From positions 2,367 through 66,366 of the forward strand of contig JBFMHI010000003.1 in assembly GCA_040753085.1 (NCBI GenBank): a DNA stretch of 64,000 nucleotides, given 5' to 3'. The position numbers were made by a program, and so were the translations under genes. The notes beneath the pieces were generated by a model, which was not told the origin of the DNA, did not search any database, and was given only the letters and a program-made list of their open reading frames with translations. The DNA comes from a bacterium (GTDB lineage: Bacteria > UBA9089 > JASEGY01). Shown piece after piece: positions 1 through 64,000 of this stretch (the stretch's first letter is position 1; the number at the start of each line of letters is the position of its first letter).

Positions 1-3000
1 ACGGTGCCGCTGGGGTTAGCCCCATCAAGAACTTTAAACCTGATCCTGGCAATGGGATAATCAGAGTATGTTCTGCCTATGGGGACACCATAGGTGGGCA
101 TTCCACCAGAACTTTTATCTTCCTCTTGAACCACGGAGATAGAGACCTTCTGGGCCTCTTCATCAACCACCCAGTGAAAGATGGGATGGAATACCGTGGT
201 ATCTCCTGACGCATTAACGGTGGGTGAATCAAGCAGATCGCCCAGTTCCACCGAGACCACATCTAAGATGCTCGACTGGGTATAATCGACGTCAAAGGCA
301 ATACCATAAAGAATCTGGGTATCAGCCGCATCAACTACTTCGGGAGTAGGGATGCCGGCCATGCCATCTAAGTAGACATAGAAATCGGCATAGCCACCTG
401 GGGTGGTAGTGATGGATTGACAGGATCTTACATCAGCCAGATCACCGGGCACCACATCAGACAGAAAAAGGGTTCCGCTATCATTGATAGCCCCCGTATC
501 TATCACCGTAACCTGAATGGTATCCAGCCGGCTGAGATTGATGCCGTCATAAACCTGGAGCCCGAAGACATAATCTCCCGTATCCTGGTTGGTAGCAGAG
601 GCGTCGGTAGTCGGAGCCATAAAGCGGAGCTTCTGGGAATAGGTGTCAGAGGTGCCTTCGGCCGGGCTGTAGTCTTCGGCTGCCTGGGCCAGGGTATCTA
701 AGATATAGCCATTACCACTGTTAGCGGTTGACGGCTGGCTGACTATACTCCAGCGATAGGAGAGTCGATCGGAGTTGGGATCGTTAGAGCCGGCCCCATC
801 GAGGACCACATACTGGCCCATATAGACATATTTTATTTCCTGGGTCTTGTTGTCGTCTATGTCAGCCGTGGGCGGAGTATTGAAATTGGCCAGGCGATTA
901 GCTGTACCGCCGTTTCCAAGCCAGGCGGGCGTCCAACTGCCTGCCGTGCCGTTCCAATAGGCAATGTAGTCAGTGACCGTATCGCCGCGATCATAGAAGC
1001 CGGTGGTAGCTCCAGTCAGGCCGTTTTCAAAACCGTCGGCATTAGAGGGATCATAGGGGCCGTCTTTGCCATAGCCGGTGCCGGACTTGGAGATACCCCA
1101 CCAGTTATTCCTGGCCGAGATAACCGTGGTTTGAGTCGGGTCCTCTTTTTCCATGCCGTAATCACAATTGTCCCAGATAGCACACTGGCTCACGGACACG
1201 GTGGCCGCTTCATAGCCGGCGCCAATAAAGACACCGGTGTTATTCCGGGTGATGTAGCTGTCTGTAACGGTGACGGTAGCGTCAGCCGCGGCAATATTTA
1301 TACCGTTATCAGCATATTTGATGGTGGCATCGGGAATATTTCCGGTAGAGCCGGCGGCAAACTTGATGCCTTTCCAGTCACCGCAGGCACCATCAGAGAA
1401 TCCGTTGGCATTGGAATCCCGGCCGTCGGTCACGTCGTCATTAAAGGAAGTAAACAGGACAGTATTCCCCAGCCAATCACTCTGGCTGACCACTTTGGCT
1501 CCGCCGGTGGTGAGGGTTCCGTTTACCACCAGGGTAAGGTCATCCCCGGCCTTGAGAACTTGACCCGGCCTAATAGTCAGAGTGATACCGGTGGCTATGG
1601 TCAGATCATCTTTATCAAAGATATAGGGAACCGCTGTTCCATCCATAACGGTATCTATGGTGATGGTCGAATTCAGGTGGACGCCGTCGTGGGTATTGGT
1701 CAAATACCCCTCGATCTCCGTAGACTTATTGTAGATATTATTCCTGATGGTCCACCCGCCGATACCGTCGTTTACGCTGTCGGCTCCCACAAATCCGGCC
1801 AGTTCAATCGGCCAGTATTCATCATAAATCCAGTTGCCCGTAATGGTTTCCCCTCTGGAGTTGGAATAGATACCGCCATTTATCCCGTATTCATAATAGT
1901 CTACCCCGCCGGAACCGTTTTCAAAAGCCGCCCCTGAGATATAGGCCTCATCCGGGAATCCGGCCTTGAAGGCGCGACTGTCGTCATCATCATCAGTGGT
2001 GGTAGCACTTCCAGTACAATCCCAGTAAAAACGGGTCAGGGCATCATGTTCGCTGTCTACGTAGACCAGGGGGCCTTGCTCAGTGTATACCGTGGCCCGA
2101 AGGGAATCAGGCACAGGGGCCGTGTGAGAATGGGCGGTGCTGGTGTAATTTCCGTTCTGATAAATAGTACATCCGGTAACCGTTAAGACAGTGGCGTTAC
2201 CATTCTGGGTGGAGTCACCCATGTTCTTGATACCCCAATCCCAGTTGCCGTAAATATTGCAGTCGGTTACATTGACTGTCCCGGCCGAGGTGGCGATTCT
2301 GACACCATCCAGCCGGTTATATCGGGCCGTGGAATCATCCAGGGTGAAGGTCCCGTCAGGGATAACTCCCTTTACCAGAATACCAGAGCCAAAGCTATAC
2401 TGCAAGGTAACATTATTGATGGTCGGCTCAGCCGAGTCAACCACGATCATACCGGTGGCCAACTCATCCAGGTTGCCGATCTCGGTTTCGCCAATGGCAT
2501 CGGCGTCGTCACCGTAAAGTCCACCATACTCGAGGGTGGCATAACGGATGGTTCCAGCCGAACCGGCTCCAAAGTAAATAGAGTTCCAGTCTCCCCGATC
2601 CGGGAGGGCCGTGCTCTGTCCCTTAGAGGTAAAGGTGATCTTCTTAGTAGCTGTTCCAGCCGCGGTCAGGGTTGCCCCAGACCTAACGGTAATGCCGAGC
2701 TGATAGGCCAATCTGGATTTATTATCCGGCACAAAGACCACTGTAACACCAGGCTTAATGGTCAGGGTATTACCTGAAGCAATCTCAACACCACCCTCAA
2801 CGATGTAAGGGCTGCCATTTTCTTCCCAGGTAGCAGGAACACTGTGCTCCAGGCTGCCGGCGCCAACTACTCCATCCTGCACGTGGTAGCTGGGGGCATT
2901 GGGATACTGGTCATCCCAGACCCGGTTAACATAGGTGCCGCTCGTGACCACAATGGCCTGTTTACCTGCGGTGTAACCCAGGCTGGGGTCTTCATCGGCC

Positions 3001-3374
3001 GTAATCTTGGTGGCCAGTCCAGCCGCTGCGTCCCGGTAGTAAAAGGTGGCTGAATTCTGACCGGCCTTGATAGTCACTGAGGTGATGGCCTTAAAGGTAT
3101 CCTTCGTCCCGTAAAGGGAGAACTCGGCCACGCCGGTTGAATTGGAAGTAAGCTTAATTGTCAGGTCGGCTGCAGCCGCCTCTGCTTTACCGTAACTGTT
3201 CTGAAGCTGGATGGTGATTGGGCCGGAAATCATATTGGCTGCTACGGCCTGCATATCGCTGGTAAATACAATCTTCGATACGGCCGCTTTAGCCACGCCG
3301 GCACCAACCGCCAACATAAAAACTGTTAGAAGAACGATTAATTCGCTTCCCCATTTGTTCTTCACTCTTTTCAT
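1..3374 (-). CDS. giant secreted beta-helix surface protein, paralog of 4518..9674; only the N-terminal ~1124 codons are in the window (C-terminus lies upstream of position 1)
   Basis: rc ATG at 3372-3374 preceded by AGGAGG; N-term MKRVKNKWGSELIVLLTVFMLAVGAG signal peptide; frame stays open to position 1 where it encodes GRTYSDYPIARIRFKVLDGANPSG, matching GRTYADYPIARVRFKVLEGAKPSG of the 4518..9674 protein; same ITFTS..GDW..I.F beta-helix block endings. Confidence 0.8.
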   Translation of the reverse strand, partial: MKRVKNKWGSELIVLLTVFMLAVGAGVAKAAVSKIVFTSDMQAVAANMISGPITIQLQNSYGKAEAAAADLTIKLTSNSTGVAEFSLYGTKDTFKAITSVTIKAGQNSATFYYRDAAAGLATKITADEDPSLGYTAGKQAIVVTSGTYVNRVWDDQYPNAPSYHVQDGVVGAGSLEHSVPATWEENGSPYIVEGGVEIASGNTLTIKPGVTVVFVPDNKSRLAYQLGITVRSGATLTAAGTATKKITFTSKGQSTALPDRGDWNSIYFGAGSAGTIRYATLEYGGLYGDDADAIGETEIGNLDELATGMIVVDSAEPTINNVTLQYSFGSGILVKGVIPDGTFTLDDSTARYNRLDGVRIATSAGTVNVTDCNIYGNWDWGIKNMGDSTQNGNATVLTVTGCTIYQNGNYTSTAHSHTAPVPDSLRATVYTEQGPLVYVDSEHDALTRFYWDCTGSATTTDDDDDSRAFKAGFPDEAYISGAAFENGSGGVDYYEYGINGGIYSNSRGETITGNWIYDEYWPIELAGFVGADSVNDGIGGWTIRNNIYNKSTEIEGYLTNTHDGVHLNSTITIDTVMDGTAVPYIFDKDDLTIATGITLTIRPGQVLKAGDDLTLVVNGTLTTGGAKVVSQSDWLGNTVLFTSFNDDVTDGRDSNANGFSDGACGDWKGIKFAAGSTGNIPDATIKYADNGINIAAADATVTVTDSYITRNNTGVFIGAGYEAATVSVSQCAIWDNCDYGMEKEDPTQTTVISARNNWWGISKSGTGYGKDGPYDPSNADGFENGLTGATTGFYDRGDTVTDYIAYWNGTAGSWTPAWLGNGGTANRLANFNTPPTADIDDNKTQEIKYVYMGQYVVLDGAGSNDPNSDRLSYRWSIVSQPSTANSGNGYILDTLAQAAEDYSPAEGTSDTYSQKLRFMAPTTDASATNQDTGDYVFGLQVYDGINLSRLDTIQVTVIDTGAINDSGTLFLSDVVPGDLADVRSCQSITTTPGGYADFYVYLDGMAGIPTPEVVDAADTQILYGIAFDVDYTQSSILDVVSVELGDLLDSPTVNASGDTTVFHPIFHWVVDEEAQKVSISVVQEEDKSSGGMPTYGVPIGRTYSDYPIARIRFKVLDGANPSGT

Positions 3375-3797
3375 AAGAAATAAACCTCCTTTTTGATTTT
3401 TTCGTCTTGTCCTCATCTTTATCTTTACTGGATGGGGGCTGACGAAATTCCCCTCCTCCCTGTTTTTTGATGGCCTATTTTATTATGTTATAAATGCGGT
3501 GCAGATCGGCTGGATAATGAACTTAGTCGCCGGCTTTGAGACTGCGTATAACGTATAAGATAATAGACCACTGTGATTTTACAGTTAGCAGCAGTCGCCG
3601 CTGCTCTCTAAATTACCCCTCCTTTCTTGAAAAAATCAAATACCCCACTTTGGTCAGGAAGATAGAGAAGATAGAGTGGGTATTTACCCCTTGGCCTTTT
3701 AGTCGCTAGGTGCTTTGTTTATCCGGAGAGGGATGGCGGCCTGCCCTCTCCTGGTAAGGGAGCTTGGAATTCAACCTCCTCTAATACAATTATTAAG

Positions 3798-3962
3798 GTA
3801 ACTATTCAGCTACGGATGGACACGGATGAAACACTGATGGGCAACCACAGAGGGTTGCCCCTACTTGTGTTGGGCAACCACAAGGGGTTGATGGGCAACC
3901 ACAAGGGTTGCCCCTACTATTTATCCGTGCTAATCCGTGTTAATCCGTGGCTGAATAATTAC
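3798..3962. promoter_or_regulatory. inverted-repeat-flanked module: ~30-bp imperfect IRs (ctattcagctacggatggacacggatgaaacac / gtgctaatccgtgttaatccgtggctgaataat) built of ACGGAT/ATCCGT hexamers at ~10-bp spacing, enclosing three tandem copies of the palindrome GGGCAACCACA(G/A)GGGTTGCCC
   Basis: read directly in sequence; lies between start of gene at 3374 and stop of gene at 4518. Confidence 0.6.
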
Positions 3963-4276
3963 ATTGATAATTAAAAAGGCTTATCACCTTTCCAGGATAC
4001 ACCCTCCACCTGGTGATGATAAGCCTTCTTTTTTCTGTCTTAGGTGGAAGGCGCATTCTGGATTAAATGCGAAATTCAAGCTTGTTTTTATCTTGGAGAT
4101 GCAACTTCAAAGGTAATTATGGCGCAACTTCTACTGATGAACTATGTTACATAATGTATTACGGTACGGTGGTGATAAGGCACACCTTTCCACTTGTTCA
4201 CTACACTTTGTTTATCTTATCGACCATATATTAAATAAACTTTAGAGGTTTTTCGATCTGTGGGGTTAAACTTCTT

Positions 4277-4373
4277 GTAACCGTTCAGCCACCAAGGCAC
4301 GAAGACACGAAGGGGAAATTATTGATGAATTTTGTGTCTTCGTGTCTTTGTGGCTGAACACTTACAACTTCTT
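4277..4373. repeat. MITE-like hairpin element, family TTTGTAACCGTTCAGCCAC: arms gttcagccaccaaggcacgaagacacgaag / cttcgtgtctttgtggctgaac around a ~25-nt loop
   Basis: arms are reverse complements; related copies at 10116, 20277, 43586, 47829. Confidence 0.7.
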
Positions 4374-4417
4374 TTTTTGGGGGGGGGCGATAAAGAGGCT
4401 ATAATGCTGGGGAAGAA

Positions 4418-4486
4418 AGAAACCAGGTTTCTTGAAGAAACCTGGTTTCTGTTTAACACCACCTCCGGCAGGTTTCAAACCTGCCG
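4418..4486. repeat. perfect 13-bp-stem palindrome gaaaccaggtttc-ttgaa-gaaacctggtttc followed by second hairpin ccggcaggtttcaaacctgccg; identical first palindrome recurs at 63901..63933
   Basis: exact sequence identity of 33 nt at two loci 59 kb apart; no clear U-tract so not called a terminator. Confidence 0.7.
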
Positions 4487-4517
4487 AAGGTTTAGAAGTC
4501 TCATACAGGATAGCCGC

Positions 4518-7500
4518 TTACTTCAATACGACCATCCTCCGGGTCGAAGTCACATCTCCGGCTATTAACTGGTAGAGATAAACTCCGGAGGCCACTTCAT
4601 GGCCATTGGAGTCTTTTCCATCCCAGTAAGCCGCCCGGCTCTTGCTGGTGTAGGTCCCGGCCTCAAGTTTGCCCAGGTCAAGGGTCCTGACCAATTCGCC
4701 GGAAAGGGTATAAATCTTGATGGTTACATTGGTCTCTGCCAGGAGGGCGAAAGGTATCCAGACCTCAGGATTAAGCGGGTTAGGATAGCTCTGCCTCAGC
4801 GTAGTCTTGAGCGGAACCGTGGCGGCCAGTCCCAGGTTAATGGCTGTCTCTAAGAGGGACTTCATCTCTAAGACCTTCGTGGTCTGGGGGCCGGCCTCCA
4901 GGGCAGCCAATACGGCCTTGTAGCCTTCCAGATAGAGGGAATGATCCACGCCGACCAGGCCAGCCATTGCCGGGGCAGGATAGACCCCATCGATGTGGGT
5001 ATGGGTTTTGCCCCAGTTGAGACCAACGATGAGGACATCGGCTGCCTCAACCTTACCGTTGCCATCAGCATCAGCATAAGTGGCGCTTCTGGCGGCAGTG
5101 CCGGCCTCTCCCCACCAGATTACCCGGCCGAGCTTGGCCTGGTCTTCCCAGTCAATCTTAATGGGATAGCGGGCTGGGCCGCTTGTCCCCCAGTATTGAC
5201 CGATAGGCAGGATATCGGCCGCATCAACATCGCCGTCATTGTCTGTATCACCCGGCCAGAGCGATTCAACCTCGGCCGAACAGAAATTGCCCTGAAGCTC
5301 GACCGTATCAGAGCCTGCATTGCCGGCTACATCGGTCAGGAAGGTATAAAATTTATCAGGCTTGGCATAATTCATTACAATAGTGTCGCCTACCGTCACC
5401 TCGGTAGTGGCCTCATCGATCCAGATCTTCAGGACCGCATCACCAATCCATTCGGTCTCGACCTGGCCCCAATTATGTCTGACCCCAAAGGCCGGAGTAT
5501 TATGATCAAATACGGCCAGGGCCGTCTCGATATTGATATTGGTTATGCTGGGGGAATATGTCCCAATTTCCTTCAGATTGAGCATTGGTTCGTTGAAACG
5601 GATGAGCACGTAGTCCTGTTTGCCGGCGCCTTTATCTTCGCCCCGGCTGCCGTATCCGGTGATCTGACTGGCATCTGGATCCTCGGCGGGGCTTCTAAGT
5701 AGACAACTGTTTGATCCATCGTAGGCCACGGCTTCAATAATATAAGGCGGCAGGCAGTCATACTGACCAAAGGAGCCGGTGATCTGCCGGGGGACACAGA
5801 AGGCCAGGGAATCACCCATTGAACTGACAAAGCCTTGAGTTATGGTCTGATCAGCCGGCCGTGCCCAATCACCGACCCTGGGGATATCATTCTGAGGGTG
5901 GCCGGAAAAGACCGCCACGAATTCGGTGTTAGATAGCCAATAACCGGTATCAATGGTTTCCCAGGGGTGAGTTGTGCCGTTTCCATCTTTATCGGTGTTA
6001 AGCGGGAGGCTGGCATTTAGAGCCGCGGTGAGGGTAGCGCTCGTCCAGGTAAGATCAGCCATGCCAGAGATACGGCTGTCCATAGCGGTGTTAAAGGTAA
6101 TCTTCACTGAATCACCGCTCTGCTGTCCGTCGCAATTATCCTGATCAGGCGTGGCCACAATGCTCGTGAGGCAGGGGATGGGTCTCAACCTGATCTCGCC
6201 TGCTGGCGAGTTAGGATCAAAACCAATAGGGGTATTAGTCTCGGTATATCTGGTAATGGCCGGTTTAGTCCCGGCAGGTTTAGGCCCATCAGAGAGACTA
6301 CAACTGATGTTACTGAAGGTCAGCCGGCTGACCACCACCCCGCTTGGCTTGGCGCCTTCCAGGACCTTAAACCTGACCCTGGCTATGGGATAATCAGCGT
6401 AGGTTCTACCTGTCGGGACGCCATACACATAGAGGCCATTGGCGCTTCTATCTGCCTCTTGAGTCACCGAGATAGAAACCTTCTGGGACTTTTCATCCAC
6501 CACCCAGTGAAGGATGGGGTGGATTATGCCGACCGCGGTAGGTGAATCGAGCAGATCGCCCAATTCCACCGAGACCACATCCACGAGGCTGGACTGGGTA
6601 TAATCGATGTCAAAGGCAATACCAAAAAGGATTTCAGTGTCAGCGGCCTCAACTATCGCGGGGGTATCACCGCTTTCGAGGCCGTCTAAGTAGACATAGA
6701 AGTCAGCATAACCACCCGGGGTGGTGGTGATGACCTGGTTGGTTCTGGCGTCAGCCACCCGATTGCTGGGCACATCATCAGACAGATAAAGGGTCCCCCA
6801 CGTGTTGATCGAGCCGGTATCTTGGAGGACAACCTGAATGGTGTCCATCCGGCTGATATTGATGCCGTCATAGACCTGCAGGCCAAAGGTATAAGTTCCA
6901 ATATCAGAGGCGGCGGTTGGGGCGATAAAGCGCAGCTTCTGGGAGTAAGCATCCGAGGTCCCCTCAGGACAGCAATAATCCTCGGCTGCCTGGGTTAAGG
7001 CGTCTAAGGCATAACAGCTTCCAAAGTTAGCTGCAGCCGGCTGGCTGATCAGGCTCCAGCGATAGCAGAGTCGATCAGAGTTGGGGTCGCTGGAACCGGC
7101 GCCGTCGAGGACCACATATTGTCCCAGATAAACATATTTTATTTCCTGAGTCTTGTTGTCGTCTATGTCAGCCGTGGGCGGGGTGTTAATATTGGCCAGG
7201 GCATTAGCTGTGCCGCCGTTTCCAAGCCAGGCGGGAGTCCAATTGCCAGCCGTGCCGCCCACGTTCCAGTAGGCGATGTAGTCACTGACTGTATCGCCGC
7301 GATCATAAAAGCCGGTAGTCGCTCCGGTTTTACCGTTTTCAAAACCGTCGGCATTAGAGGGATCATAGGGGCCGTCTTTGCCATAGCCGGTGCCGGACTT
7401 GGAGACACCCCACCAGTTATCCCTGGCTGGAATAACCGTGGTTTCAGTGGGGTCATCTTTTTCCATGCCGTAATCACAATTGTCCCAGATGGCACACTGG

Positions 7501-9674
7501 CTTACTGACACGGGAGCCGCCTCACAACCCTTGCCAATAAGGACACCGGTGTTATTCCGGGTGATGTAGCTGTCTGTAAGGGTGACGGTAGCATTAGCCG
7601 CGGCAATATCTATCCCATTATCAGCATATTTAATGGTTGCATCCGCAAGGGTTCCGGTAGAACCGGCTTTAAAGACGATTCCCTTCCAATTGCCACAGGA
7701 ACCATCAGTGAATCCGTCGGCATTGGAATCCCGGCCGTCGGTCACGTCGTCCTGGTAGGAGGTGAAGAGGACGGTATTGCCTGGCCAATCACTTCTCTTG
7801 ACTACCTTGGCTCCCCCAGTGATGAGGGTTCCGTTCACAATCAAGGAGAGGTTGCCCCCGGCCTTGATAACCTGCCCCGGTTTGATAGTCAGGGTGACAC
7901 CAGTGGCTACGGTCAGGTCATTACTATCAAAGATATAGGGAACCGTTGTCCCGGTCATAGTTGTATTTAAGGTGATGGTCGAATTCAGTCGGACACCGTC
8001 GTGGGTGTTGGTCAAATACCCCTCGGTCTCAGTAGACTTATGGTAGGTATTACCGCTGATGGTCCATCCGCCGATCCCATCGTCTCTTCCATCGGCCCCC
8101 ACAAAGCCGGACAGCTCGATAGGCCAGTGCTCATCGTAGATATAGTTATCGTGGATATTCTCCTGCTTGGAGTTGGAATAGATGCCGCCGTCTAAACCGT
8201 AGGTATAATAATCTACACCGCTGGAACCGTTTTCAAACCTTTGGGCGGCGGGATAGGCCTCATCCGGAAATCCACAGTTGGTGTAAATATCATCTACCGT
8301 CCCGTTGTTATCCCAGTCAAAACGGACCCGGGCATCATGGTAAGTGTCTTCATAGGTTAATGTCCCTTGCTCATCGTATACGGTGGCCTTAAGGGAATCA
8401 GGGACAGAAGAACAAATATGAGCATGGGCCTTACTGGAGTAATCACCGTTTTGATAAATAGTGCATCCGGCGACCTCTAAGAGAGTGGCATTGTCATTCT
8501 GGCTGGCATCACCGACGTTCTTGATGCCCCAATCCCAGTTGCCATAGATCTCACAGTCGGTTACCTTGACTGCCCCGGCCGAGGTAGCGATCCGGACACC
8601 ATCCAGCCGATTATAGCGGACAATTGATTTATCCAGGATGAAGGTTTTGCCGGCGCCGGGGATAACTCCCTTTACCAGGATACCGAAGCCAAAGCTGTAC
8701 TGCAAAGTAACATTATCAATGACCGGCTCAGAGGAATCAACCACGATCATACCAATAGCCAGGTCATCCAGAGCAGATATTTCGGTTTCACCCAGGGCAT
8801 CGGCATCGTCGCCGTATAGTCCGCCATACTCGAGGGTGGCATAGCGGATGGTCCCGCCAGAACCAGGCTCAAAAAGGATAGACCGCCAGTCTCCGCGATC
8901 AGGTATGGCCGTGCTCTGGCCCTTAGAGGTAAAGGTGATCTTCTTGGTAGCTGTTCCGGCGGCGGTGAGGGTTGCCCCGGACTTAACGGTAATGCCGAGT
9001 TGATAGGCCAGTCTGGATTTATTATCCGGCACAAAGACCACTGTAACACCAGGCTTAATGGTCAGGGTATTGCCTGAAGCAATTTCAATTCCACCCTCCA
9101 CGATGTAAGGGCTGCCCTTTTCTTCCCAGGTAGCAAGAACACTGTGCCCCAGAGTGTCGGCGCCAACTACTCCATCCTGCATGTGGTAGCTGGGGGCATT
9201 AGGATACTGATCATCCCAGACCCGGTTAACATAGGTCCCCTTAGTGACCACAATGGCTTGGGTGCCGGCGGTGTAACCGAGGTCAGGGGTTTCATCGGCC
9301 GTAATTTGGATGGCCATCCCGGCGGTTGCATCACGGTAGTAAAAGGTGGCTGAATTCTGGCCGACACCGATGGTCACCGAGGTCACGGCCTTAAAGCCTT
9401 CGGCTGTCTCGTCAATGGAAAACTCCGCCTTTCCAGTCGAGTTGGAAGCCAGGTTAATGGTCACCGGAGCCGCCGCCGCTTCCGGCTCACCATACTTGTT
9501 CTGAAGCTGGATAGTAATCGGGCCGGAAATCATATTGGTTGACACGGCTTGCATGTCACTGGTAAAGACGATCTTAGAGATAGCCGCCTCCGCTGCTTCG
9601 GTCCCGATGGCCAACGTAAACACTGGGAGAAGAGCCATTAATACGCTTCCCCATCTTTTCTTCGTTTCCTTCAT
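4518..9674 (-). CDS. giant secreted surface protein (1718 aa): N-terminal signal peptide, right-handed parallel beta-helix (PbH1) blocks, two dockerin-like Ca-binding repeats, C-terminal T9SS sorting domain
   Basis: ATG with AGGAGG RBS; MKETKKRWGSVLMALLPVFTLAIGTEAAEA; dockerin-like LWPGDTDNDGDVDAADILPIGQYWG and YADADGNGKVEAADVLIVGLNWG; C-term SYPNPLNPEVWIPF...GVYLYQL...RRMVVLK fits TIGR04183 Por_Secre_tail. Confidence 0.9.
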   Translation of the reverse strand: MKETKKRWGSVLMALLPVFTLAIGTEAAEAAISKIVFTSDMQAVSTNMISGPITIQLQNKYGEPEAAAAPVTINLASNSTGKAEFSIDETAEGFKAVTSVTIGVGQNSATFYYRDATAGMAIQITADETPDLGYTAGTQAIVVTKGTYVNRVWDDQYPNAPSYHMQDGVVGADTLGHSVLATWEEKGSPYIVEGGIEIASGNTLTIKPGVTVVFVPDNKSRLAYQLGITVKSGATLTAAGTATKKITFTSKGQSTAIPDRGDWRSILFEPGSGGTIRYATLEYGGLYGDDADALGETEISALDDLAIGMIVVDSSEPVIDNVTLQYSFGFGILVKGVIPGAGKTFILDKSIVRYNRLDGVRIATSAGAVKVTDCEIYGNWDWGIKNVGDASQNDNATLLEVAGCTIYQNGDYSSKAHAHICSSVPDSLKATVYDEQGTLTYEDTYHDARVRFDWDNNGTVDDIYTNCGFPDEAYPAAQRFENGSSGVDYYTYGLDGGIYSNSKQENIHDNYIYDEHWPIELSGFVGADGRDDGIGGWTISGNTYHKSTETEGYLTNTHDGVRLNSTITLNTTMTGTTVPYIFDSNDLTVATGVTLTIKPGQVIKAGGNLSLIVNGTLITGGAKVVKRSDWPGNTVLFTSYQDDVTDGRDSNADGFTDGSCGNWKGIVFKAGSTGTLADATIKYADNGIDIAAANATVTLTDSYITRNNTGVLIGKGCEAAPVSVSQCAIWDNCDYGMEKDDPTETTVIPARDNWWGVSKSGTGYGKDGPYDPSNADGFENGKTGATTGFYDRGDTVSDYIAYWNVGGTAGNWTPAWLGNGGTANALANINTPPTADIDDNKTQEIKYVYLGQYVVLDGAGSSDPNSDRLCYRWSLISQPAAANFGSCYALDALTQAAEDYCCPEGTSDAYSQKLRFIAPTAASDIGTYTFGLQVYDGINISRMDTIQVVLQDTGSINTWGTLYLSDDVPSNRVADARTNQVITTTPGGYADFYVYLDGLESGDTPAIVEAADTEILFGIAFDIDYTQSSLVDVVSVELGDLLDSPTAVGIIHPILHWVVDEKSQKVSISVTQEADRSANGLYVYGVPTGRTYADYPIARVRFKVLEGAKPSGVVVSRLTFSNISCSLSDGPKPAGTKPAITRYTETNTPIGFDPNSPAGEIRLRPIPCLTSIVATPDQDNCDGQQSGDSVKITFNTAMDSRISGMADLTWTSATLTAALNASLPLNTDKDGNGTTHPWETIDTGYWLSNTEFVAVFSGHPQNDIPRVGDWARPADQTITQGFVSSMGDSLAFCVPRQITGSFGQYDCLPPYIIEAVAYDGSNSCLLRSPAEDPDASQITGYGSRGEDKGAGKQDYVLIRFNEPMLNLKEIGTYSPSITNINIETALAVFDHNTPAFGVRHNWGQVETEWIGDAVLKIWIDEATTEVTVGDTIVMNYAKPDKFYTFLTDVAGNAGSDTVELQGNFCSAEVESLWPGDTDNDGDVDAADILPIGQYWGTSGPARYPIKIDWEDQAKLGRVIWWGEAGTAARSATYADADGNGKVEAADVLIVGLNWGKTHTHIDGVYPAPAMAGLVGVDHSLYLEGYKAVLAALEAGPQTTKVLEMKSLLETAINLGLAATVPLKTTLRQSYPNPLNPEVWIPFALLAETNVTIKIYTLSGELVRTLDLGKLEAGTYTSKSRAAYWDGKDSNGHEVASGVYLYQLIAGDVTSTRRMVVLK

Positions 9675-9810
9675 TTAAAAACCTCCTTGTTTGATTTTTC
9701 GTAACTATTCTTGCCGAATCCTCCCCTTCCCTTCCTGTTGGGGGAGATCATATCCAGTAATCGTTACGGCGGTATCATCTGCCTCATCTCTCTGGCCTCC
9801 TTTCTCTAAG

Positions 9811-10035
9811 GTAACCGTTCAGGTATAGCTGCACGGATTAGCACGGATAAATAACACAGGACAGAAGGCGGAAGTGTAGGGACAGGGCTTGTCCCTGTCC
9901 GTGCTTGTCCATGTCCGTTCCGTAGACGGACAACCACAAGGGTTGTCCCTACAGCCTAAGGACAGACCCTAATCACGGACACGGCTCACGGATTCTCCGT
10001 GTTTCATCTGTGTGCATCTGTGGCTGAACGGTTAC
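9811..10035. promoter_or_regulatory. module flanked by perfect 12-bp IR gtaaccgttcag/ctgaacggttac containing ACGGAT repeats at ~10-bp spacing and the palindrome GGACAACCACAAGGGTTGTCC (compensatory variant of GGGCAACCACAAGGGTTGCCC at 3841-3925)
   Basis: read directly; located between stop of gene 10298..20065 and start of gene 4518..9674. Confidence 0.6.
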
Positions 10036-10115
10036 TCTCTGAGAAATAACTGCCATAGGGTATCAGGTAATGGGTGATCACCGATTACCGATTACCTGAG
10101 TAGTTACTTCAAAAC

Positions 10116-10296
10116 GTAACCGTTCAGCCACAAAGCCACTAAGGCACGAAGAGAATAATGAAATAGCCCACGGATGACACAGATTTTGGCGAATTCTCAC
10201 GGATTTTTTCTAATAAATTTTTATCCGTGTCAATCCGTTTCATCCGTGCAATCCGTATGCTATTATTTGTAATCTTTGTGCCTTAGTAGCTGAACG
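10116..10296. repeat. MITE-like element of the GTAACCGTTCAGCCAC family whose arms (gttcagccacaaagccactaaggcacgaag / ctttgtgccttagtagctgaac) bracket an array of four ATCCGT direct repeats spaced 10-11 bp (ttATCCGTgtcaATCCGTttcATCCGTgcaATCCGTatgc); right arm ends 2 nt before the stop codon of the 3255-aa gene
   Basis: read directly. Confidence 0.65.
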
Positions 10297-10297
10297 C

Positions 10298-13200
10298 TTA
10301 CTTCAAAACTATCATCTTCCTGGCGCCGGTGAAAGACCCGGCTTGGAGCTGGTAAAAATAGATGCCACTGGACACCTCTTCTCCGCTCTCATCTCGGCCA
10401 TCCCAGTAAGCCGCCCGATCCCGGCTTAGATAGCTGCCGGGCGGCAACTTGCCGGCATTGATGGCCTTGACCAATTGACCGGCTAAATTGTAAATGAATA
10501 TAGTTGTTTCAGCCTCCTCAGCCAGCCGAAATGGTATCCAGACCTCCGGATTAAAAGGATTAGGATAATTTTGGAGGAGCTGGCTCCTGGCCGGAACCTG
10601 ATTGGCCAGGGCCAGTTGGATATATTCGGCCAGGACCTCTGTCAGCTCGGTATAAGGCGTATCTTTAAGGACTTCATACATCGCCCGCAGAGGTTCAAGG
10701 TCCAATGGCTGAATGCTCACTTCTGACTGCTGACCCCTGATTTCTGACATCTGACTGCCGGCTTTTGTCTGCTGAGTCTTGTGCCAATTCATCCCAATAG
10801 GCAATATGTCTCTGGCATCAACTATCCCATCGCCATTAGCATCAGCATAAGCGGCCAGGGTAACTTTCCAGGAGGCGGCCGGTTGGGGAGTCCAATTGGA
10901 GGAAGCCGTCTCTCTGGGCGGCCCCTGAGTTTTCCAATACAGGCCAATAGGCAGCACATCCCTGGCATCGACCAGACGGTCATTATTGGTATCTCCCGGC
11001 CAGACCAGAACCTGGGAGACACTGCCTTCCTTGATGATAATCTCACTGCTGGTCGGGAGCAAGGAAATAGACCTATCCAAAGAATCCCTGGCTATTATAT
11101 TTGAGAACACCAGGGTTATTCTTGTCCCGGACGCCAGCCCTTCGGCTATTCTGAAGATCACTTTGGCTATTGATTGGCCTGGTTCGAAGCCGGATACCCC
11201 TTTTGAATGGAGGCCCTTTTTTCTGGAAAGACCTATTTCTATCCGGCCTTGACCCTTTTCAGACTCAAAGAAGACCAGTTTCCCAGGATCAATATCGAGA
11301 AATGGACCGGGACTAACTTCCAATACTTCAACGGCCTCAGAAGGAAAGGCAGAGATTTCAAACACCAGGCCAAAAAGGTCGGATACGGGATGTTGTCTAT
11401 CCCCAACTTCGACTTCCACCTCAAACTCTTCCCGGCTCACCTTGGTGTAAGTTGGTTGATCCCACCTCAATTCCACTTGTGACGAGACTAACGCCTTTAC
11501 TTTAACCGTGGAGGGGGCGGAGAAATATCCAGCGGCATTGGCCACTACTAACTGGAAGATATATTCCCCTGGCTCTTGAGGGGTAAATTTAGGTTGAACC
11601 ACGTTCTCCAGAATGATCCTCTCTGGTCCGGCTGCCTGGGTCCAGAAGTAACTAAGCTGTTCCCCCTCAGGGTCGTAACTGGCTCCGGCATCAAGGATGA
11701 CTAAGGTCTTGACCCCGGTAGTAATGTCTGGTCCGGCTTCGGCAATAGGACTATGCAGGTCTTTGGCCCAGGGGGCATAATCCACGAAATCGCTTACCCT
11801 GTCTCCTGTTCCGGCCGGATTATAAAGCGGTCTGACCGTCGAATCATCTTTAGGTCCTGTTCCAGCGCCCCAATAGTTGCTTTCAGCCTCGATAGTGTAG
11901 GACTCATCCTGATTGAGAAGGCCGAACTCAAGGTTGTCGGTAATTTCACACCCCTTAAGGCGAAGTATCTTTTCCCTGGCTCCAGGATAAGACCGGGGGA
12001 AATCTCTAAAAAGGAGACCAATCCGGTTATTGGTTATCCTGGCCCGGTCAATTTGGATAGAAGCCCCCTTTATTCCTTCTATCCCGATAGTATTTTCCAA
12101 GATATGACAATCCCGGATAATCGGATCCCTCAAGGTGGCCGTAACACCTGCCGCCGCGTATCGAATCCGGCAGTAGCTCAACTCGAGGTCCTCTGGCGGG
12201 GACGTAACTTGGACCGCCACTACATTCTTGCCCTCTCTCAGGTAAGAACCAAGCTGATAGGTTTCTCCTGGATTAAAGGTTATTAGGGAGTCCTCATTTT
12301 TAGCTATTAATTGTCCATTGACGTAGACTTCATAATCGGTCACCGCCGAGATATGCAAGGGGGCCGTGATTTGCCGCGAGATAAGTTTATCTTCACTATT
12401 TCTGAGGGGGGGCGGATCAATAAAGATCTCCTGGCGATAATACCTCTCTCCCCCCGCCTCTATGGCAGGTTTCAGCCAATGGGCTTCTGTTTCAGGGAGC
12501 CAGTCCTTTGGGTCTCTGGGTTGGTCACCGCGGTCAACGGCGGCAGTTTTCCACCCGGAATCATCAAAGTCAACCTGCATCCAATCTGACGGGGCTGCCT
12601 CGCCTTCTAATCTTTTCCAGGAGGCATCGGTGATTACACTCATTTCTCGGTAAAGATGGTAGGTCTCCTCCTTACCCTCACAGCATTCTCCTTCAGACTT
12701 CAATCCCCTGACTGTGAAAGATTCCTGAATAGGCAAGTCTACCAGAAGGGACTGCTTAATTTCCAACTCCACAAAGTGAAGGCCGCTCCAATCACCGGCC
12801 CGGGGGGTAGTGGCCTCACTATCCCCGTTGCTATCTCCACCAAATTCATCATCCTTGAAAGAGGTGAAGGTAATGAGCCTATCGGCTGTTCCGTTGGCCT
12901 TGAGCCTTCCATTGATAGTCAAGGCCCCGGCGCTTTTAAGGATCACCCCAGGGCTGATCCTCCAGGTAGAATCCTCGCCCACCTTCAAGCCGTCCGCCAG
13001 ATAAAAAGGCGCCCCATCCTCTTCCCAGATTACCTCTTCCTTCCCGGTAATATCGCCGCAGATCTTGATGGCATTGTATTGGTTGCCGAATATCTCGTTG
13101 TCCGTAATCAGATAGGCCTTGTTGGCGGTAATGCCGATGGCATAGTTGCGGTTATGGTTAATCAGGTTGTTTCTGATAATAGGCTCGGCTTCCTCCCCAC

Positions 13201-16200
13201 AGAAGGTGGCGATGGTGCCGGCTATATAGCCGGTCAGATCATCGGTGTAGGTATAATCATCGTCTGGTGAGTAGGAATCATTGTAAGTCAGATGGTTCCA
13301 TTCAATCAGGGGATCAGAGTCCTCTCTCACGGCCACCGCCCGATAGGCGTTGTAAGCGATCTTGTTGTTGGTGATGGTCGGGGAGGCATTGTGCAGCTCA
13401 ATCCCGTCCTTAGAATAGAGGATAATCGCCCGGTTGATGATGGAGTCATCTAAGGATGAATCCCAAAAGAGGATTCCCTGCCAATCACCGTTATCCGCTG
13501 TTCGGCCGTGTGATGCCCCATCACAATTAATATCTCCGCCAAATTCATCATCAAAGCAGGAGGTAAAAACGAGGTAGTTGGCAGTCCAATCATCCGGCTG
13601 GACCGATTTCGGAGGGTCAATAATATAGAAGGCGTGGAGGCTACCCTCTGGGTCAGCATCAGCTATCAGCCTTCCTCTGACCTCCAGACCGGCCCCTTCG
13701 GACTTGGGTTTGGTTTCATCGAACTTGACCACCACGCCCGGGTTGACCGTCAAGGTAACGCCTTCTTCCACGATAACCCGCTGGACAAAATAGGGCGCTA
13801 AGTCATTATAGTTCCAACTGGTGCCGGCCACGGTGTAGTTGGCATACCAGACCGTATCCGTGCAGTGGTTAGCCGCATCGATCCAGACGGCATTATGGTT
13901 ATTGCCCTTGATCAGGTTGTCCTTGATGATGTAACCGCCCACACAGTCGCCCAGTCGGTGCTGTCCTTTAATGACGGCCCAACCGTCATTGTCCTGGATG
14001 AGGTTGTCGGTAATGGTCTCAGAGGCGGTGGCGGTGGAGTAGATACCGCCGCCGGCTCCGTCTTCATCGGTTGGTCTGAGTCCATTGTCGTGAATATTAC
14101 AGTCAGTCACCACCAGGTCAGTGTGGTTACCCACGTAGTAGTTACCCTCATTAAGGATGCCCCAGCGACCGTTTCTGGCCAATTCACAGTTATCAATAGT
14201 GATGGTGCCGTCATCTATCTTGAAGTTGGCTCCATCTAACCGGTTGTCGCTGAATTCAGAATTGGTGAGGGTCGGGTTCATCGGGAGGGTCGGATCATTA
14301 GTCATATCGGCTGTCCTGGGACCGCTGTAGAGTATCCCGGCGGCGGCCGAATTAGTGCTCCTGATATGATCGATGACCACATCAGTGCCATAGACCTCGA
14401 TATTGCCCCGGTGATACTCACCTAAGCTGTCATCATACCAGCCACCGTAGCTGATATCCGCATAACTGATAATCGAATCTTGAGCGGTCTCTTCAAATTT
14501 GATCCTGGTCCAATCCCCGGCCTTAGGGTGATATACCTGGCCGTCCGGTTGGGTCCAGGTGCTGAAGGTGACACGCCGTTCCGGGATGGTGCCTTCCGCA
14601 GACGGCGCCCTCCCGGCCGCCTTTAAGGTTCCCTGAACGATCAGCTCAGGCGGCTGATTAGGATTGGTCAGGGTGGAGAATGGCCTGAAGAGGACCTCAA
14701 CGCCCGGCTCAATGGTCAGGCTCACGCCGGGCCAAACCTTAACCAGGTCTTCGATAATGTAAGGAGAACCGGATATGTCCCAGACCACATCATCTACATA
14801 TATCCGGTCATCATAAGGCGGTTGATCGTCCATGAGGCGGTTGACATAGGTGGCTGACTTTCTAACCGACCAGGCGCTGGTGAATTCGGACCGGTTGCCG
14901 CCGCAGTCAACAGCCGCTACTCGCCAGTAGTAGATTTCACCCATAATCATCGCCTGCTCATAGGGCAGGGCATACTTTACCGTGGAAGAGCCTTGACCTT
15001 CGACCTCGACGTTTACCTCAGGTGATGAGAAATCGGAATCCCGGTCCATCTGGAAGAGATAGTGAGTCGCATCCGAGACGGTTGTCCACTCAAAGGTGGG
15101 GGTCGAATCAGTCACCGGGGTTGGGGCCTGATCATTGACTACCTGACTCACCCTGGCCGGGTAGATCAGGGTCGGCCTAGCCGGCGACTGGAGGTCAACC
15201 TCAAATCTGTTGGGGGTGCTCCATTTGGTGGAATTAGTCGCCCGATCAAAGGCCTTGACCCGCCAGTAGTAGACACCTTCAGGAAAGGCGTTCAAACCAG
15301 CCAGAGCCCCGTCAAACCGGCCGCCGAACTGGCCATTGTAGGCCTGATAGTCGGCTTCGGTGATGTTGAATCGGCCGTCGCCATCCTGATCAATCGGCCA
15401 GCGGGTGTTGGCGATATTCTGAAGGCTGGGAACCCCGTTGGTCCTAAATTCCAAGAGCGGCTCAAAGGGCAGCTCGCTGATGTTTATCTCTAACGGATCA
15501 GAGAACTCGATATTGTCGCTTACCTGTAAGGTGTAAACGATGGGAGCCGAAGGATCACCCATCGGATCCCAGTCAAAGATGGGGGTGGTATCATTGACGC
15601 ACTGACCGTCCGCCGGCGTAACCAGTCTTACTGAGCTGCAACTCACATAACAATTGTTAATATCAGTATCGATGTGGATTTCCCAGACATCGGCAGACCA
15701 ACCGGTCTGGCCGCAACGGTTACCGGCCTCATCCACCCCGCCGACTCTCCAATAGTAGGTGCCGTCTCTCAGGGCCACGGTCGGCACATAGCTGGAGACC
15801 TTGGTCCATTCATTTACCTCGGGTGAGGAGAAGTCGATGTTGTTGTCAACCTGAATATTATAGGTGATCTTGTCTATGCTCGGCCCGGTGCCCTCATCCT
15901 CGTAGGCTGACCCCTCATCCGACCAGTCAAAGAAGGGGGTGTCATCATTGGTATAGGTGCCGTCATCCGGTGAAACCAGGCTCGGACATGAATCTACGTG
16001 CGGATCGATCCTGATCGCCCGGATCTCTGACCAGGTGGACTCATTCTCGGCACAGTCAATGGCCGTCACCCGCCAGTAGAAGGTCCGGCCGGCCCCGATA
16101 CTGGGCAGAATAGTCGGCGTAAAGGTCATCCGGCCGTCTAAGACCTGGAACATCTCCGGATGATACACATCGTGAGGGTCTCTGGGATCATTGGAATAAT

Positions 16201-19200
16201 CCACCGTCTGATTAAAGACATCTCCGCTATTATCGCCATTGTTCAGGTTGTCATCCACCTCGATCTGGATAAGATAGTAAACTGTATCGCAGTAATCTGA
16301 GTTAATGAAGTTGCCTGACAGCTCTGAGGAGTGGTAGGTCTTGGAATCAACCACCCGCTCCCAGGTCATCGTGGGGGTAATATCGTTGGTGGTATGCCAA
16401 TCTGCCGGTGAGATCAGATTAGGGGCGTCTGGGGCCGTGGTGTCAATGGTGAATCTCCGGTAGGGACTGGTATGGCTCCACTCGGAGATGTTGCCGGCAC
16501 AGTCCATCGCCCGGACTCGCCAATAATAGGTCCCCTCCGGCAGGACCGGCGTGACCGTCATTTGACTGCCGTGGATATAACCGGTCGTGCTGCCGTCTAA
16601 GGGGTTATCTCCGCCTACCAATTGCGACTCAAAGTCGTTTATGTCCAGAATAGGTGAAGAGAAATCAGCGTCATCATCGATCTGGAGCTGATACCTCAGG
16701 TCGTAAGCCTCCGGCTCATCCCAGTCTAAGGTTGGGGTGTCGTCATTGAAGATGATGGCGTCATCCGGTGAGGAATAGTTGGGCATATCCGGCGGCGTCA
16801 GGTCCACGGTAAAGGCCATCATATTCCCGCCGTTGCTTCTGTTGCCCGCCTCGTCCACGGCCATGACCCGCCAGTAGTAGTGCCCTTCCTTCAGCTCATA
16901 AGCCGGCGGCAGGGTATACTCGGACCCGGTCAGACCGGAGACAGAGACGTCCGGGTCGATAAAATCCGGATCCCCGGCATCTTTGGCCTTGACCAGCTCG
17001 AAGATGTAAGACAGCGTCCGTTGCTGGGTGTCGGTATCCTCCCAATAGAAGGTCGGCCTGGTTCGGCTGAAGGGCCGGCTGAGCGCTCCGCCGGTGCCTG
17101 AAAAGACGCTGGGTGAGATATCCGGCTCCACCGCATATCCCTCATCCTGGTAACTGACACAGCCAAAAGGCGCCAGGAGGGTTGGATCAGACGGTTCTCC
17201 CATCTCAGGATTGAAGCTCCAGACCTGGCTGGCGCACTGGTTGCCGGCCTTATCGTAGGCCGTTACCCGCCAGTAATAGATTACTCGGTTATCCATGGCC
17301 TCGGCATTAGCTGTTTGATAGCTGGAGACCGGTGGTGTTCCGGTGTTCCACTGATCAATAACCAGGGGAGCCGTAAAGCTTGATTCGGTATCAATCTGAA
17401 TATTGTAGCTGATAATATTGGGGTCGGTCACATCGGCCCAATCAAATAACGGGGTGGTATCGGCCAGGGCGATCCCGTGGGAGGGAAAAAGCAACTCCGG
17501 TGTACAGGGTGGGATCGTATCGATGACAAAGACCTGGGCCTTCCAGGGTGAGTAGTTGCCCGCACAGTCTCTGGCCCTCACTCGCCAGATATAGCTGCCA
17601 TCTGGCAGGGCCGCCGTATAAGTCGGCTGGGATAGCTCGGTAACGTCAACTACGAGTAAGACCCAGCCTGTCTCCGTTGGCGCAATCTGTAGGTCATAGC
17701 GAAGCTCCTCGCCGTGGCTGATCACCCAGGCTACAGTTTCAGGTGGATTGCCGTCCTCGGTACTGGTGAGATATGTAGCCGCCGTAGCACTCCAATCCAC
17801 CCAGGCCGTCTGAGAAAGGGTATCTCCTTCATTCCAGATAAAGATTGGGGTCGGATCGGGCTCATAGTCGCCATCATCCAGGGTATCAGACAGGTCCTGG
17901 GGAGTGGTCGGCGCTTTGGTGTCCACGATAAAGGCAAAGGAGTCAGACCAGGTATTACCGGCATCATCGGTTACCTGCAGCTCCCACCAATAAAAATCTC
18001 CATCGGTGTCCGAATCCTCCAGACAGACAGTGGTGATAAAGCTATGCGCCGTCCCACCGCCGCCGACAGCCACCCACCCATTAGCATCACTATTAGGCAG
18101 ATTAACCACGTTGGCGCTATCATAGACGCCCAGATTTCTATTGACGATTCGAACTTGATAGGTCACGGCTGGCGGTTCATCCAGACCGTTGGAACTGGCG
18201 CCGTAAGGCGGCAGGTCAATCCACTTTAAGATTGGGGTGCAGTCATTGATATGGAACTGCTGGCTGCAGAACTCTGAGTCAGCCCCGGGATAGATCAGTC
18301 TGGCCACCGGTGCCGTGGTATCCACCGTAAAGTAGCAGACTTCACTCCAGTTGCCTACTACCTCGTTACAGGTAGGATCCAGGGCCCTTACCCGCCAGAA
18401 CCAGATGCCGTCCGGCAAGGTGGCCCCGGTCCAGGCCGTCGTCCGGTCGGAAAGCCAAGCTACCTGATTGCCGTTGGCATCCTGACCATTGCTGAAATTA
18501 AAGCTGCTAACTTCTGATGGCGCCGCCGCATTAACATTACCATTTCTGATCCAGAGGTCATACTCCACATCTTCTGAATCAGCAATCGAGAAAGATCCGT
18601 CATGATCGAGCTGGACTTCATACCACAGGTCGCTGGGCTGACTCCCTGAAGGATCAGCCACCTCGGTCCAGGTGAAGGTAGGCGCACCCGTATTGATCCG
18701 GTCTCCTCCATTAGTGCCGGTGGTGGTGCAGGCACCTGGTGACTGGACGATAGGCACCTCAGGTGGCACACAGTCTTCCAGGTCTATCACCACTTTCCAC
18801 TTGACACTCCAGTTAGTGGAGTCTGCCCAGGAGTCATCGTTAACGGACATAATCCGCCACCAGTAGGTCCCTTCCGGGAGGCGACCGTCGTTAAGGGTGC
18901 TGGAGACGTCGGGGCTCAGGACATCGTAGACTAAGGTCGGATAGGTATCCCCAATAGTAAAACACGTCCTGGTGCCGGGTATCCGGGCCTGAATGAGGAG
19001 ATTGGTGGAATCCCACGTTCCGGTATCTACCCCCCACCCCTCTCCATCATTTTGATCTTCAAAGTTATCATTGTTGAACCAGGCAAACTGGAAGATGTAG
19101 CTATCTCCGGCTTCACTTCCACCCGTGTTGCCAACGCCTCCAGTGATGCCATCAAGGACGCTCTCGTAAGGAATCCCTGGCCTGGGGTCCCAGCAGAAGG

Positions 19201-20065
19201 TAGGCTGCGGTGAATTAGTAGTGATATTATCGGGGAGAGACCTCAAGTCCACCGGCCTAATAGTAAAGGACCGGGTGGCGCTCCAGTTGGTGTAGGGGGT
19301 TCCAGCATCATAAGCCATAACCCGCCAGTAGTAGGTTCCGTTCTTGAGGTTGAAGGAGGCGGTGTCGATGGCGTAGTAGCCCTGGGTTGGATCAAGCCCC
19401 AAGATGGCCTGGCTGTCTGGGGTGTTAACCTTCTTCGGCCATACTTCCGGGCTGCCATCCGGATTAAATTCTATCCGGTCCGCAAAGCCCGGATTTTTAT
19501 CAATCCAGATAGCCCACGTATCGACCACATCAGTATCGCCGGCGATGTTTTCATTGGCTCCAAAGACCAGGTCCGGGGTGGCGCTGTAGACATCAAACCC
19601 GTTTAAGGGATAATGGAGGCTGGGTGGAACGATGTCGAACCAGCCCAGATTGCTTTTAGTGTCCTCATTGGCTATGACCTGCCAGTAGTAGCGAGTGATT
19701 TCGCCTTCGGGCACACAGGTCAGGGCCAGGGTGTCAGGGAGGCTGAAGGAATGTGTTCCGGTAGTTCCAAAACCACCGGCCGGCACGGCCAAACCATAAT
19801 CACCGGCGGCCGTGAAATAGAGGTTGACTTCAAATTCTAAGGGATAGAGGAAGTCGCTTCGTTCATCGACCTGGACAATGAATTGGGCGGCGGCCTCAGG
19901 CCCGTTCCAGTACCAGGTCAAATTTGGGGTGGCGTCCCAGGTGTCAATCCCGTTAATGGGACTGGTCACAGACAGGGCATGCCCCCTGCCCACCATAGCT
20001 GTTACCAACACAGCCAGGGCGGCCAATACTACCCTAATTATTTTTCCGACATCCGGTGTCTTCAC
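10298..20065 (-). CDS. giant secreted surface protein (3255 aa): many FN3-like repeats (recurring GTYYWRVRA.D.AGN.S.WS motif), central PbH1 beta-helix repeats, two dockerin-like repeats, C-terminal T9SS sorting domain
   Basis: GTG start with GGAGG RBS 8 nt upstream; signal peptide MKTPDVGKIIRVVLAALAVLVTAMVG; dockerin-like VWPGDTNNDRLVDARDVLPIGLYW and YADANGDGIVDARDILPIGMNW; C-term LQNYPNPFNPEVWIPF...GIYFYQLQAGSFTGARKMIVLK (TIGR04183-like). Confidence 0.9.
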   Translation of the reverse strand: MKTPDVGKIIRVVLAALAVLVTAMVGRGHALSVTSPINGIDTWDATPNLTWYWNGPEAAAQFIVQVDERSDFLYPLEFEVNLYFTAAGDYGLAVPAGGFGTTGTHSFSLPDTLALTCVPEGEITRYYWQVIANEDTKSNLGWFDIVPPSLHYPLNGFDVYSATPDLVFGANENIAGDTDVVDTWAIWIDKNPGFADRIEFNPDGSPEVWPKKVNTPDSQAILGLDPTQGYYAIDTASFNLKNGTYYWRVMAYDAGTPYTNWSATRSFTIRPVDLRSLPDNITTNSPQPTFCWDPRPGIPYESVLDGITGGVGNTGGSEAGDSYIFQFAWFNNDNFEDQNDGEGWGVDTGTWDSTNLLIQARIPGTRTCFTIGDTYPTLVYDVLSPDVSSTLNDGRLPEGTYWWRIMSVNDDSWADSTNWSVKWKVVIDLEDCVPPEVPIVQSPGACTTTGTNGGDRINTGAPTFTWTEVADPSGSQPSDLWYEVQLDHDGSFSIADSEDVEYDLWIRNGNVNAAAPSEVSSFNFSNGQDANGNQVAWLSDRTTAWTGATLPDGIWFWRVRALDPTCNEVVGNWSEVCYFTVDTTAPVARLIYPGADSEFCSQQFHINDCTPILKWIDLPPYGASSNGLDEPPAVTYQVRIVNRNLGVYDSANVVNLPNSDANGWVAVGGGGTAHSFITTVCLEDSDTDGDFYWWELQVTDDAGNTWSDSFAFIVDTKAPTTPQDLSDTLDDGDYEPDPTPIFIWNEGDTLSQTAWVDWSATAATYLTSTEDGNPPETVAWVISHGEELRYDLQIAPTETGWVLLVVDVTELSQPTYTAALPDGSYIWRVRARDCAGNYSPWKAQVFVIDTIPPCTPELLFPSHGIALADTTPLFDWADVTDPNIISYNIQIDTESSFTAPLVIDQWNTGTPPVSSYQTANAEAMDNRVIYYWRVTAYDKAGNQCASQVWSFNPEMGEPSDPTLLAPFGCVSYQDEGYAVEPDISPSVFSGTGGALSRPFSRTRPTFYWEDTDTQQRTLSYIFELVKAKDAGDPDFIDPDVSVSGLTGSEYTLPPAYELKEGHYYWRVMAVDEAGNRSNGGNMMAFTVDLTPPDMPNYSSPDDAIIFNDDTPTLDWDEPEAYDLRYQLQIDDDADFSSPILDINDFESQLVGGDNPLDGSTTGYIHGSQMTVTPVLPEGTYYWRVRAMDCAGNISEWSHTSPYRRFTIDTTAPDAPNLISPADWHTTNDITPTMTWERVVDSKTYHSSELSGNFINSDYCDTVYYLIQIEVDDNLNNGDNSGDVFNQTVDYSNDPRDPHDVYHPEMFQVLDGRMTFTPTILPSIGAGRTFYWRVTAIDCAENESTWSEIRAIRIDPHVDSCPSLVSPDDGTYTNDDTPFFDWSDEGSAYEDEGTGPSIDKITYNIQVDNNIDFSSPEVNEWTKVSSYVPTVALRDGTYYWRVGGVDEAGNRCGQTGWSADVWEIHIDTDINNCYVSCSSVRLVTPADGQCVNDTTPIFDWDPMGDPSAPIVYTLQVSDNIEFSDPLEINISELPFEPLLEFRTNGVPSLQNIANTRWPIDQDGDGRFNITEADYQAYNGQFGGRFDGALAGLNAFPEGVYYWRVKAFDRATNSTKWSTPNRFEVDLQSPARPTLIYPARVSQVVNDQAPTPVTDSTPTFEWTTVSDATHYLFQMDRDSDFSSPEVNVEVEGQGSSTVKYALPYEQAMIMGEIYYWRVAAVDCGGNRSEFTSAWSVRKSATYVNRLMDDQPPYDDRIYVDDVVWDISGSPYIIEDLVKVWPGVSLTIEPGVEVLFRPFSTLTNPNQPPELIVQGTLKAAGRAPSAEGTIPERRVTFSTWTQPDGQVYHPKAGDWTRIKFEETAQDSIISYADISYGGWYDDSLGEYHRGNIEVYGTDVVIDHIRSTNSAAAGILYSGPRTADMTNDPTLPMNPTLTNSEFSDNRLDGANFKIDDGTITIDNCELARNGRWGILNEGNYYVGNHTDLVVTDCNIHDNGLRPTDEDGAGGGIYSTATASETITDNLIQDNDGWAVIKGQHRLGDCVGGYIIKDNLIKGNNHNAVWIDAANHCTDTVWYANYTVAGTSWNYNDLAPYFVQRVIVEEGVTLTVNPGVVVKFDETKPKSEGAGLEVRGRLIADADPEGSLHAFYIIDPPKSVQPDDWTANYLVFTSCFDDEFGGDINCDGASHGRTADNGDWQGILFWDSSLDDSIINRAIILYSKDGIELHNASPTITNNKIAYNAYRAVAVREDSDPLIEWNHLTYNDSYSPDDDYTYTDDLTGYIAGTIATFCGEEAEPIIRNNLINHNRNYAIGITANKAYLITDNEIFGNQYNAIKICGDITGKEEVIWEEDGAPFYLADGLKVGEDSTWRISPGVILKSAGALTINGRLKANGTADRLITFTSFKDDEFGGDSNGDSEATTPRAGDWSGLHFVELEIKQSLLVDLPIQESFTVRGLKSEGECCEGKEETYHLYREMSVITDASWKRLEGEAAPSDWMQVDFDDSGWKTAAVDRGDQPRDPKDWLPETEAHWLKPAIEAGGERYYRQEIFIDPPPLRNSEDKLISRQITAPLHISAVTDYEVYVNGQLIAKNEDSLITFNPGETYQLGSYLREGKNVVAVQVTSPPEDLELSYCRIRYAAAGVTATLRDPIIRDCHILENTIGIEGIKGASIQIDRARITNNRIGLLFRDFPRSYPGAREKILRLKGCEITDNLEFGLLNQDESYTIEAESNYWGAGTGPKDDSTVRPLYNPAGTGDRVSDFVDYAPWAKDLHSPIAEAGPDITTGVKTLVILDAGASYDPEGEQLSYFWTQAAGPERIILENVVQPKFTPQEPGEYIFQLVVANAAGYFSAPSTVKVKALVSSQVELRWDQPTYTKVSREEFEVEVEVGDRQHPVSDLFGLVFEISAFPSEAVEVLEVSPGPFLDIDPGKLVFFESEKGQGRIEIGLSRKKGLHSKGVSGFEPGQSIAKVIFRIAEGLASGTRITLVFSNIIARDSLDRSISLLPTSSEIIIKEGSVSQVLVWPGDTNNDRLVDARDVLPIGLYWKTQGPPRETASSNWTPQPAASWKVTLAAYADANGDGIVDARDILPIGMNWHKTQQTKAGSQMSEIRGQQSEVSIQPLDLEPLRAMYEVLKDTPYTELTEVLAEYIQLALANQVPARSQLLQNYPNPFNPEVWIPFRLAEEAETTIFIYNLAGQLVKAINAGKLPPGSYLSRDRAAYWDGRDESGEEVSSGIYFYQLQAGSFTGARKMIVLK

Positions 20066-20276
20066 TTAACAACCTCCGTGTAGTAAGATCTATCGCCCTC
20101 CTGGCAAAAACAAAAAGACCTATCGCAACAGAAACAATAGTTTCCTGCCCATAGGTCTTTTATCTTACCTTTGACCTTTGTCTTTGCTGCGATTAGGCTG
20201 TGTTTTAGCTGTGATTGTGCTTCAGTGAATGACTTGGTTAAAATGTAGCCCAGGCGTCTCGCCGGTGGTCATATTT

Positions 20277-20322
20277 GTAACCGTTCAGCCACCTTTGTGT
20301 CTTGGTGTCTTTGTGGCTGAAC
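20277..20322. repeat. hairpin copy of the GTAACCGTTCAGCCAC family (gtaaccgttcagccacctttgtgtcttggtgtctttgtggctgaac)
   Basis: 10-bp perfect stem gttcagccac/gtggctgaac plus extended imperfect pairing. Confidence 0.7.
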
Positions 20323-20371
20323 ACTTACGTCATATTTACCGCCGGGACGGCTGCGCTGCTTACGAACAAAC

Positions 20372-20426
20372 AAAAAAGGCCTATTATAGGGAGGGCCTTT
20401 TCCCTCCCTATAGGCCTCTTTTTTTA
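20372..20426. terminator. bidirectional intrinsic terminator: AAAAAAGGCCTAT(TA)TAGGGAGGGCC-TTTT-CCCTCCCTATAGGCC-TCTTTTTTT
   Basis: long GC stem flanked by A-tract and T-tract; downstream of minus-strand gene ending 20533. Confidence 0.7.
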
Positions 20427-20532
20427 AGTCTAAGTAATCAGAATCGTAGCAAAGCTCCTGCCTTACGCCCAGCAAGGCCTTGCTGACAAATCGATACCGA
20501 ACGCTTACGCTAATTTGAGACAACGCCTGAGG

Positions 20533-22179
20533 CTATTTAACCACGATTTCAGCTCCCTGAACGATAACCGTATCAATGCCAACCAAATTACCCGTTTCAT
20601 TTTTAACTTTCAGAAGCAGATCATCTCGGCTAATGCCTATGGCCGTTGTTCCTTTATTCTCTGCCTTAAAATTAATAATAGCTAATACCCCCGAACCGGA
20701 GACGCCGCTCATCTCCCCTTTTCGAGTAATGGCCAACTCAATGGTGCCTTTTTCGTTATCAGGCATGCCCAAAAAAACTACATCTTCGCCCAGAAATTCC
20801 CCTGGTTCGGCGCCTTTAGCGGTTATTACCTTCGGATCGAAGGCCGCCCTAAAGGAGGTCTGGAAGAGATTAGTTACTTTTTCTATGCGGACTTCCAGGG
20901 CAAACTGGTCGCCTACTTTAGCTTCCTTTGAGGCCGGAACTATTTTTAGGAGAGGAATGTCCTGGGAGGGGGCGATGGTGGCAAAGCTTCCCTCCTGCCG
21001 GACAAAAATTCCTTCGGCCTCCTGTGATTCGACCTTAAAGTAATAAGTAGTATCCGGCTCAAGGCCGGTCAAATTAACGACATGTGAAGTAGTTAACTGA
21101 GTTTCCTTCGGAATGGAGAGACCGAGTTGTGGAGTTTTACCATAGAAAACCTGGGTGGTGGCCGGACGGTTGGTGGCCCAAGTGATCTGGGCTGAATCTA
21201 CCGTGGGATGGGCCGATAGATTAGTGATGATTAGAAGGGTGGTAGTCCCCGGCTCCTTGGTCCTGAAGCTTCCTTCCTGGAAGGCCTTCTCTGCCTTGGC
21301 ATCCTCGGATTCGACCTCAAAATAATAAAGGGTATCCGACTCAAGTCCAGTCAAATTAACGGTATGCGAAGTAGTCAACTGAGTTTCCTTCGTAGTTGAA
21401 AGACCGAGTTGTGGAGTTTTACCATAAAAGACCTGGGTGGTGGCCGGACGGTTGGTTAACCAGGTGATCCGGGCTGAATCTACGGTTGAACTGGCCGATA
21501 GATTAGTGATGATTAAAGGAGTGGCCTCATCCGGCTCCCCGGTGGTGAAGTTCCCTTCCTTGAAGGCCGATTCTGCCTGGGCATCCCGGGATTCAACCTT
21601 GAAATAGTAGAGGGTCTTTGATTCAAGACCGGGCAAATTAACCGTATGAGAGATAGTTAGCTGAGTTTGCAGCGTGGTTGAGAGACCAAGCCCGGGGGTT
21701 TTGCCGTAAAAGACCTGAGTAGTAGCCGGGCGGTTAGTTAACCAGGTAATCCGGGCTGAATTCGAGGCGGGTGTAACCGAGAGGTCGGTAATAGCCAGAG
21801 GCTGAGGCTCAGTTGAGCCATAGGTGAAAGGTTTTGATTCGGAATTGGCCTCATTTCCCTCAGGGTCTTCTGACTTGGCTATGATATAGTAGGTAGCTCC
21901 CGCTTTAAGATCGGTCAATTCAACCCTGTGCTCTAAGGCATAATTTTTATGGGGGGCACTCAATCGGCCCACATTAGGAGATTCCCCATACCTGACCTGA
22001 CTGGTAGCCAGCTCGTTGGTCGCCCAACTGACCGCGGCCCCGTTAGCCAGAGGGGAGATATTGAGGTTAGAGATAACAGGTGCATTTACATCAGCCGAGG
22101 TGCCGGAATTAGAACTTTCCCCGCAGCCGGAGGGGAAAAGAATAGTAAGGATAAAAACCATCAAAAGTCGTCTGGACAT
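20533..22179 (-). CDS. lipoprotein with four ~95-aa FN3-like repeats and a C-terminal cohesin-like domain
   Basis: ATG at 22177-22179 (ORF-track TTG at 22194 less likely) with GGGGGTG 6 nt upstream; MSRRLLMVFILTILFPSGCG lipoprotein signal; repeats ITNLSA..TVDSARITWLTNRPATTQVFYGKTP; C-term ~140 aa KIVPASKEAKVGDQFALEVRIEKVTNLFQTSFRAAFDPKVI...SGSGVLAIINFKA has beta-sandwich pattern resembling type I cohesin. Confidence 0.75.
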   Translation of the reverse strand: MSRRLLMVFILTILFPSGCGESSNSGTSADVNAPVISNLNISPLANGAAVSWATNELATSQVRYGESPNVGRLSAPHKNYALEHRVELTDLKAGATYYIIAKSEDPEGNEANSESKPFTYGSTEPQPLAITDLSVTPASNSARITWLTNRPATTQVFYGKTPGLGLSTTLQTQLTISHTVNLPGLESKTLYYFKVESRDAQAESAFKEGNFTTGEPDEATPLIITNLSASSTVDSARITWLTNRPATTQVFYGKTPQLGLSTTKETQLTTSHTVNLTGLESDTLYYFEVESEDAKAEKAFQEGSFRTKEPGTTTLLIITNLSAHPTVDSAQITWATNRPATTQVFYGKTPQLGLSIPKETQLTTSHVVNLTGLEPDTTYYFKVESQEAEGIFVRQEGSFATIAPSQDIPLLKIVPASKEAKVGDQFALEVRIEKVTNLFQTSFRAAFDPKVITAKGAEPGEFLGEDVVFLGMPDNEKGTIELAITRKGEMSGVSGSGVLAIINFKAENKGTTAIGISRDDLLLKVKNETGNLVGIDTVIVQGAEIVVK

Positions 22180-22602
22180 AAATTGCACCCCCAATTTTGG
22201 TAACCGGTGATTAGGTACTCAGTAATAACCGATTAGCGCTTTTTCCCTCCCGATAACCTGTTACCGATAACCTGAGCCGTTACGTGGCGGCTAAAAAAAA
22301 AGCTTACCAGCGATAAGGTGACAAGGTTGCTCCTTCTCTTTTGGTAAGCCCGATTATTTTTTTGTCGGCAGCTTTTTAAAGTAGCCCTTTGATCAAGCGA
22401 CTGTTATAACCCCTGATCCCCCTCCCTTCAGGATACCTTTTCTCTCTCAAAGGAGACATCCTTGTCTTACTCGCTTTATCGACAGAACGATAAATAAACT
22501 TTAGGGTGATAATTAGCGGATTGAGGTAATATATAACTGATACGCCAAGCTATTCTGGATTATTCGCCTTTTTTGACCGAGGATAAGTTTCGCGACTTTG
22601 GA

Positions 22603-22649
22603 TAGGCTGAAGACTGACGTTCAATAGCCTTCAGCCTTCAGTCTGAGTA
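22603..22649. repeat. REP-like palindrome ggctgaagactgacgttcaatagccttcagccttcagtctga (GCTGAAGG family)
   Basis: inverted repeat read directly; related to 23651..23730, 27199..27296, 62517..62560. Confidence 0.6.
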
Positions 22650-22650
22650 A

Positions 22651-23613
22651 TTACGGACGGAGGTGGGTTTTCAAAAACGTCACGAGTTGGGGAAAGGATT
22701 TATTCTGGAAGGAATCCCCGAAGGCATGTCCATATTCCGGAAAGGTCACCAGTTTTACCGGCTTCCCCAGATGCAGCAATTCATTTCTGAGCATAAGGCT
22801 TTGGGTGATGGAAACTGTTCGGTCGTTCTCGCCGTGGAAGATCAAAACGGGCGCCGTTAGGAGGTCCAGATGGTAAAATGGCGAGCGGGCCTTAAAGATG
22901 GCCTCGACGGTGGATAAATTCAACCCCTGATTCAGAAACAGAACCAGTTCATCTTCGCGAAGGGAAAAACCGCCCAGTTGTCCGTAATAATTCACGAAGG
23001 CTTTGACGCGGCGGCCCAAAATTTCCGCCGACTGAAGGGCCAATCCGCCGCCCATGCTGTATCCAATAAGGCCCATCCTCTTGGCGTCAACTTTGGGATA
23101 CCTCGAAAGGGATACAAATGCCTGGACAATGTCGATGACTTCTCCTGGATAGGGGTAGGTATGCTGACCTTCCGAAGGGGGATACCCCCGATAATCGGGA
23201 ATGAAAACCACAAACCCTTCGGTGGCCAACGCCTCCAGCGTATCCCTCGTTCCCAATCCCTGAAAGTAACTCGCCGGCGGGTAATAGCCGTGGCATATCA
23301 CTACCGCCGGATAAGGCCCAGCCCCATTTTTGGGTATCGCCAATAGTCCAGAGGTGGTGATGTCCTCACTTCGATATCGAACGCTTTCGATTCTAAATTG
23401 GGGTGAATCTTCCACCACTCGGGCCACGGTTAGGGGGGTGGGCTGAAATTTCTTTTTTGATAGGGTTTCGATGGCCGCCTGTTCGAAGACTGGTGGAAGA
23501 CGGACCTTCCCAAGTTGGGGCGGCGTATCCTGGGCGGCGGTGGGAAAGGACGCACCCACCCCGTACCACATCAATATAAGTCCCGTGAATAAAAAGCGTT
23601 GTCTGCACATCAT
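22651..23613 (-). CDS. secreted alpha/beta-hydrolase (dienelactone hydrolase / S9-peptidase-like fold)
   Basis: signal peptide MMCRQRFLFTGLILMWYGVGASFPTAAQ; nucleophile elbow GYSMGGG, VICHGYY, FHGENDRTV, EYGHAF catalytic-triad context. Confidence 0.8.
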   Translation of the reverse strand: MMCRQRFLFTGLILMWYGVGASFPTAAQDTPPQLGKVRLPPVFEQAAIETLSKKKFQPTPLTVARVVEDSPQFRIESVRYRSEDITTSGLLAIPKNGAGPYPAVVICHGYYPPASYFQGLGTRDTLEALATEGFVVFIPDYRGYPPSEGQHTYPYPGEVIDIVQAFVSLSRYPKVDAKRMGLIGYSMGGGLALQSAEILGRRVKAFVNYYGQLGGFSLREDELVLFLNQGLNLSTVEAIFKARSPFYHLDLLTAPVLIFHGENDRTVSITQSLMLRNELLHLGKPVKLVTFPEYGHAFGDSFQNKSFPQLVTFLKTHLRP

Positions 23614-23650
23614 TCTTTTATGTTCTCTAAGTCTCTGTGATTCTGTAGGG

Positions 23651-23730
23651 GTGACTACTCAGGTAGATAGGCTGAAGGCTATTGAACTTCAGCCTTCAGC
23701 CTATCTACCTAATCAGTGGCTGAATAGTTA
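23651..23730. repeat. ~80-bp palindromic REP-like element gtgactactcaggtagataggctgaaggc-tattgaa-cttcagccttcagcctatctacct...ggctgaatagttac
   Basis: near-perfect inverted repeat; starts 38 nt upstream of hydrolase start codon. Confidence 0.65.
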
Positions 23731-23914
23731 CGATTTTTGGGATGGTTCACTTTACTGTGAAAGCTTGCGGCTGAGAGGTAGGGTGGGCACCGCCCACCAA
23801 AAAGGCGTAGATGGCGAACAGATTGGTGGGTAATGTCCACCCTACTTCTGCGGAAGGTTAACCGCGCCTAAAGTTTCACAAGAAAATGGATGATTTTGAA
23901 CCGTCCCCGATTTT

Positions 23915-24148
23915 TTAAAGTTTGTCGTATTCTTCCGGCTCTATATCTGCTACTTTAGCCATAGCCTTTTCAAATTTTTTCCTACTTCTTTTGGCTCTTT
24001 TTTCGAAATACTCGCCAGTAATTAATGCTGATACCTTCTCTGCAAGTGCCGTAGATATAAATTGGTTTATTGACACATGATCTTTCTTGACTAACTCACA
24101 AGCAATTTCATGCAATGAATCAGGCAATCTTAGGCTGAGCGTACTCAT
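23915..24148 (-). CDS. ribbon-helix-helix DNA-binding protein, HicB/Arc-family antitoxin-like
   Basis: MSTLSLRLPDSLHEIACELVKKDHVSINQFISTALAEKVSALITGEYFEKRAKRSRKKFEKAMAKVADIEPEEYDKL matches RHH antitoxin pattern SLRLP..LH..A...A..EGVS.NQFI..A.AEK.SAL....Y. Confidence 0.55.
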   Translation of the reverse strand: MSTLSLRLPDSLHEIACELVKKDHVSINQFISTALAEKVSALITGEYFEKRAKRSRKKFEKAMAKVADIEPEEYDKL

Positions 24149-24190
24149 TGATCACCCCAATAGGCCGCAATTTCAGCCGTTATGTCATTG

Positions 24191-24409
24191 TCACTCAAAG
24201 TTTGAATATGTGGCAAGGCTTGGGGTTTCTTTCAATAAGGCTTTCAAGTCTTGCACAGCAGCAGACCGACTTGCCTCGTGAGCAAGCAACAATACTTCGA
24301 CATATTGACCAGAGCGGAATGGGAGATTAGAGAGTATAACTCGCTGAGGATTCTCAATTACAAGATGTGTTCGATATGCTTGCATCATACCTCCTTCGTA
24401 TCTACTCAA
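24191..24409 (-). CDS. small hypothetical protein, possible TA partner (swapped-hairpin/DUF104-like pattern VIENPQRVILSN.LPFRSGQYVEVLL)
   Basis: strong RBS GAAGGAGG immediately upstream of tandem ATG ATG; 70 aa; function inferred weakly. Confidence 0.35.
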   Translation of the reverse strand: MSRYEGGMMQAYRTHLVIENPQRVILSNLPFRSGQYVEVLLLAHEASRSAAVQDLKALLKETPSLATYSNFE

Positions 24410-24521
24410 AATCAAGTTGAGAACTTGTCAATTGCGAGCCCGAACGGAGTGAGGAAGGGAGCAATCCGTCCTGTTTCGCCTTCGGCTTACAGTCTTCGCA
24501 TTACGACACAGCCTCTTCAAG

Positions 24522-24552
24522 GGTAACTACTCAACTTAGTTTTGAGTAGTTA
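24522..24552. repeat. hairpin gtaactactcaa-cttagttt-tgagtagttac (GTAACTACTCAG family)
   Basis: 11-bp perfect stem; same arm sequence recurs at 36607, 41074, 23651, 59741, 62517. Confidence 0.65.
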
Positions 24553-24561
24553 CCAACATCC

Positions 24562-24972
24562 TTACGATATTAAACTCATTCCCATCATTGGAAAATGACG
24601 ATCAAACCCAAATGCGTCATGAATGTTATAGCGTTGACACACAACAAAACTGGCACAATCAGTCAATGATAAGAGTGTTCTTTCATATTGACGAAATACA
24701 GCGATCGACTCTTGAAAAAGGTCGTGATCAATATACCCCACGCGTAAAATGCCTGTTTTACTCGTCAAGATGATAATATCCAGAAATCGAATGGCGATAT
24801 GATGACTGCTATCATACCTCAGTCGAGTCACAGTTTCGTTAAGAACATAATCTGTCGTGAGTAAATGGGCACGTTGTTGCTTCAACCGGTTATAGAGTCG
24901 ATTTACCTCTTTATGATAGTGATCGTGACTATCGGTCAGCGCGATCCACGCTCCTGTATCGACAAAAATCAT
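24562..24972 (-). CDS. vapC: PIN-domain ribonuclease toxin, VapC family
   Basis: MIFVDTGAWIAL...LLTTDYVLNETVTRL...SLTDCASFVVCQRYNIHDAFGFDRHF: PIN acidic residues in canonical positions; 4-nt ATGA overlap with upstream antitoxin gene. Confidence 0.85.
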   Translation of the reverse strand: MIFVDTGAWIALTDSHDHYHKEVNRLYNRLKQQRAHLLTTDYVLNETVTRLRYDSSHHIAIRFLDIIILTSKTGILRVGYIDHDLFQESIAVFRQYERTLLSLTDCASFVVCQRYNIHDAFGFDRHFPMMGMSLIS

Positions 24973-25196
24973 GCTGCATCCCTTGTATATAAAATCTTAT
25001 CATGATTTACTGAGGCATCCTCCCGATCGGTGTGACATAAGCCAATTATTTGATCAAGCAACGCATAGCCGTCAGTCTCTTCAGGGGGTTCGATCACTTC
25101 GATATCCACCCAAATTTTCTGTTGCGGCATCGTTTTCACGATATCGATCATGGGGATATATAACCCATCCTCTTGTTTAATTGCTTCAACTTTCAT
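24969..25196 (-). CDS. vapB: VapB-type antitoxin (DUF104/AbrB-like small protein)
   Basis: 75 aa, MKVEAIKQEDGLYIPM...IWVDIEVIEPPEE; translationally coupled to vapC. Confidence 0.6.
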   Translation of the reverse strand: MKVEAIKQEDGLYIPMIDIVKTMPQQKIWVDIEVIEPPEETDGYALLDQIIGLCHTDREDASVNHDKILYTRDAA

Positions 25197-25748
25197 ATAT
25201 CTACCCTCTCTCGTATAATATAAATTATGAACGCTCTCGGATAAAACCTGTTTTTGACAGGTTCAGAAGTTAACCTCTATTTATCCGATACTCCTCGATT
25301 ACTCGCGCTGGATCGGGTAGGTCAGGGGCCTTTCAGCCCCATTCCCCCCTAAGAACTGTACATGGAAGTTTCCCCACATACAGCTCAAGCATCTCAAAGG
25401 CGGCCCTTGTGGGACAGCCCGACTGTGATTATTCCTATCACAGCCTTTGCGATACGCATTTGCAGCCTTCTGACTTCCCGTTGAGCTTCCTTCCAGTTAC
25501 AGAAACATGCCGAGCACTCCTATAACTACTTGAATACACTCAGCTATGCGACATCGTGTCGCACCTAACGACAAAGCTCAGCGACGGGGGGAATGCGGCG
25601 GTGACTGAGCGGTGCGAGTGGAGGCGAGCTTGCTCGCCGAAGCGAGCATCCGTTCCAGCCGCTTGTTCGACGGTGCGAAGCGTCCGCTCGAACTATTTTT
25701 ATACAGTTCCGGATAAAAACCTGTAGACAGGCTCCGGTGATTGAGTCT

Positions 25749-27176
25749 TCATCCTTTGATCACGCCCATGGGTTTGAGCCTGGACACCAGACGGCCAATG
25801 CCGGCCCCATCAGTTACTTCAGCTACATCTTCGATATCCTTATACACCCCCGGTGCTTCCTCGGCAATTCCCTTCAGAGAGCCGCCTTTAACATAAATCT
25901 TCTCTTTTTCTAAATCTTCTTTGACCTGACTTCCCCTGAATTTTTTCAGGGCCGCGTGTCTGGAAAGGAGCCGGCCGGCCCCATGCGGGGTGCTGGCGAA
26001 GGTCTCAGCCGCGGCCTTATCGGTTCCAACTAAGAGATAAGAGGCAGTGCCCATACTACCCGGCAGGAGGATAGGCTGGCCGACTTTCTTATAAGCTTCG
26101 GGCACCTCCGGATGTCCCGGGCCAAAGGCCCTGGTAGCCCCCTTGCGATGGACATAGACAGACTTGCGCACACCATCAACTTCGTGTTCTTCCAGTTTGG
26201 CGATGTTGTGGGCCACATCGTAAACCATCCTTAGTTTAAGCCCCCCTCCAAAGACCTCCTGAAAGGCCTTACGAACATTGAAGGCAATAAGCTGGCGGTT
26301 CACCCAACCAAAGTTGGCCGCGGCACTCATAGCGGCGAAATAGTCTTCCGCCAGTTTTGTCCCCAGCGGGGCATAGATCAGTTCCCGATCAGGCAGAGTC
26401 GAAAGGAGATGCGAAAACTCGTCTTCCATTCGTCTCAAATAATCAGTGCAGACCTGATGACCTAATCCCCTGGAACCAGAATGAATCATCACCATTATCT
26501 GGTTTTGGTGCTCAATACCAAAGACCCGGGCAATGCCGGGATCATATATCTTATCCACATATTGCACCTCAATGAAATGATTCCCTGCCCCCAGGGTGCC
26601 TATCTGGTTCTTCCCCCGCTGTTTGGCTTTATTGGAAACCCTGTCCGCCCTGGCGCTCTGCATTGAACCGCCCTCTTCACAATGAGCCAGGTCTTCCTCA
26701 GTAGCATAACCGCGTTTTAAGGCCCATTTTGTTCCGGTATTTAAAAGCTCGTCCAGTTCGGCCTCCCTTATCCTTAGACCTGATTTCGAACCTACCCCCA
26801 CGGGAACATTTCTAAAAATGGCCTCAAGCAACTCCCTGATTTTAGACTCAACCTTGTCTTTACTTAGAGGAGTGGACAAAAGCCTTACCCCGCAATTAAT
26901 ATCGTATCCGATTCCCCCTGGTGAAATACAGCCTTCCTTCGCATCAAAGGCAGCCACACCACCAATAGGGAAGCCGTATCCCTGATGGGCATCAGGCATC
27001 ATAATGGACTGTTTCTGGATGCCTGGCAGCACAGCCACACTGGCCCCCTGCTGCAAGGCGTTGTCTTCCATTAGCTGGGGAAGCATCTTCTCTGAGGCAA
27101 ATAGCTTTAGCGGCACCTTCATCTGGCCGGTTGGTTCTACCATAAAGGTATATTGATCGATCTTCTTTGGCTTCAT
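25749..27176 (-). CDS. rtcB: RNA-splicing ligase RtcB (3'-phosphate/5'-hydroxyl RNA ligase)
   Basis: start taken at MKPKKIDQYTF (GAGGAGGAG RBS 4 nt upstream; ORF-track TTG extension to 27197 unlikely); motifs GYDINCGVR, HSGSRGLGHQVCTDY, NHF. Confidence 0.92.
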   Translation of the reverse strand: MKPKKIDQYTFMVEPTGQMKVPLKLFASEKMLPQLMEDNALQQGASVAVLPGIQKQSIMMPDAHQGYGFPIGGVAAFDAKEGCISPGGIGYDINCGVRLLSTPLSKDKVESKIRELLEAIFRNVPVGVGSKSGLRIREAELDELLNTGTKWALKRGYATEEDLAHCEEGGSMQSARADRVSNKAKQRGKNQIGTLGAGNHFIEVQYVDKIYDPGIARVFGIEHQNQIMVMIHSGSRGLGHQVCTDYLRRMEDEFSHLLSTLPDRELIYAPLGTKLAEDYFAAMSAAANFGWVNRQLIAFNVRKAFQEVFGGGLKLRMVYDVAHNIAKLEEHEVDGVRKSVYVHRKGATRAFGPGHPEVPEAYKKVGQPILLPGSMGTASYLLVGTDKAAAETFASTPHGAGRLLSRHAALKKFRGSQVKEDLEKEKIYVKGGSLKGIAEEAPGVYKDIEDVAEVTDGAGIGRLVSRLKPMGVIKG

Positions 27177-27198
27177 TTTTCTCCTCCTCTCTGGCAAT

Positions 27199-27296
27199 TA
27201 CTCAGGTGGATAGACTGAAGGCTGAAGGCTTTTAGGAATAAATACGGAGAGCAAATGATTGGACTTCAGTCTTCAGCCTTCAACCTATCTACCTGT
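27199..27296. repeat. REP-like palindrome ctcaggtggatagactgaaggctgaagg...cttcagtcttcagccttcaacctatctacctg immediately upstream of rtcB
   Basis: inverted repeat read directly; GCTGAAGG family. Confidence 0.65.
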
Positions 27297-27482
27297 AGAG
27301 TAGAGCACTGGCGCAGTAATAGATCTGTTCTTGGGCTTTCGTTGCACGCAACTACTAACGCTACAACAGTTATCCTGTTTCCAGCACCCCCTATCAAACC
27401 GTGCGTGAGGTTCTCCCTCACACGGCTTGCCGATAACTGAAACAGGGAGCAATTAATTGTCCCCACAAAAGCCGGTACGGAC

Positions 27483-27613
27483 GCTACGAATAAAAGTTAC
27501 AGACGGAAAGTATCAGGCTCGGACCTCAACGATGGCTGCTGGCCTTACCGATCACGTCTGGCCCCTTTCGGAATGGCTCACTCTACCTGCCGTTCAACGT
27601 AAGTAGAGCACCA
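27483..27613 (+). mobile_element. ~130-bp dispersed repeat, copy 1 of 2 (~85% identical to 46346..46476); conceptual translation ...MAAGLTDHVWPLSEWLTLPAVQRK* resembles a transposase C-terminus, so likely an IS-end/MITE remnant
   Basis: pairwise similarity seen directly between the two loci; no intact transposase ORF present. Confidence 0.5.
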
Positions 27614-27801
27614 AGCATTTTCCTTGGCACTTTCTATCATGCACTTTAACGATCACGCTCACCTGCTGCGGGGAGAATTACCATTAAACTCTATTAGCAA
27701 GATAAACCAGGATATTCCACAAAACTATTTCCAACACGCTCAGCCCCCGCAGTCAGGTGCAGCTAATGGTTAGGCAAAAAACTTCTCACTGCAATCCTCT
27801 T

Positions 27802-28107
27802 TTATGCCAGAACTTTTAAATATCTATCTATATCCATTGCACCATGAAACACTCCTAAATTATCAATCATTTTCTTATTTCTGATAAGATATGTAATACG
27901 GTAATGACCGTATAGCAATATTCTTATATCACCTTCAGGTTCTGATCTGTACTTGTATCCAATTTCTGGAAAATCTTTAAGAACCTGTGCCTTTCCATAA
28001 ATTCCTTTTACCACTCTCTGTGCAGCATTCACATTGTCTTGAGCAATATAGTTATAAATTTCTCTTAGCCAGTTTTCAGCCTCTGGAGTCCACTTTATTT
28101 TTGCCAT
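27802..28107 (-). CDS. RelE/ParE-family type II toxin
   Basis: MAKIKWTPEAENWLREIYNYIAQDNVNAAQRVV...DIRILLYGHYRITYLIRNKKMIDNLGVFHGAMD typical ParE/RelE fold signature. Confidence 0.85.
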   Translation of the reverse strand: MAKIKWTPEAENWLREIYNYIAQDNVNAAQRVVKGIYGKAQVLKDFPEIGYKYRSEPEGDIRILLYGHYRITYLIRNKKMIDNLGVFHGAMDIDRYLKVLA

Positions 28108-28280
28108 GACCGAAGGCGTTGCTCCATTTCCTCATTACTGATTATCCTGCCTTTGCGTGAATCTTCTAATCCTCGCTCAACCATTCGCTCAAATGCGAGT
28201 TCACGCATTATTTCTTCATAGGAAACATCTTCAGGCTGTTCTTGAATGATTTTTGTCATTACCTCTTTCACAGTAGTCAT
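28095..28280 (-). CDS. addiction-module antitoxin (CHP02574-like component partnered with RelE/ParE)
   Basis: 61 aa, EEIMRELAFERMVERGLEDSRKGRIISNEEMEQRL; overlaps toxin gene by 13 nt. Confidence 0.7.
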   Translation of the reverse strand: MTTVKEVMTKIIQEQPEDVSYEEIMRELAFERMVERGLEDSRKGRIISNEEMEQRLRSWQK

Positions 28281-28485
28281 ATTCCCTCTCCCTTCATATT
28301 TTATTCAACAAAATCTCCTGCCTGCCATACCCGACGTTCCAAAGCTGTTTTTTCGTAGTGAACTACCATCTGTTTCGCCTGTTCTGCCATGAGGTGTCGG
28401 CGCTCTGTGAGAGGCAACAGCATGAAATCCTGCTGCAGGGAAGACAAGTCTATCATTGGAGAAGAACCACAATTATCCATTACTG

Positions 28486-28920
28486 CTAAATGTCAAGCAC
28501 CACCTGGAGTGCCCATCCATTTTCATCTTCGCTGATAATCATCTCATTGTAAGTCACCGCCTTGACATGGCCGTGAATATCATAGCCTCTAAGGTTATCC
28601 CCTAACAAACCGGCTTCTAATCGGAAGCCACCACTTTCCTCACGAATGCTTATCTTGCCCACCCCGGCTAAGAGGAAATCCTCGGCATCTATCAAAAAGA
28701 GAAGTTCGGACAGGAAGTCAAACAGCAAAGACTCCTTTCTCCTGGCTTTAATGGAAACATTATGCTCTATCCGGGATTTAACCTTTTCAGGGTCAGTAAA
28801 GAGATTGAAAAGGGCCAAAGCGGCATTACCAAAGGCCTCCTCCAGGGTTTGACCGTAGGCCCGAAATTTGGCATCGGCGGTATGGGCTAAGTATTCGTAT
28901 CCTTTCTTTTTTCGATTCAT
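28486..28920 (-). CDS. archease (RtcB activator/chaperone)
   Basis: YEYLAHTADAKFRAYGQTLEEAFGNAALA archease N-terminal signature; ~144 aa. Confidence 0.85.
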   Translation of the reverse strand: MNRKKKGYEYLAHTADAKFRAYGQTLEEAFGNAALALFNLFTDPEKVKSRIEHNVSIKARRKESLLFDFLSELLFLIDAEDFLLAGVGKISIREESGGFRLEAGLLGDNLRGYDIHGHVKAVTYNEMIISEDENGWALQVVLDI

Positions 28921-28971
28921 AACCGTAACTAATGGTCTGTGACGATTGAAATTGTGGGTAAAGTCTTTTTA

Positions 28972-29019
28972 CCCCTCACCTTAATCCTCTCCCCTGAGGG
29001 GAGAGGGTAGGGTGAGGGG
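28972..29019. repeat. compound palindrome cccctcacc-ttaat-cctctcccc-tga-ggggagagg-gtag-ggtgagggg
   Basis: nested perfect stems; sits between archease start and stop of the coiled-coil gene; no U-tract on the transcribed side so not called a terminator. Confidence 0.6.
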
Positions 29020-29095
29020 GATTACCTCTACAAGAAACGAACACATCAAATCAATTGTCACAGAGCACTAACGTATCAGCCTAAAGGCTAAACCA

Positions 29096-29797
29096 TTATC
29101 CTATAAACTTAAAGATACTCATAATAATAGTAAGAATTACCGCCCAAAAGGACATCCCCCCAACTATCCATTTAGCCTGGTTGGCCATCTTACCCTCAAG
29201 ACCGGCTACCATTTTAGCTACTTCCACTATTTGGTGATGCAGACCGTCTATTCGACCATTTATCTGGTTTATTCGATCATTCATCTGCTCATTTATTTTG
29301 TTTGCTTGACCAGTTATCTGATCTATTCGACCATTTAGCTGATCATTTATTTTGTTTGCTTGACCAGTTATCTGATCTATTCGACCATTTAGCTGATCAT
29401 TCATTTTGTTTACTTGACCAGTTATCTGATCTATTCGACCATTTAGCTGATCATTCATTTTGTTTACTTGACCAGTTATCTGATCATTCATTTTGTTTAC
29501 TTGACCAGTTATCTGGTCATTCATTTCAGTTATTTGATTTTTTATTTCGTCATTCATTCTCGTTATTCGATCATTTGTCTGATCTATTCGCCTGTTTATC
29601 TGGTCGGTTAACTGGTCTACTCTATCGTTTAGTTTGGTAAGCCGAGTGTCAAGGATTTCCCATTGAAACCCGAGTTCCTTTTTTGTCACTCCCCTCTTTT
29701 CTACTTCTTCTATAGCTATTTCTTGCATAGTGTGGAAAAGGTCTTCCGTAAGCTCTTCTCCAAACTTTTCTCTAATCCTGAACGGAACAGTGGCCAT
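29096..29797 (-). CDS. tail-anchored coiled-coil protein with internal 11- and 18-residue repeats (MNDQITGQVNK / MNDQLNGRIDQITGQVNK) and C-terminal TM helix
   Basis: start at MATVPFRIREKF (AAAGGAGGAG RBS 6 nt upstream; ORF-track start 29827 less likely); DNA carries 54-bp and 33-bp tandem repeats at ~29250-29560; C-term WIVGGMSFWAVILTIIMSIFKFIG. Confidence 0.7.
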   Translation of the reverse strand: MATVPFRIREKFGEELTEDLFHTMQEIAIEEVEKRGVTKKELGFQWEILDTRLTKLNDRVDQLTDQINRRIDQTNDRITRMNDEIKNQITEMNDQITGQVNKMNDQITGQVNKMNDQLNGRIDQITGQVNKMNDQLNGRIDQITGQANKINDQLNGRIDQITGQANKINEQMNDRINQINGRIDGLHHQIVEVAKMVAGLEGKMANQAKWIVGGMSFWAVILTIIMSIFKFIG

Positions 29798-29878
29798 AAT
29801 TCTCCTCCTTTCTGATAACCAGCGCAACCTCTTTTTTTTACATTATAAACCTTCCAAAGAGATTTTGCAAGGTAAAAA

Positions 29879-38453: not shown

Positions 38454-39227
38454 TTGTCCGATTATCTGAGAGTCATTCAAAATACACTGGATAGATTGCC
38501 CATCCCATTCAGGCTGGTAGATGTGTTCGACATCCTGATTGTCAGCTATATTTTTTATCAACTCTTTCTACTTATTCGAGGAACAAGGGCCGTCCAGGTT
38601 ATCAAAGGCTTGACTATCTTTATCGTTATCTTTGTTGTGGCTAAGGAGGCCAATCTTCACACGATAACGTGGCTATTGACCAATTTTGGCACCCTTGGTC
38701 TGGTGGCTATTGTTATTCTCTTTCAGCCGGAGCTTAGACGCGCCCTGGCTAATATGGGCGAGAATCGCCTTTTTGGCGCTTTTTTTAAGACAGGGGAAGA
38801 GCCGACTCAGAAGCTGATTAAAGTTATTTTTGCCTTGGCCAGACAGAAGATCGGCGCCCTTATTGTCTTAGCCAGAAAAGCTGATCTAAAAAATTATATC
38901 GAAACAGGCGTGACCCTTAATGCCCAATTTAAGCCGGAGCTTCTGACGACTATTTTTATGCCTAATACCCCCTTACACGATGGAGCGGTTATTATCGCTG
39001 GGGACCAAATTGTGGCGGCCAGTTGTCTGCTCCCGTTAACTCAGAATCCTGACCTGTCTATTACCCTGGGGACCAGGCATCGGGCCGCCATTGGATTAAC
39101 CGAGGAAACCGATGCCCTGGTGATTGTCGTTTCCGAAGAAAGGGGAAAGGTGTCTTTAGCCGTAGGCGGGAAAATATCTACCGACCTGAGTGAAGAGCAG
39201 TTAAAGGAAATGCTGATTCTATACTAA
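38454..39227 (+). CDS. cdaA: diadenylate cyclase CdaA (membrane-anchored DAC domain)
   Basis: TTG start after AGGAGGGGGAGGAG; three N-terminal TM segments; DAC motifs HDGAVII and TRHRAAIGL. Confidence 0.9.
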   Translation: MSDYLRVIQNTLDRLPIPFRLVDVFDILIVSYIFYQLFLLIRGTRAVQVIKGLTIFIVIFVVAKEANLHTITWLLTNFGTLGLVAIVILFQPELRRALANMGENRLFGAFFKTGEEPTQKLIKVIFALARQKIGALIVLARKADLKNYIETGVTLNAQFKPELLTTIFMPNTPLHDGAVIIAGDQIVAASCLLPLTQNPDLSITLGTRHRAAIGLTEETDALVIVVSEERGKVSLAVGGKISTDLSEEQLKEMLILY

Positions 39228-39291
39228 AGGCAGAAGACAGAGGCCCGAGGGCAGATCTCGGTTATCTGACTTCTGGGCTCTGTAAACTAAG

Positions 39292-39717
39292 ATGAAAAAC
39301 CTTCTCTTAAAAAATCTGGGATTAAAACTTATGGCGGTTATTCTGGCCACCCTTCTTTGGTTTTACATCTCTTCTCAGCAAACCATAAAGAAGGTTATAT
39401 CCATCCCGGTCAAGTGGTACAATCCCCCCACTGGTTTGGTGCTTCAGTCTATGGACTCGAAGGTAGTATTTGTTACTATCAGGGGGCAAAAGGAAGAGGT
39501 CTTGAAGGCTCAGGCCGCCGACTTTTCCATATCTCTTGACCTCTCCAAGGCCAAACCAGGCCGTCAGGTATATGAATTAACCCCGGAGATTGTTATGACC
39601 CCCTCAAGGATAAAGGTAATAAAGCTTTCACCTGAACAGGTGACTATTACTATGCAGGCAAGTCGGAGGGGAAGATTGAATATAGGGGAAGAAACGAATG
39701 AAAATACCTCTGGCTAA
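39292..39717 (+). CDS. cdaR: YbbR-domain protein, CdaA regulator (short, single YbbR repeat)
   Basis: N-terminal TM helix then YbbR-like beta repeats; canonical position between cdaA and glmM. Confidence 0.7.
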   Translation: MKNLLLKNLGLKLMAVILATLLWFYISSQQTIKKVISIPVKWYNPPTGLVLQSMDSKVVFVTIRGQKEEVLKAQAADFSISLDLSKAKPGRQVYELTPEIVMTPSRIKVIKLSPEQVTITMQASRRGRLNIGEETNENTSG

Positions 39718-40327
39718 AGATGGGTGGAAGTTCCTTATATTCCTGGGGATTATCACGGCGGTGAGTTATCTGTATTTCTCGTGGTTGAGCCTGATGCCGG
39801 CGGGGGTATTGCTCTTTACCGCCTATTTCTTCAGAGATCCAGAGAGAGAATTGCCAAAGATAGAAGGGGGGTTCTTATCTCCGGCTGATGGGAAGGTAGT
39901 AGAGATAGCCGAGGTTTATGAGGGAGATTTTATCCGGGATCAGGCCCTTAGAATTTCCATCTTCCTCTCTCTTTTTGATGTTCACATCAACCGTGCCCCG
40001 GTGAGTGGTGAAGTAACCTTCCTCCATTATAAAAAAGGCAGATTTGTGGCGGCCATGAAAGCAGCCGCCTCTGAGGTTAATGAAGCCAACTCTATTGGGA
40101 TTGTCCAAGGGGATTTAAAGGTTTTGGTCAAACAAATAGCCGGTGTGATTGCCCGGCGAATCGTCTGTCCACTCCAGCTTAAAGATAAGATCACGGCCGG
40201 TCAGAGGATAGGGCTAATAAGGTTTGGTTCGCGGACTGAAATCTACCTCCCGCCTGAAACCGAGATATGGGTCAAAGAAGGCAGCAAGGTCAAAGGCGGC
40301 GAAACAATATTGGGGGTGTTAAAATGA
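39698..40327 (+). CDS. psd: phosphatidylserine decarboxylase proenzyme (short archaeal-type form)
   Basis: 209 aa, N-terminal TM, autocleavage-site-like FGSRTE (G-S) near C-terminus; overlaps cdaR by 20 nt. Confidence 0.8.
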   Translation: MKIPLAKDGWKFLIFLGIITAVSYLYFSWLSLMPAGVLLFTAYFFRDPERELPKIEGGFLSPADGKVVEIAEVYEGDFIRDQALRISIFLSLFDVHINRAPVSGEVTFLHYKKGRFVAAMKAAASEVNEANSIGIVQGDLKVLVKQIAGVIARRIVCPLQLKDKITAGQRIGLIRFGSRTEIYLPPETEIWVKEGSKVKGGETILGVLK

Positions 40328-41082
40328 AACGAGTCCATATTCTACCCAGCTTACTTACCGCGGGGAATCTATTCTGTGGGATAAATTCCATTCTTTTATC
40401 AGTGGAAGGCAAATACCCTGAAGCGGCCTGGATGATCTTATTGGCTATTTGTTTTGACATCCTTGATGGTCAGATGGCCAGACGATTAAAGGCGGCCAGT
40501 AATTTCGGGCTTCAATTTGATTCTCTCTCGGATCTTGTCTCCTTTGGACTGGCTCCGGCCATCTTGCTCTACTGTTTGGCCTTTCCCCCCTTGAGCAGGT
40601 TGGGTATAATGGTCACCTTCCTCTACAGTGTTTGCGGAGCCTTACGATTAGCCAGGTTTAATTTGATCGTCCCTACGGAGGAAAAAACAGCCAAAGACTT
40701 TGTCGGGTTTCCTATCCCGGCCGCCGCAGGATTTATCGGGGCCGGAGTTCTATTCTGCAATGAGTATAATCTTACGATCCCCTTTAAGTTCTCCTCTCTG
40801 GGGATGATCTTGTTAGCCTATCTTATGGTTAGCCGCCTAAGGTATCCCAGCCTCAAAGAAACCCATTTGTGGGGAAGAAAACCCTTTGTCTATCTGGTAA
40901 CGATAATACTGGGCATAAGCCTGGTTGTTTTACATCCTCCTTTGATGCTTATCCTTATTTTCTCGGCTTATCTATCTTGGGGGCCTTTCAGGTCGGCCAG
41001 GAAAAATTTACATAGGTTCGGGTGGCTGCCCAGGGTCAAAAGCGAGATCGAAGAAAAGAGCCCAATGAAAGGAGCCAGGTAA
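40324..41082 (+). CDS. pssA: CDP-diacylglycerol--serine O-phosphatidyltransferase (CDP-alcohol phosphatidyltransferase family)
   Basis: start ATG 40324 overlapping psd stop (ATGA); motif DILDGQMARRL...GLQFDSLSDLVSFGLAPA = D-G-x2-A-R...G-x3-D-x3-D. Confidence 0.85.
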   Translation: MKRVHILPSLLTAGNLFCGINSILLSVEGKYPEAAWMILLAICFDILDGQMARRLKAASNFGLQFDSLSDLVSFGLAPAILLYCLAFPPLSRLGIMVTFLYSVCGALRLARFNLIVPTEEKTAKDFVGFPIPAAAGFIGAGVLFCNEYNLTIPFKFSSLGMILLAYLMVSRLRYPSLKETHLWGRKPFVYLVTIILGISLVVLHPPLMLILIFSAYLSWGPFRSARKNLHRFGWLPRVKSEIEEKSPMKGAR

Positions 41083-41128
41083 CTACTCGGGTTACTGGAT
41101 ACCTGGGTAGTTACGGAAAAAGATTTCG

Positions 41129-42478
41129 ATGGAAAGATTATTTGGAACGGATGGAATTAGAGGGATCGCTAATCGTTATCCCATGAATCCGCATATGGCG
41201 TTAAAGCTGGGGGCGGCTTGTGGACATCTCTTTAAGACTAAGGGTGAAGAGCAAGTGGTGGTTGGCCGTGATACGAGAATATCCGGTCAGATGTTAGAAG
41301 GGGCTCTTCAGGCCGGGATTACCTCGGCCGGAGTGGACTGCCTTAAAGTAGGTGTCTTGCCTACGCCAGGGATCAGCTATCTGACCAGGGCCCTTTCGGC
41401 CAAGGCCGGCATTGTTATATCTGCCTCGCATAATCCAGTAGAGGATAATGGGATCAAATTCTTTGGTCAGGATGGGTATAAACTCCCGGATGAAATGGAG
41501 CTTATGATGGAAGAGGAGGTCCTGAGCGAGGAATCCCGCTTTATCTCCCCGGTAGGAACCGATCTTGGGCAGGTGAGGGAAATAAACGATGCCGGGGAAA
41601 GGTATATTGAATTTTTGAACCGCAGCATATCCTCATCTCTTCATCTGAAAGGGCTGAGGATAGTTATTGACTGTGCCAATGGGGCCACCTCCGGGATTGT
41701 TCCTCGTCTCCTCGAAGATTTGGGGGCAAAGCTGATCGTTATGAATGCTAATCCCGATGGCAAGAATATTAATCTTAATTGTGGCTCCCTCCATCCGGAG
41801 ATTATGTCTCAGGCGGTGCGCGACCACCAGGCTAATTTGGGACTCTCTTTTGATGGGGATGGAGACCGCCTCATTGCCGTGGATGAGAAAGGTCAGGTGG
41901 TTGATGGGGATAAGATTATGGTCATCTGTGCCTTAAATCTGAAAGAAAAGGGGATACTATCCAACCACGTGGTGGTAGTTACGGTAATGAGCAATATTGG
42001 TCTTGAGCGGGCACTTAGCCCGGCCGGGATAAAAATAGTCAGGACAAAGGTCGGTGACCGATATGTGGTTGAGGGGATGCAAAAGGAAGGCGCTAATTTA
42101 GGCGGGGAACAATCCGGTCATCTTATCTTTTTAGATCATAATACCACCGGGGATGGGATTATCACGGCCTTGCAGCTTTTAAATGTCCTCAGGGAAGAAG
42201 ATGCCCCACTCTCTGAATTGGCCAAAAAAATGAAGCGATTCCCTCAGACCTTGCTTAATATTGGGGTAAAGAGTAAACCTAATCTTACTGATCTGCCGGA
42301 AGTTATGGATGCTATTACTACCGCTGAGAATAAATTAGGTGAAGATGGCCGGGTGCTGGTTCGTTACTCTGGAACTGAACCCAAGGTCAGGGTGATGGTG
42401 GAAGGACCAACTGTGGAAGAAACTGAAACTATGGCTAAATCAATCGCCGCAGCGATTGAGAAGGAGATCGGCCAATGA
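41129..42478 (+). CDS. glmM: phosphoglucosamine mutase
   Basis: MERLFGTDGIRG...ISASHNPVEDNGIKFF active-site serine loop. Confidence 0.93.
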   Translation: MERLFGTDGIRGIANRYPMNPHMALKLGAACGHLFKTKGEEQVVVGRDTRISGQMLEGALQAGITSAGVDCLKVGVLPTPGISYLTRALSAKAGIVISASHNPVEDNGIKFFGQDGYKLPDEMELMMEEEVLSEESRFISPVGTDLGQVREINDAGERYIEFLNRSISSSLHLKGLRIVIDCANGATSGIVPRLLEDLGAKLIVMNANPDGKNINLNCGSLHPEIMSQAVRDHQANLGLSFDGDGDRLIAVDEKGQVVDGDKIMVICALNLKEKGILSNHVVVVTVMSNIGLERALSPAGIKIVRTKVGDRYVVEGMQKEGANLGGEQSGHLIFLDHNTTGDGIITALQLLNVLREEDAPLSELAKKMKRFPQTLLNIGVKSKPNLTDLPEVMDAITTAENKLGEDGRVLVRYSGTEPKVRVMVEGPTVEETETMAKSIAAAIEKEIGQ

Positions 42479-43560
42479 AAGACTTCAAACCCGGCGGCTT
42501 AGCGACCGCCATTGGAAGTTTTCCCTATCAGGACCCGGTTAAGGCCTGTCGGCTTATTGGGAAGTATCTACCCGATATGCCAGTCTGGCCCCAGTTGCCT
42601 AAAAGAGACCCGAGGGAGGGCATGTATATCCAGTATAGTGAGGCCATGCCCTGCTGCCGGTATGATGTGGCCAAGAATAAGATATACTTTGATACCACCA
42701 TCAATGTAGCCTCTGAAATGGAGAAATTCTATGAACACTACTTAGCGGATGATTTGGATTACTTTGGCCTAAGCCCTGACTATGCCGCCGGCTTTCACGC
42801 CTTTTTAGAAGCCCTGGAATCCAATAACTTGAAACCCCACGACCCGCAAGCGGGTGCCCTGAACCCGAAACTATCCTTTGTGAAGGGCCATACCACCGGA
42901 CCGATTACCTTCGGTATGACGGTAACGGATGAGGCAGGAAAGGCCATAATCTATAATGATCAAATATTTGAAGCCATATCCTATGGTCTGGCGCTAAAAT
43001 CCCGCTGGCAGTTAGAAAAACTAAGACCCTTCGGGGATCAGGTTATTATCTTTCTTGACGAACCCTATCTGGCTGCCTATGGCTCGGTGGGCATGAATTT
43101 CAGTCAGGCAGGGATTATTAATATGCTAAATAAGGTAATTGAACCTGTCCGGGAAAGTGGGGCAGTGGTGGGCATTCATTGCTGTGCCAATACTGACTGG
43201 TCGATGCTGATGCACACCGCCGCGGATATTATCAGTTTTGATGCTTACAGCTATATGGAAAGCATGACCCTTTATTCTGAGGCTCTTTTGAGCTATCTGT
43301 CCAGAGGAGGCGCGCTGGCCTTGGGTATCATCCCGGCCCAGGATATGGTTCTCAAGGAAGAAATCGAAACTCTTTCCATCCGGCTGAATAAGGCCATAGA
43401 CTCCCTGGTTGAACTGGGCATACCCAAAGCCGATCTGCTGACCCAAACCCTCATTACCCCCTCTTGCGGTCTTGGCGCAGGCACCGAAGAGATCGCCCAA
43501 AAAGCCCTCCAATTGACTCACGGGCTCTCGTCGATTTTAAAGGGTGCCGCCGCCTTATAG
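42475..43560 (+). CDS. cobalamin-independent methionine synthase catalytic-domain (core-MetE-like) family protein
   Basis: ATGA overlap with glmM; ATAIGSFPYQ (cf MetE TTTIGSFPQT), IFLDEPYL (cf IQIDEPAL), IHCCAN and TPSCGLG (cf HMCYS / NPDCGL zinc ligands). Confidence 0.55.
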   Translation: MKDFKPGGLATAIGSFPYQDPVKACRLIGKYLPDMPVWPQLPKRDPREGMYIQYSEAMPCCRYDVAKNKIYFDTTINVASEMEKFYEHYLADDLDYFGLSPDYAAGFHAFLEALESNNLKPHDPQAGALNPKLSFVKGHTTGPITFGMTVTDEAGKAIIYNDQIFEAISYGLALKSRWQLEKLRPFGDQVIIFLDEPYLAAYGSVGMNFSQAGIINMLNKVIEPVRESGAVVGIHCCANTDWSMLMHTAADIISFDAYSYMESMTLYSEALLSYLSRGGALALGIIPAQDMVLKEEIETLSIRLNKAIDSLVELGIPKADLLTQTLITPSCGLGAGTEEIAQKALQLTHGLSSILKGAAAL

Positions 43561-43585
43561 CCGAACGTCTCAGACGGATTCATAA

Positions 43586-43990
43586 ATTTGTAATCGTTCA
43601 CCACAGAGACACGGAGACACGGAGAATGATTTCGACCTGTATGATTAGAAATTACAAACAATGGGTTGAAATCTTTCCTACGCCCTGTCAGGGCTTGACC
43701 TTATGGGATACCATTATTCCGTAGATTGAAATCTACGGCTAAATTCCTTTACGCCTTCGGCGTATAAATAGGATATATTAATAAAACCTGTTCCCTGATT
43801 TTCATCAGGGCAAGTTCTGACAGAACCTGCTCCTGACAGGCTCTGAAGTTCAGGAATCATTATTAAAGCCCGAAGGGCTGTAGTATATGTTAGCCGTAGG
43901 TTTGAACCTACGGAACATTAAATGGGAAATTAATTAAGCCCCGCAGGGGCGAAGGAGAAAATACAGAGGTGAACGGTTACGATTATATCA
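43586..43990. repeat. non-coding block: single-arm copy of the GTAA(C/T)CGTTCACC element (gtaatcgttcaccacagagacacggagacacggagaatgatt, 43586..43631) followed by ~9 unrelated short stem-loops (gccctgtcagggc, ccgtagattgaaatctacgg, tacgccttcggcgta, ccctgattttcatcaggg, gcccgaagggc, ccgtaggtttgaacctacgg, gccccgcaggggc)
   Basis: read directly; left boundary of the high-GC islet. Confidence 0.6.
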
Positions 43991-44077
43991 CTTTCGCCAG
44001 CACACGTCAACTCCTCTAACGCGCTCACCTGGCGCTTCAGGCTTCCCCAGTCGGGCGAGTTCCAGGGGAACTGCGTC

Positions 44078-45781
44078 TCATTGTAGACCGGCGGGCACGC
44101 CCTCGAGGACGGCGCCTGCTGCCAGTTGGGTCCGCGCCTCCAGTACCTGGCGAACCGAAAGCTCGACGGCATCCGGATCTGTCCAGGGGCTCATGATGAA
44201 CGACTTGAGGGCGGCGATGGGAGGCCCCCCCGCGTAGCTGGAATGCCGGTATGCATCCGTCCGGGAAAGAAGCACGCCTTCGCCACGCATCGCCCGATCA
44301 TGGATAAGGTCGAAAATGCTGCGGTTGTAAGCGTTGTGTTCCTCCACCTGCGTGCGGTAACCGGGGTCGGACAGCTCGCGTCGCAGCGCTTCGTCTGCAT
44401 CTACCCCATTCGGATAGACGCGGAAGAGGGTGACCGGCCCATAGTTATAGTCATTCAGCACATTGATAGAGGGATTTCGCTCGAGCCGCTCGCGCAGCAT
44501 CTCCGCCATCTCCACCACGTGGCCGATAAGCACCCGGTAGCCCTGCTTGCCCAACAGCGCGATGTTGGCCAGGGCTGCCAGCGCGCTCGCGCCCGGGCGC
44601 GACGATTCCAGGGTGTAGATGCCGGGATGATAGCGACCGAACTGATAGAGGTAGGGCATCTGCGCCGGGTCGCGGCTGAGCAGGGTCAAATCCTCCCGAT
44701 CTTTGACCAGAAAGACGCTGGAGATATAGGGCGCATAGCCGGTCTTGTGGAAATCGATCCCCAGGCTGTCCGCAAGCGAGAGATCTCCGATGCGCTGCAG
44801 GGAATCCCGCAGGGAGCGCAGCGTCCGGGCATGGAAACCCAGGGGGTTGCTGTTGAAATCGTAATCGCGGAACACGGCCCACGCCCAGCCGATGACCGCG
44901 TCGGCATGGATGTGCGGCCTGTATTCCAGCCGGTATTCCCCGGCGAGCCGGTCACGAAGGCGCACGATCGCCCCCAGGTCATCAATGCCGAACGCATCCG
45001 TAGTGCCCAGGGTCGCGATGATGGCCGCCACCTTTTCCCCCCGCTCGAATAACTGCCGCAAGTGTTCTTCCAGATCAGCGAGCGATATCTCGTTGTCGTG
45101 TGTAGTGGGAACAGTCACCAGGTTCTTCGTTCCCAGCCCCAGCCAGCCCGCTACGTTCAACCGCGAGTAGTGCGCCGCCTCGGAAGCCACGATCTTCAGA
45201 TCCTCACGGATCCCATCCGTCATCGCTCGGCCACCGAGCGCCTTTTCCACCCCGAGCTTGCAGCCGTAAAGAAGCGTGCCGGTGCCGCCAAAGGTGAAGA
45301 CGCCTCCGGCTCGCTGCGGGGCATAGCCGACCAGATCAGAAAACATGCCCACGACCTGCAGCTCGGCCTCCGCAAAGCGGGCAGAATACTCATCCCAGAT
45401 AATGTTCGGATTATAGATGGCGCCAGCCATTACCGCAGTGATACTGGGGATCGTGGTGGGCGGGACGACATTGACCGAGGCGTTCGGGTGCGCCCAGATG
45501 GTCATGCCCCGGCAGTAGTCCACCAGCATATTCGTCGCCTCTTCCACAGAGCACATCTCCCCCGGGAAAGCCTCGCCGAGGCTTATCTCATAGCGCCTTC
45601 CCTGCCCTGCTCCCAGCAGGGGTGCGGCAGATTTCAGGCTATCTACCTCGTCGAGAAAGTGCGAGATGGTGTGGACGAAGTAACCGTCCATAATCGGGTT
45701 AGATACCGGCGTGGGAAAACAGGTCTTGAGTTGCTCCAGAATCGCTGTATAGCTCTGCCCCATGGTGATATCCTTTCTCAT
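44078..45781 (-). CDS. PLP-dependent group II decarboxylase family protein (Asp/Glu/DOPA-decarboxylase fold)
   Basis: ~567 aa from ATG 45781 (AGGAG 6 nt upstream; alternatives 45763 or 45838); SLGIDFHKTGYAP PLP-lysine context; coding GC ~62% versus ~47% flanking. Confidence 0.7.
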   Translation of the reverse strand: MRKDITMGQSYTAILEQLKTCFPTPVSNPIMDGYFVHTISHFLDEVDSLKSAAPLLGAGQGRRYEISLGEAFPGEMCSVEEATNMLVDYCRGMTIWAHPNASVNVVPPTTIPSITAVMAGAIYNPNIIWDEYSARFAEAELQVVGMFSDLVGYAPQRAGGVFTFGGTGTLLYGCKLGVEKALGGRAMTDGIREDLKIVASEAAHYSRLNVAGWLGLGTKNLVTVPTTHDNEISLADLEEHLRQLFERGEKVAAIIATLGTTDAFGIDDLGAIVRLRDRLAGEYRLEYRPHIHADAVIGWAWAVFRDYDFNSNPLGFHARTLRSLRDSLQRIGDLSLADSLGIDFHKTGYAPYISSVFLVKDREDLTLLSRDPAQMPYLYQFGRYHPGIYTLESSRPGASALAALANIALLGKQGYRVLIGHVVEMAEMLRERLERNPSINVLNDYNYGPVTLFRVYPNGVDADEALRRELSDPGYRTQVEEHNAYNRSIFDLIHDRAMRGEGVLLSRTDAYRHSSYAGGPPIAALKSFIMSPWTDPDAVELSVRQVLEARTQLAAGAVLEGVPAGLQ

Positions 45782-46345
45782 GTGCATCTCCTTCTGCATG
45801 GAGAGGAGCCCCTGGAAGCGCTCTAAGCGCACACCCATATTCTACACCATAGCGCCATCCCGTAAACTTGTCTGCGCTTTCGCCAGTGCTGAAGACGAAG
45901 ACGCCGCGCTTGAGCTCGCCCGAATCGGTGGTGAAGCCCCCGCCGTAGTGGCGAGCGGCAGGAAAGCAACAAAGCGGCAGGAATCCGACACCGACCAGGC
46001 GTATTGTCTGAAGGCACGCTATTGACACGGGCCGGACCCCGATCCGGGCCTTGGCGGCTCTAGACGCAGAAGCCTTTAAATGATAAATGATAGAAATTTT
46101 GATTTCAGGGTAATTCGGAAGAAGTGTCATAGAAGTGCCCTCCAGATGTTTTTTTAGTGCTTTGAGCCCTATGGTTTTGGATTATAGTATATAAAAATGA
46201 GTAAGTCAAGTGAAAAGTTGGTTGGTGGTCTTCTTAAATTAAAAAAATATATCAAGAATATATCCATTGAAGAAAGGGTTGAGCCAATCGTTTATAACTA
46301 GGGGGGAACGGCCGTTCGCCCCTAGTTCTGCTGGCTGGTAAGGAG

Positions 46346-46476
46346 GCTACGAATAAAGGTTACAGAGGGAAGGTATCAGGCTGGGACACCAGCGATGGCG
46401 GCTGGCTTTACCAATCACATCTGGAGACTTTCGGAATGGCTTACTCTACCTGCCGTTCAACGTAAGTAGGCCACCA
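46346..46476 (+). mobile_element. copy 2 of the ~130-bp transposase-C-terminus-like repeat (...AMAAGFTNHIWRLSEWLTLPAVQRK*)
   Basis: ~85% identical to 27483..27613; preceded by AT-rich DNA and the nested palindrome ctagggggGAACGGCCGTTCgcccctag (46298..46325). Confidence 0.5.
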
Positions 46477-46610
46477 ACAAATATTGAGAAGATACCTCCA
46501 TAGTGTAGCGTAGGGTATCAGTAGGACAAACGGACAACTGACCAGGAACAACTAAACTTTTGGTTGCAAAAGAAGGATTTATATGATAACATATTTTCAG
46601 GAAGTAAGTA

Positions 46611-46980
46611 ATGACTTGGATCAAGATATGTGGGATTACTCGAATAGAAGATGCCTTAGCCGTGGTTGAAGCCGGGGCAGATGCCCTGGGTTTTATTTTT
46701 GCTAAGAGCCCAAGACGGATTGAACTATCTCAGGCAGTTAGAATTGCCGAGAAACTTCCCCCTTTAGTCAGCTTAGTGGGTGTCTTTCTTGATCAAGGGG
46801 CTCAAGAGATTCAGAAGGTCATTGCCTCCTGTCCCCTCACGGCCCTTCAATTTCACGGGCAGGAGTCCCCTGAATTTTGCCGTGCAGGGAGAAAGAGAGA
46901 GGATTGTTTTCCCAAAAGAGATACTCAAAGATGCCCACATTTGGAGCAGTTGCAACTTTAGAAAAGGTATTATCAGATGA
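46611..46980 (+). pseudogene. trpF: phosphoribosylanthranilate isomerase fragment: N-terminal ~95 codons intact, then frameshift and truncation
   Basis: MTWIKICGITRIEDALAVVEAGADALGFIFAKSPRRIELSQAVRIAEKLPPLVSLVGVFLDQ...LQFHGQESPEFCRA matches TrpF through beta-4; next ~30 codons continue only in +1 frame (ERIVFPKEILKDAHIW) and end at 46980; no C-terminal half downstream. Confidence 0.7.
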
Positions 46981-47243
46981 AAAGAAATGATATAAAACAA
47001 CAAAGGATAGCATTATTAAGCCTTATTAAAGGATATAAAAAAACAAATAAGCTGATTTTTGCTGAGAAAAAAGAAAGACTGTCTCGAATGAGCAAAGAAG
47101 AGTCTCTTGATGAGTATAAAGCCCTTTGTGCTATGTGGGAAGGTATAAGTAATAAAACAGGTATTGAGCGAGTATCAGATTTAAATCTGCAAATTCTTAT
47201 CAGACGGAGACAACAATTCGATAGGGCAGGAAAGGTTAAGTGA
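46977..47243 (+). CDS. small protein, putative antitoxin/partner of downstream nucleotidyltransferase
   Basis: 88 aa, start ATG overlaps trpF-fragment stop; stop overlaps downstream GTG (GTGA). Confidence 0.45.
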   Translation: MKRNDIKQQRIALLSLIKGYKKTNKLIFAEKKERLSRMSKEESLDEYKALCAMWEGISNKTGIERVSDLNLQILIRRRQQFDRAGKVK

Positions 47244-47824
47244 GATATTTGAGTTCTCAGATCAGAGCTATATGCAAAGTTCATAACTTTTTTGACAGTG
47301 CAGGTATCCAGTATGTTTTTATTGGTGGCATTGCACTTCAATGGTGGGGTGAACCAAGATTTACCCGTGATGTGGATGTTACCATCCTTGTTGATTTAGG
47401 CAAGGAAGAAGTGGTCATAAAAAAGATATTGTCAGCCTTTCCACCACGCATCCCTGATGCACTCGGTTTTGCTCTTAAAAATAGGGTTTGTCTGGTTTCT
47501 ACTAAAGATGGTTATGAAATAGATATTTCTCTGGGGATCCCGGGATACGAAGAAGAGGTGATGAAAAGGGCAGTTGAATTTAATGTGGATAAAAGACATA
47601 TTGTCAGAATATGTTCTGCTGAAGATCTCATTATACATAAAGTGGTTGCTGGCAGACCACAGGATTTAAATGATATAGAAGGAATAATCCTGCGTCAAGG
47701 GAAAAGACTTGATATTAAATATATACGAAAGTGGCTCAAGGCATTTGCTGATATTCTGGAAATGAAGGAATTAAGAGAAAGATTTGAAAAACCATGGAAG
47801 CAACTGACAAACAAACCCAAATAA
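47240..47824 (+). CDS. minimal nucleotidyltransferase-fold protein (MenT/AbiEii-like toxin candidate)
   Basis: GTG start with AGGAAAGG RBS; NTase motif FIGGIALQWWGEPRFTRDVDVTILVD (hG[GS]...DhD); 194 aa. Confidence 0.55.
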   Translation: MRYLSSQIRAICKVHNFFDSAGIQYVFIGGIALQWWGEPRFTRDVDVTILVDLGKEEVVIKKILSAFPPRIPDALGFALKNRVCLVSTKDGYEIDISLGIPGYEEEVMKRAVEFNVDKRHIVRICSAEDLIIHKVVAGRPQDLNDIEGIILRQGKRLDIKYIRKWLKAFADILEMKELRERFEKPWKQLTNKPK

Positions 47825-47828
47825 TTTG

Positions 47829-47930
47829 TAACCGTTCACCTCACCACGGAGACACAGAGACACTGAGAAAAATCTAAAATCATTCTCCGTGTCTCTGTGT
47901 CTCTGTGGTGAACGATTACCTTTTCTGAAG
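47829..47930. repeat. full hairpin copy of the GTAACCGTTCACC element: gtaaccgttcacctcaccacggagacacagagacac - loop - tctccgtgtctctgtgtctctgtggtgaacgattac
   Basis: ~38-bp arms, internal GAGACAC repeats; right boundary of the islet. Confidence 0.7.
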
Positions 47931-47943
47931 AGGTGCGCCGGCA

Positions 47944-47985
47944 TAAAAAAGGCCCCTGGAATGATCCAGGGGCCTTTAGCTATAC
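47944..47985 (-). terminator. intrinsic terminator at end of the dcw operon (after ftsZ): aggcccctgga-tcat-tccaggggcct + TTTTTTAT on the minus strand
   Basis: 11-bp GC-rich stem and U-tract 40 nt after ftsZ stop. Confidence 0.8.
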
Positions 47986-48022
47986 CCCCCCAATGACGGG
48001 GAGACGGGAAAGCTGGGTGATT

Positions 48023-49171
48023 CTAATCGACATGGCGGCGCAGGAAGGCAGGAATAGCATAGGGATCGTCCGCCGGGACTTGGCCTTCAGGGTAATAGCC
48101 CCTATCTCCCACCCCCACTTTTTCTGCCTCGGCCATACTTTTTGCTTTTCTGAAACTTTGCATATCTCTTACTTTCTCATCAGCCTGGACTGGCTCGGCC
48201 GCACTGACCCTGGTTCCGAAACCGGTAGCCACCACGGTAATACTTACTTCTTCTTTCATAGCCTCATCAGTTACTGTCCCAAAGATGACATTGGCCTCAT
48301 TATCCGCCTTTTCCGTAATCAGATTAGCGGCTTCATCTACTTCGGAAATCATCATATCCCTTCCCCCGGTGATATTGATCAAGATTCCTCTGGCGCCCTC
48401 AATAGAGTTTGACTCCAGGAAAGGTGAGGAGATGGCTGCCTGAGCCGCATCAATAGCCCTATTTTCTCCGCTAGCCACCCCGATTCCCATTAAGGCATTC
48501 CCTTGAGCGGTCATTACTGCTTTGACATCCGCAAAATCTAAGTTGATTAATCCGGGAATAGTGATCAGGTCTGCAATGCCCTGGATACCCTGCCTGAGGA
48601 CATCATCCGCTGCCCGGAAGGCATCAATGATAGAGGTTCTTTTTTCCACTACCGAAAGAATTTTCTGATTGGGAATGGTGATTAAGGTATCCACCCGCTC
48701 GATTAATTCTTTCAAACCTACCTCCGCCTGTTTAGCCCGCTTAGGTCCTTCAAAATTAAAGGGTCGGGTGACTACGCCTACTGTCAAAGCCCCTACCTCA
48801 CGGGCTATATCAGCCACGATAGGCGAAGCGCCCGTTCCGGTTCCACCACCCATACCGGCCGTGATAAAGATCATATCTGCTCCATCCAGGAGTCCATAAA
48901 TAGTATCTTTATCCTCCAAGGCCGCCTTTTGCCCGACCTCTGGATTGCCGCCTGCTCCAAGTCCCCGGGTCAATTTACTACCCACGGCTATCTTGTAAGG
49001 GACATCCACCGCCTCCAAAGCCTGACTGTCAGTATTAACCACGATAAAGTCTATCCCGTCGTGCTTCATCTTAGAAGACAACATACGGACGACCGCGTTC
49101 GTCCCTCCACCTCCGATACCAATAACTTTAATCTTGGTCGGATGTTTTACCTCATTTTCGAATTCTAACAT
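48023..49171 (-). CDS. ftsZ: cell division GTPase FtsZ
   Basis: GGGTGTGA tubulin signature, VIGIGGGGTNAV. Confidence 0.97.
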   Translation of the reverse strand: MLEFENEVKHPTKIKVIGIGGGGTNAVVRMLSSKMKHDGIDFIVVNTDSQALEAVDVPYKIAVGSKLTRGLGAGGNPEVGQKAALEDKDTIYGLLDGADMIFITAGMGGGTGTGASPIVADIAREVGALTVGVVTRPFNFEGPKRAKQAEVGLKELIERVDTLITIPNQKILSVVEKRTSIIDAFRAADDVLRQGIQGIADLITIPGLINLDFADVKAVMTAQGNALMGIGVASGENRAIDAAQAAISSPFLESNSIEGARGILINITGGRDMMISEVDEAANLITEKADNEANVIFGTVTDEAMKEEVSITVVATGFGTRVSAAEPVQADEKVRDMQSFRKAKSMAEAEKVGVGDRGYYPEGQVPADDPYAIPAFLRRHVD

Positions 49172-49224
49172 CTTTCTTTTTACTCCTTCCTAAAAAGCAT
49201 CTAGCGGTGTAGTGGTGACACCAC

Positions 49225-49278
49225 GCCAGCTCGGCGAAAGTTCCTGAACGGTTTCAGCCGGGTTCGAGGATTCGAGGA
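49225..49278. repeat. second copy of the 54-nt element (ccagctcggcgaaagttcctgaacggtttcagccgggttcgaggattcgagg) within a 370-bp ftsA-ftsZ spacer that also carries GATTACCG-type repeats
   Basis: see 36984..37037. Confidence 0.55.
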
Positions 49279-49543
49279 ACTTACACCGTGTTATACTACT
49301 ACCCCTTTCCCGGTTCAAGGGTTAGGCTTTAAGGCCCCTTCCTTAAGACCTAACTCTTGACCCTCTTACATTTTTTGGTCAAAAAGCCCTCCCCTAACTC
49401 TCAGGTAATCGATTATCGGTGATCAGGCTATCGGTAAGGAGAAAGCCGTAATCTATCATCACTGATTACCGGTTACTGATTACCGATTACTGGATGCCTG
49501 AGTAGTTACTAACCGGATTATATTAGGATGGTCACCTCCTTTG

Positions 49544-50779
49544 CTAAAACATCTCTCCAACCCATTCCTTCATTCGGCTGAAGATATCCTTAAACAGATT
49601 TCCCCCGATAAATCTTACCCCCTTTCCCGCTATTCTATCATTAGCCCCATATAAAACCAGACCTACGCCGGTAGCATATTGGGGTGTAGCTACAATATCC
49701 ACCAGTCCCTTTATTCCCCGGGGGATACCTATCCTTACCGGCAGATCGAATATCCGTTCGGCTAACTCCCTGGTCGATCCCAGTTGAGACGCGCCTCCAG
49801 TAAGAACAACCCCGGTGGTAATCTGTTTTTCATAGCCGGTCCTCCTGATCTCGCGGTTGACCAATTCAAAAATTTCTTCCATCCTGGGTTGAATAATCTC
49901 AGCTAATACCTGTTTAGGTAAGGTCCGAGCCTTTCTCTCTCCCACGCTGGGCACTTCCAAGGTCTCCTCTCCGGAGATACTCGAGGCCAGACAGGAACCG
50001 TGGGCAATCTTTATTCGCTCTGCTTCGGCCACAGGGGTCCTGAGTCCCATTGAGATGTCGTGAGTAACATAGTTTCCTCCCAGGGTTATCACCTCGGTAT
50101 GTCTTACACTCCCTTCGACAAATACAATGATATCGGTTGTCCCCCCCCCGATATCCACCAGAACTACCCCTAATTCCTTTTCATCTTCATCCAGAACAGC
50201 CTGACTGGCCGCCAGGGGAGCCAGGACAATATCATCTACGACAAATTCAGCCTGATTTACTGCTTTGACGATGTTTTGGGCTGAGGCGACGGCGCCGGTG
50301 ACAATATAAATCTCAGCTTCAAGCCTAGTTCCGGACAGACCTATCGGGTCCTTTATCCCATTCTGACTATCAATGATATACTGCTGAGGCAAAATATGAA
50401 TTACTTCCCGGTCAGGGGGAATAGCTACCGCCTTAGCGGCATCTATCACCCGGTCAACATCACTCCGAGTTACATCACCCCGTCTGGAAGATATAGCAAT
50501 AACTCCATGTGAATTGAGTCCCTTGATGTGACCACCGGCAATGCCGACATAAACAGAACCTACATCTACACCGGCCATAAGTTCCGCCTCTGATACAGCC
50601 TGCCCAATGGAATGGGTGGTTGATTCCAGGTCTATGACCACCCCTTTCCTTATGCCCCGCGAAGGAGCGCTGCCTACCCCTACGATCTCTACCTCGTTTT
50701 TTTCACCTATCTCACCAATGACCGTACATATCTTTGTTGTTCCGATGTCCACGCCTACAATCATATCACCTTTCGCCAT
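49544..50779 (-). CDS. ftsA: cell division protein FtsA (actin-like ATPase)
   Basis: MAKGDMIVGVDIGTTKICTV, DIGGGTTD. Confidence 0.95.
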   Translation of the reverse strand: MAKGDMIVGVDIGTTKICTVIGEIGEKNEVEIVGVGSAPSRGIRKGVVIDLESTTHSIGQAVSEAELMAGVDVGSVYVGIAGGHIKGLNSHGVIAISSRRGDVTRSDVDRVIDAAKAVAIPPDREVIHILPQQYIIDSQNGIKDPIGLSGTRLEAEIYIVTGAVASAQNIVKAVNQAEFVVDDIVLAPLAASQAVLDEDEKELGVVLVDIGGGTTDIIVFVEGSVRHTEVITLGGNYVTHDISMGLRTPVAEAERIKIAHGSCLASSISGEETLEVPSVGERKARTLPKQVLAEIIQPRMEEIFELVNREIRRTGYEKQITTGVVLTGGASQLGSTRELAERIFDLPVRIGIPRGIKGLVDIVATPQYATGVGLVLYGANDRIAGKGVRFIGGNLFKDIFSRMKEWVGEMF

Positions 50780-50796
50780 TTACCTCACCTACTTTC

Positions 50797-51723
50797 TTAG
50801 AGGTCAGAAGCCAGAATCTGTCCTCTCTCCTCGGTCGTCTGCCCTTTGTCTTCTGTATTCTGTCCTCTGTCTTCTGTATCTCCCTCGGCTGACTTTTTCA
50901 TAACTATATTCTTAAACCTGAGATCAATATACTCCATCCTTTCCTCTCTCTCCCGAAGATACTTAAGAAGGGCTTTAAGCCGACGAAGTTTCTTACCTTC
51001 TGCCTGATCAGGAGAGCCAAAACGAATCTGAATAGCCTGTCCTATGGTATAGCCGATGATACCTTTTGGTTTCTCTATATTAAATTCAGCTATCTGAGGG
51101 GAAAGGTCAATTTCCGGGTCTCTGAGCTGATCGATGATAGTTAAAACTTCCCTTACGGCCGGGGCCTTCAAGGGCTGGCCCAGTTCACATCCTTCAAACT
51201 TCAGGCCGGTAATGAAAGGTAAATCGTAGTCCTTACAGGAATCCAAATCAAAGATAACCCCCTGGTTATCTATACCTAAAAATCGGCTCATTTCCGGAAT
51301 AGGGATAATGGCCTGCGGCTCTCTTTCTTTAACTATTATTTTTATCGTGTTAGGTAGTTGTCGTTTAATCTCAATATCGCTTACGCCTGGTTCGCGGCTC
51401 AGATAGTCAGCTAAATCCTTCAAATCAAGTTGAAAGATATTGGGATGAATAGTCCGGTAATGATTAAGACAATACAGGTTGAATCCATTTTGGATTCTAT
51501 CTTTACGGGCATTCTCTTTAGCTTCAATTATAGGGGTATCAACCGCCAGTTGAGGCGAGGTGGCAATAAAATAATAAGTCCCGGCCAAAGTCGCCCCGGT
51601 AAGACCGAGGATAAGAATGACCTTAACTACCCCCCAGTTTATCTTTCTTGGCTTAACTTTTCTTCTGGTTTTTCTTTTAGGAATACGCTGCCTCTCCAGT
51701 CGGGGACGGCTAGATAACTTCAT
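50797..51723 (-). CDS. ftsQ: cell division protein FtsQ/DivIB (POTRA domain) with low-complexity acidic C-terminal tail
   Basis: N-terminal basic region, single TM, POTRA-like block; 4-nt overlap with murB. Confidence 0.8.
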   Translation of the reverse strand: MKLSSRPRLERQRIPKRKTRRKVKPRKINWGVVKVILILGLTGATLAGTYYFIATSPQLAVDTPIIEAKENARKDRIQNGFNLYCLNHYRTIHPNIFQLDLKDLADYLSREPGVSDIEIKRQLPNTIKIIVKEREPQAIIPIPEMSRFLGIDNQGVIFDLDSCKDYDLPFITGLKFEGCELGQPLKAPAVREVLTIIDQLRDPEIDLSPQIAEFNIEKPKGIIGYTIGQAIQIRFGSPDQAEGKKLRRLKALLKYLREREERMEYIDLRFKNIVMKKSAEGDTEDRGQNTEDKGQTTEERGQILASDL

Positions 51724-52673
51724 ATGACGGCCTCCTGTCGCTGATCACCGAGACCCTCCTCCCCCACGACCGTGATTTCCAGATCAAGGTCGATCCCCGA
51801 ATAATCTTTAACCCGGGATTTAATTATTTTTATCAATTTTAAGACATCAGCCGCGGTAGCTTTGCCTATGTTCTGAATAAAATTGGCGTGTTTATCGGAC
51901 ACCTTTGCCTGGCCGACACAAGATCCTTTCAAGCCGGCCTTCTCGATCAATGCCCCGGCATAATTACCTGGCGGATTCAAAAAGATACAACCAGCATTAC
52001 GTCCCGATAAGGGCTGGGCCGCTTTTTTTCTGGCCAATAATTCATGCATCTGTCTTTTAATCTTTGATGGCTCTCCATAAGATAATTCCAGACCTACTTC
52101 CAGGACGATTCCTTCTTTCAACCCATGTCGATAAGTAAAATTTATGTCTTCGGCTAAGATAAGTTTCTCTTCTCCCGCCGGGGAAGCTACCCTAACCCAT
52201 TTGATAAGCTCCCCGATACTTTTGCCAAAGGCAGAGGCATTAAGCTTAACGGCTCCACCGATTCTACCCGGAATACCGGCTGTAAATTCGAGGCCGCTTA
52301 AACCGGCCGTGGCCGCCTCCCGGCTCAGTCGGGGAAGAGAAACGCCTGCACCAACTTTTATGATTTCGGATTTTTCATTCCGCCTTTCGCCCTTATCCCT
52401 TCCCCTGATGTCTATCTTATTAAAGAAGCCAGTTGGACGAAGAGTAAGCCCCCTTATCCCCCCGTCCCTGACTAAGAGGTTTGTCCCTCCGCCAAGGATA
52501 AAGCCGGGAAGATTATGGTCTCTTATAAGCTCAAGGACATCTTTAAGCTCCGCCTCAGATTCTATCTCAACAAAAAAATCTGCCGGGCCACCGATCTTAA
52601 AGGAAGTATGGCGGCTCATCGGCTCATTGATCTTAAGCCGGAGGCCGACTATGGCCCGAAGCCTTTCAACCAA
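51720..52673 (-). CDS. murB: UDP-N-acetylenolpyruvoylglucosamine reductase
   Basis: NEPMSRHTSFKIGGPADFF FAD-binding N-terminus; start TTG 52673 or ATG 52619 (ORF-track extension to 52724 is encoded by the 38-nt repeat). Confidence 0.88.
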   Translation of the reverse strand: MVERLRAIVGLRLKINEPMSRHTSFKIGGPADFFVEIESEAELKDVLELIRDHNLPGFILGGGTNLLVRDGGIRGLTLRPTGFFNKIDIRGRDKGERRNEKSEIIKVGAGVSLPRLSREAATAGLSGLEFTAGIPGRIGGAVKLNASAFGKSIGELIKWVRVASPAGEEKLILAEDINFTYRHGLKEGIVLEVGLELSYGEPSKIKRQMHELLARKKAAQPLSGRNAGCIFLNPPGNYAGALIEKAGLKGSCVGQAKVSDKHANFIQNIGKATAADVLKLIKIIKSRVKDYSGIDLDLEITVVGEEGLGDQRQEAVI

Positions 52674-52677
52674 TCTC

Positions 52678-52716
52678 GGATTTCGCACCCACTTCGTGGG
52701 TACCCAGGATTTCGGA
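52678..52716. repeat. copy 2 of 38-nt element ggatttcgcacccacttcgtgggtacccaggatttcgga
   Basis: see 31404..31441. Confidence 0.6.
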
Positions 52717-52727
52717 TCTTCCATTCC

Positions 52728-54176
52728 TCACTTCGCCACTGGCCATCCAGATTTTCCCATCCACATTCCGCAATCCGCCTTCCGCAATTCTTCTAATATC
52801 CTTTCCCCCACCATCCAGATGTCTCCGGCGCCCAGGGTGATTAAGATGTCGTTTGATTTGACCCGATCAAGGGCAGCCGTCACCATTTGTTCTGGATCAG
52901 AGATAAATTCAACTTCAGAATTAGGACTGCCTTGCTTGATCTTAGCGGCTATCATCTCTCCACTCACCCCCGGAATAGGCGTCTCCCCAGCCGCATAGAT
53001 GTCATTTACCATCACCATATCCGCCTGCTCAAAGGCCTTTCCGAATTCTTCTGCTAAGCAGCGGCTTCGAGTATACCGGTGAGGCTGAAAGAGAACCAGC
53101 CTCCTTCTTTGTGGCCAGGCAATTTTAATGGAATTCAGGGTAGCCTTAATCTCCGTGGGATGATGGGCATAATCATCCAGGAGCAGGACTCCACCAATCT
53201 CAGCCTTGATTTGAAGACGTCTATCCACTCCCTGGTAGTTAGACATGCCCTCTTTTATCGTTTTGAAATCCAGTCCAAGTTCAAGTCCAACCGTTACCGC
53301 CGCCAGGGAATCCCGGATATAATGCAGCCCGGGAAGACTGATCTCTATTTGGCCTAAAACCTCAGCCGAGCGGGCCACCGTAAACCGGGAGAGAGTTCCC
53401 TCAAACTCAAAATCAAAGCCCCTGATCTCAGCTTCAGGATGGAGTCCATAGGTTATCACCGGCCTTTGAATGCGATCAAGAATAGAACATATATGCTCAT
53501 CATCCAGACAGAGGATGGCACACCCGTAAAAAGGAACCTTGTTGATGAAATTCACAAAATTTTCTTTAATCTCAGCTAACCCCCCCTGATAGTAATCCAG
53601 ATGTTCCGCATCGATGTTGGTGACTACGGCAATGATAGGGGAAAGTTTCAAAAAACTCCCGTCAGATTCATCAGCTTCTGCCACGAAAAATTTGCCGTTG
53701 CCATGTTTAGCGTGAGAAGCAATATTCTTAAACCGGCCGCCAATGACTATGGTGGGGTCAAGTCCACCGTTGGTTAGGACCGCTCCAATCATAGAGGTAG
53801 TGGTTGTCTTGCCATGGGCACCGGTAACGGCGATCCCATTTCGAAGGCGCATCAGTTCAGCCAACATCTCCGCCCTGGGGATAACCGGGATATGTTCCTC
53901 CTTAGCCCGCTTAACCTCTACATTTCCGTTGGTAATAGCCGAGGAAATAACCACTACGTCTTTATCTAAGACCAGTTCGGCTTTATGTCCTATGTGGATA
54001 TCTCCACCCAAAGAGGAAAGTCTTCTGGTTATCTCGGTTTCTTTGAGGTCGGAACCACTAACCTCATACCCCAGAGAAAGCAAGACTTCAGCAATCCCGC
54101 TCATCCCGGCCCCACCTATACCTACTAAATGGATACGTTTTATCTTATCAAACATACCTGGTTTCCTTAGAGACAT
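52728..54176 (-). CDS. murC: UDP-N-acetylmuramate--L-alanine ligase
   Basis: IHLVGIGGAGMSGIAEVL, GTNGKTTT-type P-loop (HGKTTTTSMI); start may be M8 (54155) with AAGGA RBS. Confidence 0.92.
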   Translation of the reverse strand: MSLRKPGMFDKIKRIHLVGIGGAGMSGIAEVLLSLGYEVSGSDLKETEITRRLSSLGGDIHIGHKAELVLDKDVVVISSAITNGNVEVKRAKEEHIPVIPRAEMLAELMRLRNGIAVTGAHGKTTTTSMIGAVLTNGGLDPTIVIGGRFKNIASHAKHGNGKFFVAEADESDGSFLKLSPIIAVVTNIDAEHLDYYQGGLAEIKENFVNFINKVPFYGCAILCLDDEHICSILDRIQRPVITYGLHPEAEIRGFDFEFEGTLSRFTVARSAEVLGQIEISLPGLHYIRDSLAAVTVGLELGLDFKTIKEGMSNYQGVDRRLQIKAEIGGVLLLDDYAHHPTEIKATLNSIKIAWPQRRRLVLFQPHRYTRSRCLAEEFGKAFEQADMVMVNDIYAAGETPIPGVSGEMIAAKIKQGSPNSEVEFISDPEQMVTAALDRVKSNDILITLGAGDIWMVGERILEELRKADCGMWMGKSGWPVAK

Positions 54177-55329
54177 TCAGCAGTATCCCTACCCCAATCA
54201 AGGTAGAGACAAGGGAAGATCCGCCGTAGCTAATAAAGGGCATAGGTAAACCTGTCGTCGGCATCATTCCCGTGTTTACCGCGATATTAATGCTGGCTTG
54301 AAGAACGATAATAGTAGTTAACCCAAAGGCCAGTAAAGACCCGAACATATCTTTGCTCGTCAGCGCAATCTTGACTCCTATCCAAAGAAAGAGCAAAAAG
54401 AGAAGAAGGATAAACCCTGTTCCCAAAAATCCAAATTCTTCGGCAAGTATAGCAAAAATTGAGTCCGATTCCGGTACCGGCACAAAACCCAGTTTTTGTT
54501 GACTCCCTCCAGGTCCTTGCCCAGTAATTTTTCCATTACCTATCGCCGATATAAGCTGCTTCGGATGATACCTGCCTTCTTCAACAGATTCTATTATTTG
54601 CTCCACTTCGGAAGGAGGAAACCGCCATTCAACCACTTGGCGGATAATAGAAGAATCAGAGGGAAATTGGACCAGTATCCGCTTTAACTGATAGGGATAA
54701 TTCCATATCGCTAATCCGCAGAAAAGCATAGCGCCGGTCAAAAGATATACTAAGTATCTCAACTTTACTCCGCCTACGGCTAAGAGAAGTAAAATAACGA
54801 TTCCCATAAGAAGGCCCATCCCCAAATGAGGCTGCATACCGACTAACCCCACTACTATAACTAAGGGGATTAATAAAGGAAGAAATCCGCGTCTAAACTC
54901 TTTTATGACATTTTGTTTTCGTGAAATGAAATCGGCCATAAAAATAATTAAAATAAGCTTAATCATTTCAGCCGGTTGGAATCTAAGTTTTGTTAGAGGT
55001 ATCTCAAACCATCTCTGGCTGCCGTTGATCCTTACCCCAAACCAGGGAGTCAGGGTAAGGCCCAACATAATGAGGCCTATCATTAATAAGGGTAAAGACC
55101 GCTTTTGAAATTCCCGGTAGGGAATACTACTGGCGATCATAAAGAGGGGGACGCTTCCTAACAGCCAACAAAATTGATGCCTTAGATAGTATGAACTGTC
55201 TCTATTTCCAATGGCGCTGGCCGAGTAGATCATTACCAGTCCAATACCCACTAAGGTAACCGTGACCAAAAACAGGACGGTCGTTGAGTGTAGATGGTTA
55301 TCCTTTTTTAGCCACTTAGGGTAAAACAT
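54148..55329 (-). CDS. ftsW: SEDS-family peptidoglycan glycosyltransferase FtsW
   Basis: start MFYPKW with GGAGGGAGG RBS (ORF-track extension to 55392 is heptamer-repeat-encoded); 10 TM helices, conserved C-terminal PFISYGGSS. Confidence 0.9.
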   Translation of the reverse strand: MFYPKWLKKDNHLHSTTVLFLVTVTLVGIGLVMIYSASAIGNRDSSYYLRHQFCWLLGSVPLFMIASSIPYREFQKRSLPLLMIGLIMLGLTLTPWFGVRINGSQRWFEIPLTKLRFQPAEMIKLILIIFMADFISRKQNVIKEFRRGFLPLLIPLVIVVGLVGMQPHLGMGLLMGIVILLLLAVGGVKLRYLVYLLTGAMLFCGLAIWNYPYQLKRILVQFPSDSSIIRQVVEWRFPPSEVEQIIESVEEGRYHPKQLISAIGNGKITGQGPGGSQQKLGFVPVPESDSIFAILAEEFGFLGTGFILLLFLLFLWIGVKIALTSKDMFGSLLAFGLTTIIVLQASINIAVNTGMMPTTGLPMPFISYGGSSLVSTLIGVGILLNVSKETRYV

Positions 55330-55363
55330 AGCCAGACCTCCCTCCGCAACCAAAGAATCCTCC

Positions 55364-55423
55364 ATGCTCGAGCATCCAGCATCGAGCATCAAGCATCCAG
55401 GATCGAGTATCGAGCATCGAGCA
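55364..55423. repeat. GCATCGA-family heptanucleotide tract (~9 units) filling the mraY-ftsW intergenic spacer
   Basis: same unit as 35806..36116 and 34577..34652; ends at the mraY stop codon. Confidence 0.85.
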
Positions 55424-56524
55424 TCACCTAAGCTTAAGTGTGCTCAAGGAGAGCAGAGTAAATATCCCGGCCAGTATCCAAAACCGGACCACGATCCTGG
55501 GTTCCGGCCAGCCTTTTAATTCAAAGTGATGATGCAGCGGCGCCATCAACCAAATTCGTCTTCCTCGGAATTTATAAGATATTACCTGTAAGACAACCGA
55601 CAGGGCTTCAACCACGAACAATCCCCCAATGATAATAAGCAGCATCTCGTGTCTGGTCAGGACAGCCACTGTGCCTAATGCCCCTCCCAGGGCTAAGGAT
55701 CCCGTATCGCCCATGAACACCTGGGCGGGGTAGGTGTTGAACCAGAGGAACCCTAAGCCGGCGCCAATAAGGGCGCCCAGATAGACGGTCAATTCACCCG
55801 TTCCACTCAGGTAGGTCAGCTTTAGGTAGTGAGAAAAATTATAATGGCCGGTTACATAAGCAATTCCAGTATAAGCGATAGCGGCAAAAATAACCGCCCC
55901 AATGGCCAGGCCGTCCAGACCATCGGTTAAATTTACCGCATTACTGGCGCCCATAATAACCAGAATAACAAAAGGGATATAAAACCAGCCTAAGTTAATC
56001 GGCGGTTTATCAAAGAAAGGGACAGCCAGTTGAGTGCTATATTCCGGCCCCCCCACCGGATTAAGATAAAGATAGCCCGCTAAAATAGCCGCTATCAGAA
56101 ATTGGCCGATTAATTTATATCGGGCCACTAACCCCTCCGGCTTGCGTCGAACCATCTTTAGATAATCATCCACCAGACCTAACCCGCCGAACCCCATCGT
56201 AACGCCAAAGATGATAAGGGTAAATCGGTTGTCCCATCTGGCCCAAAGTAAGGTTGACACCAGCAGGGCAAAAAGGATGATTATTCCCCCCATGGTTGGG
56301 GTAGCCGCCTTATAGCCGTGATTTTTAAGATATTTCTCTCTAACTACCTGGGTGATCTTGAGCGCCTTGAGCTTCCTTATCACCCACGGTCCCAGGAGAA
56401 AGACAATCACTAGAGCGCTTATGGTCGCATAGGCCGTTCTGAAGGTGATATATCTGAACAACCTGAAGATAGAAGTAACCGTATCAGGCACATAAAGCCA
56501 TTCATAAAAAAGATGATAGAACAC
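55424..56524 (-). CDS. mraY: phospho-N-acetylmuramoyl-pentapeptide transferase
   Basis: polytopic membrane protein with MraY aspartate-rich motifs (NAVNLTDGLDGLA). Confidence 0.93.
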   Translation of the reverse strand: MFYHLFYEWLYVPDTVTSIFRLFRYITFRTAYATISALVIVFLLGPWVIRKLKALKITQVVREKYLKNHGYKAATPTMGGIIILFALLVSTLLWARWDNRFTLIIFGVTMGFGGLGLVDDYLKMVRRKPEGLVARYKLIGQFLIAAILAGYLYLNPVGGPEYSTQLAVPFFDKPPINLGWFYIPFVILVIMGASNAVNLTDGLDGLAIGAVIFAAIAYTGIAYVTGHYNFSHYLKLTYLSGTGELTVYLGALIGAGLGFLWFNTYPAQVFMGDTGSLALGGALGTVAVLTRHEMLLIIIGGLFVVEALSVVLQVISYKFRGRRIWLMAPLHHHFELKGWPEPRIVVRFWILAGIFTLLSLSTLKLR

Positions 56525-57944
56525 CTCTTGCTACCTCGCCATCATCAAAGGATATAATTTGATCTCCCATGATTTGATAATCCTCGTGTCCTTTACCGGC
56601 AATAAGAACCAGATCGCCTGGCCCGGCTTCCTGCAAGGCCTGGAAAATGGCCTCTTTTCTGTCTACAATCACCCTGTAATTATTATGTTGATTAAAACCG
56701 CTTTTTATTTGACGGATAATTTCAAGCGGGTCTTCAGACCTGGGATTATCAGAGGTGATAATCACATAATCACTCAGTTCCCGGGCTACCTTACCCATTA
56801 GCGGACGTTTTCCGGTATCCCTATCTCCTCCACAGCCAAAGAGGGTAATAATTCGGGCCGGATTAAGATCCCTGGCTGATAGGAGGACGGACCGCAAGGC
56901 CTCCGGCGTATGGGCATAGTCGATGATCACTTGGAAAGGTTGGCCTGCCTCAATCGCTTCAAATCTCCCTTTAACTTGATCAAGGGCGGCAATCCCCGGC
57001 TTAATATCTTTGATGTCAAGGCCCAAAGCCGCTCCTGTGGCTATGGCGGCCAAGGCATTATAGACATTGTGCCGGCCGGCCAGCTTCATCTCGATTCGCT
57101 CTCCAATGGCCGTGAAGGACAGGCCTCCCCTCCCCGAAGTAATTTCTGAGGCGGTTATATCAGCCTTTTCAGAAAGCCCGTAGGTAATAACCCGGCTGGG
57201 TATAGCGGCTATCAGTTTCCTTCCCCAGGGATCGTCAATATTAATTACGGCGTATTTATCCCGCCGTAAGGTTGTAAAGAGTTGGCTTTTTGCTTCAAAA
57301 TAAGAAGAGGCTGTAAGGTGAAAATCGAGGTGATCCTGACTAAGGTTAGTGAAAACAGCTACATCAAAATCGCAGCCCACCACCCGTGAAAGAGAGAGGG
57401 CATGCGAGGAAACTTCCATAACCAGATAGGAAAAGCCCCCTTCAACCATCCCGGCCATATATGCTTGAAGATTTATGGCCTCCGGGGTAGTATGAGTCGC
57501 CTTAATCTCCCTGTCTCCTGTAGAATATCCAATAGTAGCGATGCGTCCTACCTTCTCCCCTCGAGCCTTGAGCACGGATTCAATCAGATAAGTAGTCGTG
57601 GTCTTTCCATTAGTCCCGGTGATGCCAATGAGCTTTAGCTTGGTGGATGGATAATCATAAAATTTAGCGGCGACCGCCGCGGCGGCTTTTCTTGAATCTT
57701 TAACTCGAAGGAGAGTAAATCCCCTTTCTCGGGGAACACGGTCTTCTATTAAAGCCGCTACTGCCCCTTTATGTTTAGCTTCAGAAAGAAAGCTATGACC
57801 ATCATATTTAAATCCCTTTATACATATAAACAGAAATCCTTTCTGAACCTCATTGGAATGGCAGCTTATCCCACTGATTTCAATATCCAGGTTGCCGACG
57901 GCTTCCTCTACCGGCAGGTCAACTACCAAATCTCTTAACCTCAT
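56502..57944 (-). CDS. murE: UDP-N-acetylmuramoyl-L-alanyl-D-glutamate--2,6-diaminopimelate ligase
   Basis: GITGTNGKTTTTYL P-loop and DNPR motif (ITSDNPRSEDP) diagnostic of meso-DAP-adding MurE. Confidence 0.9.
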   Translation of the reverse strand: MRLRDLVVDLPVEEAVGNLDIEISGISCHSNEVQKGFLFICIKGFKYDGHSFLSEAKHKGAVAALIEDRVPRERGFTLLRVKDSRKAAAAVAAKFYDYPSTKLKLIGITGTNGKTTTTYLIESVLKARGEKVGRIATIGYSTGDREIKATHTTPEAINLQAYMAGMVEGGFSYLVMEVSSHALSLSRVVGCDFDVAVFTNLSQDHLDFHLTASSYFEAKSQLFTTLRRDKYAVINIDDPWGRKLIAAIPSRVITYGLSEKADITASEITSGRGGLSFTAIGERIEMKLAGRHNVYNALAAIATGAALGLDIKDIKPGIAALDQVKGRFEAIEAGQPFQVIIDYAHTPEALRSVLLSARDLNPARIITLFGCGGDRDTGKRPLMGKVARELSDYVIITSDNPRSEDPLEIIRQIKSGFNQHNNYRVIVDRKEAIFQALQEAGPGDLVLIAGKGHEDYQIMGDQIISFDDGEVARGVLSSFL

Positions 57945-57974
57945 TACCCCTCCCCGGAAAAGAGAAAAACTTTT

Positions 57975-58400
57975 TCACTCGATATTATTGGCCCCTATTT
58001 TTATCTGAGTTCTTATCCGACTAATATGATTCACCACCCACACCCTTGTATCCTTGGCCCATTTAGCCAGAACAGCTAAATACTTGCTCTCTCCCTCTAC
58101 TAATTCGATATCTCCGGCCGGGAGATTGTCCTTCGGCTCCGGTAAAGTAATAACCTGGGCCAACCGCATTTCTAAGCCTATATTCTTAATGTCCCCATCC
58201 TGGAAAATCTTCTCTGGTGAGACAAGGCAAGATTTTTCTGTGGCATAACTCCTGGCCTCATTTTCCAGATATCTTCTTTCATTCTCCAATTCAATTATCC
58301 GATATCCCAGCCTGGTTACTTGGTTTTTCTGCCAAGACTGGCTAAAGCTCATTAGCAGAAAAAGAATGGCTAAGGCGAGATATGATTTTGGTGCGTTCAT
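57975..58400 (-). CDS. FtsB/DivIC-like septum formation initiator (TM + coiled coil)
   Basis: single N-terminal TM, leucine-zipper-like heptads, position in dcw cluster. Confidence 0.55.
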   Translation of the reverse strand: MNAPKSYLALAILFLLMSFSQSWQKNQVTRLGYRIIELENERRYLENEARSYATEKSCLVSPEKIFQDGDIKNIGLEMRLAQVITLPEPKDNLPAGDIELVEGESKYLAVLAKWAKDTRVWVVNHISRIRTQIKIGANNIE

Positions 58401-58426
58401 CCTTGATAATTTTTCTCCCAGAGTAA

Positions 58427-58756
58427 TTATGAACTTTCCTTACCTCCTTTTATTCGAGATCTATCAACTATTTTCAAGTCACCTGAGTCTAAAGAAGGTA
58501 AAAGAATAGTCCTGGTTGATTCAGGGCCGAGTAACCCTAAACGGTGCTTTGCAATTGCCTCGATTCTGGCTAAAGATCTCAACCGGGCTAAATCGGCTTT
58601 AGCCCGAGAATTAATTTGCTGCAACAAATCCTTTTCGTCTTTTAAGCCGGCTATTTGGTAGCCTAAGGAAATTATTTGAATCTGCTGCCAGACATGGGCA
58701 AAAATTAAAACAAAAATGATTACGAGAAATATCAAATAAAGAGGACCAAATCTCAA
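58427..58756 (-). CDS. ftsL: cell division protein FtsL
   Basis: TM then coiled coil then RIEAIAKHRLGLLGP (FtsL signature RIE.IA...LGM..P). Confidence 0.7.
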   Translation of the reverse strand: MRFGPLYLIFLVIIFVLIFAHVWQQIQIISLGYQIAGLKDEKDLLQQINSRAKADLARLRSLARIEAIAKHRLGLLGPESTRTILLPSLDSGDLKIVDRSRIKGGKESS

Positions 58757-58838
58757 GGTTGTCCCCCCCTTTCTTGCTGGGATGAAAGGTTTGATCTCTG
58801 GCAGGTTAAAACTATAAGGAGGAGTTACTACCGCTCGG

Positions 58839-59759
58839 CTATTGGCTCCTTACCTCCACCGCTCTCAGTTTGGCGCTCCGGGAACGAGGGTTATTCTTTA
58901 TCTCAAGCTCAGAAGGCCTGGCCGGCTTGACGGTCAAGACAGCCGCCCAATTTTGCCTTGCCCAGTCCTTAAAGGTATGCTTAACGATCCGGTCTTCCAG
59001 ACTCTGAAAAGAAATAACGACCACTCTTCCTCCCGGGCCCAAAACGCCGGGAACTTGATTCAGGAATTCCTTCAGGGCTTCCAACTCATCGTTTACAGCT
59101 ATTCTTAAGGCTTGAAAGGTCCGCGTGGCCGGATGAATCCTGGCTCTTCGTCGAAAAGTTACGACCGTAGTAATAAGCTCAACCAGACGTGAAACAGAAG
59201 TGATTCTTCCTTCCCGTCTACGATTTAGAACAATTAGCTTAGCAATTCTTTTGGCTGCCTTCTCTTCTCCGTATTTTTTGAAAATACCAGCTAATTCATC
59301 TTCTTTTAGGTCATTGACTAAATCAGCCGCCGTAAGTTGATTCCGGCTATTCATCCTCATATCCAGAGAACCGTCACGCTGAAAAGAAAAGCCTCGTCTC
59401 GGATCTTCTAATTGGTATGAGGAAACCCCCAGGTCGGCGGTAATGCCCCTTATTCGACCTGAAAACCCCTCTCCGGTCAAAATAGACTTAAGATGTCTGA
59501 AATTACCATGAACTAATTTAACCCTGTCTTTATATGGGGCCAATCTGAGCCTGGCCCTTTCCAGCACGGCTTCGTCCTGATCCAGGCCAATGACATACCC
59601 GCCCGCCTTCAGGATGGCCTCCGTATGTCCCCCTTCACCTACCGTAGCGTCTACTATATATCCCCTATTATTATCGGCTTCCACTTTAAGAAACTTTAAA
59701 ACCTCTTCGACCATAACCGGTTGGTGGATGGGAGTCATCTGAGTAGTTACATTTACCAT
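58839..59759 (-). CDS. rsmH: 16S rRNA (cytosine1402-N4)-methyltransferase RsmH (MraW)
   Basis: HQPVMVEEVL, DATVGEGGHTEAIL; start possibly M8 (59738). Confidence 0.93.
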   Translation of the reverse strand: MVNVTTQMTPIHQPVMVEEVLKFLKVEADNNRGYIVDATVGEGGHTEAILKAGGYVIGLDQDEAVLERARLRLAPYKDRVKLVHGNFRHLKSILTGEGFSGRIRGITADLGVSSYQLEDPRRGFSFQRDGSLDMRMNSRNQLTAADLVNDLKEDELAGIFKKYGEEKAAKRIAKLIVLNRRREGRITSVSRLVELITTVVTFRRRARIHPATRTFQALRIAVNDELEALKEFLNQVPGVLGPGGRVVVISFQSLEDRIVKHTFKDWARQNWAAVLTVKPARPSELEIKNNPRSRSAKLRAVEVRSQ

Positions 59760-59781
59760 TCGCCATTTATTTATTTATTTA

Positions 59782-60231
59782 TTACTCACCCGTTTCTGCC
59801 ATCTTACATTTCTTCCTGGCCTCTAATCTAAGCCTCCGCTGTTTATCATAATTTTCCCATACCTTGATCGCCCATATTTCAATCCTATCGGGGAGGCCAA
59901 CAATAAGGATATCTTTTTTTATTTGGGCTAAGTCTATTAGATGTTGAGGGATAGATAAACGGCCTTGCTTTTCGCTGAGGGTACATTCAGCGGCGTTGTA
60001 ATACCGGGTTCGAATGAAGTCTCGATCATCTTCATTCCCATCGAAAGATCTTTCGGCTTCGAGTTTTTTTTCTAACTCATCCCAGCGATGTTTGGTAAAG
60101 AGGTAGAGAGACCCGTCTTCTTCATTAAAGGTAAGGAAAAACTCATTAGTACCGGCACTCTTACGGAGCTTTGAAGGCATTATAAATCTACCTTTATCGT
60201 CAAGAGTATGCCGATAATTGCCTATAAACAT
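59782..60231 (-). CDS. mraZ: transcriptional regulator MraZ
   Basis: MFIGNYRHTLDDKGRFIMPSKLR tandem MraZ/AbrB-like domains. Confidence 0.93.
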   Translation of the reverse strand: MFIGNYRHTLDDKGRFIMPSKLRKSAGTNEFFLTFNEEDGSLYLFTKHRWDELEKKLEAERSFDGNEDDRDFIRTRYYNAAECTLSEKQGRLSIPQHLIDLAQIKKDILIVGLPDRIEIWAIKVWENYDKQRRLRLEARKKCKMAETGE

Positions 60232-60630
60232 TGAGCCTTGGCCTCTCTTCTATCGGGTGGGTGTAAAATTACCACAGTGGCAAACTTGTTGGGTATCAAA
60301 AAAGTTCTTGACAACTGAGTTAAAATATGCTAAAGTAAATGTTTAATAATGGGGGGAAGACAGGATAAGATACTAATTGTTAGCGATATTAACTCTAAAT
60401 AATATAAGATGTTATTTTAACATGTGCCCTATCGTTCCTCTATCGTTCCCTTCTGTTACATTTTAGCCCATTTTCGTCCCAAATGTCAAGGAAAAAAAGT
60501 GCTTCTGGGCTAAAAAAATCATATACAATAAATCATATACAATTTATAGTGGTTCGATAGAAGGATAGCCCAATATTTAGTGGTGGCAGATTTAGTTGGA
60601 AGGAAAGAAGAGAAGAAAAAAAAAGGAGAT

Positions 60631-61146
60631 TTAGGCAAGCAGACCGTAAGCCGAGTTCTGTATCCTGCTGTCCGAAGTATAGTTGCCTGCGAGGGTCACT
60701 ATATTTCAGGGTCACAGGTTGGTGATCATCCATCTGGGGTAGATGTTGCCATCTACCTCAAGCGACCAACCCGGGAGAATGGCGGGCTACCATCAAGGAA
60801 GGGCTGATGTAGCCATCAGCTCCCTTAGCTCCCCTATTAGGTCTTTCTCCAGGTGGGGTTTACCAAGCCAGGGAGTCACCTCCCTGCTGGTGAGCTCTTA
60901 CCTCGCCTTTTCACCTTTGCCCTTAGAAGTAGACAGTAGTCAGTAAACAGTAGTCAGTAGTAAACAGCCCATTCTCTACCCCCTACTGTCTACTGTCTAC
61001 TGTCTACTTCCAGTAGGCCGTGTGTTTTCTGTGGCACTTTCCGTAGCCTCACGGCTCCTGGGTATTACCCAGCACCCTGCCCTGTGGAGCTCGGACTTTC
61101 CTCTCCTGCTGAAGCCAGCAGAAGCGATCACCTGGTCTACTTGCCC
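60631..61146 (-). ncRNA. rnpB: RNase P RNA, bacterial type A, with an unusually long repeat-containing P12-like helix
   Basis: on minus strand: GGAAAGUCCGAGCUCCACAGGGCAGGGUGCUGGGUAAUACCCAGG, ACAGAAAACACACGGCC, AAAGGUGAAAAGGCGAGGUAAGAGCUCACCAGC, 3' ACAGAACUCGGCUUA pairing with 5' AAGUCCGAGCU (P4, with compensatory G-C to A-U change relative to E. coli), P1 GGCAAGUAGACC/GGUCUGCUUGCC. Confidence 0.85.
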
Positions 61147-61404
61147 AAAGAAGTTTCGCGTTGGGGGTAGCCGCTGGCGGCTCGTCGTGTTTGGAGTTAA
61201 GCGGCTTGAGCGCCACTTTTTCAAGAGGCAGAATCCGCCTTCCGCCATCCGAAATCCGCCATCAACGGCTATTGCTTTGTCAAGTTAGTATTTGTAGGTA
61301 AAGTCTCTTTAGTTTAATTCGTATTTTCGTTGGCGAATTACCAAACCAACCTAATAAAGACATCGACAAAATATTCAACTTACTTTAATAAACTTGACAA
61401 GGTA

Positions 61405-62343
61405 CTATTCTATGTCCTTTAAATAAGAATCAAAGTAATCAATGGTTGACTTGAGGCCTTCTTCTAGTGAGACTTGTGGTTCCCAACCCAGCAATTTTTT
61501 GGCCTGGTCAATATTAGGCCGCCTTACCCGGGGATCATCCTGGGGGAGTGGATTAAAGACAAGCCGGCTTTTGGCGCCGGTCAATTCCAGGATTTTCTCT
61601 GCAAATTGGAGGATACTCATTTCCGCCGGGTTCCCAAGGTTAACCGGCGCATGGATACCGCTGTTAATAAGCCGGTATATCCCTTCGATAAGATCCGAAA
61701 CATAGCAAAAACTTCGGGTCTGGGAACCGTCTCCAAAGATGGTCAGGGGTTCGCCTTTTAAGGCCTGGCAAATAAAAGCCGGAACTACCCGGCCATCGTT
61801 TATCCGCATTCTGGGACCGTAAGTGTTAAATATCCTGACAATCCTGGTGTCTAATCCATGTGCCCGATGGTAGGCCATCACCAAGGCCTCGCCGTACCTC
61901 TTGGCTTCATCATAGACCCCACGCGGACCAATAGGGTTCACATTACCCCAGTAATCCTCTCCCTGGGGATTAACTAAGGGGTCTCCATATACCTCAGAGG
62001 TGGAAGCCAGTAAATAAGTGGCTCGTTTGGCCTCGGCCAAACCGAGGGTCTTATGCGTCCCTAAAGCGCCCACCTTCAGGGTTTGAATGGGAAGTCTCAT
62101 ATAGTCTATGGGGCTGGCCGGCGAAGCAAAGTGAATAACCAGATCAAGTTTTCCCTCAATCTCGATATATTCCGTCACATCATGTTTATGAAAAGTAAAT
62201 CTTTCATTTTTAATGTGAGCGATATTAGCCATACTCCCGGTAATCAGGTTGTCCATCGCAATGACTTCATGCCCCTTTGAGAGCAAAAAATCACAAAGGT
62301 GAGAACCAAGAAACCCAGCCCCACCAGTAACAAGTATCCGCAT
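61405..62343 (-). CDS. UDP-glucuronate decarboxylase (UDP-xylose synthase, short-chain dehydrogenase/reductase (SDR) epimerase-dehydratase fold)
   Basis: [16 protein letters not shown] Rossmann, catalytic S...YxxxK context, strong RBS GGAGGAGGAGA. Confidence 0.75.
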
Positions 62344-62723
62344 TTATCTCCTCCTCTCCCTCATATCTTCTCAATATCTGGGCGAAGGTCCGTAATTAGG
62401 TAATCGGTAACAACTGATTACTGGTTACGCCTCACCGATAACCGATCACCTGGTTACCCCGATTTATTGAGAAGATACTCTTCCTCGATAAGCTTGTATT
62501 GTAAGCGTAGAGGTAACTACTACTCAGGTTGTTTAAACTGTAGGCTGAAGGCTGTTAGCTCTTACGCCTTGACCGAATCAGGAGCGCCTAAAAAAAACCT
62601 TCCTGGTTAGCACCATTTGATCACGCCCGATTCCCTCCTACAGCCTAAATACCTTAAAATAAAAATGTTACATTAGATCAGCCCTTTTTAAACCATGCCG
62701 GAAAACTGACCGGATGATATGGC

Positions 62724-63710
62724 TTACTTCATAATCAATTCAGCAAAATCCTCAAATTCTTCCAATGACTCTACTTCTATCCCTTTCCTGAGAAGAACCT
62801 TCAAGATGGAAGCATCTCTTATTTTATTTAATCTCTCCACAATTGACTGGGGAACAGCCTCAAAACGCCGATCAAGAATATCAAGGATTCCCTGCTGCAA
62901 TCCCTGCTGCAATCCCTGCTGCAATCCCCGCTGCATACCTTCTTCTCTTAACACATCAGCTATGGTAGGCATGATCTCACCTCCTTTGTCCGGTAAGGCT
63001 TCATCTACCGCCGCCCTGACCTCTTCATAGGTAACATTAGGGGCAGCATTGAGTATGTATTTCAAAATGGTTTCAAGGTATTCCAGAGCAGTTCCCTTCT
63101 CAGAAAGATTCCTTAAAAGACTAAGTATTCCAGGAAGATGATCTGTTAAATCCTCTCTAAATATGTATTTTAAAATGAGCAGCGTCATCCGCAAGATGAC
63201 CTTCCCCTTGATATCCTCATCATTGTACCCGGACGCATCCCAAAGCAGATACTGAAAATCAGGGATAAAGCAAGCCAGATCATTAGGATAGGCAAAAAGG
63301 TCTCTGAAATTTAACCCGGCCTGCCAGCTTCTATCTCCATGAGACAACACCAAAGGAATAATCACTGGAAATCCAGGCTTCCCTTCCTTCTTAAGCCCCA
63401 TCTCCCAAATCTTCACCATATATCTGAGAAGATAAAAGGCCGTTAATGGTTCTTGAAAGCTCTTGTGCTCAAAAAGGATATACACATACCCCCCTGAACC
63501 GTCTTTGAGGTCTGCCTCGAAAAGCAGATCAGAAAAATACTCCTTCAGGTGTTTATCTATAAATGAATCCTTGGTGTATTCCAGGGAATCCAAGTCAAGC
63601 AGACTAACCACCTTATCAGGCAGATAATTCTGGAGAAATTCCCTGGCTGTATTCTTACGGGTAAAAACCTCTTTGAAGAATTTGTCGTGAGGATTAGTGA
63701 TCTGTTCCAT
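62724..63710 (-). CDS. Rpn-family recombination-promoting nuclease / putative transposase (YhgA-like, PD-(D/E)xK)
   Basis: start taken at MEQITNPHDKFFKEVF (typical Rpn N-terminus; ORF-track start 63836 possible); YVYILFEHKSF core; C-terminal QRGLQQGLQQGLQQGILDILDRRF repeat encoded by a 15-bp x3 DNA repeat. Confidence 0.7.
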   Translation of the reverse strand: MEQITNPHDKFFKEVFTRKNTAREFLQNYLPDKVVSLLDLDSLEYTKDSFIDKHLKEYFSDLLFEADLKDGSGGYVYILFEHKSFQEPLTAFYLLRYMVKIWEMGLKKEGKPGFPVIIPLVLSHGDRSWQAGLNFRDLFAYPNDLACFIPDFQYLLWDASGYNDEDIKGKVILRMTLLILKYIFREDLTDHLPGILSLLRNLSEKGTALEYLETILKYILNAAPNVTYEEVRAAVDEALPDKGGEIMPTIADVLREEGMQRGLQQGLQQGLQQGILDILDRRFEAVPQSIVERLNKIRDASILKVLLRKGIEVESLEEFEDFAELIMK

Positions 63711-63846
63711 AAATAACCTGACTTCCTTACTGAAAACTGGCGCGTAGGCGAGGAAGAATTTACGGTGGCCTTCCAGTTCTAACCGAAGCAAATATCTTAC
63801 CAATTGAAATATAGCATAGATGTTACTTTTTGTCAAATAGAATCTT

Positions 63847-63959
63847 AGAGCCTATCCCAAAACCTCGGACACCAGGCGTCTATAGTTTTCCGTCGGTTTC
63901 AGAAACCAGGTTTCTTGAAGAAACCTGGTTTCTATCGCCTTGGTTTTGGGATAGGCTCT
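63847..63959. repeat. nested palindromic element: outer IR agagcctatcccaaaacc / ggttttgggataggctct enclosing the exact 33-nt palindrome agaaaccaggtttcttgaagaaacctggtttct also present at 4418..4450
   Basis: read directly; immediately upstream of the Rpn gene. Confidence 0.7.
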
Positions 63960-64000
63960 AATTACAGGGTAGAACAGGAGGCAGACACCTCATCTATTTT

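Follow-up and report, generated by a model that had tools for sequence, protein, structure and literature searches.

Three adjacent genes for large secreted beta-helix proteins in which cohesin, dockerin and type IX-style sorting tail are combined

Several described systems resemble the locus reported here, which comprises the genes g1, g2 and g3. From Cloacimonadota MAGs, cellulosome-like dockerin/cohesin proteins that bear a T9SS C-terminal domain have been inferred (PMC8542988), and non-cellulosomal cohesin-dockerin pairs are known from archaea and ANME (PMC9012536). The cloacimonadotal Ca. Stygibacter (PMC8542988) is, like the bacterium studied here, uncultured and has signal-peptide dockerin proteins, a cohesin partner and a conserved C-terminal sorting domain, for which surface attachment has been proposed as the role; for both, everything has been inferred from sequence. 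However, Ca. Stygibacter has a 3,755-aa scaffoldin with many cohesins and CBMs, and its dockerins are found on GH18, GH57, S8 and C25 enzymes, whereas in every protein of the present locus a single cohesin and a single dockerin accompany the C-terminal domain in cis, a beta-helix that cannot be assigned serves as payload, and extra cohesins are located on small FN3 lipoproteins. With the clostridial and ruminococcal cellulosomes (type I-III) the locus shares the cohesin fold (TM up to 0.83; C. cellulolyticum, C. acetobutylicum and C. thermocellum) and the two-loop Ca-binding dockerin. The giant proteins, having both modules, are comparable to cellulosomal adaptor scaffoldins, and anchored single-cohesin proteins to anchoring scaffoldins. 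The identity, however, is 11-18%, and a multi-cohesin scaffoldin, an SLH or sortase anchor, CBM3 and CAZyme payloads are all missing from the present locus; its dockerins contain an insert of 30-39 aa, and anchoring would be by lipid (lipoprotein) and a T9SS-like C-terminal domain.

The archaeal proteins (the Archaeoglobus fulgidus cohesin 2xdh, which ranked 10 among the g3 cohesin fold matches, and those of ANME, PMC9012536) are alike in that single cohesins and dockerins occur on surface proteins unrelated to cellulose, with a proposed role in surface attachment or cell-cell contact, but they belong to another domain of life with another envelope, and no C-terminal sorting domain or beta-helix payload is described there. 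The beta-helix part of the locus has its counterpart in giant PbH1/CASH proteins (Pfam Beta_helix/NosD/Beta_helix_4) of uncultured prokaryotes and in T9SS-secreted beta-helix adhesins, which contain the same module of ~240 aa; the cap shared with the giant PbH1/CASH proteins is ...TLTI.PG..V.F....L.V.G.L.A.GT....I.FTS..DD..GGD.N.DG....GDW.GI.F. Typical relatives have 4-24 copies of the module in a protein of 1.1-7.8 kaa, whereas the g1/g2 subfamily has just two, together with the cohesin-dockerin cassette.

The window, i.e. the whole 64-kb stretch of DNA that was analysed, contains g1, g2 and g3 as three neighbouring intact ORFs arranged head to tail on the minus strand (Table 1), already annotated in GenBank in generic terms. 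Shine-Dalgarno sequences and signal peptides precede or begin the intact giant ORFs (in g2, GGAGG upstream of the signal peptide), and a chance origin is not possible for ORFs of 1718 and 3255 codons (g2 and g3); the dN/dS of 0.24 and the orthologs in a second MAG likewise speak for real genes. A preliminary description of this DNA, made from the letters, had placed three head-to-tail paralogs at exactly these coordinates and had estimated ~75% identity for the first two, which agrees with our alignment (850 of 1129 aa, 75%). Its estimate of roughly a third of the window is close to the measured 28.6%, but the total coding sequence is 18.3 kb rather than more than 20 kb. Pfam/NCBIfam, BLASTP and fold searches bore out that the products are giant paralogs, namely beta-helix proteins that are secreted or at the surface and bear a dockerin and a Por_Secre_tail. 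The proposed shared block architecture stands in part: signal peptide, beta-helix, dockerin and tail are present, but the dockerin and tail of g1 lie outside the window and were seen only in the database protein MEW5766143.1, FN3-like repeats are confined to g3, and the cohesin domain in each giant protein, like the adjacent cohesin lipoproteins, had been missed. The presence of a cohesin and a dockerin in each giant protein, plus the neighbouring cohesin lipoproteins, is the most informative feature of the locus. We concluded that g1, g2 and g3 encode large secreted beta-helix proteins and that each of these has its own cohesin and dockerin as well as a type IX-style sorting tail; what is new is these further members, both building blocks (the beta-helix module and the cohesin-dockerin-C-terminal domain cassette) being already common. 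In the g2-g1 spacer, promoter and terminator scans gave results no better than shuffles and Rfam gave no convincing match. As to a DGR or retroelement explanation, there are two Rfam group II intron matches, and no RT-sized ORF was noticed beside either.

Table 1. Positions of the genes and domains described in the text (window coordinates; a slash marks a cleavage site)
Feature	Position	Strand	Remarks
g1 (MEW5766143.1)	1..3374	-	N-terminal 1124/1733 aa in window; C-terminus beyond left window edge
g1 signal peptide and Ig-like domain	N-terminal of module 1	-	
g1 beta-helix module 1	~2115-2852	-	
g1 beta-helix module 2	~870-1691	-	
g1 PKD domain	between module 2 and cohesin-like domain	-	
g1 cohesin-like domain, start only	1 to ~491	-	
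g2 (MEW5766144.1)	4518..9674	-	1718 aa, complete
g2 signal peptide, MKETKKRWGSVLMALLPVFTLAIGTEAAEA/AI	9585..9674	-	read by eye
g2 beta-helix module 1 (aa ~175-420)	8415..9152	-	cap ITFTSKG..PDRGDWRSILF at aa 246, then PbH1 coils
g2 beta-helix module 2 (aa ~558-830)	7185..8003	-	cap VLFTSYQDDVTDGRDSNADG..GNWKGIVF at aa 635, PbH1 coils, NWWG end
g2 PKD-like domain (K319L-like)	6825..7172	-	25.6 bits, slightly under Pfam cut-off 27
g2 internal cohesin-like domain (aa ~960-1130)	6285..6797	-	predicted by homology to the g3 domain
g2 middle region (aa 1131-1470)	5265..6284	-	no recognised domain; most variable part among paralogs
g2 dockerin (aa 1472-1556)	5007..5261	-	Ca-binding loops DTDNDGDVDAAD and DADGNGKVEAAD, 39-aa insert between
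g2 C-terminal sorting-type domain, SYPNPLNPEVWIPF...VVLK	4521..4787	-	FlgD_ig 44.3 (cut-off 27), TIGR04183 28.5 bits (cut-off 23)
g3 (MEW5766145.1)	10298..20065	-	3255 aa, GTG start, complete
g3 array of 13 FN3-/Ig-like repeats, 108-160 aa	14876..19975	-	YYWRV..D.AGN motif in each
g3 three beta-helix modules (aa ~1735-2760)	11786..14863	-	caps at aa 1832, 2165, 2398
g3 GH2_N-like sugar-binding insert in module 3 (aa ~2527-2621)	12203-12487	-	Glyco_hydro_2_N 29.3 bits (cut-off 28)
g3 PKD domain	11498..11755	-	K319L-like_PKD 41.7 bits, PKD_4
g3 internal cohesin domain (predicted)	11030..11488	-	AF2 pLDDT 78-91
g3 dockerin (aa 3021-3096)	10778..11005	-	DTNNDRLVDARD and DANGDGIVDARD, 30-aa insert; second type, unlike g1/g2
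g3 conserved helical linker	10568-10777	-	precedes C-terminal sorting-type domain
g3 C-terminal sorting-type domain	10301..10567	-	TIGR04183 26.7 (cut-off 23), FlgD_ig 27.9 bits (cut-off 27); AF2 pLDDT 82-95
Lipoprotein 1 (MEW5766146.1), FN3 x4 and C-terminal cohesin	20533..22194	-	548 aa from ATG at 22179; lipobox FPSG/C
Lipoprotein 1 cohesin	~20536-20982	-	Pfam Cohesin 44.3 bits (cut-off 24.1)
Lipoprotein 2, one FN3 and cohesin	34755..35573	-	272 aa; lipobox LLTG/C; 14 kb away
Lipoprotein 2 cohesin	~34815-35150	-	Pfam Cohesin 37.7 bits (cut-off 24.1)

Pfam Beta_helix (PF13229, cut-off 25.9) matched g1, g2 and g3 with 52.1, 55.2 and 88.6 bits, respectively, the E-values in the giant proteins ranging from 7e-14 to 4e-25 (g3, 4.4e-25, with NosD in addition). 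The modules have the right-handed parallel beta-helix/pectin-lyase-like fold, and the AF2 model of the beta-helix module has a pLDDT of 80-98. Each module had been described as terminated by ITFTS..DD..GGD.N.DG..P..GDW.GI.F. In this strict form the motif has no match in g1-g3; in the relaxed form [ILV][TVL]F[TS][ST]...G[DN]W.[GSR][IL].F it is present twice in g1 and g2 and three times in g3. Since it is located at the start of each module, ahead of the Pfam-detected PbH1 coils, it is a cap and not a module terminator. The term beta-helix/FN3, applied to all three proteins, likewise fits g3 at most and not g1 and g2, in which no FN3-like repeat was found by Pfam or by motif scan. Of the 13 repeats in g3, 12 were found by motif scan and one by eye (YIWRV near aa 815); they match Big_13, Ig_Rha78A_N, SusE and the DUF4962 N-terminal region, not PF00041, and were also detected as DNA repeat family D8. 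With isolated g2 segments (N-terminal Ig-like, inter-module and 340-aa middle region) Pfam returned nothing.

The internal domain of the giant proteins is predicted to have a cohesin jelly-roll fold and to be homologous to bona fide cohesins. When the AF2 model of the g3 domain was compared with the PDB by Foldseek, the top 27 matches were all cohesins (E 9e-10, TM up to 0.83); the fold was modelled for g3 only, and the g2 domain is tied in through its homology to g3 (E 7e-7). A profile search of the PDB with the internal cohesin returned only cohesins, including the four best matches of g2 (best E 0.003). BLASTP connected the g3 domain with the Pfam cohesin of the neighbouring lipoprotein (E 8e-5), and P0005, an ortholog in a second MAG, has a weak precomputed PF00963 match. 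The isolated internal segments gave no Pfam match at E <= 1. Because hhalign connected the internal cohesins only weakly with those of the lipoproteins in a profile-profile comparison (probability 19%, E 0.0012), the assignment in the giant proteins rests on the fold search.

The cohesins of the two lipoproteins (PF00963) have profile matches to PDB cohesins. The gene of lipoprotein 1 is located immediately upstream of g3, and its product shows clear matches to fn3 and, four times, to Pur_ac_phosph_N; lipoprotein 2 is 33% identical to it (E 7e-25). The second MAG likewise has lipoprotein 1 (ortholog P0145), in a conserved archease-RtcB neighbourhood. Since a search with lipoprotein 1 found a single true ortholog, the remaining matches being FN3-only, the co-occurrence of lipoprotein and giant genes can be checked in one other MAG only.

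Two DxDxDG..D loops are present in the dockerins of g2, g3 and full-length g1. Pfam Dockerin_1 (PF00404, cut-off 22.9) scored 34.3 bits with the isolated g2 segment and 27.7 and 26.0 bits with the whole proteins. The inter-helix spacing, 39 aa in g1 and g2 and 30 aa in g3, departs from the canonical short linker, and the long insert is conserved across the wider cassette family. The helices are nearly invariant in g1, g2, P0003 and P0004 (one I/V difference, in g2), at an overall identity of 72-76%, and a second conserved type is formed by g3, P0005 and P0024; two dockerin types are conserved across two MAGs.

The sorting-type domain is C-terminal in g2, g3 and full-length g1. It is possible, though rather doubtful, that it is not a T9SS signal here but serves structure or attachment, or directs the proteins to another export route, in which case anchoring would be solely by dockerin and lipoprotein cohesin. 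TIGR04183 exceeds its curated cut-off in both g2 and g3, the domains partially match the C-terminal domains of PorU and PorZ, PorU is among the Foldseek fold matches, the position is strictly C-terminal with a conserved NPxNP...K-terminal pattern, and Zixibacteria and Marinimicrobia (FCB group) carry the same cassette, all of which argues for a T9SS signal. On the other side, FlgD_ig outscores Por_Secre_tail (PF18962), which stays below its gathering cut-off of 27 (22.6 bits in g2, 25.6 in g3), and FlgD is the sole PDB sequence match, full-length g2 and g3 giving marginal FlgD matches or none. No T9SS component (PorK/L/M/N, Sov/SprA, PorU/V) was recognised among the scanned ORFs of the 64-kb window (all but several smaller ones). 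The closest relatives of FtsZ among GTDB representatives are 47-64% identical (best 62-64%) and come from many phyla, leaning towards Terrabacteria and CPR and not the FCB group. Because no T9SS component was seen in 64 kb and FtsZ has no close relatives, the system may be absent. Moreover, the same cassette extends beyond Bacteroidota/FCB, the classical T9SS range, to MAGs assigned to Poribacteria, Desantisbacteria and even Lokiarchaeota. The T9SS has been described as limited to Bacteroidetes (PMC11611037).

As the best reading of the locus we propose, with moderate confidence, an assembly on the cell surface in which glycan-binding beta-helix proteins are joined by Ca-dependent cohesin-dockerin contacts. 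The three genes would be transcribed separately and their products exported by Sec to the cell surface. The working parts would be the pectin-lyase-like/CASH right-handed beta-helix modules, two each in g1 and g2 and three in g3, the latter probably sitting on a stalk of the 13 FN3-like domains and bearing a putative sugar-binding insert; they may bind, and possibly modify, glycans on particles, prey or host surfaces. All three proteins terminate in a common cassette of PKD, cohesin, dockerin, helical linker and a type-A T9SS-like sorting domain of ~90 aa. In the first step the C-terminal domain would direct outer-membrane passage and attachment, and in the second the Ca-binding dockerin of one molecule would plug into the cohesin of another, either the internal one of a paralog or that of an FN3-stalk lipoprotein (beside g3 or at 34.8 kb). 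Because the proteins would be attached by the C-terminal domain and joined through each other's cohesins, the outcome would be a tethered multivalent surface assembly, i.e. a non-cellulosomal, cellulosome-like coat or adhesin layer.

A degradative cellulosome-like complex, in which cohesin-dockerin contacts concentrate beta-helix lyases, hydrolases or epimerases on the surface and a glycan is depolymerised for uptake, seems unlikely to us. No catalytic family model (Pfam, NCBIfam; CAZy-type) matched the giant proteins, their beta-helix modules are 8-16% identical to every solved enzyme, and no solved relative was found by sequence in the PDB. The relatives carry 4-24 module copies per protein, which is unusual for catalytic beta-helices, and the window has no multi-cohesin scaffoldin or other dockerin-bearing enzyme. 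Nor is the locus a cellulosome sensu stricto: there is one cohesin per protein, the dockerins of the window are confined to the giant proteins, and no CAZyme domains were found. From the lack of a CAZy-type family, the tandem modules and the GH2_N-like insert in g3 we infer binding rather than catalysis; adhesins and surface layers typically show such tandem repetition.

The genes had also been regarded as near-repetitive coding sequence and hence a substrate for recombination and antigenic or adhesive variation. A contingency locus of this kind, its variants arising as near-repetitive paralogs recombine, would be consistent with the tandem, co-oriented arrangement of g1 and g2, with the mosaic nearest-neighbour pattern among g1, g2, P0003 and P0004, and with synonymous-site identity that is heterogeneous between g1 and g2 (0.40-0.89; at 4-fold sites 0.89 in codons 151-225 vs 0.66 overall). 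The longest conversion-like run, 20 matching polymorphic sites at codons 774-795, is significant (permutation P 0.0004), and the contigs of relatives end at gene ends, as expected of multi-copy genes. However, near-repetitive is not the right term for this DNA: g1 and g2 are 80% identical and match exactly over no more than 73 nt, g2 and g3 have no match >20 nt, and g3 has no usable DNA similarity to g1 or g2. The sole array that TRF detected in the three genes is a 50-nt one in g3 (10709-10758; period 14 nt, 3.6 copies, score 51, near the threshold), and no homopolymers, short tandem repeats, invertible elements or silent cassettes were found in or around g1-g3. Exchange between g1 and g2 is rare and old because dS is 0.62; dN/dS is 0.24 overall and 0.11-0.37 across all 100-codon windows, i.e. 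both genes are under purifying selection in every such window. The marks of contingency or antigenic variation (near-identical repeats, SSRs, invertible segments, silent cassettes, diversifying selection) are not found here, and the recombination signal is limited to one or two short historical g1/g2 conversion tracts. Since only such short, old tracts are detectable, there is little support for antigenic or adhesive variation, and a contingency locus is highly improbable. At the protein level, g3 is a distant paralog, 31-45% identical to g1/g2 in local stretches only; its beta-helix modules are homologous to those of g2 (31-33% identity), and its dockerin and C-terminal domain are 45% identical to those of g2 over 248 aa (E 5e-57). 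Rather than being a variation locus, the genes probably encode a coat or a set of adhesins that assembles itself on the cell surface and belongs to a widespread, uncharacterised kind.

The g1/g2 subfamily is rare, with four close members among 5.8 billion proteins. Orthologs or paralogs at 71-74% identity were found in GCA_030019105.1 and one Logan read set, and a scan of genome contigs with g2 gave no relative. The beta-helix module matches 55,787 protein clusters (representatives), and cohesin, dockerin and C-terminal domain occur together in many of >2,500 proteins, whose N-terminal payloads differ widely. At present, the locus is an ordinary instance of a giant surface protein class that is very common in MAGs. 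More speculatively, and with low confidence, the cis cassette of cohesin, long-insert dockerin, helical linker and sorting domain might be a device for self-assembly that is general, undescribed and attached to thousands of unrelated payloads in Poribacteria-, Zixibacteria-, Marinimicrobia- and Desantisbacteria-like lineages. After export, the dockerin would engage a cohesin on either the next molecule or an FN3-stalk lipoprotein, giving a programmable S-layer-like mesh on which payloads such as beta-helix lectins, proteases and LRR proteins are shown, with the wiring set by two orthogonal dockerin types (g1/g2 vs g3). If this is true in a lineage maybe outside the FCB group, a T9SS-independent use of the C-terminal domain is implied. 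A literature search on Poribacteria with dockerin/cohesin or with T9SS found nothing relevant.

If the wiring is real, the locus would be a compact, testable surface assembly in an uncultured deep-branching bacterium, 36 kb of which contain five cohesins and three dockerin-bearing proteins; very large glycan-binding proteins would be tethered and multimerised without a classical scaffoldin, and cohesin-dockerin biology would reach further than fibre degradation. Orthogonal protein-assembly parts could be obtained from the two conserved dockerin types and the candidate cohesins. In the related MAG, where contigs are short, g3-like genes are followed by unrelated genes and the tandem order g3-g2-g1 was not seen; tandem clusters of genes with the C-terminal domain occur elsewhere too, e.g. 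at L081.

As proposed in the preliminary description, three long ORFs, here g1, g2 and g3, lie head to tail; their coordinates matched exactly, and all three are intact and on the minus strand (see the table below). Their products, encoded on a 68.5-kb MAG contig, carry the same GenBank name, 'right-handed parallel beta-helix repeat-containing protein'. A GGAGG-type ribosome-binding site precedes each gene, and the spacers between each gene and its neighbour are 0.47-1.1 kb in length and contain hairpins; for these reasons we infer that the genes are transcribed as separate units. The g1 and g2 proteins share 75% identity across 1129 aligned residues, in agreement with the earlier value of about 75%. 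The suggested paralogy extends to g3 only distantly, with 45% identity across the final 248 aa (E 5e-57) and 31-33% in the beta-helix modules. The dockerin and tail attributed to each gene were found in g2, in g3 and in the full-length g1 protein (1733 aa), but this part of g1 is encoded beyond the window.

The domain order was determined from Pfam and NCBIfam, motif scans and two AlphaFold models. The g1 and g2 proteins consist of a signal peptide, an Ig-like domain without family assignment, a first beta-helix module, a spacer, a second module with an NWWG cap at its end, a PKD-like domain, a cohesin-like domain, about 340 aa without recognised domain, a dockerin, a conserved helical linker and a C-terminal domain of roughly 90 aa. 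In g3, the signal peptide is followed by 13 FN3-like repeats bearing the YYWRV motif (12 by motif scan and one by eye), and these by three beta-helix modules, the last of which holds a GH2_N-like sugar-binding insert; PKD, cohesin, dockerin, linker and C-terminal domain complete the protein. The motif previously quoted as closing each beta-helix module is present only in relaxed form (twice in g1, twice in g2 and three times in g3), and it is not a terminator, because it is located at the module start, ahead of the PbH1 coils. The original observation was essentially correct but imprecise, and its reading of giant surface beta-helix proteins was judged right.

The internal cohesin was absent from the preliminary description. 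Judged by structure model and profile, the domain that follows PKD and precedes the dockerin is a cohesin: in the AlphaFold model of the C-terminal part of g3 it has a pLDDT of 78-91, a Foldseek search of the PDB with this model gave cohesins for each of the best 27 matches (E 9e-10, TM up to 0.83), and a PDB search with a profile of the segments from g1, g2, g3 and P0005, an ortholog, returned cohesins only. The isolated giant-protein segments did not reach the Pfam cohesin HMM. Two lipoproteins also carry cohesins, that of MEW5766146 scoring 44.3 bits against a Pfam cut-off of 24.1, and the window holds five cohesins.

In the giant proteins, the dockerins exceed the Pfam cut-off and contain two canonical DxDxDG..D loops; their repeats are separated by an unusual insert of 30-39 aa. 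Among g1, g2 and their relatives P0003 and P0004, the dockerin helices are nearly invariant (one I/V difference, in g2), despite an overall identity of only 72-76%. A second conserved type is common to g3, P0005 and P0024. The two types point to two conserved binding specificities. No dockerins or sorting tails besides those of the giant proteins were found in the window.

We propose that the three products would be Sec-exported to the cell surface, where the beta-helix modules may bind glycans, binding being favoured over catalysis, and that the C-terminal domain would serve for passage across the outer membrane and attachment. The paralogs would then be linked, to one another and to the lipid-anchored FN3-stalk cohesins, by Ca-dependent cohesin-dockerin binding into a tethered multivalent assembly. 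The analysis establishes gene integrity, folds, selection, neighbourhood and dockerin conservation, while the route of export, the pairing of partners and the preference for binding over catalysis are inferred. The C-terminal domain scored under the cut-off of PF18962 and over those of TIGR04183 and FlgD_ig, and no T9SS gene was recognised among the ORFs scanned in the window. Comparable published cases are MAGs of Cloacimonadota, for which dockerin/cohesin proteins of a cellulosome-like kind and with a T9SS C-terminal domain have been predicted (PMC8542988), ANME archaea, with cohesin-dockerin proteins that are not cellulosomal (PMC9012536), and Omnitrophota, with giant proteins of dockerin type (10.1101/2023.11.21.568195). 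What is added here is the cis cohesin-dockerin-sorting cassette with adjacent cohesin lipoproteins, which yields a concrete, testable assembly model.

The two building blocks abound in metagenomic data, and generic annotations already existed for the giant genes. At E <= 1e-3, a profile of the beta-helix module matched 55,787 representative clusters, of which 7,721 remained at E <= 1e-30; a typical match is a giant protein of 1.1-7.8 kaa in which the module is repeated 4-24 times in tandem. The module is very common and mostly uncharacterised. The final 496 aa of g3 matched >2,500 proteins at E <= 1e-5, many of them uniting cohesin, dockerin and FlgD_ig/Por_Secre_tail, whose order and number vary. 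The payloads at their N-termini have no relation to one another (LRR, S8 and C1 peptidases, GDSL esterase, VWA, WD40, PKD and others), and their existing taxon labels include Poribacteria, Zixibacteria, Marinimicrobia, Desantisbacteria and 'bacterium'. The g1/g2 subfamily is rare: a set of 5.8 billion proteins contains just four close members. In a related MAG, GCA_030019105.1, the FN3-cohesin lipoprotein has an ortholog, and the archease-RtcB neighbourhood of its gene is the same. On the short contigs of this MAG, the g3-like genes have unrelated genes after them, so conservation of the tandem order is not demonstrated.

The giant genes had also been regarded as near-repetitive DNA and a substrate for recombination and antigenic or adhesive variation. 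This was not borne out: g1 and g2 are 80% identical in nucleotides with a longest exact match of 73 nt, g2 and g3 share none >20 nt, and TRF found no substantial repeat arrays within the three genes, only a borderline 50-nt tandem array in g3 (score 51). Between g1 and g2, dS is 0.62 and dN/dS is 0.24 overall (0.11-0.37 across all 100-codon windows). On the side of exchange, 4-fold-site identity varies from 0.40 to 0.89 along the pair, the closest sequence among g1, g2, P0003 and P0004 shifts along the alignment, and codons 774-795 hold 20 matching polymorphic sites in a run (P 0.0004, GENECONV-style permutation test). The footprint of past exchange is real but small, and the genes are old paralogs with occasional concerted evolution, not a contingency locus. 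The sole strong tandem DNA repeat near the locus (TRF) is the 282-nt FN3 unit of the MEW5766146 gene, which is a likelier candidate for repeat-number change than the giant genes.

Features of the window and their coordinates
Feature	Position	Strand	Remarks
g1 (MEW5766143)	3374..1	minus	truncated at left edge; N-terminal 1124 aa inside
g2 (MEW5766144)	9674..4518	minus	1718 aa, start ATG
g3 (MEW5766145)	20065..10298	minus	3255 aa, start GTG
FN3-cohesin lipoprotein MEW5766146	20533..22194		directly upstream of g3; lipobox, four FN3, C-terminal Pfam cohesin
FN3 repeats of MEW5766146 gene	21011-21761		282-nt unit, 2.7 copies, 81% matches
Second small lipoprotein	34755..35573		lipobox, one FN3 domain, Pfam cohesin (37.7 bits)
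Conserved non-coding element	3965-4250	minus	about 290 nt, between g2 and g1; also L085:6717-7000
MITE/REP-like hairpins	4277-4360, 10040-10160, 20293-20330, 32395-32557, 43590-43632, 47877-47919		
Perfect palindrome	4415-4451, 63900-63936		also L082, L083, L084, L085
PIN-domain gene	24562-24972		
Group II intron domain V/VI (Rfam)	25312-25388, 27295-27430	minus	58.8 and 41.4 bits
144-nt repeat	27471-27614, 46334-46477		
OLD/AriA/GajA-like AAA ATPase	32618-34270	minus	stand-alone; PADLOC NsnB/AriA, E 1e-27
7-nt-unit arrays	35795-36170, 34577-34650, 55347-55440		ATCGAGC and variants
43-nt inverted repeat	43590-47919		98% complementary, encloses 4.2 kb
dcw cluster	48023-60231		
RNase P RNA	60632-61143		512 nt vs 367-position model
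Rpn-family nuclease/transposase	62724-63836		

The conserved element in the g2-g1 spacer, found also on a relative's contig (L085), ends with a long nested hairpin and a U-tract. It has 76% column identity to DNA downstream of the lipoprotein ortholog in GCA_030019105.1 and a fold z-score of -2.05, and no Rfam family covers it. The element is a candidate for a small RNA or a leader. Many intergenic spacers, among them all three that flank the giant genes, hold hairpins of a MITE/REP-like family whose termini are GTAACCGTTCAGCCAC...GTGGCTGAACGGTTAC and whose short internal repeats are CACGAAG and CACGGAT. In both MAGs, several genes are followed by copies of the palindrome CAGAAACCAGGTTTCTTCAAGAAACCTGGTTTCT, which might be a terminator or mobile hairpin common to the two.

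Elsewhere, the two group II intron matches lie either side of rtcB, with no RT-sized ORF nearby. Between archease and rtcB the spacer measures about 1.3 kb here versus about 115 nt in the related MAG, which has no such matches; together with the 144-nt repeat, these are probably ORF-less intron-like insertions. The largest 7-nt array overlaps the 5' end of an ORF whose RuvC domain begins only at aa 106. Between the arms of the inverted repeat, the 44-46 kb stretch has 61% G+C versus about 48% nearby and encodes a 586-aa PLP-dependent decarboxylase; the segment may be horizontally acquired or mobile. The OLD/AriA/GajA-like ATPase is possibly a defence gene. The dcw cluster comprises mraZ, rsmH, two small ORFs, murE, mraY, ftsW, murC, murB, an ftsQ-like gene, ftsA and ftsZ (mraZ, ftsL and ftsQ assigned by position and size); ftsI, murF, murD and murG were not found in it. 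Against GTDB representatives, FtsZ reached no more than 62-64% identity, and its best matches are spread over phyla.

Follow-up and report, generated by a model that had tools for sequence, protein, structure and literature searches.

The window, a 64-kb stretch of bacterial DNA, carries giant genes for large secreted or surface proteins with T9SS-type C-terminal domains, and the spacers between these genes contain arrays of the hexamer ACGGAT (ATCCGT on the opposite strand) set between inverted repeats. The question raised by this arrangement is whether the modules are control elements or switches that serve the giant genes, as the original prediction had it. They are best explained as ordinary mobile-DNA insertions and not as dedicated switches for the giant genes. 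In the reading favoured here, to which a probability of roughly 0.85 is assigned, the modules are MITEs, small transposons of the non-autonomous kind, that have IS66-type ends and are flanked by target duplications of 8 bp; REP-like hairpins lie inside two of them.

Both the arrays and their inverted-repeat flanks are real features of the sequence. Over the window as a whole the number of ACGGAT copies is not unusual (37, versus 28.3 +/- 5.6 in shuffles), and the signal therefore lies in their clustering, with 16 of the 37 concentrated in three short stretches. Copies are found at 3812 and 3822 on the forward strand, at 3923, 3933 and 3943 on the reverse strand, at 9833, 9843, 9988, 10170 and 10199 on the forward strand, and at 10223, 10233, 10242 and 10251 on the reverse strand; the array that had been quoted, ttATCCGTgtcaATCCGTttcATCCGTgcaATCCGT, was found at 10221-10256. 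Three pairs of inverted-repeat arms could be located, at 3788-3827/3933-3972 (40 nt, 85%), at 9811-9834/10012-10035, and at 10116-10143/10274-10301.

Each module is bounded by a terminal inverted repeat (TIR) of 13-16 nt with the consensus GTAAC(C/T)(G/A)TTCAGC(C)AC. Individual ends read GTAAGCGTTCAGC, GTAACCGTTCAGC or GTAAGTGTTCAGC, and their start fits the IS66 inverted-repeat form GTAAGCG / GTAA…. The end motif has 29 matches in the window against 5.6 +/- 2.3 expected, with approximately 22 copies lying in intergenic DNA over the full 64 kb, a distribution that speaks against modules devoted to the giant genes. Seven paired elements of 52-391 bp, all non-coding, can be recognised. Three of the seven have perfect target-site duplications of 8-9 bp and one has a 7/8 match, while in three (MITE 1, 3798-3962, and those at 43590 and 47828) no duplication could be recognised. 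The anatomy consists of short tandem subterminal repeats that adjoin the terminal repeat and are mirrored on both arms, with the 8-bp target duplication outside, and all window elements fold as long hairpins (z of -6 to -12). No Rfam family was matched in or near the modules.

The ACGGAT arrays are the subterminal tandem repeats of one subfamily of these MITEs. The unit is CACGGATnnn in the modules considered here, whereas CACnAAGn, CACrGAGA, GGTAATC and CTGAAGG are found in other subfamilies, where the periods are 7-8 nt. The spacing that had been noted is present within the arrays (10, 10, 10, 10, 9 and 9 nt), but its interpretation as helical phasing was rejected, since the 7-8-nt periods of the sister subfamilies show the 10-bp period to be the length of the unit.

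In the first spacer, MITE 1 (3798..3962, 165 bp, CACGGAT subfamily) has the ends GTAACTATTCAGC / GCTGAATAATTAC and arms of 40 nt that are 85% complementary, with two (C)ACGGAT units in the left arm (3812..3827, forward strand) and three CACGGAT units in the right arm (3923..3948, reverse strand), both with a period of 10. It lacks a clean target duplication, and folds as a single long hairpin (MFE -82.6, z -11.6). MITE 2 (4277..4365, 89 bp) belongs to the CACNAAG subfamily, with a period of 8, and is bounded by the perfect 8-bp duplication AACTTCTT (4269-4276 and 4366-4373). In the second spacer, MITE 3 (9811..10035, 225 bp) is of the CACGGAT / CACAGAT subfamily, and its duplication is a 7/8 match (TCTCTAAG at 9803-9810, TCTCTGAG at 10036-10043). 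Beyond it lies a remnant of a third subfamily (10059..10107) with GGTAATC arrays of period 7, of which the right end CCTGAGTAGTTAC (10095-10107) alone is kept.

MITE 4 measures 186 bp (10116..10301). Its outer arrays are of the CACNAAG type, its ends are GTAACCGTTCAGC / GCTGAACGCTTAC, and it is bounded by the perfect 8-bp duplication TTCAAAAC (10108-10115 and 10302-10309). Nested within it is an inner CACGGAT/ATCCGT palindrome (10166..10258) that holds the quoted array. The TAA stop codon of the 3255-aa gene (10298..10300, reverse strand), read directly from the sequence, falls within MITE 4, in its right end (G-TAA-GCG). When MITE 4 and one copy of the duplication are deleted in silico, …GTTTTGAAGTAACTACTCAGG is restored and the reading frame again ends V-L-K-stop; MITE 4 would thus appear to supply the stop codon of this gene while leaving the end of the protein unchanged.

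The remaining elements lie further along the window. Upstream of the 3255-aa gene lies MITE 5 (20277..20328, 52 bp), with the perfect target duplication GTCATATTT, also written as GTCATATT(T). A 391-bp element at 43590..43980, with ends GTAATCGTTCACC and arrays CACGGAGA, belongs to the same superfamily. Downstream of ftsZ is a 92-bp MITE with CACRGAGA arrays of period 8 (47828..47919), and the ftsA-ftsZ spacer contains a GGTAATC-type element (49410..49509).

The palindromes within the modules are a second repeat that is separable from the MITE, namely REP-like hairpins that bear a GTAG tag and have a stem of 8 bp closed by the loop CTTGT. The first palindrome, GGGCAACCACAAGGGTTGCCC, had been described as three tandem copies. 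Three copies can be found, but only one is exact (3893-3913), the others being one base longer or truncated. The second, GGACAACCACAAGGGTTGTCC, is exact at 9928-9948 as predicted, and no exact occurrence of either would be expected by chance. In MITE 1, all units are on the reverse strand: a hairpin at 3837..3864 with the GTAG tag, a GGGCAACC/GGTTGCCC stem and a loop one base longer (the palindrome copy at 3839-3860, CACAGAGGG, has one additional base); a truncated, degenerate copy at 3872..3892 (…GGGGTTGAT); and a hairpin at 3891..3917 of the form GTAG-GGGCAACC-CTTGT-GGTTGCCC, which includes the exact 21-mer. These form a head-to-tail trimer. In MITE 3, hairpin A (9876..9902, forward strand; GTAG-GGACAGGG-CTTGT-CCCTGTCC) and hairpin B (9926..9952, reverse strand; including GGACAACCACAAGGGTTGTCC) form a head-to-head dimer whose GTAG tags face outwards. 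Trimer and dimer each occupy the middle of a CACGGAT-type MITE. The window thus contains five REP-like units, all inside two MITEs and four of them hairpin-forming, with a weak candidate also at 23778; REPs typically have a high copy number in their host genome and lie mostly outside genes. The statement that the modules enclose 21-nt palindromes applies to two of the three, as the centre of the inner palindrome at 10166-10258 is AT-rich and lacks any REP hairpin; the CACGGAT palindrome is therefore present in the window both with and without a REP.

The paired change between the two palindromes (G3>A / C19>T) is as claimed, and the proposal that such changes reflect selection for a stem is borne out by pair counts in metagenomes and by covariation. 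Where two positions were left free in the metagenome scan, the pairs recovered were G..C (124), A..T (8), G..T (2) and A..C (1). Among 36 distinct family members, with six out-of-register sequences left out of the alignment, stem positions are paired in 97.9% of cells and double compensatory changes are found at 6 of 8 pairs, as against 0 of 500 shuffles. The palindrome is present in more than 120 metagenome contigs of 30-73% GC. It is followed by (C)TAC, or GTAG on the other strand, in 113 of 135 copies, and 65 of the 135 have a GTAG-hairpin partner upstream. The unit of hairpin A is the partner of a GGACAACC unit in five metagenome loci (L121, L161, L166, L211 and L226). A RAYT-like gene overlaps the palindrome or lies within 210 nt of it in 19 of 120 metagenome loci, with no such gene in the window; the gene scores 29.2 bits against Pfam Y1_Tnp, above the cut-off, and 55.7 bits against NCBIfam REP_Tyr_transpos, below the 80-bit cut-off. 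Hairpins with a GTAG tag would be of the kind acted on as single-stranded DNA by REP-associated Y1 (RAYT) transposases. None of the 135 metagenome copies has ACGGAT arrays or GTAAC ends nearby, which argues that palindrome and MITE are two repeats that can be separated, as opposed to parts of a single designed unit.

One side observation is that a single REP hairpin sequence is found over genomes of 30-73% GC, often in frame within RAYT-like genes.

The assignment of the MITE ends to IS66 rests on transposase-bearing elements elsewhere. The inverted repeats of IS66 begin GTAAGCG and are approximately 20-30 bp in length, with 8-bp direct repeats (PMC11946415). In one locus (L078) a 16-mer identical to the end sequence lies approximately 100 nt upstream of an ORF that matches Pfam DDE_Tnp_IS66 (8e-17), with one end only. 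In two further loci (L275 and L276) an annotated IS66 family transposase is flanked by both ends and by 8-bp duplications, and the ends match the 16-mer at 14/16 and 13/16 positions. These are complete IS66-family elements in finished plasmids: one of 2067 bp has the ends GTAACCGTTTAGCCCC and the duplication CGCCGGCC, and the other, of 1676 bp, has the ends GTAATCGTTTAGCCCC and the duplication GTCGAGCT. Within 120 genome loci, a search for full-length autonomous copies, with paired TIRs at a distance of 0.7-5 kb, gave nothing convincing beyond the one-ended L078. As originally stated, there is no recombinase gene in the 64-kb window by Pfam searches of 29 ORFs, and tblastn with RAYT-like and IS66-family queries was likewise negative. 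With neither an IS66-family transposase nor a RAYT gene found in the window, the enzymes that mobilise these repeats are putative: a DDE transposase of the IS66 family, with its gene at another place in the genome, would move the elements in trans, recognising the ends and making an 8-bp staggered cut, and the subterminal arrays may be extra binding sites or products of slippage.

Comparison with relatives shows the elements to be variable in place. Two relatives (L272 and L273) have an FtsZ that is 91-93% identical to that of the window. The element in the ftsA-ftsZ spacer is present in L273 and absent in L272; downstream of ftsZ, at about the position of the 92-bp MITE, an element of a different subfamily is present in L273, whereas L272 lacks one. 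Contigs of such relatives also break inside the MITE repeats. Further afield, the exact 16-mer GTAACCGTTCAGCCAC bounds elements of 37-284 nt in many contigs from Nitrospinae, Omnitrophica, Poribacteria, Chloroflexota and other MAGs. Among 29 pairs bounded by this 16-mer in other genomes, the flanking duplication is 8/8 in 13 and 7/8 in 4. The CACGGAT subfamily, by contrast, was found in no other sequence covered (0 arrays in 1.8 Mb of fetched loci, and 0 viral contigs with the TIR plus CACGGAT pattern), which counts somewhat against the MITE reading. Matches to the end 16-mer in viral contigs were irrelevant coding sequences only, and a literature search with the exact end and palindrome sequences returned unrelated primer matches or nothing.

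For the giant genes themselves, the homologues in two relatives (L241 and L242; 71-72% identity) have a conserved leader of approximately 120 nt and conserved 3' hairpins. No modules or arrays were found flanking these homologues, although gene order differs in L241 and L242, which makes the MITE-free flanks indirect evidence only. Immediately 3' of the 1718-aa gene are two hairpins (4417..4491, reverse strand) outside any MITE; they are kept downstream of its homologues, and hence are probably the 3' signals of that gene itself. This gene also has a GTAAGCG after its stop codon, which was considered as a possible old MITE end but is not claimed as one, being kept in homologues and a weak match beyond 7 nt. 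Promoter- and terminator-like sites in the modules are at chance level (a sigma-70-type scan gave 2 and 0 sites versus 1.8 and 1.1 expected, with a consensus that may not be that of this lineage), and a promoter/terminator reading was rejected on these grounds. Effects of the MITEs on the giant genes are probably incidental. Transcripts that read through an element would include very stable hairpins, which could bring transcription to an end or make the mRNA more stable.

A tempting alternative is that a site-specific recombinase flips the segments between the inverted repeats and so turns the giant surface-protein genes on or off. Their position between genes for large secreted or surface proteins with T9SS-type C-terminal domains, together with the end of MITE 3 lying 136 nt upstream of the start of the 1718-aa gene, fits such switches, and invertons such as fimS-type switches and Bacteroides promoters are likewise short segments bounded by inverted repeats near surface-protein genes. 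Invertons lack target duplications, keep their position, contain a promoter and depend on a recombinase encoded nearby, a description that the window elements do not appear to fit. The inverted repeats equal IS66-family ends, and beside them are 8-bp direct duplications, which inversion systems do not make and which are the mark of transposition. Copies also lie at the 3' ends of genes, one over a stop codon; relatives vary by presence or absence and not by orientation; promoter-like sites are at chance level; and the only related Pfam match among the 29 scanned ORFs is a housekeeping RuvC. Moreover, the elements are near-palindromic, so that inversion would change little. Such switching is extremely improbable. 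MITEs are in general sometimes exapted as regulatory elements, Correia elements being an example, and the CACGGAT repeats and palindromes could be sites for a host transcription factor acting on the giant genes, with the MITE ends coincidental or exapted. The 9-10-bp spacing and the strong clustering in two spacers fit this proposal, but sister subfamilies have unrelated units with 7-8-nt periods at the equivalent positions, the homologous giant genes keep their leader and 3' hairpins and no such arrays, and one array-bearing module is 3' of a gene and nested in another MITE. In addition, the 1.8 Mb of fetched loci contain no such arrays. Regulatory sites of this sort are very improbable.

A further possibility is that the elements are mobilised by a Y1 enzyme of the RAYT or TIRYT type in place of an IS66 DDE transposase, the TIR and REP being one repeat derived from a REPtron or TIRtron. 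Single-stranded DNA transposition by HUH/Y1 enzymes, as in IS200/IS605, makes no 8-bp target duplications, whereas these are the rule here; the ends also match those of elements bearing an IS66-family transposase, and 0 of 135 REP copies elsewhere are bounded by these TIRs. In its favour are the REP-like hairpins within two elements, and PMC3733652 describes RAYT-type genes flanked by long TIRs and TIR families of moderate abundance. On balance, Y1 mobilisation is very improbable, and IS66-type MITEs with separable REP-like hairpins remain the preferred reading.

A side observation on these MITEs is that their termini are conserved across phyla, whereas the mirrored subterminal arrays are hypervariable. 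A broader and rather doubtful proposal is that the elements belong to an undescribed, cross-phylum "foldback" MITE superfamily, with identical 16-mers in Nitrospinae, Omnitrophica, Poribacteria, Chloroflexota, Desulfobacterota and this Desantisbacteria-related lineage, arms made of hypervariable mirrored tandem arrays, and single-stranded hairpin tips that may be preferred landing sites for REP hairpins mobilised by RAYTs. If true, this would be a two-layer arrangement of parasite upon parasite.

The practical outcome is that a tempting false lead is removed, the elements not being phase-variation switches for the giant surface proteins. In the annotation of MAGs from candidate phyla, GTAACCGTTCAGCCAC ends with an 8-bp duplication provide a recognisable signature that accounts for spurious small ORFs, for breaks in contigs and for long spacers that look "structured". 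Neither the conservation of termini across phyla nor the wide spread of the REP alters a major open question.

Among known systems, the closest to the window MITEs are IS66-derived MITEs of the single-ORF group (with the Ca. Thiodictyon pTs485 and M. alcaliphilum 20Z plasmid elements). Shared features are the GTAA(C/G)CG start, the 8-bp target duplication, the lack of an ORF, many copies, and presence or absence between strains, and the window ends are identical at 13-16 of 16 positions to those of transposase-bearing IS66-family elements. Unlike the autonomous IS66-family copies examined, the window MITEs have subfamily-specific tandem arrays of 6-10-nt units on their arms, and the family spans several candidate phyla, with no paper found that quotes its end sequence. 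The Foldback (FB) elements of Drosophila likewise have long inverted arms, in which short tandem subrepeats adjoin conserved termini, but they belong to eukaryotes, are far longer and have another transposase and other termini, and the likeness is architectural only.

For the hairpins, the counterpart is the GTAG REPs and their RAYTs (Nunvar 2010; Ton-Hoang 2012; Di Nocera 2013, PMC3733652). In PMC3733652 the superfamily is defined by a GTAG tag left unpaired at one foot of a GC-rich stem of 6-13 bp that closes a short loop, and the window palindromes agree in the unpaired tag, in the stem (GC-rich, 8 bp) and in the short loop. Complementary stem sub-variants, head-to-head dimers, head-to-tail clusters and, in metagenomes, association with RAYT-like genes are also shared. 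In contrast to REPs with their usual species- or genus-level range, the window 21-mer is found in contigs of 30-73% GC, many metagenome copies are in frame inside a RAYT-like gene, and the window hairpins lie only inside MITEs. The nearest parallel to this nesting is Anabaena variabilis, where GTAG-15 REP dimers are central in longer inverted repeats, that is, nested in long palindromes (PMC3733652). The outer palindrome in the window differs in being a TIR transposon with target duplications, and is present here in a REP-free form (10166-10258) for which no counterpart was found in Anabaena.

The two spacers that hold the modules separate three tandem minus-strand genes, namely a 3255-aa gene (10298..20065), a 1718-aa gene (4518..9674), and a paralogue that starts at 3374 and continues past the window edge. 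The products of both complete giant genes are beta-helix, Ig-like and dockerin proteins whose C-terminal domains are of the T9SS type. This is chromosomal DNA: the window holds the dcw cluster, ftsA/ftsZ, murJ, hisG, ruvC and the RNase P RNA. The closest named FtsZ relatives, at ~60% identity, belong to Candidatus Desantisbacteria.

The modules are IS66-type MITEs, two of them with GTAG REP-like hairpins. Each is delimited by GTAAC(C/T)(G/A)TTCAGC and its reverse complement, a motif matched 29 times in the window versus 5.6 +/- 2.3 times in shuffles; a slightly looser pattern finds ~22 intergenic ends spread over the whole window. Seven clear end pairs can be identified (3798-3962, 4277-4365, 9811-10035, 10116-10301, 20277-20328, 43590-43980 and 47828-47919). 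Perfect direct duplications (AACTTCTT, TTCAAAAC and GTCATATT(T)) flank three of these pairs, and a duplication matching at 7 of 8 positions (TCTCTAAG / TCTCTGAG) flanks a fourth. All paired elements fold as a single long hairpin (z of -6 to -12). Such features make up MITE anatomy. The 391-bp element at 43590-43980 has the family ends and a long interior dense with short GC-rich hairpins (for instance, GCCCGAAGGGC, CCGTAGGTTTGAACCTACGG and CCCCGCAGGGG), and may be a composite or cargo-carrying member.

The same ends are found in other genomes. When the exact 16-mer GTAACCGTTCAGCCAC was scanned against one genome per species, the matches listed comprised many chance singletons plus contig clusters from single MAGs, including Nitrospinae RIFCSPLOWO2_12_FULL_45_22, Omnitrophica RIFCSPLOWO2_12_FULL_50_11, a Poribacteria, a Chloroflexota and a Lachnospiraceae MAG, and "bacterium Yes70-08". 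In the clustered MAGs the 16-mer and its inverse lie 37-284 nt apart in at least 29 pairs; among the 29 listed, 8-bp flanking duplications are perfect in 13 and match at 7 of 8 positions in four, and several share the CACnAAGnCAC subterminal pattern of the window elements. In a Chromatiaceae MAG (locus L078), the identical 16-mer lies ~100 nt upstream of an ORF matching Pfam DDE_Tnp_IS66 (8e-17). With the L078 protein as query against finished plasmids, two complete IS66-family elements were recovered, one of 2067 bp on pTs485 of Ca. Thiodictyon syntrophicum (ends GTAACCGTTTAGCCCC, duplication CGCCGGCC) and one of 1676 bp on a plasmid of Methylotuvimicrobium alcaliphilum 20Z (ends GTAATCGTTTAGCCCC, duplication GTCGAGCT). 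No IS66-family transposase was found within the 64-kb window, and we therefore infer mobilisation in trans in this genome. In seven Actinoplanes genomes (loci L051, L058, L077, L092, L111, L112 and L115), GTAACCGTTCAGCCAC is followed by ~45 nt of conserved sequence (AGTCCGGCACCGGTCCTGGAAAGGCCGTG…), which may represent a further IS66-type end or a non-coding element under conservation.

The original prediction regarded the modules as control elements, and possibly as invertible switches, with ACGGAT hexamers spaced one helical turn apart. The arrays themselves were essentially correctly described, the quoted one lying at 10221-10256: three short modules hold 16 of the window's 37 ACGGAT hexamers, at a spacing of 9-10 nt and with the two arms oppositely oriented. 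Each subfamily has its own short tandem unit adjoining the conserved end and mirrored on both arms, which in the window is CACGGATnnn (period 9-10), CACnAAGn (period 8), CACrGAGA (period 8), GGTAATC (period 7) or CTGAAGG (period 7), and in relatives GAAATTG, GGTAGCA, GCAGTG or GGTCTCA. Thus, the 10-nt spacing reflects how long the repeat unit of one subfamily is, rather than a general design for helical phasing. Neither the 1.8 Mb of fetched loci nor viral contigs yielded CACGGAT arrays; the arrays may serve as additional transposase-binding sites or may have arisen by slippage. In relatives, GAAATTG, GGTAGCA, GCAGTG, GGTCTCA and CACCAAGACAC adjoin the same TIR core (L274 at 3183, 9966, 11621 and 13589; L010 at 2100-2235; L273 at ~1470-1583; L272 at 1426-1531), the termini being constant and the arms hypervariable and mirrored.

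The transposon ends with target duplications and the distribution of the elements likewise leave the control-module and inverton reading unsupported. The window was aligned with three FtsZ relatives, L272 and L273 (FtsZ 91-93% identical) and L274 (79%; same MAG as Yes70-08). In the ftsA-ftsZ spacer, a GGTAATC-type element (49410-49509) is shared by the window and L273 and absent from L272, and a CACCAAGACAC-type element is present in L272 and L273 and absent from the window. The 3' side of ftsZ carries a CACRGAGA-type MITE in the window; in L273 a MITE of the GGTCTCA type lies at roughly this position, and L272 lacks one. The relatives' short contigs begin or stop within these repeats. The giant-gene homologues L241 and L242 (71-72% identity) keep a ~120-nt leader aligning with window 3375-3500 and the two hairpins of window 4417-4491, and TIR elements and ACGGAT arrays are absent from their flanks. 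The conserved part is therefore an ordinary leader plus 3' hairpins, not the modules.

L274 encodes an IS91-family Y2 transposase (12269-13336, minus strand; Zn_Tnp_IS91, Y2_Tnp) ~1.1 kb downstream of ftsZ, and the window has nothing comparable at the corresponding place. Rfam group II intron domain V/VI matches at 25312-25388 and 27295-27430 (both minus; 58.8 and 41.4 bits, above the gathering threshold) bracket an RtcB RNA-ligase ORF (25749..27197, minus). No reverse-transcriptase or maturase ORF of at least 90 aa lies within 23700-29100, and the matches are possibly ORF-less introns, remnants, or an intron carrying rtcB.

In the 3255-aa gene, the MITE at 10116-10301 covers the stop codon and the third base of the AAG codon before it, its end GTAAGCG giving …AAG TAA. 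Removing this MITE and one duplication copy from the sequence yields …GTTTTGAAGTAACTACTCAGG, again V-L-K-stop, with the stop now supplied by an older remnant's end (10095-10107); as judged from this reconstruction, the insertion would leave the protein unchanged. At the stop of the 1718-aa gene and its homologues, the arrangement is …CTGAAG TAA GC(G/A)… (window 4516-4530; L241 5385-5395; L242 5383-5392), and this GTAAGC string, resembling the first bases of an IS66-type end, may be coincidental or the relic of an ancient end. A distance of 136 nt separates the MITE at 9811-10035 from the start of the 1718-aa gene downstream of it. The MITE at 3798-3962 lies well beyond the conserved leader, ~420 nt upstream of where the next gene starts. 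Promoter- and terminator-like sites match no more often than chance. A regulatory effect is possible, for instance termination or stabilisation by hairpins in read-through RNA.

The 21-nt palindromes are repeats of another kind, separable from the arrays and ends. An exact copy of GGGCAACCACAAGGGTTGCCC lies at 3893-3913. GGACAACCACAAGGGTTGTCC has its exact copy at 9928-9948, with 0 matches expected by chance at up to 3 mismatches. The three tandem copies of GGGCAACCACAAGGGTTGCCC originally described are present, only one being exact, as that at 3839-3860 has one extra base and that at 3872-3892 is truncated. The two palindromes differ by a G>A change paired with a C>T change, as predicted. A metagenome scan with GGRCAACCACAAGGGTTGYCC found the palindrome in at least 120 contigs (at least 135 copies; GC 30 to 73%). 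Among the 135 listed copies, 113 have (C)TAC directly on their 3' side, the unit reading GTAG + GGGCAACC-CTTGT-GGTTGCCC on the opposite strand; 65 have a second GTAG hairpin at most 80 nt upstream with tags outward; and none has ACGGAT arrays or GTAAC ends nearby. Watson-Crick pairing holds at the free R/Y positions in 132 of the 135. Of the stem cells in 36 distinct family members, 97.9% are paired (38-57% in slid controls), and six of eight stem pairs show double changes, a number reached in 0 of 500 shuffles, and the earlier inference of selection on a stem was right.

In the window, REP-like hairpins occur only within the two CACGGAT-type MITEs, as a trimer arranged head to tail (3837-3917) and a dimer arranged head to head (9876-9952). 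In the latter, GGACAGGG is partnered with GGACAACC, a pairing identical in metagenome loci L121, L161, L166, L211 and L226. The third ACGGAT module (10166-10258) lacks the 21-nt palindrome, and because this REP-free CACGGAT palindrome exists, entry of REPs into MITE centres is slightly favoured over carriage from a founder copy. A RAYT-like Y1 transposase (RAYT, REP-associated Y1 transposase) is encoded at 19 of the 120 listed loci, with the hairpin inside the gene in 14 and within 210 nt in the other five; the protein scores above the Pfam Y1_Tnp cut-off and, at 55.7 bits, under the 80-bit cut-off of NCBIfam REP_Tyr_transpos. The in-gene GTAG units are in frame, between the HUH motif and the C-terminal Tyr region, at loci including L233 (3902-4819), L205, L164, L176, L180, L223, L236 and L237, and encode, for instance, …VGAPLVGA…GATTRVAPT…, at times in several tandem copies.

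Of modest interest, the termini are conserved and the mirrored arrays hypervariable across phyla, and a single REP sequence occurs in widely differing genomes and lies within RAYT-like genes. Both repeat kinds are already known, and these copies are new members. IS66 has 20-30-bp IRs beginning GTAAGCG and 8-bp direct repeats (PMC11946415); three window ends read GTAAGCG or GTAAGTG, and the window end matches the plasmid elements at 14/16 (pTs485) and 13/16 (20Z plasmid) positions. The definition of GTAG-tagged REPs in PMC3733652 comprises an unpaired GTAG, a stem of 6-13 bp, sub-variants with complementary changes and HH, HT or TT dimers. The window and metagenome palindromes conform to this definition, and the account of Anabaena variabilis given there includes REP dimers nested within longer palindromes (PMC3733652).

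Follow-up and report, generated by a model that had tools for sequence, protein, structure and literature searches.

The window, a 64,000-nucleotide stretch of bacterial DNA analysed at full length, carries among other genes rtcB, ruvC, ftsA, ftsZ and a probable mraW/rsmH alongside giant proteins with T9SS sorting tails, and its intergenic DNA holds short palindromic repeats. FtsZ of this host is nearest to that of Ca. Desantisbacteria; a cyanobacterial origin, guessed from the heptamer repeats, was rejected on the T9SS tails and on FtsZ. A first-pass annotation had described MITE-like palindromic elements at gene ends, and every copy it listed is present in the sequence. Its list was nevertheless incomplete, covering mostly one of two terminus types (A and B, defined below). 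The features are as follows, with strand where one was assigned (TSD, target-site duplication).

3798..3962: 165-bp MITE, ends GTAACTATTCAGCTAC / GTAATTATTCAGCCAC, CACGGATNNN-repeat arms, no recognisable TSD
4277..4365: 89-bp type B MITE, ends GTAACCGTTCAGCCAC / GTAAGTGTTCAGCCAC, CAC(N)AAG(N) octamer arms; hairpin of -47.8 kcal/mol, z -8.9
4269-4276 and 4366-4373: perfect 8-bp TSD AACTTCTT of the 4277 MITE
9811..10035: 225-bp MITE, type B ends, TSD TCTCTAAG/TCTCTGAG (7/8), CACGGAT-type arms
10057..10107: degenerate type A element, right end GTAACTACTCAGGTAATCGG, GGTAATC heptamer arms; directly adjoins the target site of the 10116 MITE
10116..10301: 186-bp type B MITE, ends GTAACCGTTCAGCCAC / GTAAGCGTTCAGCTAC, perfect TSD TTCAAAAC
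10298-10300, minus strand: TAA stop of the gene for a 3255-aa T9SS-tailed protein, from the right-end GTAA of the 10116 MITE
20277..20328: 52 bp, derived by deletion from the 4277-type MITE, whose diverged right end GTAAGTGTTCAGCCAC it shares; duplication GTCATATTT of 9 bp
22230..22283: solo end GTAACGGCTCAGGTTATCGG with GATAACC repeats
22601..22654: truncated copy, GGCTGAA-arm subfamily
22651-22653, minus strand: TAA stop of a dienelactone-hydrolase-family gene, from the terminal GTAA of the 22601 copy
23651..23731: 81-bp MITE, ends GTGACTACTCAGGTAG / GTAACTATTCAGCCAC, GGCTGAA heptamer arms, hairpin z -7.3
24523..24553: 31-bp minimal palindrome of two type A ends, GTAACTACTCAA...TTGAGTAGTTAC, 8 nt from a PIN-gene stop
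27194..27232: solo degenerate end GCAATTACTCAGGTGGATAGACTGAAGGCTGAAGGCT, GGCTGAA-arm subfamily, at the rtcB start
32522..32562, plus strand: solo left end GTAACTATTCAGCCCC with CAAAGACACAAAAACACTAAG arm
36607..36625: 19-bp palindrome GTAACTACTAAGTAGTTAC, flanks GGAAGGCA/GAAAGGCA (7/8); its own GTAA provides the ruvC stop codon
41079..41114: 36-bp palindrome, type A ends; its own GTAA provides the stop codon of a CDP-alcohol phosphatidyltransferase gene
43590..43980: 391-bp element, type B ends GTAATCGTTCACC / GTAACCGTTCACC, left-arm CACGGAGA repeats, no TSD
47828..47919: 92-bp MITE, type B ends, CAC(N)GAGA octamer arms, no TSD, z -10.5
49200..49255: degenerate solo end GAAACCGTTCAGGAAC, between ftsA and ftsZ
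49394..49509: type A element of 116 bp with right end GTAACTACTCAGGCATCC and a degenerate left end; arms of GATTACC heptamers
59739..59750, minus strand: type A terminus GTAACTACTCAG, solo, immediately 5' of the start codon of the probable mraW/rsmH

Several boundaries differ from those first proposed. The copy at 9811..10035 stands as reported. That at 4277..4373 ends at 4365, since 4366-4373 is its TSD; those at 10116..10296 and 20277..20322 run on to 10301 and 20328; that at 47829..47930 occupies 47828-47919; and the degenerate copy placed at 32516 is a solo end that starts at 32522. The supposed single arm at 43586..43631 is in fact a complete element whose right end lies at 43968-43980 and whose interior is an array of small hairpins belonging to another repeat family. 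The entries at 3798-3962, 10057-10107, 22230-22283, 22601-22654, 23651-23731, 24523-24553, 27194-27232, 36607-36625, 41079-41114, 49394-49509 and 59739-59750 enlarge the family.

The shared termini are far more frequent in the window than expected. With at most one mismatch, GTAAYCGTTCASC gave 10 matches (0.15 expected) and GTAAYYRYTCAS gave 38 (4.8 expected), while the 16-mer GTAACCGTTCAGCCAC with at most three mismatches gave 14 (0.28 expected). A looser motif yields about 28 credible termini per 64 kb; the first bases are GTAA in 27 of the 28 and GTGA in the remaining one, and IS66-type ends begin GTAA(G/C). Type B termini, GTAA(C/T)CGTTCA(G/C)C, define the family first reported and fit a subgroup of ~530-aa transposases; type A termini, GTAACTA(C/T)TCAG(G/C), fit an ISBst12-like subgroup of ~490 aa. 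All elements are non-coding and small (19-391 bp), and 11 paired window elements have matching ends of 12-16 nt. As first proposed, the arms are built of short internal repeats: interiors consist mostly of tandem units of 7-10 nt, with CACGAAGA, CACGGAGA, CACGGATNNN, GGCTGAA and GGTAATC among the building blocks.

All credible termini are intergenic or overlap the last codon of a gene, in agreement with the reported location at gene ends. Terminal GTAA supplies the TAA stop in four genes, and the 47828 MITE begins 3 nt past the stop of a nucleotidyltransferase ORF. Folding produced near-perfect hairpins (z -2.9 to -10.5), and the heptamer tandem units form hairpins in the intergenic DNA of the window, with the RNase P RNA gene containing such hairpins as well. 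Searched against Rfam, the elements had no match above threshold, and mir-like matches were hairpin artefacts. Strong hairpins lie at the 3' ends of genes and between convergent ones, in some cases with a T-run behind them (as after 4365), and could point to host-selected structural repeats (REP/BIME-like elements or terminator hairpins) that spread through recombination, a RAYT-type route or another non-DDE route. We hold this to be very improbable: conservation lies in the outer 12-16 nt rather than along the entire stem, elements of IS66, a DDE IS family, have TIRs identical to these ends, and 8-bp TSDs, the mark of DDE transposition, are absent from REP elements.

These duplications were measured in 51 paired elements from the window and from genome loci, the other-genome loci being among the matches listed. 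Flanks were identical at 7 or more of 8 positions in 25 of the 51 elements, compared with 0 of 204 shifted controls. Within the window, perfect TSDs flank two copies, a 9-bp duplication flanks another and 7/8 matches flank a further two; about half have no recognisable TSD, perhaps because of age or because copies recombined with one another. The duplicated sequence is arbitrary, as AACTTCTT, TTCAAAAC, GTGTAGTT and ACGTTATG illustrate. The first-pass annotation had anticipated flanking duplications, which do exist, but as 2-bp TA/TT repeats, whereas they are 8 bp long. This bears directly on a Tc1/IS630-type origin (as in Correia or Nezha) with 2-bp duplications, to which the T-rich sequence TTTGTAAC before several copies, readable as TT/TA, could point. 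We give that origin practically no credence: the TSD length statistics refute it, duplications of varied 8-bp sequence stand in place of a TA dinucleotide, and the ends match IS66-family ISs in a comparison that took in that family.

Insertion sequences with matching terminal repeats, a predicted counterpart of the reported family, were found among single-ORF IS66-family elements. A Chromatiaceae MAG has a decayed IS whose end matches the window terminus exactly (16/16), and intact multi-copy ISs match it at 15/16. At locus L078, an exact GTAACCGTTCAGCCAC lies ~115 bp upstream of a decayed gene that matches Pfam DDE_Tnp_IS66 (8e-17). Intact relatives are 1757-1775 bp long with one ORF each, have ends GTAACCGTTCAGCCCC, GTAACCGTTTAGCCCC and GTAAGCGTTTAGCCCC, and are flanked by perfect 8-bp TSDs. 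Similar ends occur on ISs from plasmids of Methylotuvimicrobium, Ca. Thiodictyon, Thiothrix and Stanieria, and perfect 8-bp TSDs flank the first three; those of Thiodictyon and Methylotuvimicrobium have the ends GTAACCGTTTAGCCCC and GTAATCGTTTAGCCCC. WP_014133085 from the Methylotuvimicrobium plasmid and WP_100918359 from Thiodictyon pTs485 are transposases of the subgroup that type B ends fit. Two window copies match IS TIRs completely: at 16/16, the right end of the 23651 MITE equals the left TIR that an L209 IS carries, and the left end of the 32522 copy equals the left TIR of the P0027 IS (16/16). The ISBst12-like subgroup has 8-bp TSDs and the consensus end GTAACT[AG]CTCAG (82 ends); the subgroup matching type B ends is single-ORF and ~23-26% identical to ISBst12-like transposases, and both pass the NCBIfam IS66 cutoff. 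No intact IS proved to have exact GTAACCGTTCAGCCAC at each end; the decayed IS reaches 16/16 and the best intact ones 15/16. Proteins ending in 'SG', looked up for an exact GTGGCTGA right end, proved to have GTAACTGCTCAGCC ends; no IS emerged when the surroundings of the other-genome matches were searched for long TIR pairs; and ORFs recurring beside solo ends encode MatE and sugar nucleotidyltransferases, not transposases.

The solo ends and the 19-36-bp palindromes could also have arisen by internal deletion after insertion, which would make the elements in-situ wrecks of full-length ISs, with the small elements themselves never mobile. This we consider quite improbable, since interiors are without similarity to transposase genes and are common to copies whose loci and TSDs differ; in Nitrospinae and Omnitrophica MAGs, one and the same short interior was already observed at many loci with independent TSDs. 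In the window, the 20277 copy carries the end mutations of the 4277 copy, both terminating in GTAAGTGTTCAGCCAC, and such common derived mutations indicate copying from a MITE master.

The motif is not unique to the window: among the matches listed, paired copies occur in many other genomes. An exact scan of 596 Gb would yield ~277 matches by chance according to our own arithmetic, so most single matches are attributed to chance, and we restricted other-genome evidence to loci with paired ends or to enriched genomes. Among the matches listed, copies with unrelated interiors were found in Nitrospinae, Omnitrophica, Chloroflexota, Poribacteria, Desulfobacterota and other MAGs, with multi-copy subfamilies bearing distinct TSDs in Nitrospinae and Omnitrophica. 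Viral contigs gave six matches, all single and uninformative, and the 4277-type MITE was found in none of the PLSDB plasmids. Site occupancy differs between related genomes, and this is insertion polymorphism. The window contains the empty site for the L010 MITE, and MITE occupancy of the ftsA-ftsZ spacer varies among three relatives: different MITEs sit at the position of the 49200..49255 solo end in L244 and L245, and the 49394..49509 element is missing from the same spacer in L244. That relative also lacks the 47828 MITE downstream of ftsZ.

The repeats first reported are an IS66-family-derived MITE population with two terminus types, and the MITE reading gains support from the other genomic copies, the TSDs and the ISs with matching TIRs. 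On sequence evidence, we are highly confident that the window palindromes are non-coding, hairpin-forming MITEs with the ~12-16-bp TIRs of single-ORF IS66-family ISs of ISBst12-like architecture, elements that could supply the transposase. A DDE transposase of the IS66 family, with a gene in another part of the genome or since lost, is predicted to bind both MITE ends and would insert the element through an 8-bp staggered cut, repair of which would create the 8-bp duplication; interiors would be free to vary. Neither a transposase remnant nor similarity to one was found in the 64-kb window or in the MITE loci. Because the window is without an IS66-family transposase, we can only infer the partner in the source genome, for which the candidate is an IS66-family transposase gene flanked by GTAACCGTTCAGCC ends. 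As a side effect on the host, partly shown here, the terminal GTAA brings its own TAA stop to genes that are entered in one frame, and the long hairpins are placed where a role in 3' RNA structure is possible. That four genes owe their stop codons to MITEs, and that close relatives differ in their insertions, shows the elements to be active in remodelling the ends of genes in this lineage.

Just inside the type B end sits a subterminal module, GCCAC(N)AAG(N)CAC(N)AAG, which is found in the Desantisbacteria-like MAG of the window, its relative L244, one Nitrospinae MAG and two Desulfobacterota MAGs. Counted from the sequences, the window and Nitrospinae L021 modules are identical at 36 of 39 nt (BLAST, 92.3% over 39 nt). 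The module could offer the transposase or a host protein a second array of binding sites, or could function at the RNA level. That it is a functional part of a distinct 'tandem-repeat-armed' class of IS66 MITEs, beyond shared ancestry, and that the GTAA end has separately been selected as a portable cassette of stop codon and 3' hairpin, is a long shot.

The kind of element is ordinary; the MITE family itself is undescribed and very widespread, and no description of IS66-derived MITEs or of the window terminus was found in open-access literature text. A repeat that litters the intergenic DNA of several poorly known candidate phyla thereby gains a name and a likely transposase partner. Annotators can mask these MITEs and avoid confusing them with RNA genes or regulatory sites. 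IS66, whose transposition mechanism is still poorly understood, joins the IS families known to spawn MITEs, and the 16-bp end, if it alone allows mobilisation, would make a convenient minimal substrate for mechanistic work.

The closest known relatives are ISs of the ISBst12 group of the IS66 family (ISBst12, ISDge4 and the pHTA426 'ISGka4-family' copy), whose ends start GTAAC..TCAGC and which make an 8-bp duplication, as the window elements do; ISDge4 has the TIR GTAACTGCTCAGCA and an 8-bp direct repeat (PMC12898284). TIRs of this group are identical or nearly so to the type A termini, whereas the type B ends, GTAACCGTTCAG, go with another single-ORF subgroup that is more distant. The window elements also differ in having no transposase gene, their 19-391 bp contrasting with ~1.5-2.1 kb for the ISs. 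Three-ORF IS66 elements (IS66, IS679 and ISEc8; tnpA-tnpB-tnpC) share the transposase family (Pfam DDE_Tnp_IS66, NCBIfam transpos_IS66), have inverted repeats that start GTAAGCG and 8-bp direct repeats (PMC11946415), and some window ends are GTAAGCGTTCAG. In contrast, the end-matching ISs carry a single ORF, and neither tnpA nor tnpB was seen in them.

Correia (Neisseria), Nezha (cyanobacteria), MITEAba12 and MITECca01 are likewise small, non-coding, intergenic and hairpin-forming, with TIRs and duplications, and are mobilised in trans, as is predicted for the window elements, and able to alter gene ends. Their parents belong to IS630, IS5 or IS982, whereas the parent here is IS66 and the duplication is 8 bp; the window family also has one terminus across phyla with unrelated interiors. 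The STRR heptamers of heterocystous cyanobacteria, too, are tandem heptamer units that form hairpins in intergenic DNA and even in the RNase P RNA gene. Here, by contrast, the host is not a cyanobacterium, and the heptamers are the arms of TIR-bounded mobile elements.

The terminus described in the first-pass annotation is real and occurs in the window far more often than chance predicts. GTAAYCGTTCASC with at most one mismatch matched 10 times (0.15 expected), and the 16-mer GTAACCGTTCAGCCAC with up to three mismatches matched 14 times (0.28 expected). The relaxed motif GTAAYYRYTCAS, with 38 matches against 4.8 expected, uncovered extra elements, and about 28 termini in the window are credible. 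Read directly from the sequence, every copy originally listed exists, most with slight changes to their boundaries, and the copy at 43586..43631, described as a single arm, proved to have both ends:

4277-4365, element, boundary corrected
9811-10035, element
10116-10301, element, boundary corrected
20277-20328, element, boundary corrected
32522, solo end
43590-43980, element with a complete pair of ends
47828-47919, element, boundary corrected
24523-24553, minimal palindrome of 31 bp (relaxed motif)
36607-36625, minimal palindrome of 19 bp (relaxed motif)
41079-41114, minimal palindrome of 36 bp (relaxed motif)

As first proposed, these sequences sit at gene ends: all of the roughly 28 credible termini are intergenic or overlap the last codon of a gene. 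The elements fold into near-perfect hairpins (z-scores -2.9 to -10.5), and the arms of short internal repeats were confirmed, interiors being chiefly tandem 7-10-nt units phasing on CAC. Copies of an element with GGCTGAA arms lie in like orientation (22601-22654 and 23651-23731) either side of a dienelactone-hydrolase-family gene (22651-23613), with a third, solo copy at the start of rtcB (27194-27232).

Flanking sequences revealed target-site duplications (TSDs) of 8 bp instead of the 2-bp TA/TT duplications suggested earlier. When window elements were pooled with paired elements from other genomes, 25 of 51 pairs had flanks identical at 7 or more of 8 positions; among shifted controls, 0 of 204 exceeded 6 of 8. 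Flanks in the window include (elements named by start):

4277, AACTTCTT left and AACTTCTT right, 8-bp duplication
10116, TTCAAAAC left and TTCAAAAC right, 8-bp duplication
9811, TCTCTAAG left and TCTCTGAG right
36607, GGAAGGCA left and GAAAGGCA right
20277, GTCATATTT on either side, 9 bp

GTAA ends with 8-bp repeats are a hallmark of the IS66 family (PMC11946415), and ISDge4, a single-ORF member of the ISBst12 group, has the terminal inverted repeat GTAACTGCTCAGCA and an 8-bp repeat (PMC12898284). The suggested search for an IS with matching inverted repeats was successful, finding single-ORF IS66-family ISs with ends identical at up to 16 of 16 positions. In a cultured organism, an IS66-family copy on Geobacillus plasmid pHTA426 has ends GTATCTATTCAGCCC and GTAACTATTCAGCCCG, with GACGAGTT on either flank; metagenomic relatives of its transposase share the end consensus GTAACT[AG]CTCAG (82 ends) and 8-bp TSDs. 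The end GTAACTATTCAGCCAC of one metagenomic ISBst12-like IS matches window 23716-23731 at 16 of 16 positions, and GTAACTATTCAGCCCC of another is identical to 32522-32537. In metagenomic ISBst12-like ISs (loci L128-L143), the transposase stop TGA often lies within the right inverted repeat (...GGCTGA followed by GCAGTTAC), so the gene's last codons overlap the transposase binding site, which may partly explain the strong conservation of TCAGCC in the ends.

In a Chromatiaceae MAG, the exact 16-mer first noted also precedes a decayed transposase gene of IS66 type by ~115 bp. Intact relatives of this gene (~1,600 proteins of ~530 aa, mostly on ~1.8 kb contigs) form a second single-ORF subgroup with ends GTAACCGTTCAGCCCC, GTAACCGTTTAGCCCC and GTAAGCGTTTAGCCCC and perfect 8-bp TSDs. 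Members on complete plasmids are:

Methylotuvimicrobium alcaliphilum 20Z, 1676 bp, ends GTAATCGTTTAGCCCCC, TSD GTCGAGCT
Ca. Thiodictyon syntrophicum, 2067 bp, ends GTAACCGTTTAGCCCCCCCT, arms 20/20, TSD CGCCGGCC
Thiothrix fructosivorans, 1640 bp, ends further diverged, TSD CAATTGGT
Stanieria PCC 7437, about 1661 bp, ends GTAACCGTTCATTCCCC, no TSD seen

Both subgroups pass the cutoff of the NCBI IS66 model. Comparison of their ends thus distinguishes two terminus types in the window, one per subgroup: type A, GTAACTA(C/T)TCAG(G/C), and type B, GTAA(C/T)CGTTCA(G/C)C. The MITE reading held on every structural criterion tested, and we assign the family to IS66 on the sequence of its ends.

We scanned one genome per species for exact terminus matches. 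Among the matches listed, single occurrences were mostly chance. Paired copies with TSDs occurred on at least 11 contigs of a Nitrospinae MAG and at least 7 of an Omnitrophica MAG, in Poribacteria, Chloroflexota, Anaerolineales, Methylococcaceae, Desulfobacteraceae, Ca. Desulfatibia and Lachnospiraceae MAGs, and in 'bacterium Yes70-08', whose identity to the window reaches 79-80% along part of the giant gene. From one genome to another the terminal 16 nt stay conserved and the interiors are unrelated. Confinement of the motif to the window, named beforehand as fatal to the proposal, is therefore contradicted. The most MITE-rich MAGs, Nitrospinae and Omnitrophica (MHDQ01, MHFT01; loci L005-L009, L013-L016 and others), come from one Rifle sample set, and Omnitrophica interiors carry a widespread GTCATTCTGAGG...GAAGAATCTC-type hairpin repeat. 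A GCCAC(N)AAG(N)CAC(N)AAG module, absent from the parent ISs, recurs in the window and its relative L244, as well as in two Desulfobacterota MAGs and the Nitrospinae one. The simplest reading is that a single MITE lineage carrying it spread horizontally, and the module may have a function.

The elements have IS66-type ends, 8-bp duplications and no coding capacity, are copied between loci and are polymorphic in insertion. The Nitrospinae and Omnitrophica subfamilies comprise numerous near-identical copies with differing TSDs, and elements 4277 and 20277 share a diverged right end. A Yes70-08 MITE is flanked by AGATTTAT and AGATTTGT; at the same site the window has a lone AGATCTAT and no element, and is thus an orthologous empty site. 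Elements in the ftsA-ftsZ spacer differ among the window, a 91%-FtsZ relative and Yes70-08. No transposase remnant was found in the 64-kb window or the MITE loci. A DDE transposase of the single-ORF IS66 kind, whose gene would lie elsewhere or have been lost, would bind the ~16-bp ends and insert the element with an 8-bp stagger.

Of 31 termini tested, four provide the TAA closing a long reading frame, and Pfam identifies each of these frames as a real gene. Their products are RuvC, a CDP-alcohol phosphatidyltransferase, a protein of the dienelactone hydrolase family and the 3255-aa T9SS-tailed protein. About 0.2 such cases were expected, since across the window just 0.66% of TAA triplets close frames of at least 200 codons. 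Insertions in last codons may be tolerated because the element end supplies its own stop; a target preference could also account for the pattern. At 10036-10115, an older type A element ends directly against the target site of the 10116-10301 MITE. Its end reads ...AAG TAA in the giant-gene frame, so the gene's stop was already MITE-borne before the newer insertion.

In open-access text, we found no published report of the terminus or of IS66-derived MITEs. Although IS66-ended MITEs are in principle unsurprising, the family should aid annotation and offers a minimal substrate for studies of IS66 transposition.

The window also contains other repeats and RNA features. The regions 36680-36960 and 43620-43950 share a second repeat family, consisting of arrayed small hairpins with GC stems such as CCGTAGATTGAAATCTACGG and TACGCCTTCGGCGTA, and the array within 43590-43980 contains two inverted, sub-threshold Rfam Acido-Lenti-1 matches (33.6 bits against a gathering cutoff of 37, E ~7e-6). 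Long tandem arrays of the ATGCTCG heptamer and its complement (34577-34651 and 35809-36118) are mutually inverted around a cohesin-domain ORF (34755-35573) and extend into the 5' part of the ruvC-containing ORF 35813-36610 (RuvC domain, residues 106-254).

43719-43764, plus strand, Acido-Lenti-1 match
43866-43913, minus strand, Acido-Lenti-1 match
25312-25388, minus strand, group II intron domain V/VI, 58.8 bits, above gathering
27295-27430, minus strand, group II intron domain V/VI, 41.4 bits, above gathering
60632-61143, minus strand, RNase P RNA gene, 512 nt against a 367-nt model

The intron-domain matches lie either side of an RtcB RNA ligase gene (ORF 25749-27197, minus strand), with a PIN gene, a ParE toxin and a gene for archease (28486-28920) close by; this arrangement is odd, and no reverse transcriptase/maturase ORF was seen with the matches around rtcB. 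In the RNase P RNA, a helix is lengthened by a hairpin of GTAGACA heptamer repeats inserted around 60900-61010. STRR insertions are known from cyanobacterial RNase P RNA, and the heptamer hairpin resembles them, although the host here is not a cyanobacterium.

Follow-up and report, generated by a model that had tools for sequence, protein, structure and literature searches.

We suggest, with a probability of about 0.7, that positions 43590-47919 of the window (the whole 64-kb stretch of DNA that was analysed) are a lineage-specific variable mosaic produced by several independent events and not by one. The region spans ~4.3 kb and separates two operons that converge on it: psd-pssA-glmM-(MetE-like) to the left, on the plus strand, and ftsQ-ftsA-ftsZ to the right, on the minus strand. 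Its left neighbour is a lipid/cell-wall operon and its right neighbour the cell-division genes ftsQAZ. The source contig belongs to a metagenome-assembled genome (MAG), from whose assembled sequence the junctions are read. From left to right, the region contains the element E1, a high-GC block, an IS1-family 3' remnant, a trpF fragment, a toxin-antitoxin (TA) module and the element E2. The individual features are as follows.

43590..43980, no strand: E1, a MITE-like element of 391 bp with GTAATCGTTCACC as head, GAGGTGAACGGTTAC as tail and terminal inverted repeat I10
43990..46060, minus strand: high-GC block, putatively imported, 2.07 kb, 61.3% GC, with sharp transitions at ~43990 and ~46055
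44078..45781, minus strand: intact gene for a group II PLP-dependent decarboxylase, 567 aa (NCBI annotation, MEW5766172.1)
46070..46290, no strand: AT-rich junction DNA, 221 bp, 32% GC (31% when shifted to 46075-46295)
46181..46209, minus strand: candidate sigma-70-like promoter, TTGACT-17-TATAAT, 11 of 12 consensus positions matched
46296..46327, no strand: near-perfect palindrome I17, two 16-nt arms, 94% complementary
46337..46481, plus strand: 3'-end remnant of an IS1-family transposase gene (last ~46 codons, ending in TPAMAAGFTNHIWRLSEWLTLPAVQRK and the stop) with a putative right end
46611..46886, plus strand: 5' fragment of trpF, 92 codons, covering positions 1-88 of the 193 in the Pfam PRAI profile
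46977..47243, plus strand: predicted all-helical 88-aa protein, candidate antitoxin, upstream partner of the nucleotidyltransferase (NTase)
47240..47824, plus strand: 194-aa MenT1-type NTase, candidate toxin (AF2, Foldseek and profile searches)
47828..47919, no strand: E2, a 92-bp hairpin with inverted repeats I2, I18 and I1, inverted relative to E1
47948..47977, minus strand: intrinsic-terminator-like hairpin of ftsZ, inverted repeat I23, 13-nt arms, 100% complementary
48023-49171, minus strand: ftsZ, FtsZ domains confirmed

Three classes of GC3 lie side by side in the region, 0.75 in the decarboxylase, ~0.44 in the trpF fragment and 0.25-0.30 in the TA genes; the flanking core genes have values of 0.42-0.57. 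The preliminary description had proposed a mosaic insertion at the end of the dcw operon. Its mosaic character and its position hold, as the three compositional classes and decayed DNA are found just downstream of ftsZ; arrival in a single insertion does not, since nothing shows one event and the composition favours several. The ftsQAZ/dcw operon ends with ftsZ, and the core genome resumes at the terminator-like hairpin of this gene, in which, read along the minus strand, a GC stem precedes a run of T.

The synteny comparison that the preliminary description had proposed locates the left edge precisely. The closest relative (L087) has 90% nucleotide identity over 39685-43589, and the homology breaks exactly at 43589/43590, the first base and outer edge of E1, with that relative's contig ending 28 nt past this boundary. 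A second relative (L088, 81%) keeps psd-pssA-glmM-metE-like, followed by other nested MITEs and then by rpmF, not ftsZ. Among the relatives, none with an empty site was found.

E1 and E2 are, as judged from their alignment, the same MITE in inverted orientation: when E2 is reverse-complemented, 42 of the first 43 nt and all of the last 15 nt of E1 agree with it. Small hairpins follow one another in mirror symmetry through the interior of E1 (~330 nt), and the whole element folds into a single long hairpin (-71 kcal/mol, z -7.0); E2, whose start lies 3 nt past the stop codon of the NTase gene, has an RNA fold of -55.9 kcal/mol (z -10.6). The supposed half-copy of the hairpin at 43586 is in fact the left end of the complete E1, whose partner end lies at 43966-43980, and the islet is bounded by two complete inverted copies of one MITE, not by a half and a full hairpin. 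The motif is indeed repeated, as had been noticed, with GTAATCGTTCACC occurring 10 times in the window at up to 2 mismatches against an expectation of 1.1. Only two copies of the E1/E2 subfamily are present in the 64 kb, both of them bracketing the islet, which hints at a link beyond coincidence. The hairpin family resembles MITEs in its short, non-coding make-up with conserved terminal inverted repeats, in its multiple copies and nesting, and in the perfect 8-9-bp target-site duplications at three other copies in the window. It differs in its arms, made of lineage-specific heptad repeats, in that no cognate transposase was found, and in the lack of target duplications at the two copies that bracket the islet. 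Comparison of the flanks revealed none around E1 or E2 singly, none at the outer flanks of the E1-E2 unit (CATAAATTT versus CTTTTCTGA) and none under an E1/E2 inversion model. A literature search with one 12-nt stretch of the MITE terminus gave unrelated matches only.

Two inverted copies that bracket cargo genes recall a composite transposon, in which a transposase supplied in trans would have acted on the outer ends and moved the 4.3-kb cargo as a unit. We consider this unlikely. The whole region as one transposed unit is not supported because target-site duplications are missing in all three comparisons, the window yielded no transposase with matching ends, and three unrelated cargo compositions with decayed fragments fit stepwise accretion in place better. 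This has to be set against outer ends that form 43-nt inverted repeats (I1, 98% complementary), the completeness of both copies and their status as sole members of their subfamily in the window, the duplications showing that the family does transpose, and the exact coincidence of the L087 break with the outer edge of E1. In the mosaic that we favour, the MITE copies would have served as repeats where DNA was inserted, deleted or recombined, and it may be for this reason that E1 and E2, unlike their relatives in the window, lack target-site duplications.

Besides the decarboxylase gene, the high-GC block includes flanking DNA of the same composition, ~90 bp on the 3' side and ~280 bp on the 5' side. 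The window as a whole has 48.8% GC, and among its 64 bins of 1 kb, the two over the block rank first (0.630 and 0.594), ahead of 0.556 in the next. These values agree with the ~62% GC against ~47% around it first reported for the decarboxylase, and the codon-usage and GC check suggested at the time places its GC3 above the range of the flanking genes. The PLP decarboxylase then recognised is an intact group II gene, whose Pyridoxal_deC match (E 4e-17) covers profile positions 33-371 of 375, nearly the whole profile, as in group II (fold-type I) PLP amino-acid decarboxylases; the solved DABA, tyrosine and aromatic amino-acid decarboxylases are distant matches (E 1e-17 to 1e-18). It differs from the group II enzymes for DABA, tyrosine, aspartate (PanP) and aromatic substrates in that all NCBIfam equivalog models score far under their cut-offs (the best, PanP, 94.6 bits against 606), and because no such model approaches its cut-off, we leave the substrate unassigned. 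Homologues 70-76% identical over 93-97% of the length occur in proteins labelled Deltaproteobacteria, cyanobacteria, Methanoperedens and Methylobacter, and in other genomes the gene stands alone in unrelated contexts. Their composition tracks that of their own hosts (0.477 in a locus of 0.463; 0.632 in a locus of 0.591), from which we infer that the copy in the window has yet to shift toward that of its host. We conclude from these sequence properties that the decarboxylase was horizontally acquired, in a block from a high-GC donor. The adjoining AT-rich junction, previously given as 220 bp of ~30% GC, contains the candidate promoter ~400 nt upstream of the decarboxylase start, from which the gene is probably transcribed.

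That the block is an assembly chimera, with sequence of a different high-GC organism joined into the MAG contig, would account for the abrupt GC jumps, for a left junction that abuts the repeat E1 and for the break of the L087 contig at the same spot. An internal 2-kb chimera, however, requires two false joins, and the right junction (~46060) lies in unique AT-rich DNA without a repeat. As the decarboxylase gene is also intact, with a plausible candidate promoter in the adjoining DNA, and coherent core genes extend over kilobases of contig to the left and right of the region (ORF list, domain search), we regard a chimera as very improbable.

Decayed DNA follows the junction. The transposase-C-terminus-like repeat mentioned in the preliminary description proved to be the 3' end of an IS1-family transposase gene, of which 46337-46469 has a direct copy, 87% identical, at 27474-27606; the two copies have diverged without sign of purifying selection, and no intact transposase gene is present. 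ORFs on Deinococcus and Acaryochloris plasmids share 47-50% identity with the remnant peptide at their extreme C-terminus, and these ORFs score above the Pfam and below the NCBIfam cut-off for IS1. It is this C-terminal peptide that links the remnant to the long single-ORF variants of the IS1 family, and its stop codon lies close to the element end, as in many IS elements; in contrast to IS1-family elements, just ~46 codons and one end are left. The palindrome lies directly upstream of the remnant. Its 28-bp nested core, correctly described at 46298..46325, matches its own reverse complement at 26 of 28 positions, and the other repeat copy has a different hairpin at the equivalent relative position.

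The trpF gene had been described as intact for ~95 codons, then frameshifted, and split by the NTase cassette. The intact 5' part stands, at 92 codons, but the gene is truncated and not frameshifted: homology ends at codon ~92 (46883) in every frame, the open frame runs on to 46961 without homology, and neither the alternative frames tested nor a six-frame tblastn extended the match. Nor is it split, as no 3' half lies after the cassette or elsewhere in the 64 kb; with a T. maritima TrpF probe, residues 1-92 matched and residues 93-205 had no match anywhere in the window. The composition of the fragment is host-like (GC 0.49, GC3 0.44).

The 88-aa and 194-aa genes, already recognised as a pair, overlap by 4 nt (GTGA), and a homologous small gene lies directly upstream of, and overlaps, the NTase gene in all four contexts compared (the window, L089, L090 and L092/L093). 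The module is a self-contained unit, present also in unrelated contexts of other genomes. An NTase motif like that of MenT/AbiEii had been noted in the 194-aa protein, and structure and profile searches bear this out: the AF2 model (pLDDT 91.6) has MenT1 (8an5/8an4) as top Foldseek matches (E 1.8e-10, TM 0.74-0.78), and MenT1 is again returned by a profile search against the PDB (E 1e-10), the EPRFTRDVD motif being identical in the two proteins. Across 52 NTase homologues, T42, D44, K134, D142 and D145 never vary and D46 hardly does. The search against NTase families that had been advised places DUF6036, DUF2204 and AbiEii all above their Pfam cut-offs, and in NCBI the protein bears the name AbiEii/AbiGii family toxin. 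We therefore assign it as a candidate MenT1-type nucleotidyltransferase toxin.

MenAT1 (Rv0078B/Rv0078A) of M. tuberculosis, placed within the MenT/AbiEii (DUF1814) nucleotidyltransferase toxins, has a toxin of ~190 aa that is the best structural and sequence match, and a small helical partner gene immediately upstream is a further likeness. The shared EPRFTRDVD segment contains the phospho-acceptor Thr of MenT1 together with the DxD metal site, and motifs III and IV retain their Lys and Asp; the catalytic and phospho-acceptor roles of these residues in MenT1 are taken from published work (PMC10435456, PMC11375011). However, identity to MenT1 is just 21-22%, the best Pfam match is DUF6036 and not AbiEii, and MenA1 has 68 aa and no detectable sequence similarity to the 88-aa partner, whose family comprises 54 cluster representatives and which has no Pfam, NCBIfam, PADLOC or PDB match. 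The AbiE system (AbiEi/AbiEii; type IV TA and abortive infection) is similar in the Pfam AbiEii match (31.1 bits against a cut-off of 22.5), but the pair has no AbiEi-type (COG5340, winged-helix) antitoxin, and the PADLOC AbiEii models (231 and 310 positions) are much longer than 194 aa and match weakly (E 8e-4 and 5e-3).

The segment could also be ancestral, its composition set by gene-specific constraints and the region lost in the relatives. The host-like trpF fragment, and the hairpin elements just downstream of the metE-like gene in L088 too, would fit this. We find it highly unlikely, given a decarboxylase GC3 well beyond the host range in a family whose members adapt to their hosts' GC, a self-contained TA module known from unrelated contexts, and an IS remnant and truncated gene that testify to insertion and deletion. 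Integrons commonly carry TA pairs as cassettes, and the imperfect 92-bp palindrome begins 3 nt past a stop codon, but an integron-type cassette with E2 as attC site is scarcely credible, as E2 reads without an RYYYAAC or GTTRRRY core site, related hairpins have the 8-9-bp target duplications typical of transposition, no integrase gene is among the ORFs of the region, and no such hairpin follows the module in other genomes.

For the mosaic, we suggest the following separate events, given from left to right. A 2.07-kb block from a high-GC donor would have brought in the intact group II decarboxylase, an IS1-family insertion sequence would have decayed to its 3' end, the rest of trpF would have been deleted or replaced, leaving the first 92 codons, and a low-GC, intact two-gene MenAT1-type module would have been acquired. 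If it acts like its homologue MenT1 of M. tuberculosis, the 194-aa NTase would add nucleotides to tRNA 3' ends and so block translation; the 88-aa helical protein would neutralise it through binding, and perhaps also by causing the conserved Thr42 to be autophosphorylated. Such a module would tend to stabilise the islet, which we regard as an ordinary kind of variable genome region.

The islet (43590-47919) lies between two convergent operons, with psd, pssA, glmM and the gene of a MetE-like protein on the forward strand (ending at 43560) and ftsQ, ftsA and ftsZ on the reverse strand (ending at 48023), and it is bracketed by two inverted copies, E1 and E2, of a resident MITE. The window itself is part of a contig of 68.5 kb, assembled from a metagenome and assigned to an unclassified bacterium. 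The features discussed here are:

43590-43980, E1, a 391-bp MITE-like element
43990-46060, a high-GC block with the decarboxylase gene (44078-45781) on the reverse strand
46337-46469, copy B of an IS1-like repeat, of which a direct copy (copy A) lies at 27474-27606
46977-47243, forward strand, gene of the 88-aa protein, the candidate antitoxin
47240-47824, forward strand, gene of the 194-aa nucleotidyltransferase (NTase), the candidate toxin
47828-47919, E2, a 92-bp hairpin, the same MITE in inverted orientation
47948-47977, a terminator-like hairpin after ftsZ

We suggest that the islet accreted step by step and was rearranged at the MITEs; this is the best-supported history, and we give it a probability of roughly 0.7. 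The preliminary description had proposed a mosaic insertion at the end of the dcw operon; the mosaic stands, with at least five unrelated pieces and three compositional signatures, while arrival as a single event is not supported. The intact units are the decarboxylase and the MenT1-like predicted toxin-antitoxin (TA) pair.

Two relatives could be aligned with the left-hand operon. The first (L087, from Logan sample SRR24079447) matches the window at 89-90% identity over 39685-43589, and homology is lost at the first base of E1, 28 nt before the contig stops. The second (L088, GCA_030019105.1), at ~81% identity, keeps the order psd-pssA-glmM-metE-like, beyond which come different nested hairpin elements (~1 kb) and, next, rpmF in place of ftsZ. 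From the divergence of both we conclude that the gap 3' of this operon is variable in the lineage. Of the marks of a genomic islet, atypical composition and an IS remnant are present; the two relatives diverge at the left boundary, neither contig spans the site, and neither relative yielded a contig that reaches across an empty site. There is no tRNA gene within the 64-kb window. A search of genome contigs with FtsZ gave, among the matches listed, distant relatives of at most 64% identity and no synteny information, and exact-sequence look-ups of the window's decarboxylase, NTase, FtsZ and MetE-like protein and of P0001 returned no record.

The MetE-like gene (42475-43560, forward strand, 361 aa), whose start has a 4-nt overlap with the stop of glmM, is retained 3' of glmM in both relatives. 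Its product has no Pfam family, matches a methionine-synthase NCBIfam model weakly (25.9 bits against a cut-off of 258) and has more than 2,000 homologues, most of them without annotation. Elsewhere in the second relative, a BrnT/BrnA TA pair (2706-3279) lies between folP and cdaA, where the window has 17 nt (~38426-38444); this is a further case in the same lineage of TA modules put into intergenic gaps.

The element at the left boundary had been described as a half-copy of a hairpin starting at 43586. It is a complete element, with its partner end at 43966-43980. The reverse complement of E2 is identical to E1 at 42 of 43 first bases and at 15 of 15 last bases, so that both are complete, mutually inverted copies of a single element, the sole copies of their subfamily within 64 kb. 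The interior of E1 (~330 nt) is mirror-symmetric (fold z -7.0), and E2 forms a plain hairpin of high stability (-55.9 kcal/mol, z -10.6). The wider family is abundant, the motif GTAATCGTTCACC (at most 2 mismatches) occurring 10 times in the window against 1.1 expected, and it combines terminal inverted repeats, small size and several copies with the absence of any ORF. Three other short-hairpin copies have perfect 8-9-bp target-site duplications:

4277, MITE copy with target-site duplication AACTTCTT
20277, MITE copy with target-site duplication GTCATATTT
10116-10301, MITE copy with target-site duplication TTCAAAAC

On this evidence the family behaves like MITEs. In the second relative, related elements whose termini are similar stand directly after the metE-like gene. 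No target-site duplication was found at E1 or E2 singly, at their joint outer flanks (CATAAATTT and CTTTTCTGA, which show no direct duplication) or under an inversion model. An inversion between E1 and E2, considered as an explanation for the absent duplications, fails in that the swapped flanks do not match, and insertion into a hairpin loop is rejected, since E1 and E2 each possess both element ends.

These observations bear on the competing histories. That the whole E1-to-E2 segment moved in a single composite-transposon event is improbable, because target duplications are absent and the pieces of cargo are unlike one another. That the contig is an assembly chimera is also unlikely, since the GC change on the right-hand side falls within unique DNA. 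A further reading, which we consider improbable, gives the two inverted MITE copies an active part: copies of this element may serve as ends or recombination substrates that capture foreign genes and keep them in the terminator zone of convergent operons, which would make this a MITE-bounded cargo locus. As a lesser point of the same reading, the conserved 88-aa protein would represent a new antitoxin class for MenT1-type toxins. Metagenome searches with the E1/E2 arm pattern and with the end of the IS remnant found nothing, and literature searches on the hairpin sequence and on DUF6036 found nothing relevant.

Other repeats in the window deserve mention. Within E1, two convergent units (43719-43764, forward, and 43866-43913, reverse) resemble the Rfam Acido-Lenti-1 RNA at 33.6 bits, against a threshold of 37; their stems show pairing-preserving changes, the GGCUAA and CCUUCGG segments are conserved, and the units form the arms of the mirror-symmetric interior. 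This suggests that mobile repeats can include the Acido-Lenti-1 RNA motif. At 9950-10301 there are two members of the GTAACCGTTCAGCC hairpin family, side by side or nested, and the one at 10116-10301 encloses a different, CACGGAT-repeat element, which is 73.5% similar to positions 9145-9234 of the second relative. At 35807-36113, CTCGAT(A/G) heptads arranged as inverted repeats make up a block of ~300 bp, which contains many overlapping 30-33-nt inverted repeats of 87-97% complementarity. The class A RNase P RNA gene (60632-61143, reverse strand, 288.7 bits) measures 512 nt, against a model length of 367 nt; one helix (model positions ~126-146) bears at its tip a heptad-repeat hairpin of ~78 nt (60926-61010), of the kind scattered through the same genome, and there is a second insertion of ~40 nt near the 3' end.

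The high-GC block is as first described, with 61.3% GC against 48.8% for the window and both its 1-kb bins at the top of the 64. The decarboxylase (NCBI protein MEW5766172.1) is intact and PLP-dependent (Pyridoxal_deC, E 4e-17), and its GC3 is 0.75, against 0.42-0.57 for psd, pssA, glmM, metE-like, ftsZ, ftsA and ftsQ. Homologues 70-76% identical carry the labels Deltaproteobacteria, cyanobacteria, Methanoperedens and Methylobacter, and at the loci compared (L081-L084) the gene always stands alone, in unrelated neighbourhoods. Their GC content tracks the host (0.477 where the locus has 0.463, and 0.632 where it has 0.591); the copy here, at 61% against 49% for its genome, is therefore still unshifted towards host composition. 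We read the decarboxylase as a gene gained by horizontal acquisition. No NCBIfam equivalog comes near its cut-off, and solved structures are only distantly related. DNA similarity to the homologous loci is confined to the coding region; no conserved leader was detected by sequence 5' of the gene, and no Rfam family matches there. Searches of viral contigs with the decarboxylase and with the NTase family gave no confirmed relative.

The expected low-GC stretch follows the decarboxylase (221 bp, 31-32% GC). A candidate promoter, TTGACT-17-TATAAT (46181-46209), lies on the correct strand at this AT-rich junction and agrees with 11 of 12 consensus positions, a consensus match only. If it is real, the non-coding stretch upstream of the decarboxylase is ~400 nt here, compared with 370 nt and 715 nt at two loci with homologues (L081 and L084). 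A second promoter-like site, TTGACG-17-TATAAT with an extended TG (43982-44010, reverse strand, also 11/12), stands at the 3' edge of the block and is directed into E1, antisense to the metE-like gene.

Next in the islet are the 28-bp palindrome, self-complementary at 26 of 28 positions, and the transposase-C-terminus-like repeat, both present as proposed. Copies A and B of the repeat are 87% identical. The forward-strand translation of copy B, ending in VTEGRYQAGTPAMAAGFTNHIWRLSEWLTLPAVQRK and a stop, shares 47-50% identity with the very C-terminal ends of Deinococcus and Acaryochloris plasmid ORFs, which score above the Pfam cut-off and below the NCBIfam cut-off of IS1-family transposase models. 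Given this peptide match, the repeat is best read as the decayed 3' end of an IS1-family element. Members of the IS1 family have a DDE transposase gene and both terminal inverted repeats, whereas what is left here is one end and the final ~46 codons of the gene. A candidate left end at 46218-46236 (16 of 19 positions) is absent from copy A. Of the codon changes between the copies, 10 are non-synonymous and 5 synonymous; this gives no signal of purifying selection (P 0.24) and is indistinguishable from neutral decay. A hairpin precedes both copies, with differing sequences.

Around copy A, group II intron domain V/VI matches (25312-25388 and 27295-27430, reverse strand; 58.8 and 41.4 bits, gathering score 40) flank rtcB (25749-27197) on the same strand. 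Both seem to be parts of very short remnants of ~250-320 nt, the first starting with GGTGCGAC at ~25565 and the second adjoining copy A. Since domain V/VI adjoins copy A on the opposite strand, we considered a mini group II intron with the 133-nt repeat as its 5' end. This is less likely: the putative 5' ends are GUGCU/GUGGC, not GUGYG, domain V/VI is missing from copy B, and the IS1 peptide match is specific. Copy A also adjoins a ParE-toxin gene with an overlapping upstream partner of 61 aa (27802-28280, reverse strand).

The preliminary description further held that trpF is frameshifted and split by a nucleotidyltransferase cassette. Its start is present, and the PRAI profile matches solely at positions 1-88 of 193; the frameshift is not borne out, as neither alternative frame tested extends this match. 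With an approximate Thermotoga TrpF query, residues 1-92 align with 46611-46883 at 50% identity, and residues 93-205 have no match in a six-frame tblastn of the whole window. The gene is cut off; there is no 3' half beyond the NTase pair, and splitting by a cassette is therefore not supported. As for an integron cassette, the attC cores (RYYYAAC/GTTRRRY) are absent from E2, and no integrase ORF was seen among those of the region. The fragment has a host-like GC3 (0.44) and may be the remnant of a native gene.

The 88-aa and 194-aa genes overlap as described, at GTGA. The MenT/AbiEii-like character of the 194-aa protein is upheld by an HMM search, with scores over the Pfam cut-offs for AbiEii (31.1 bits; cut-off 22.5), DUF6036 (35.7; 23.6) and DUF2204 (30.8; 20.3), and the PADLOC AbiEii models match weakly. 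Its homologues of ~190 aa number more than 3,000. The best Foldseek match of its model (pLDDT 91.6) is Mycobacterium tuberculosis MenT1 (8an5/8an4, E 1.8e-10, TM 0.74-0.78; 8an5_B 0.74/0.78), the next family, ANT(2'')/LnuA, being weaker by 5-6 orders of magnitude. A 52-homologue profile searched against the PDB also finds MenT1 (E 1e-10), with the EPRFTRDVD segment identical. NTase motifs I and II are GG at 29-30 and D44-V-D46 within EPRFTRDVD; among the 52 homologues T42, D44, K134, D142 and D145 are invariant and D46 nearly so. In MenT1, T39 is the phospho-acceptor and D41xD43 the metal site (PMC10435456, PMC11375011), and T42 and D44 are the equivalents of T39 and D41. Motifs III and IV are also conserved, and the profile alignment spans the MenT1 stretch with K137 and D152, whose roles are described in PMC11375011; we read it as probably equating D145 with D152.

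A small gene of 80-96 aa overlaps the start of the NTase gene in three further independent contexts, by 4 nt in two (L089 and L090), as in the window, and by 17 nt in the third (L092/L093). For two of these partners, identity to the 88-aa protein is 49% and 40% when the three sequences are aligned, and 47% and 39% within an alignment of 45; the partner family comprises 54 cluster representatives. No match to it was found in Pfam, NCBIfam, PADLOC or the PDB, and the single-sequence model of the 88-aa protein (pLDDT 58.5) is too poor for a fold search. In AbiE systems, by contrast, the antitoxin is AbiEi (COG5340, winged-helix), and the pair here has no partner of that type. MenAT1 shares with our pair a cognate small gene directly upstream that co-occurs with the toxin; its antitoxin is MenA1, whereas the 88-aa partner has no detectable homology to MenA1, and a 45-sequence partner profile retrieved no MenA1 chain from the PDB at E up to 10. 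By analogy, the module very likely works like MenAT1, though its predicted antitoxin is outside the MenA1 family; the candidate toxin would then inhibit growth by attaching nucleotides to the 3' ends of tRNA. The GC3 of the two genes (0.25-0.30) marks the pair as foreign too, from a source other than that of the decarboxylase.

The islet is an ordinary kind of region of modest novelty, and it leaves current concepts unchanged. It is a small, clean example of an uncultivated bacterium gaining foreign genes and a predicted TA module between convergent core operons. The decarboxylase belongs to a family that is strongly conserved among proteins whose labels span several bacterial phyla and one archaeon. 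MenT1-type toxins, so far studied in mycobacteria, appear from these homologues to be widespread in environmental lineages, and the partner family, which carries no annotation, is a ready target for testing the model of antitoxin-induced autophosphorylation.
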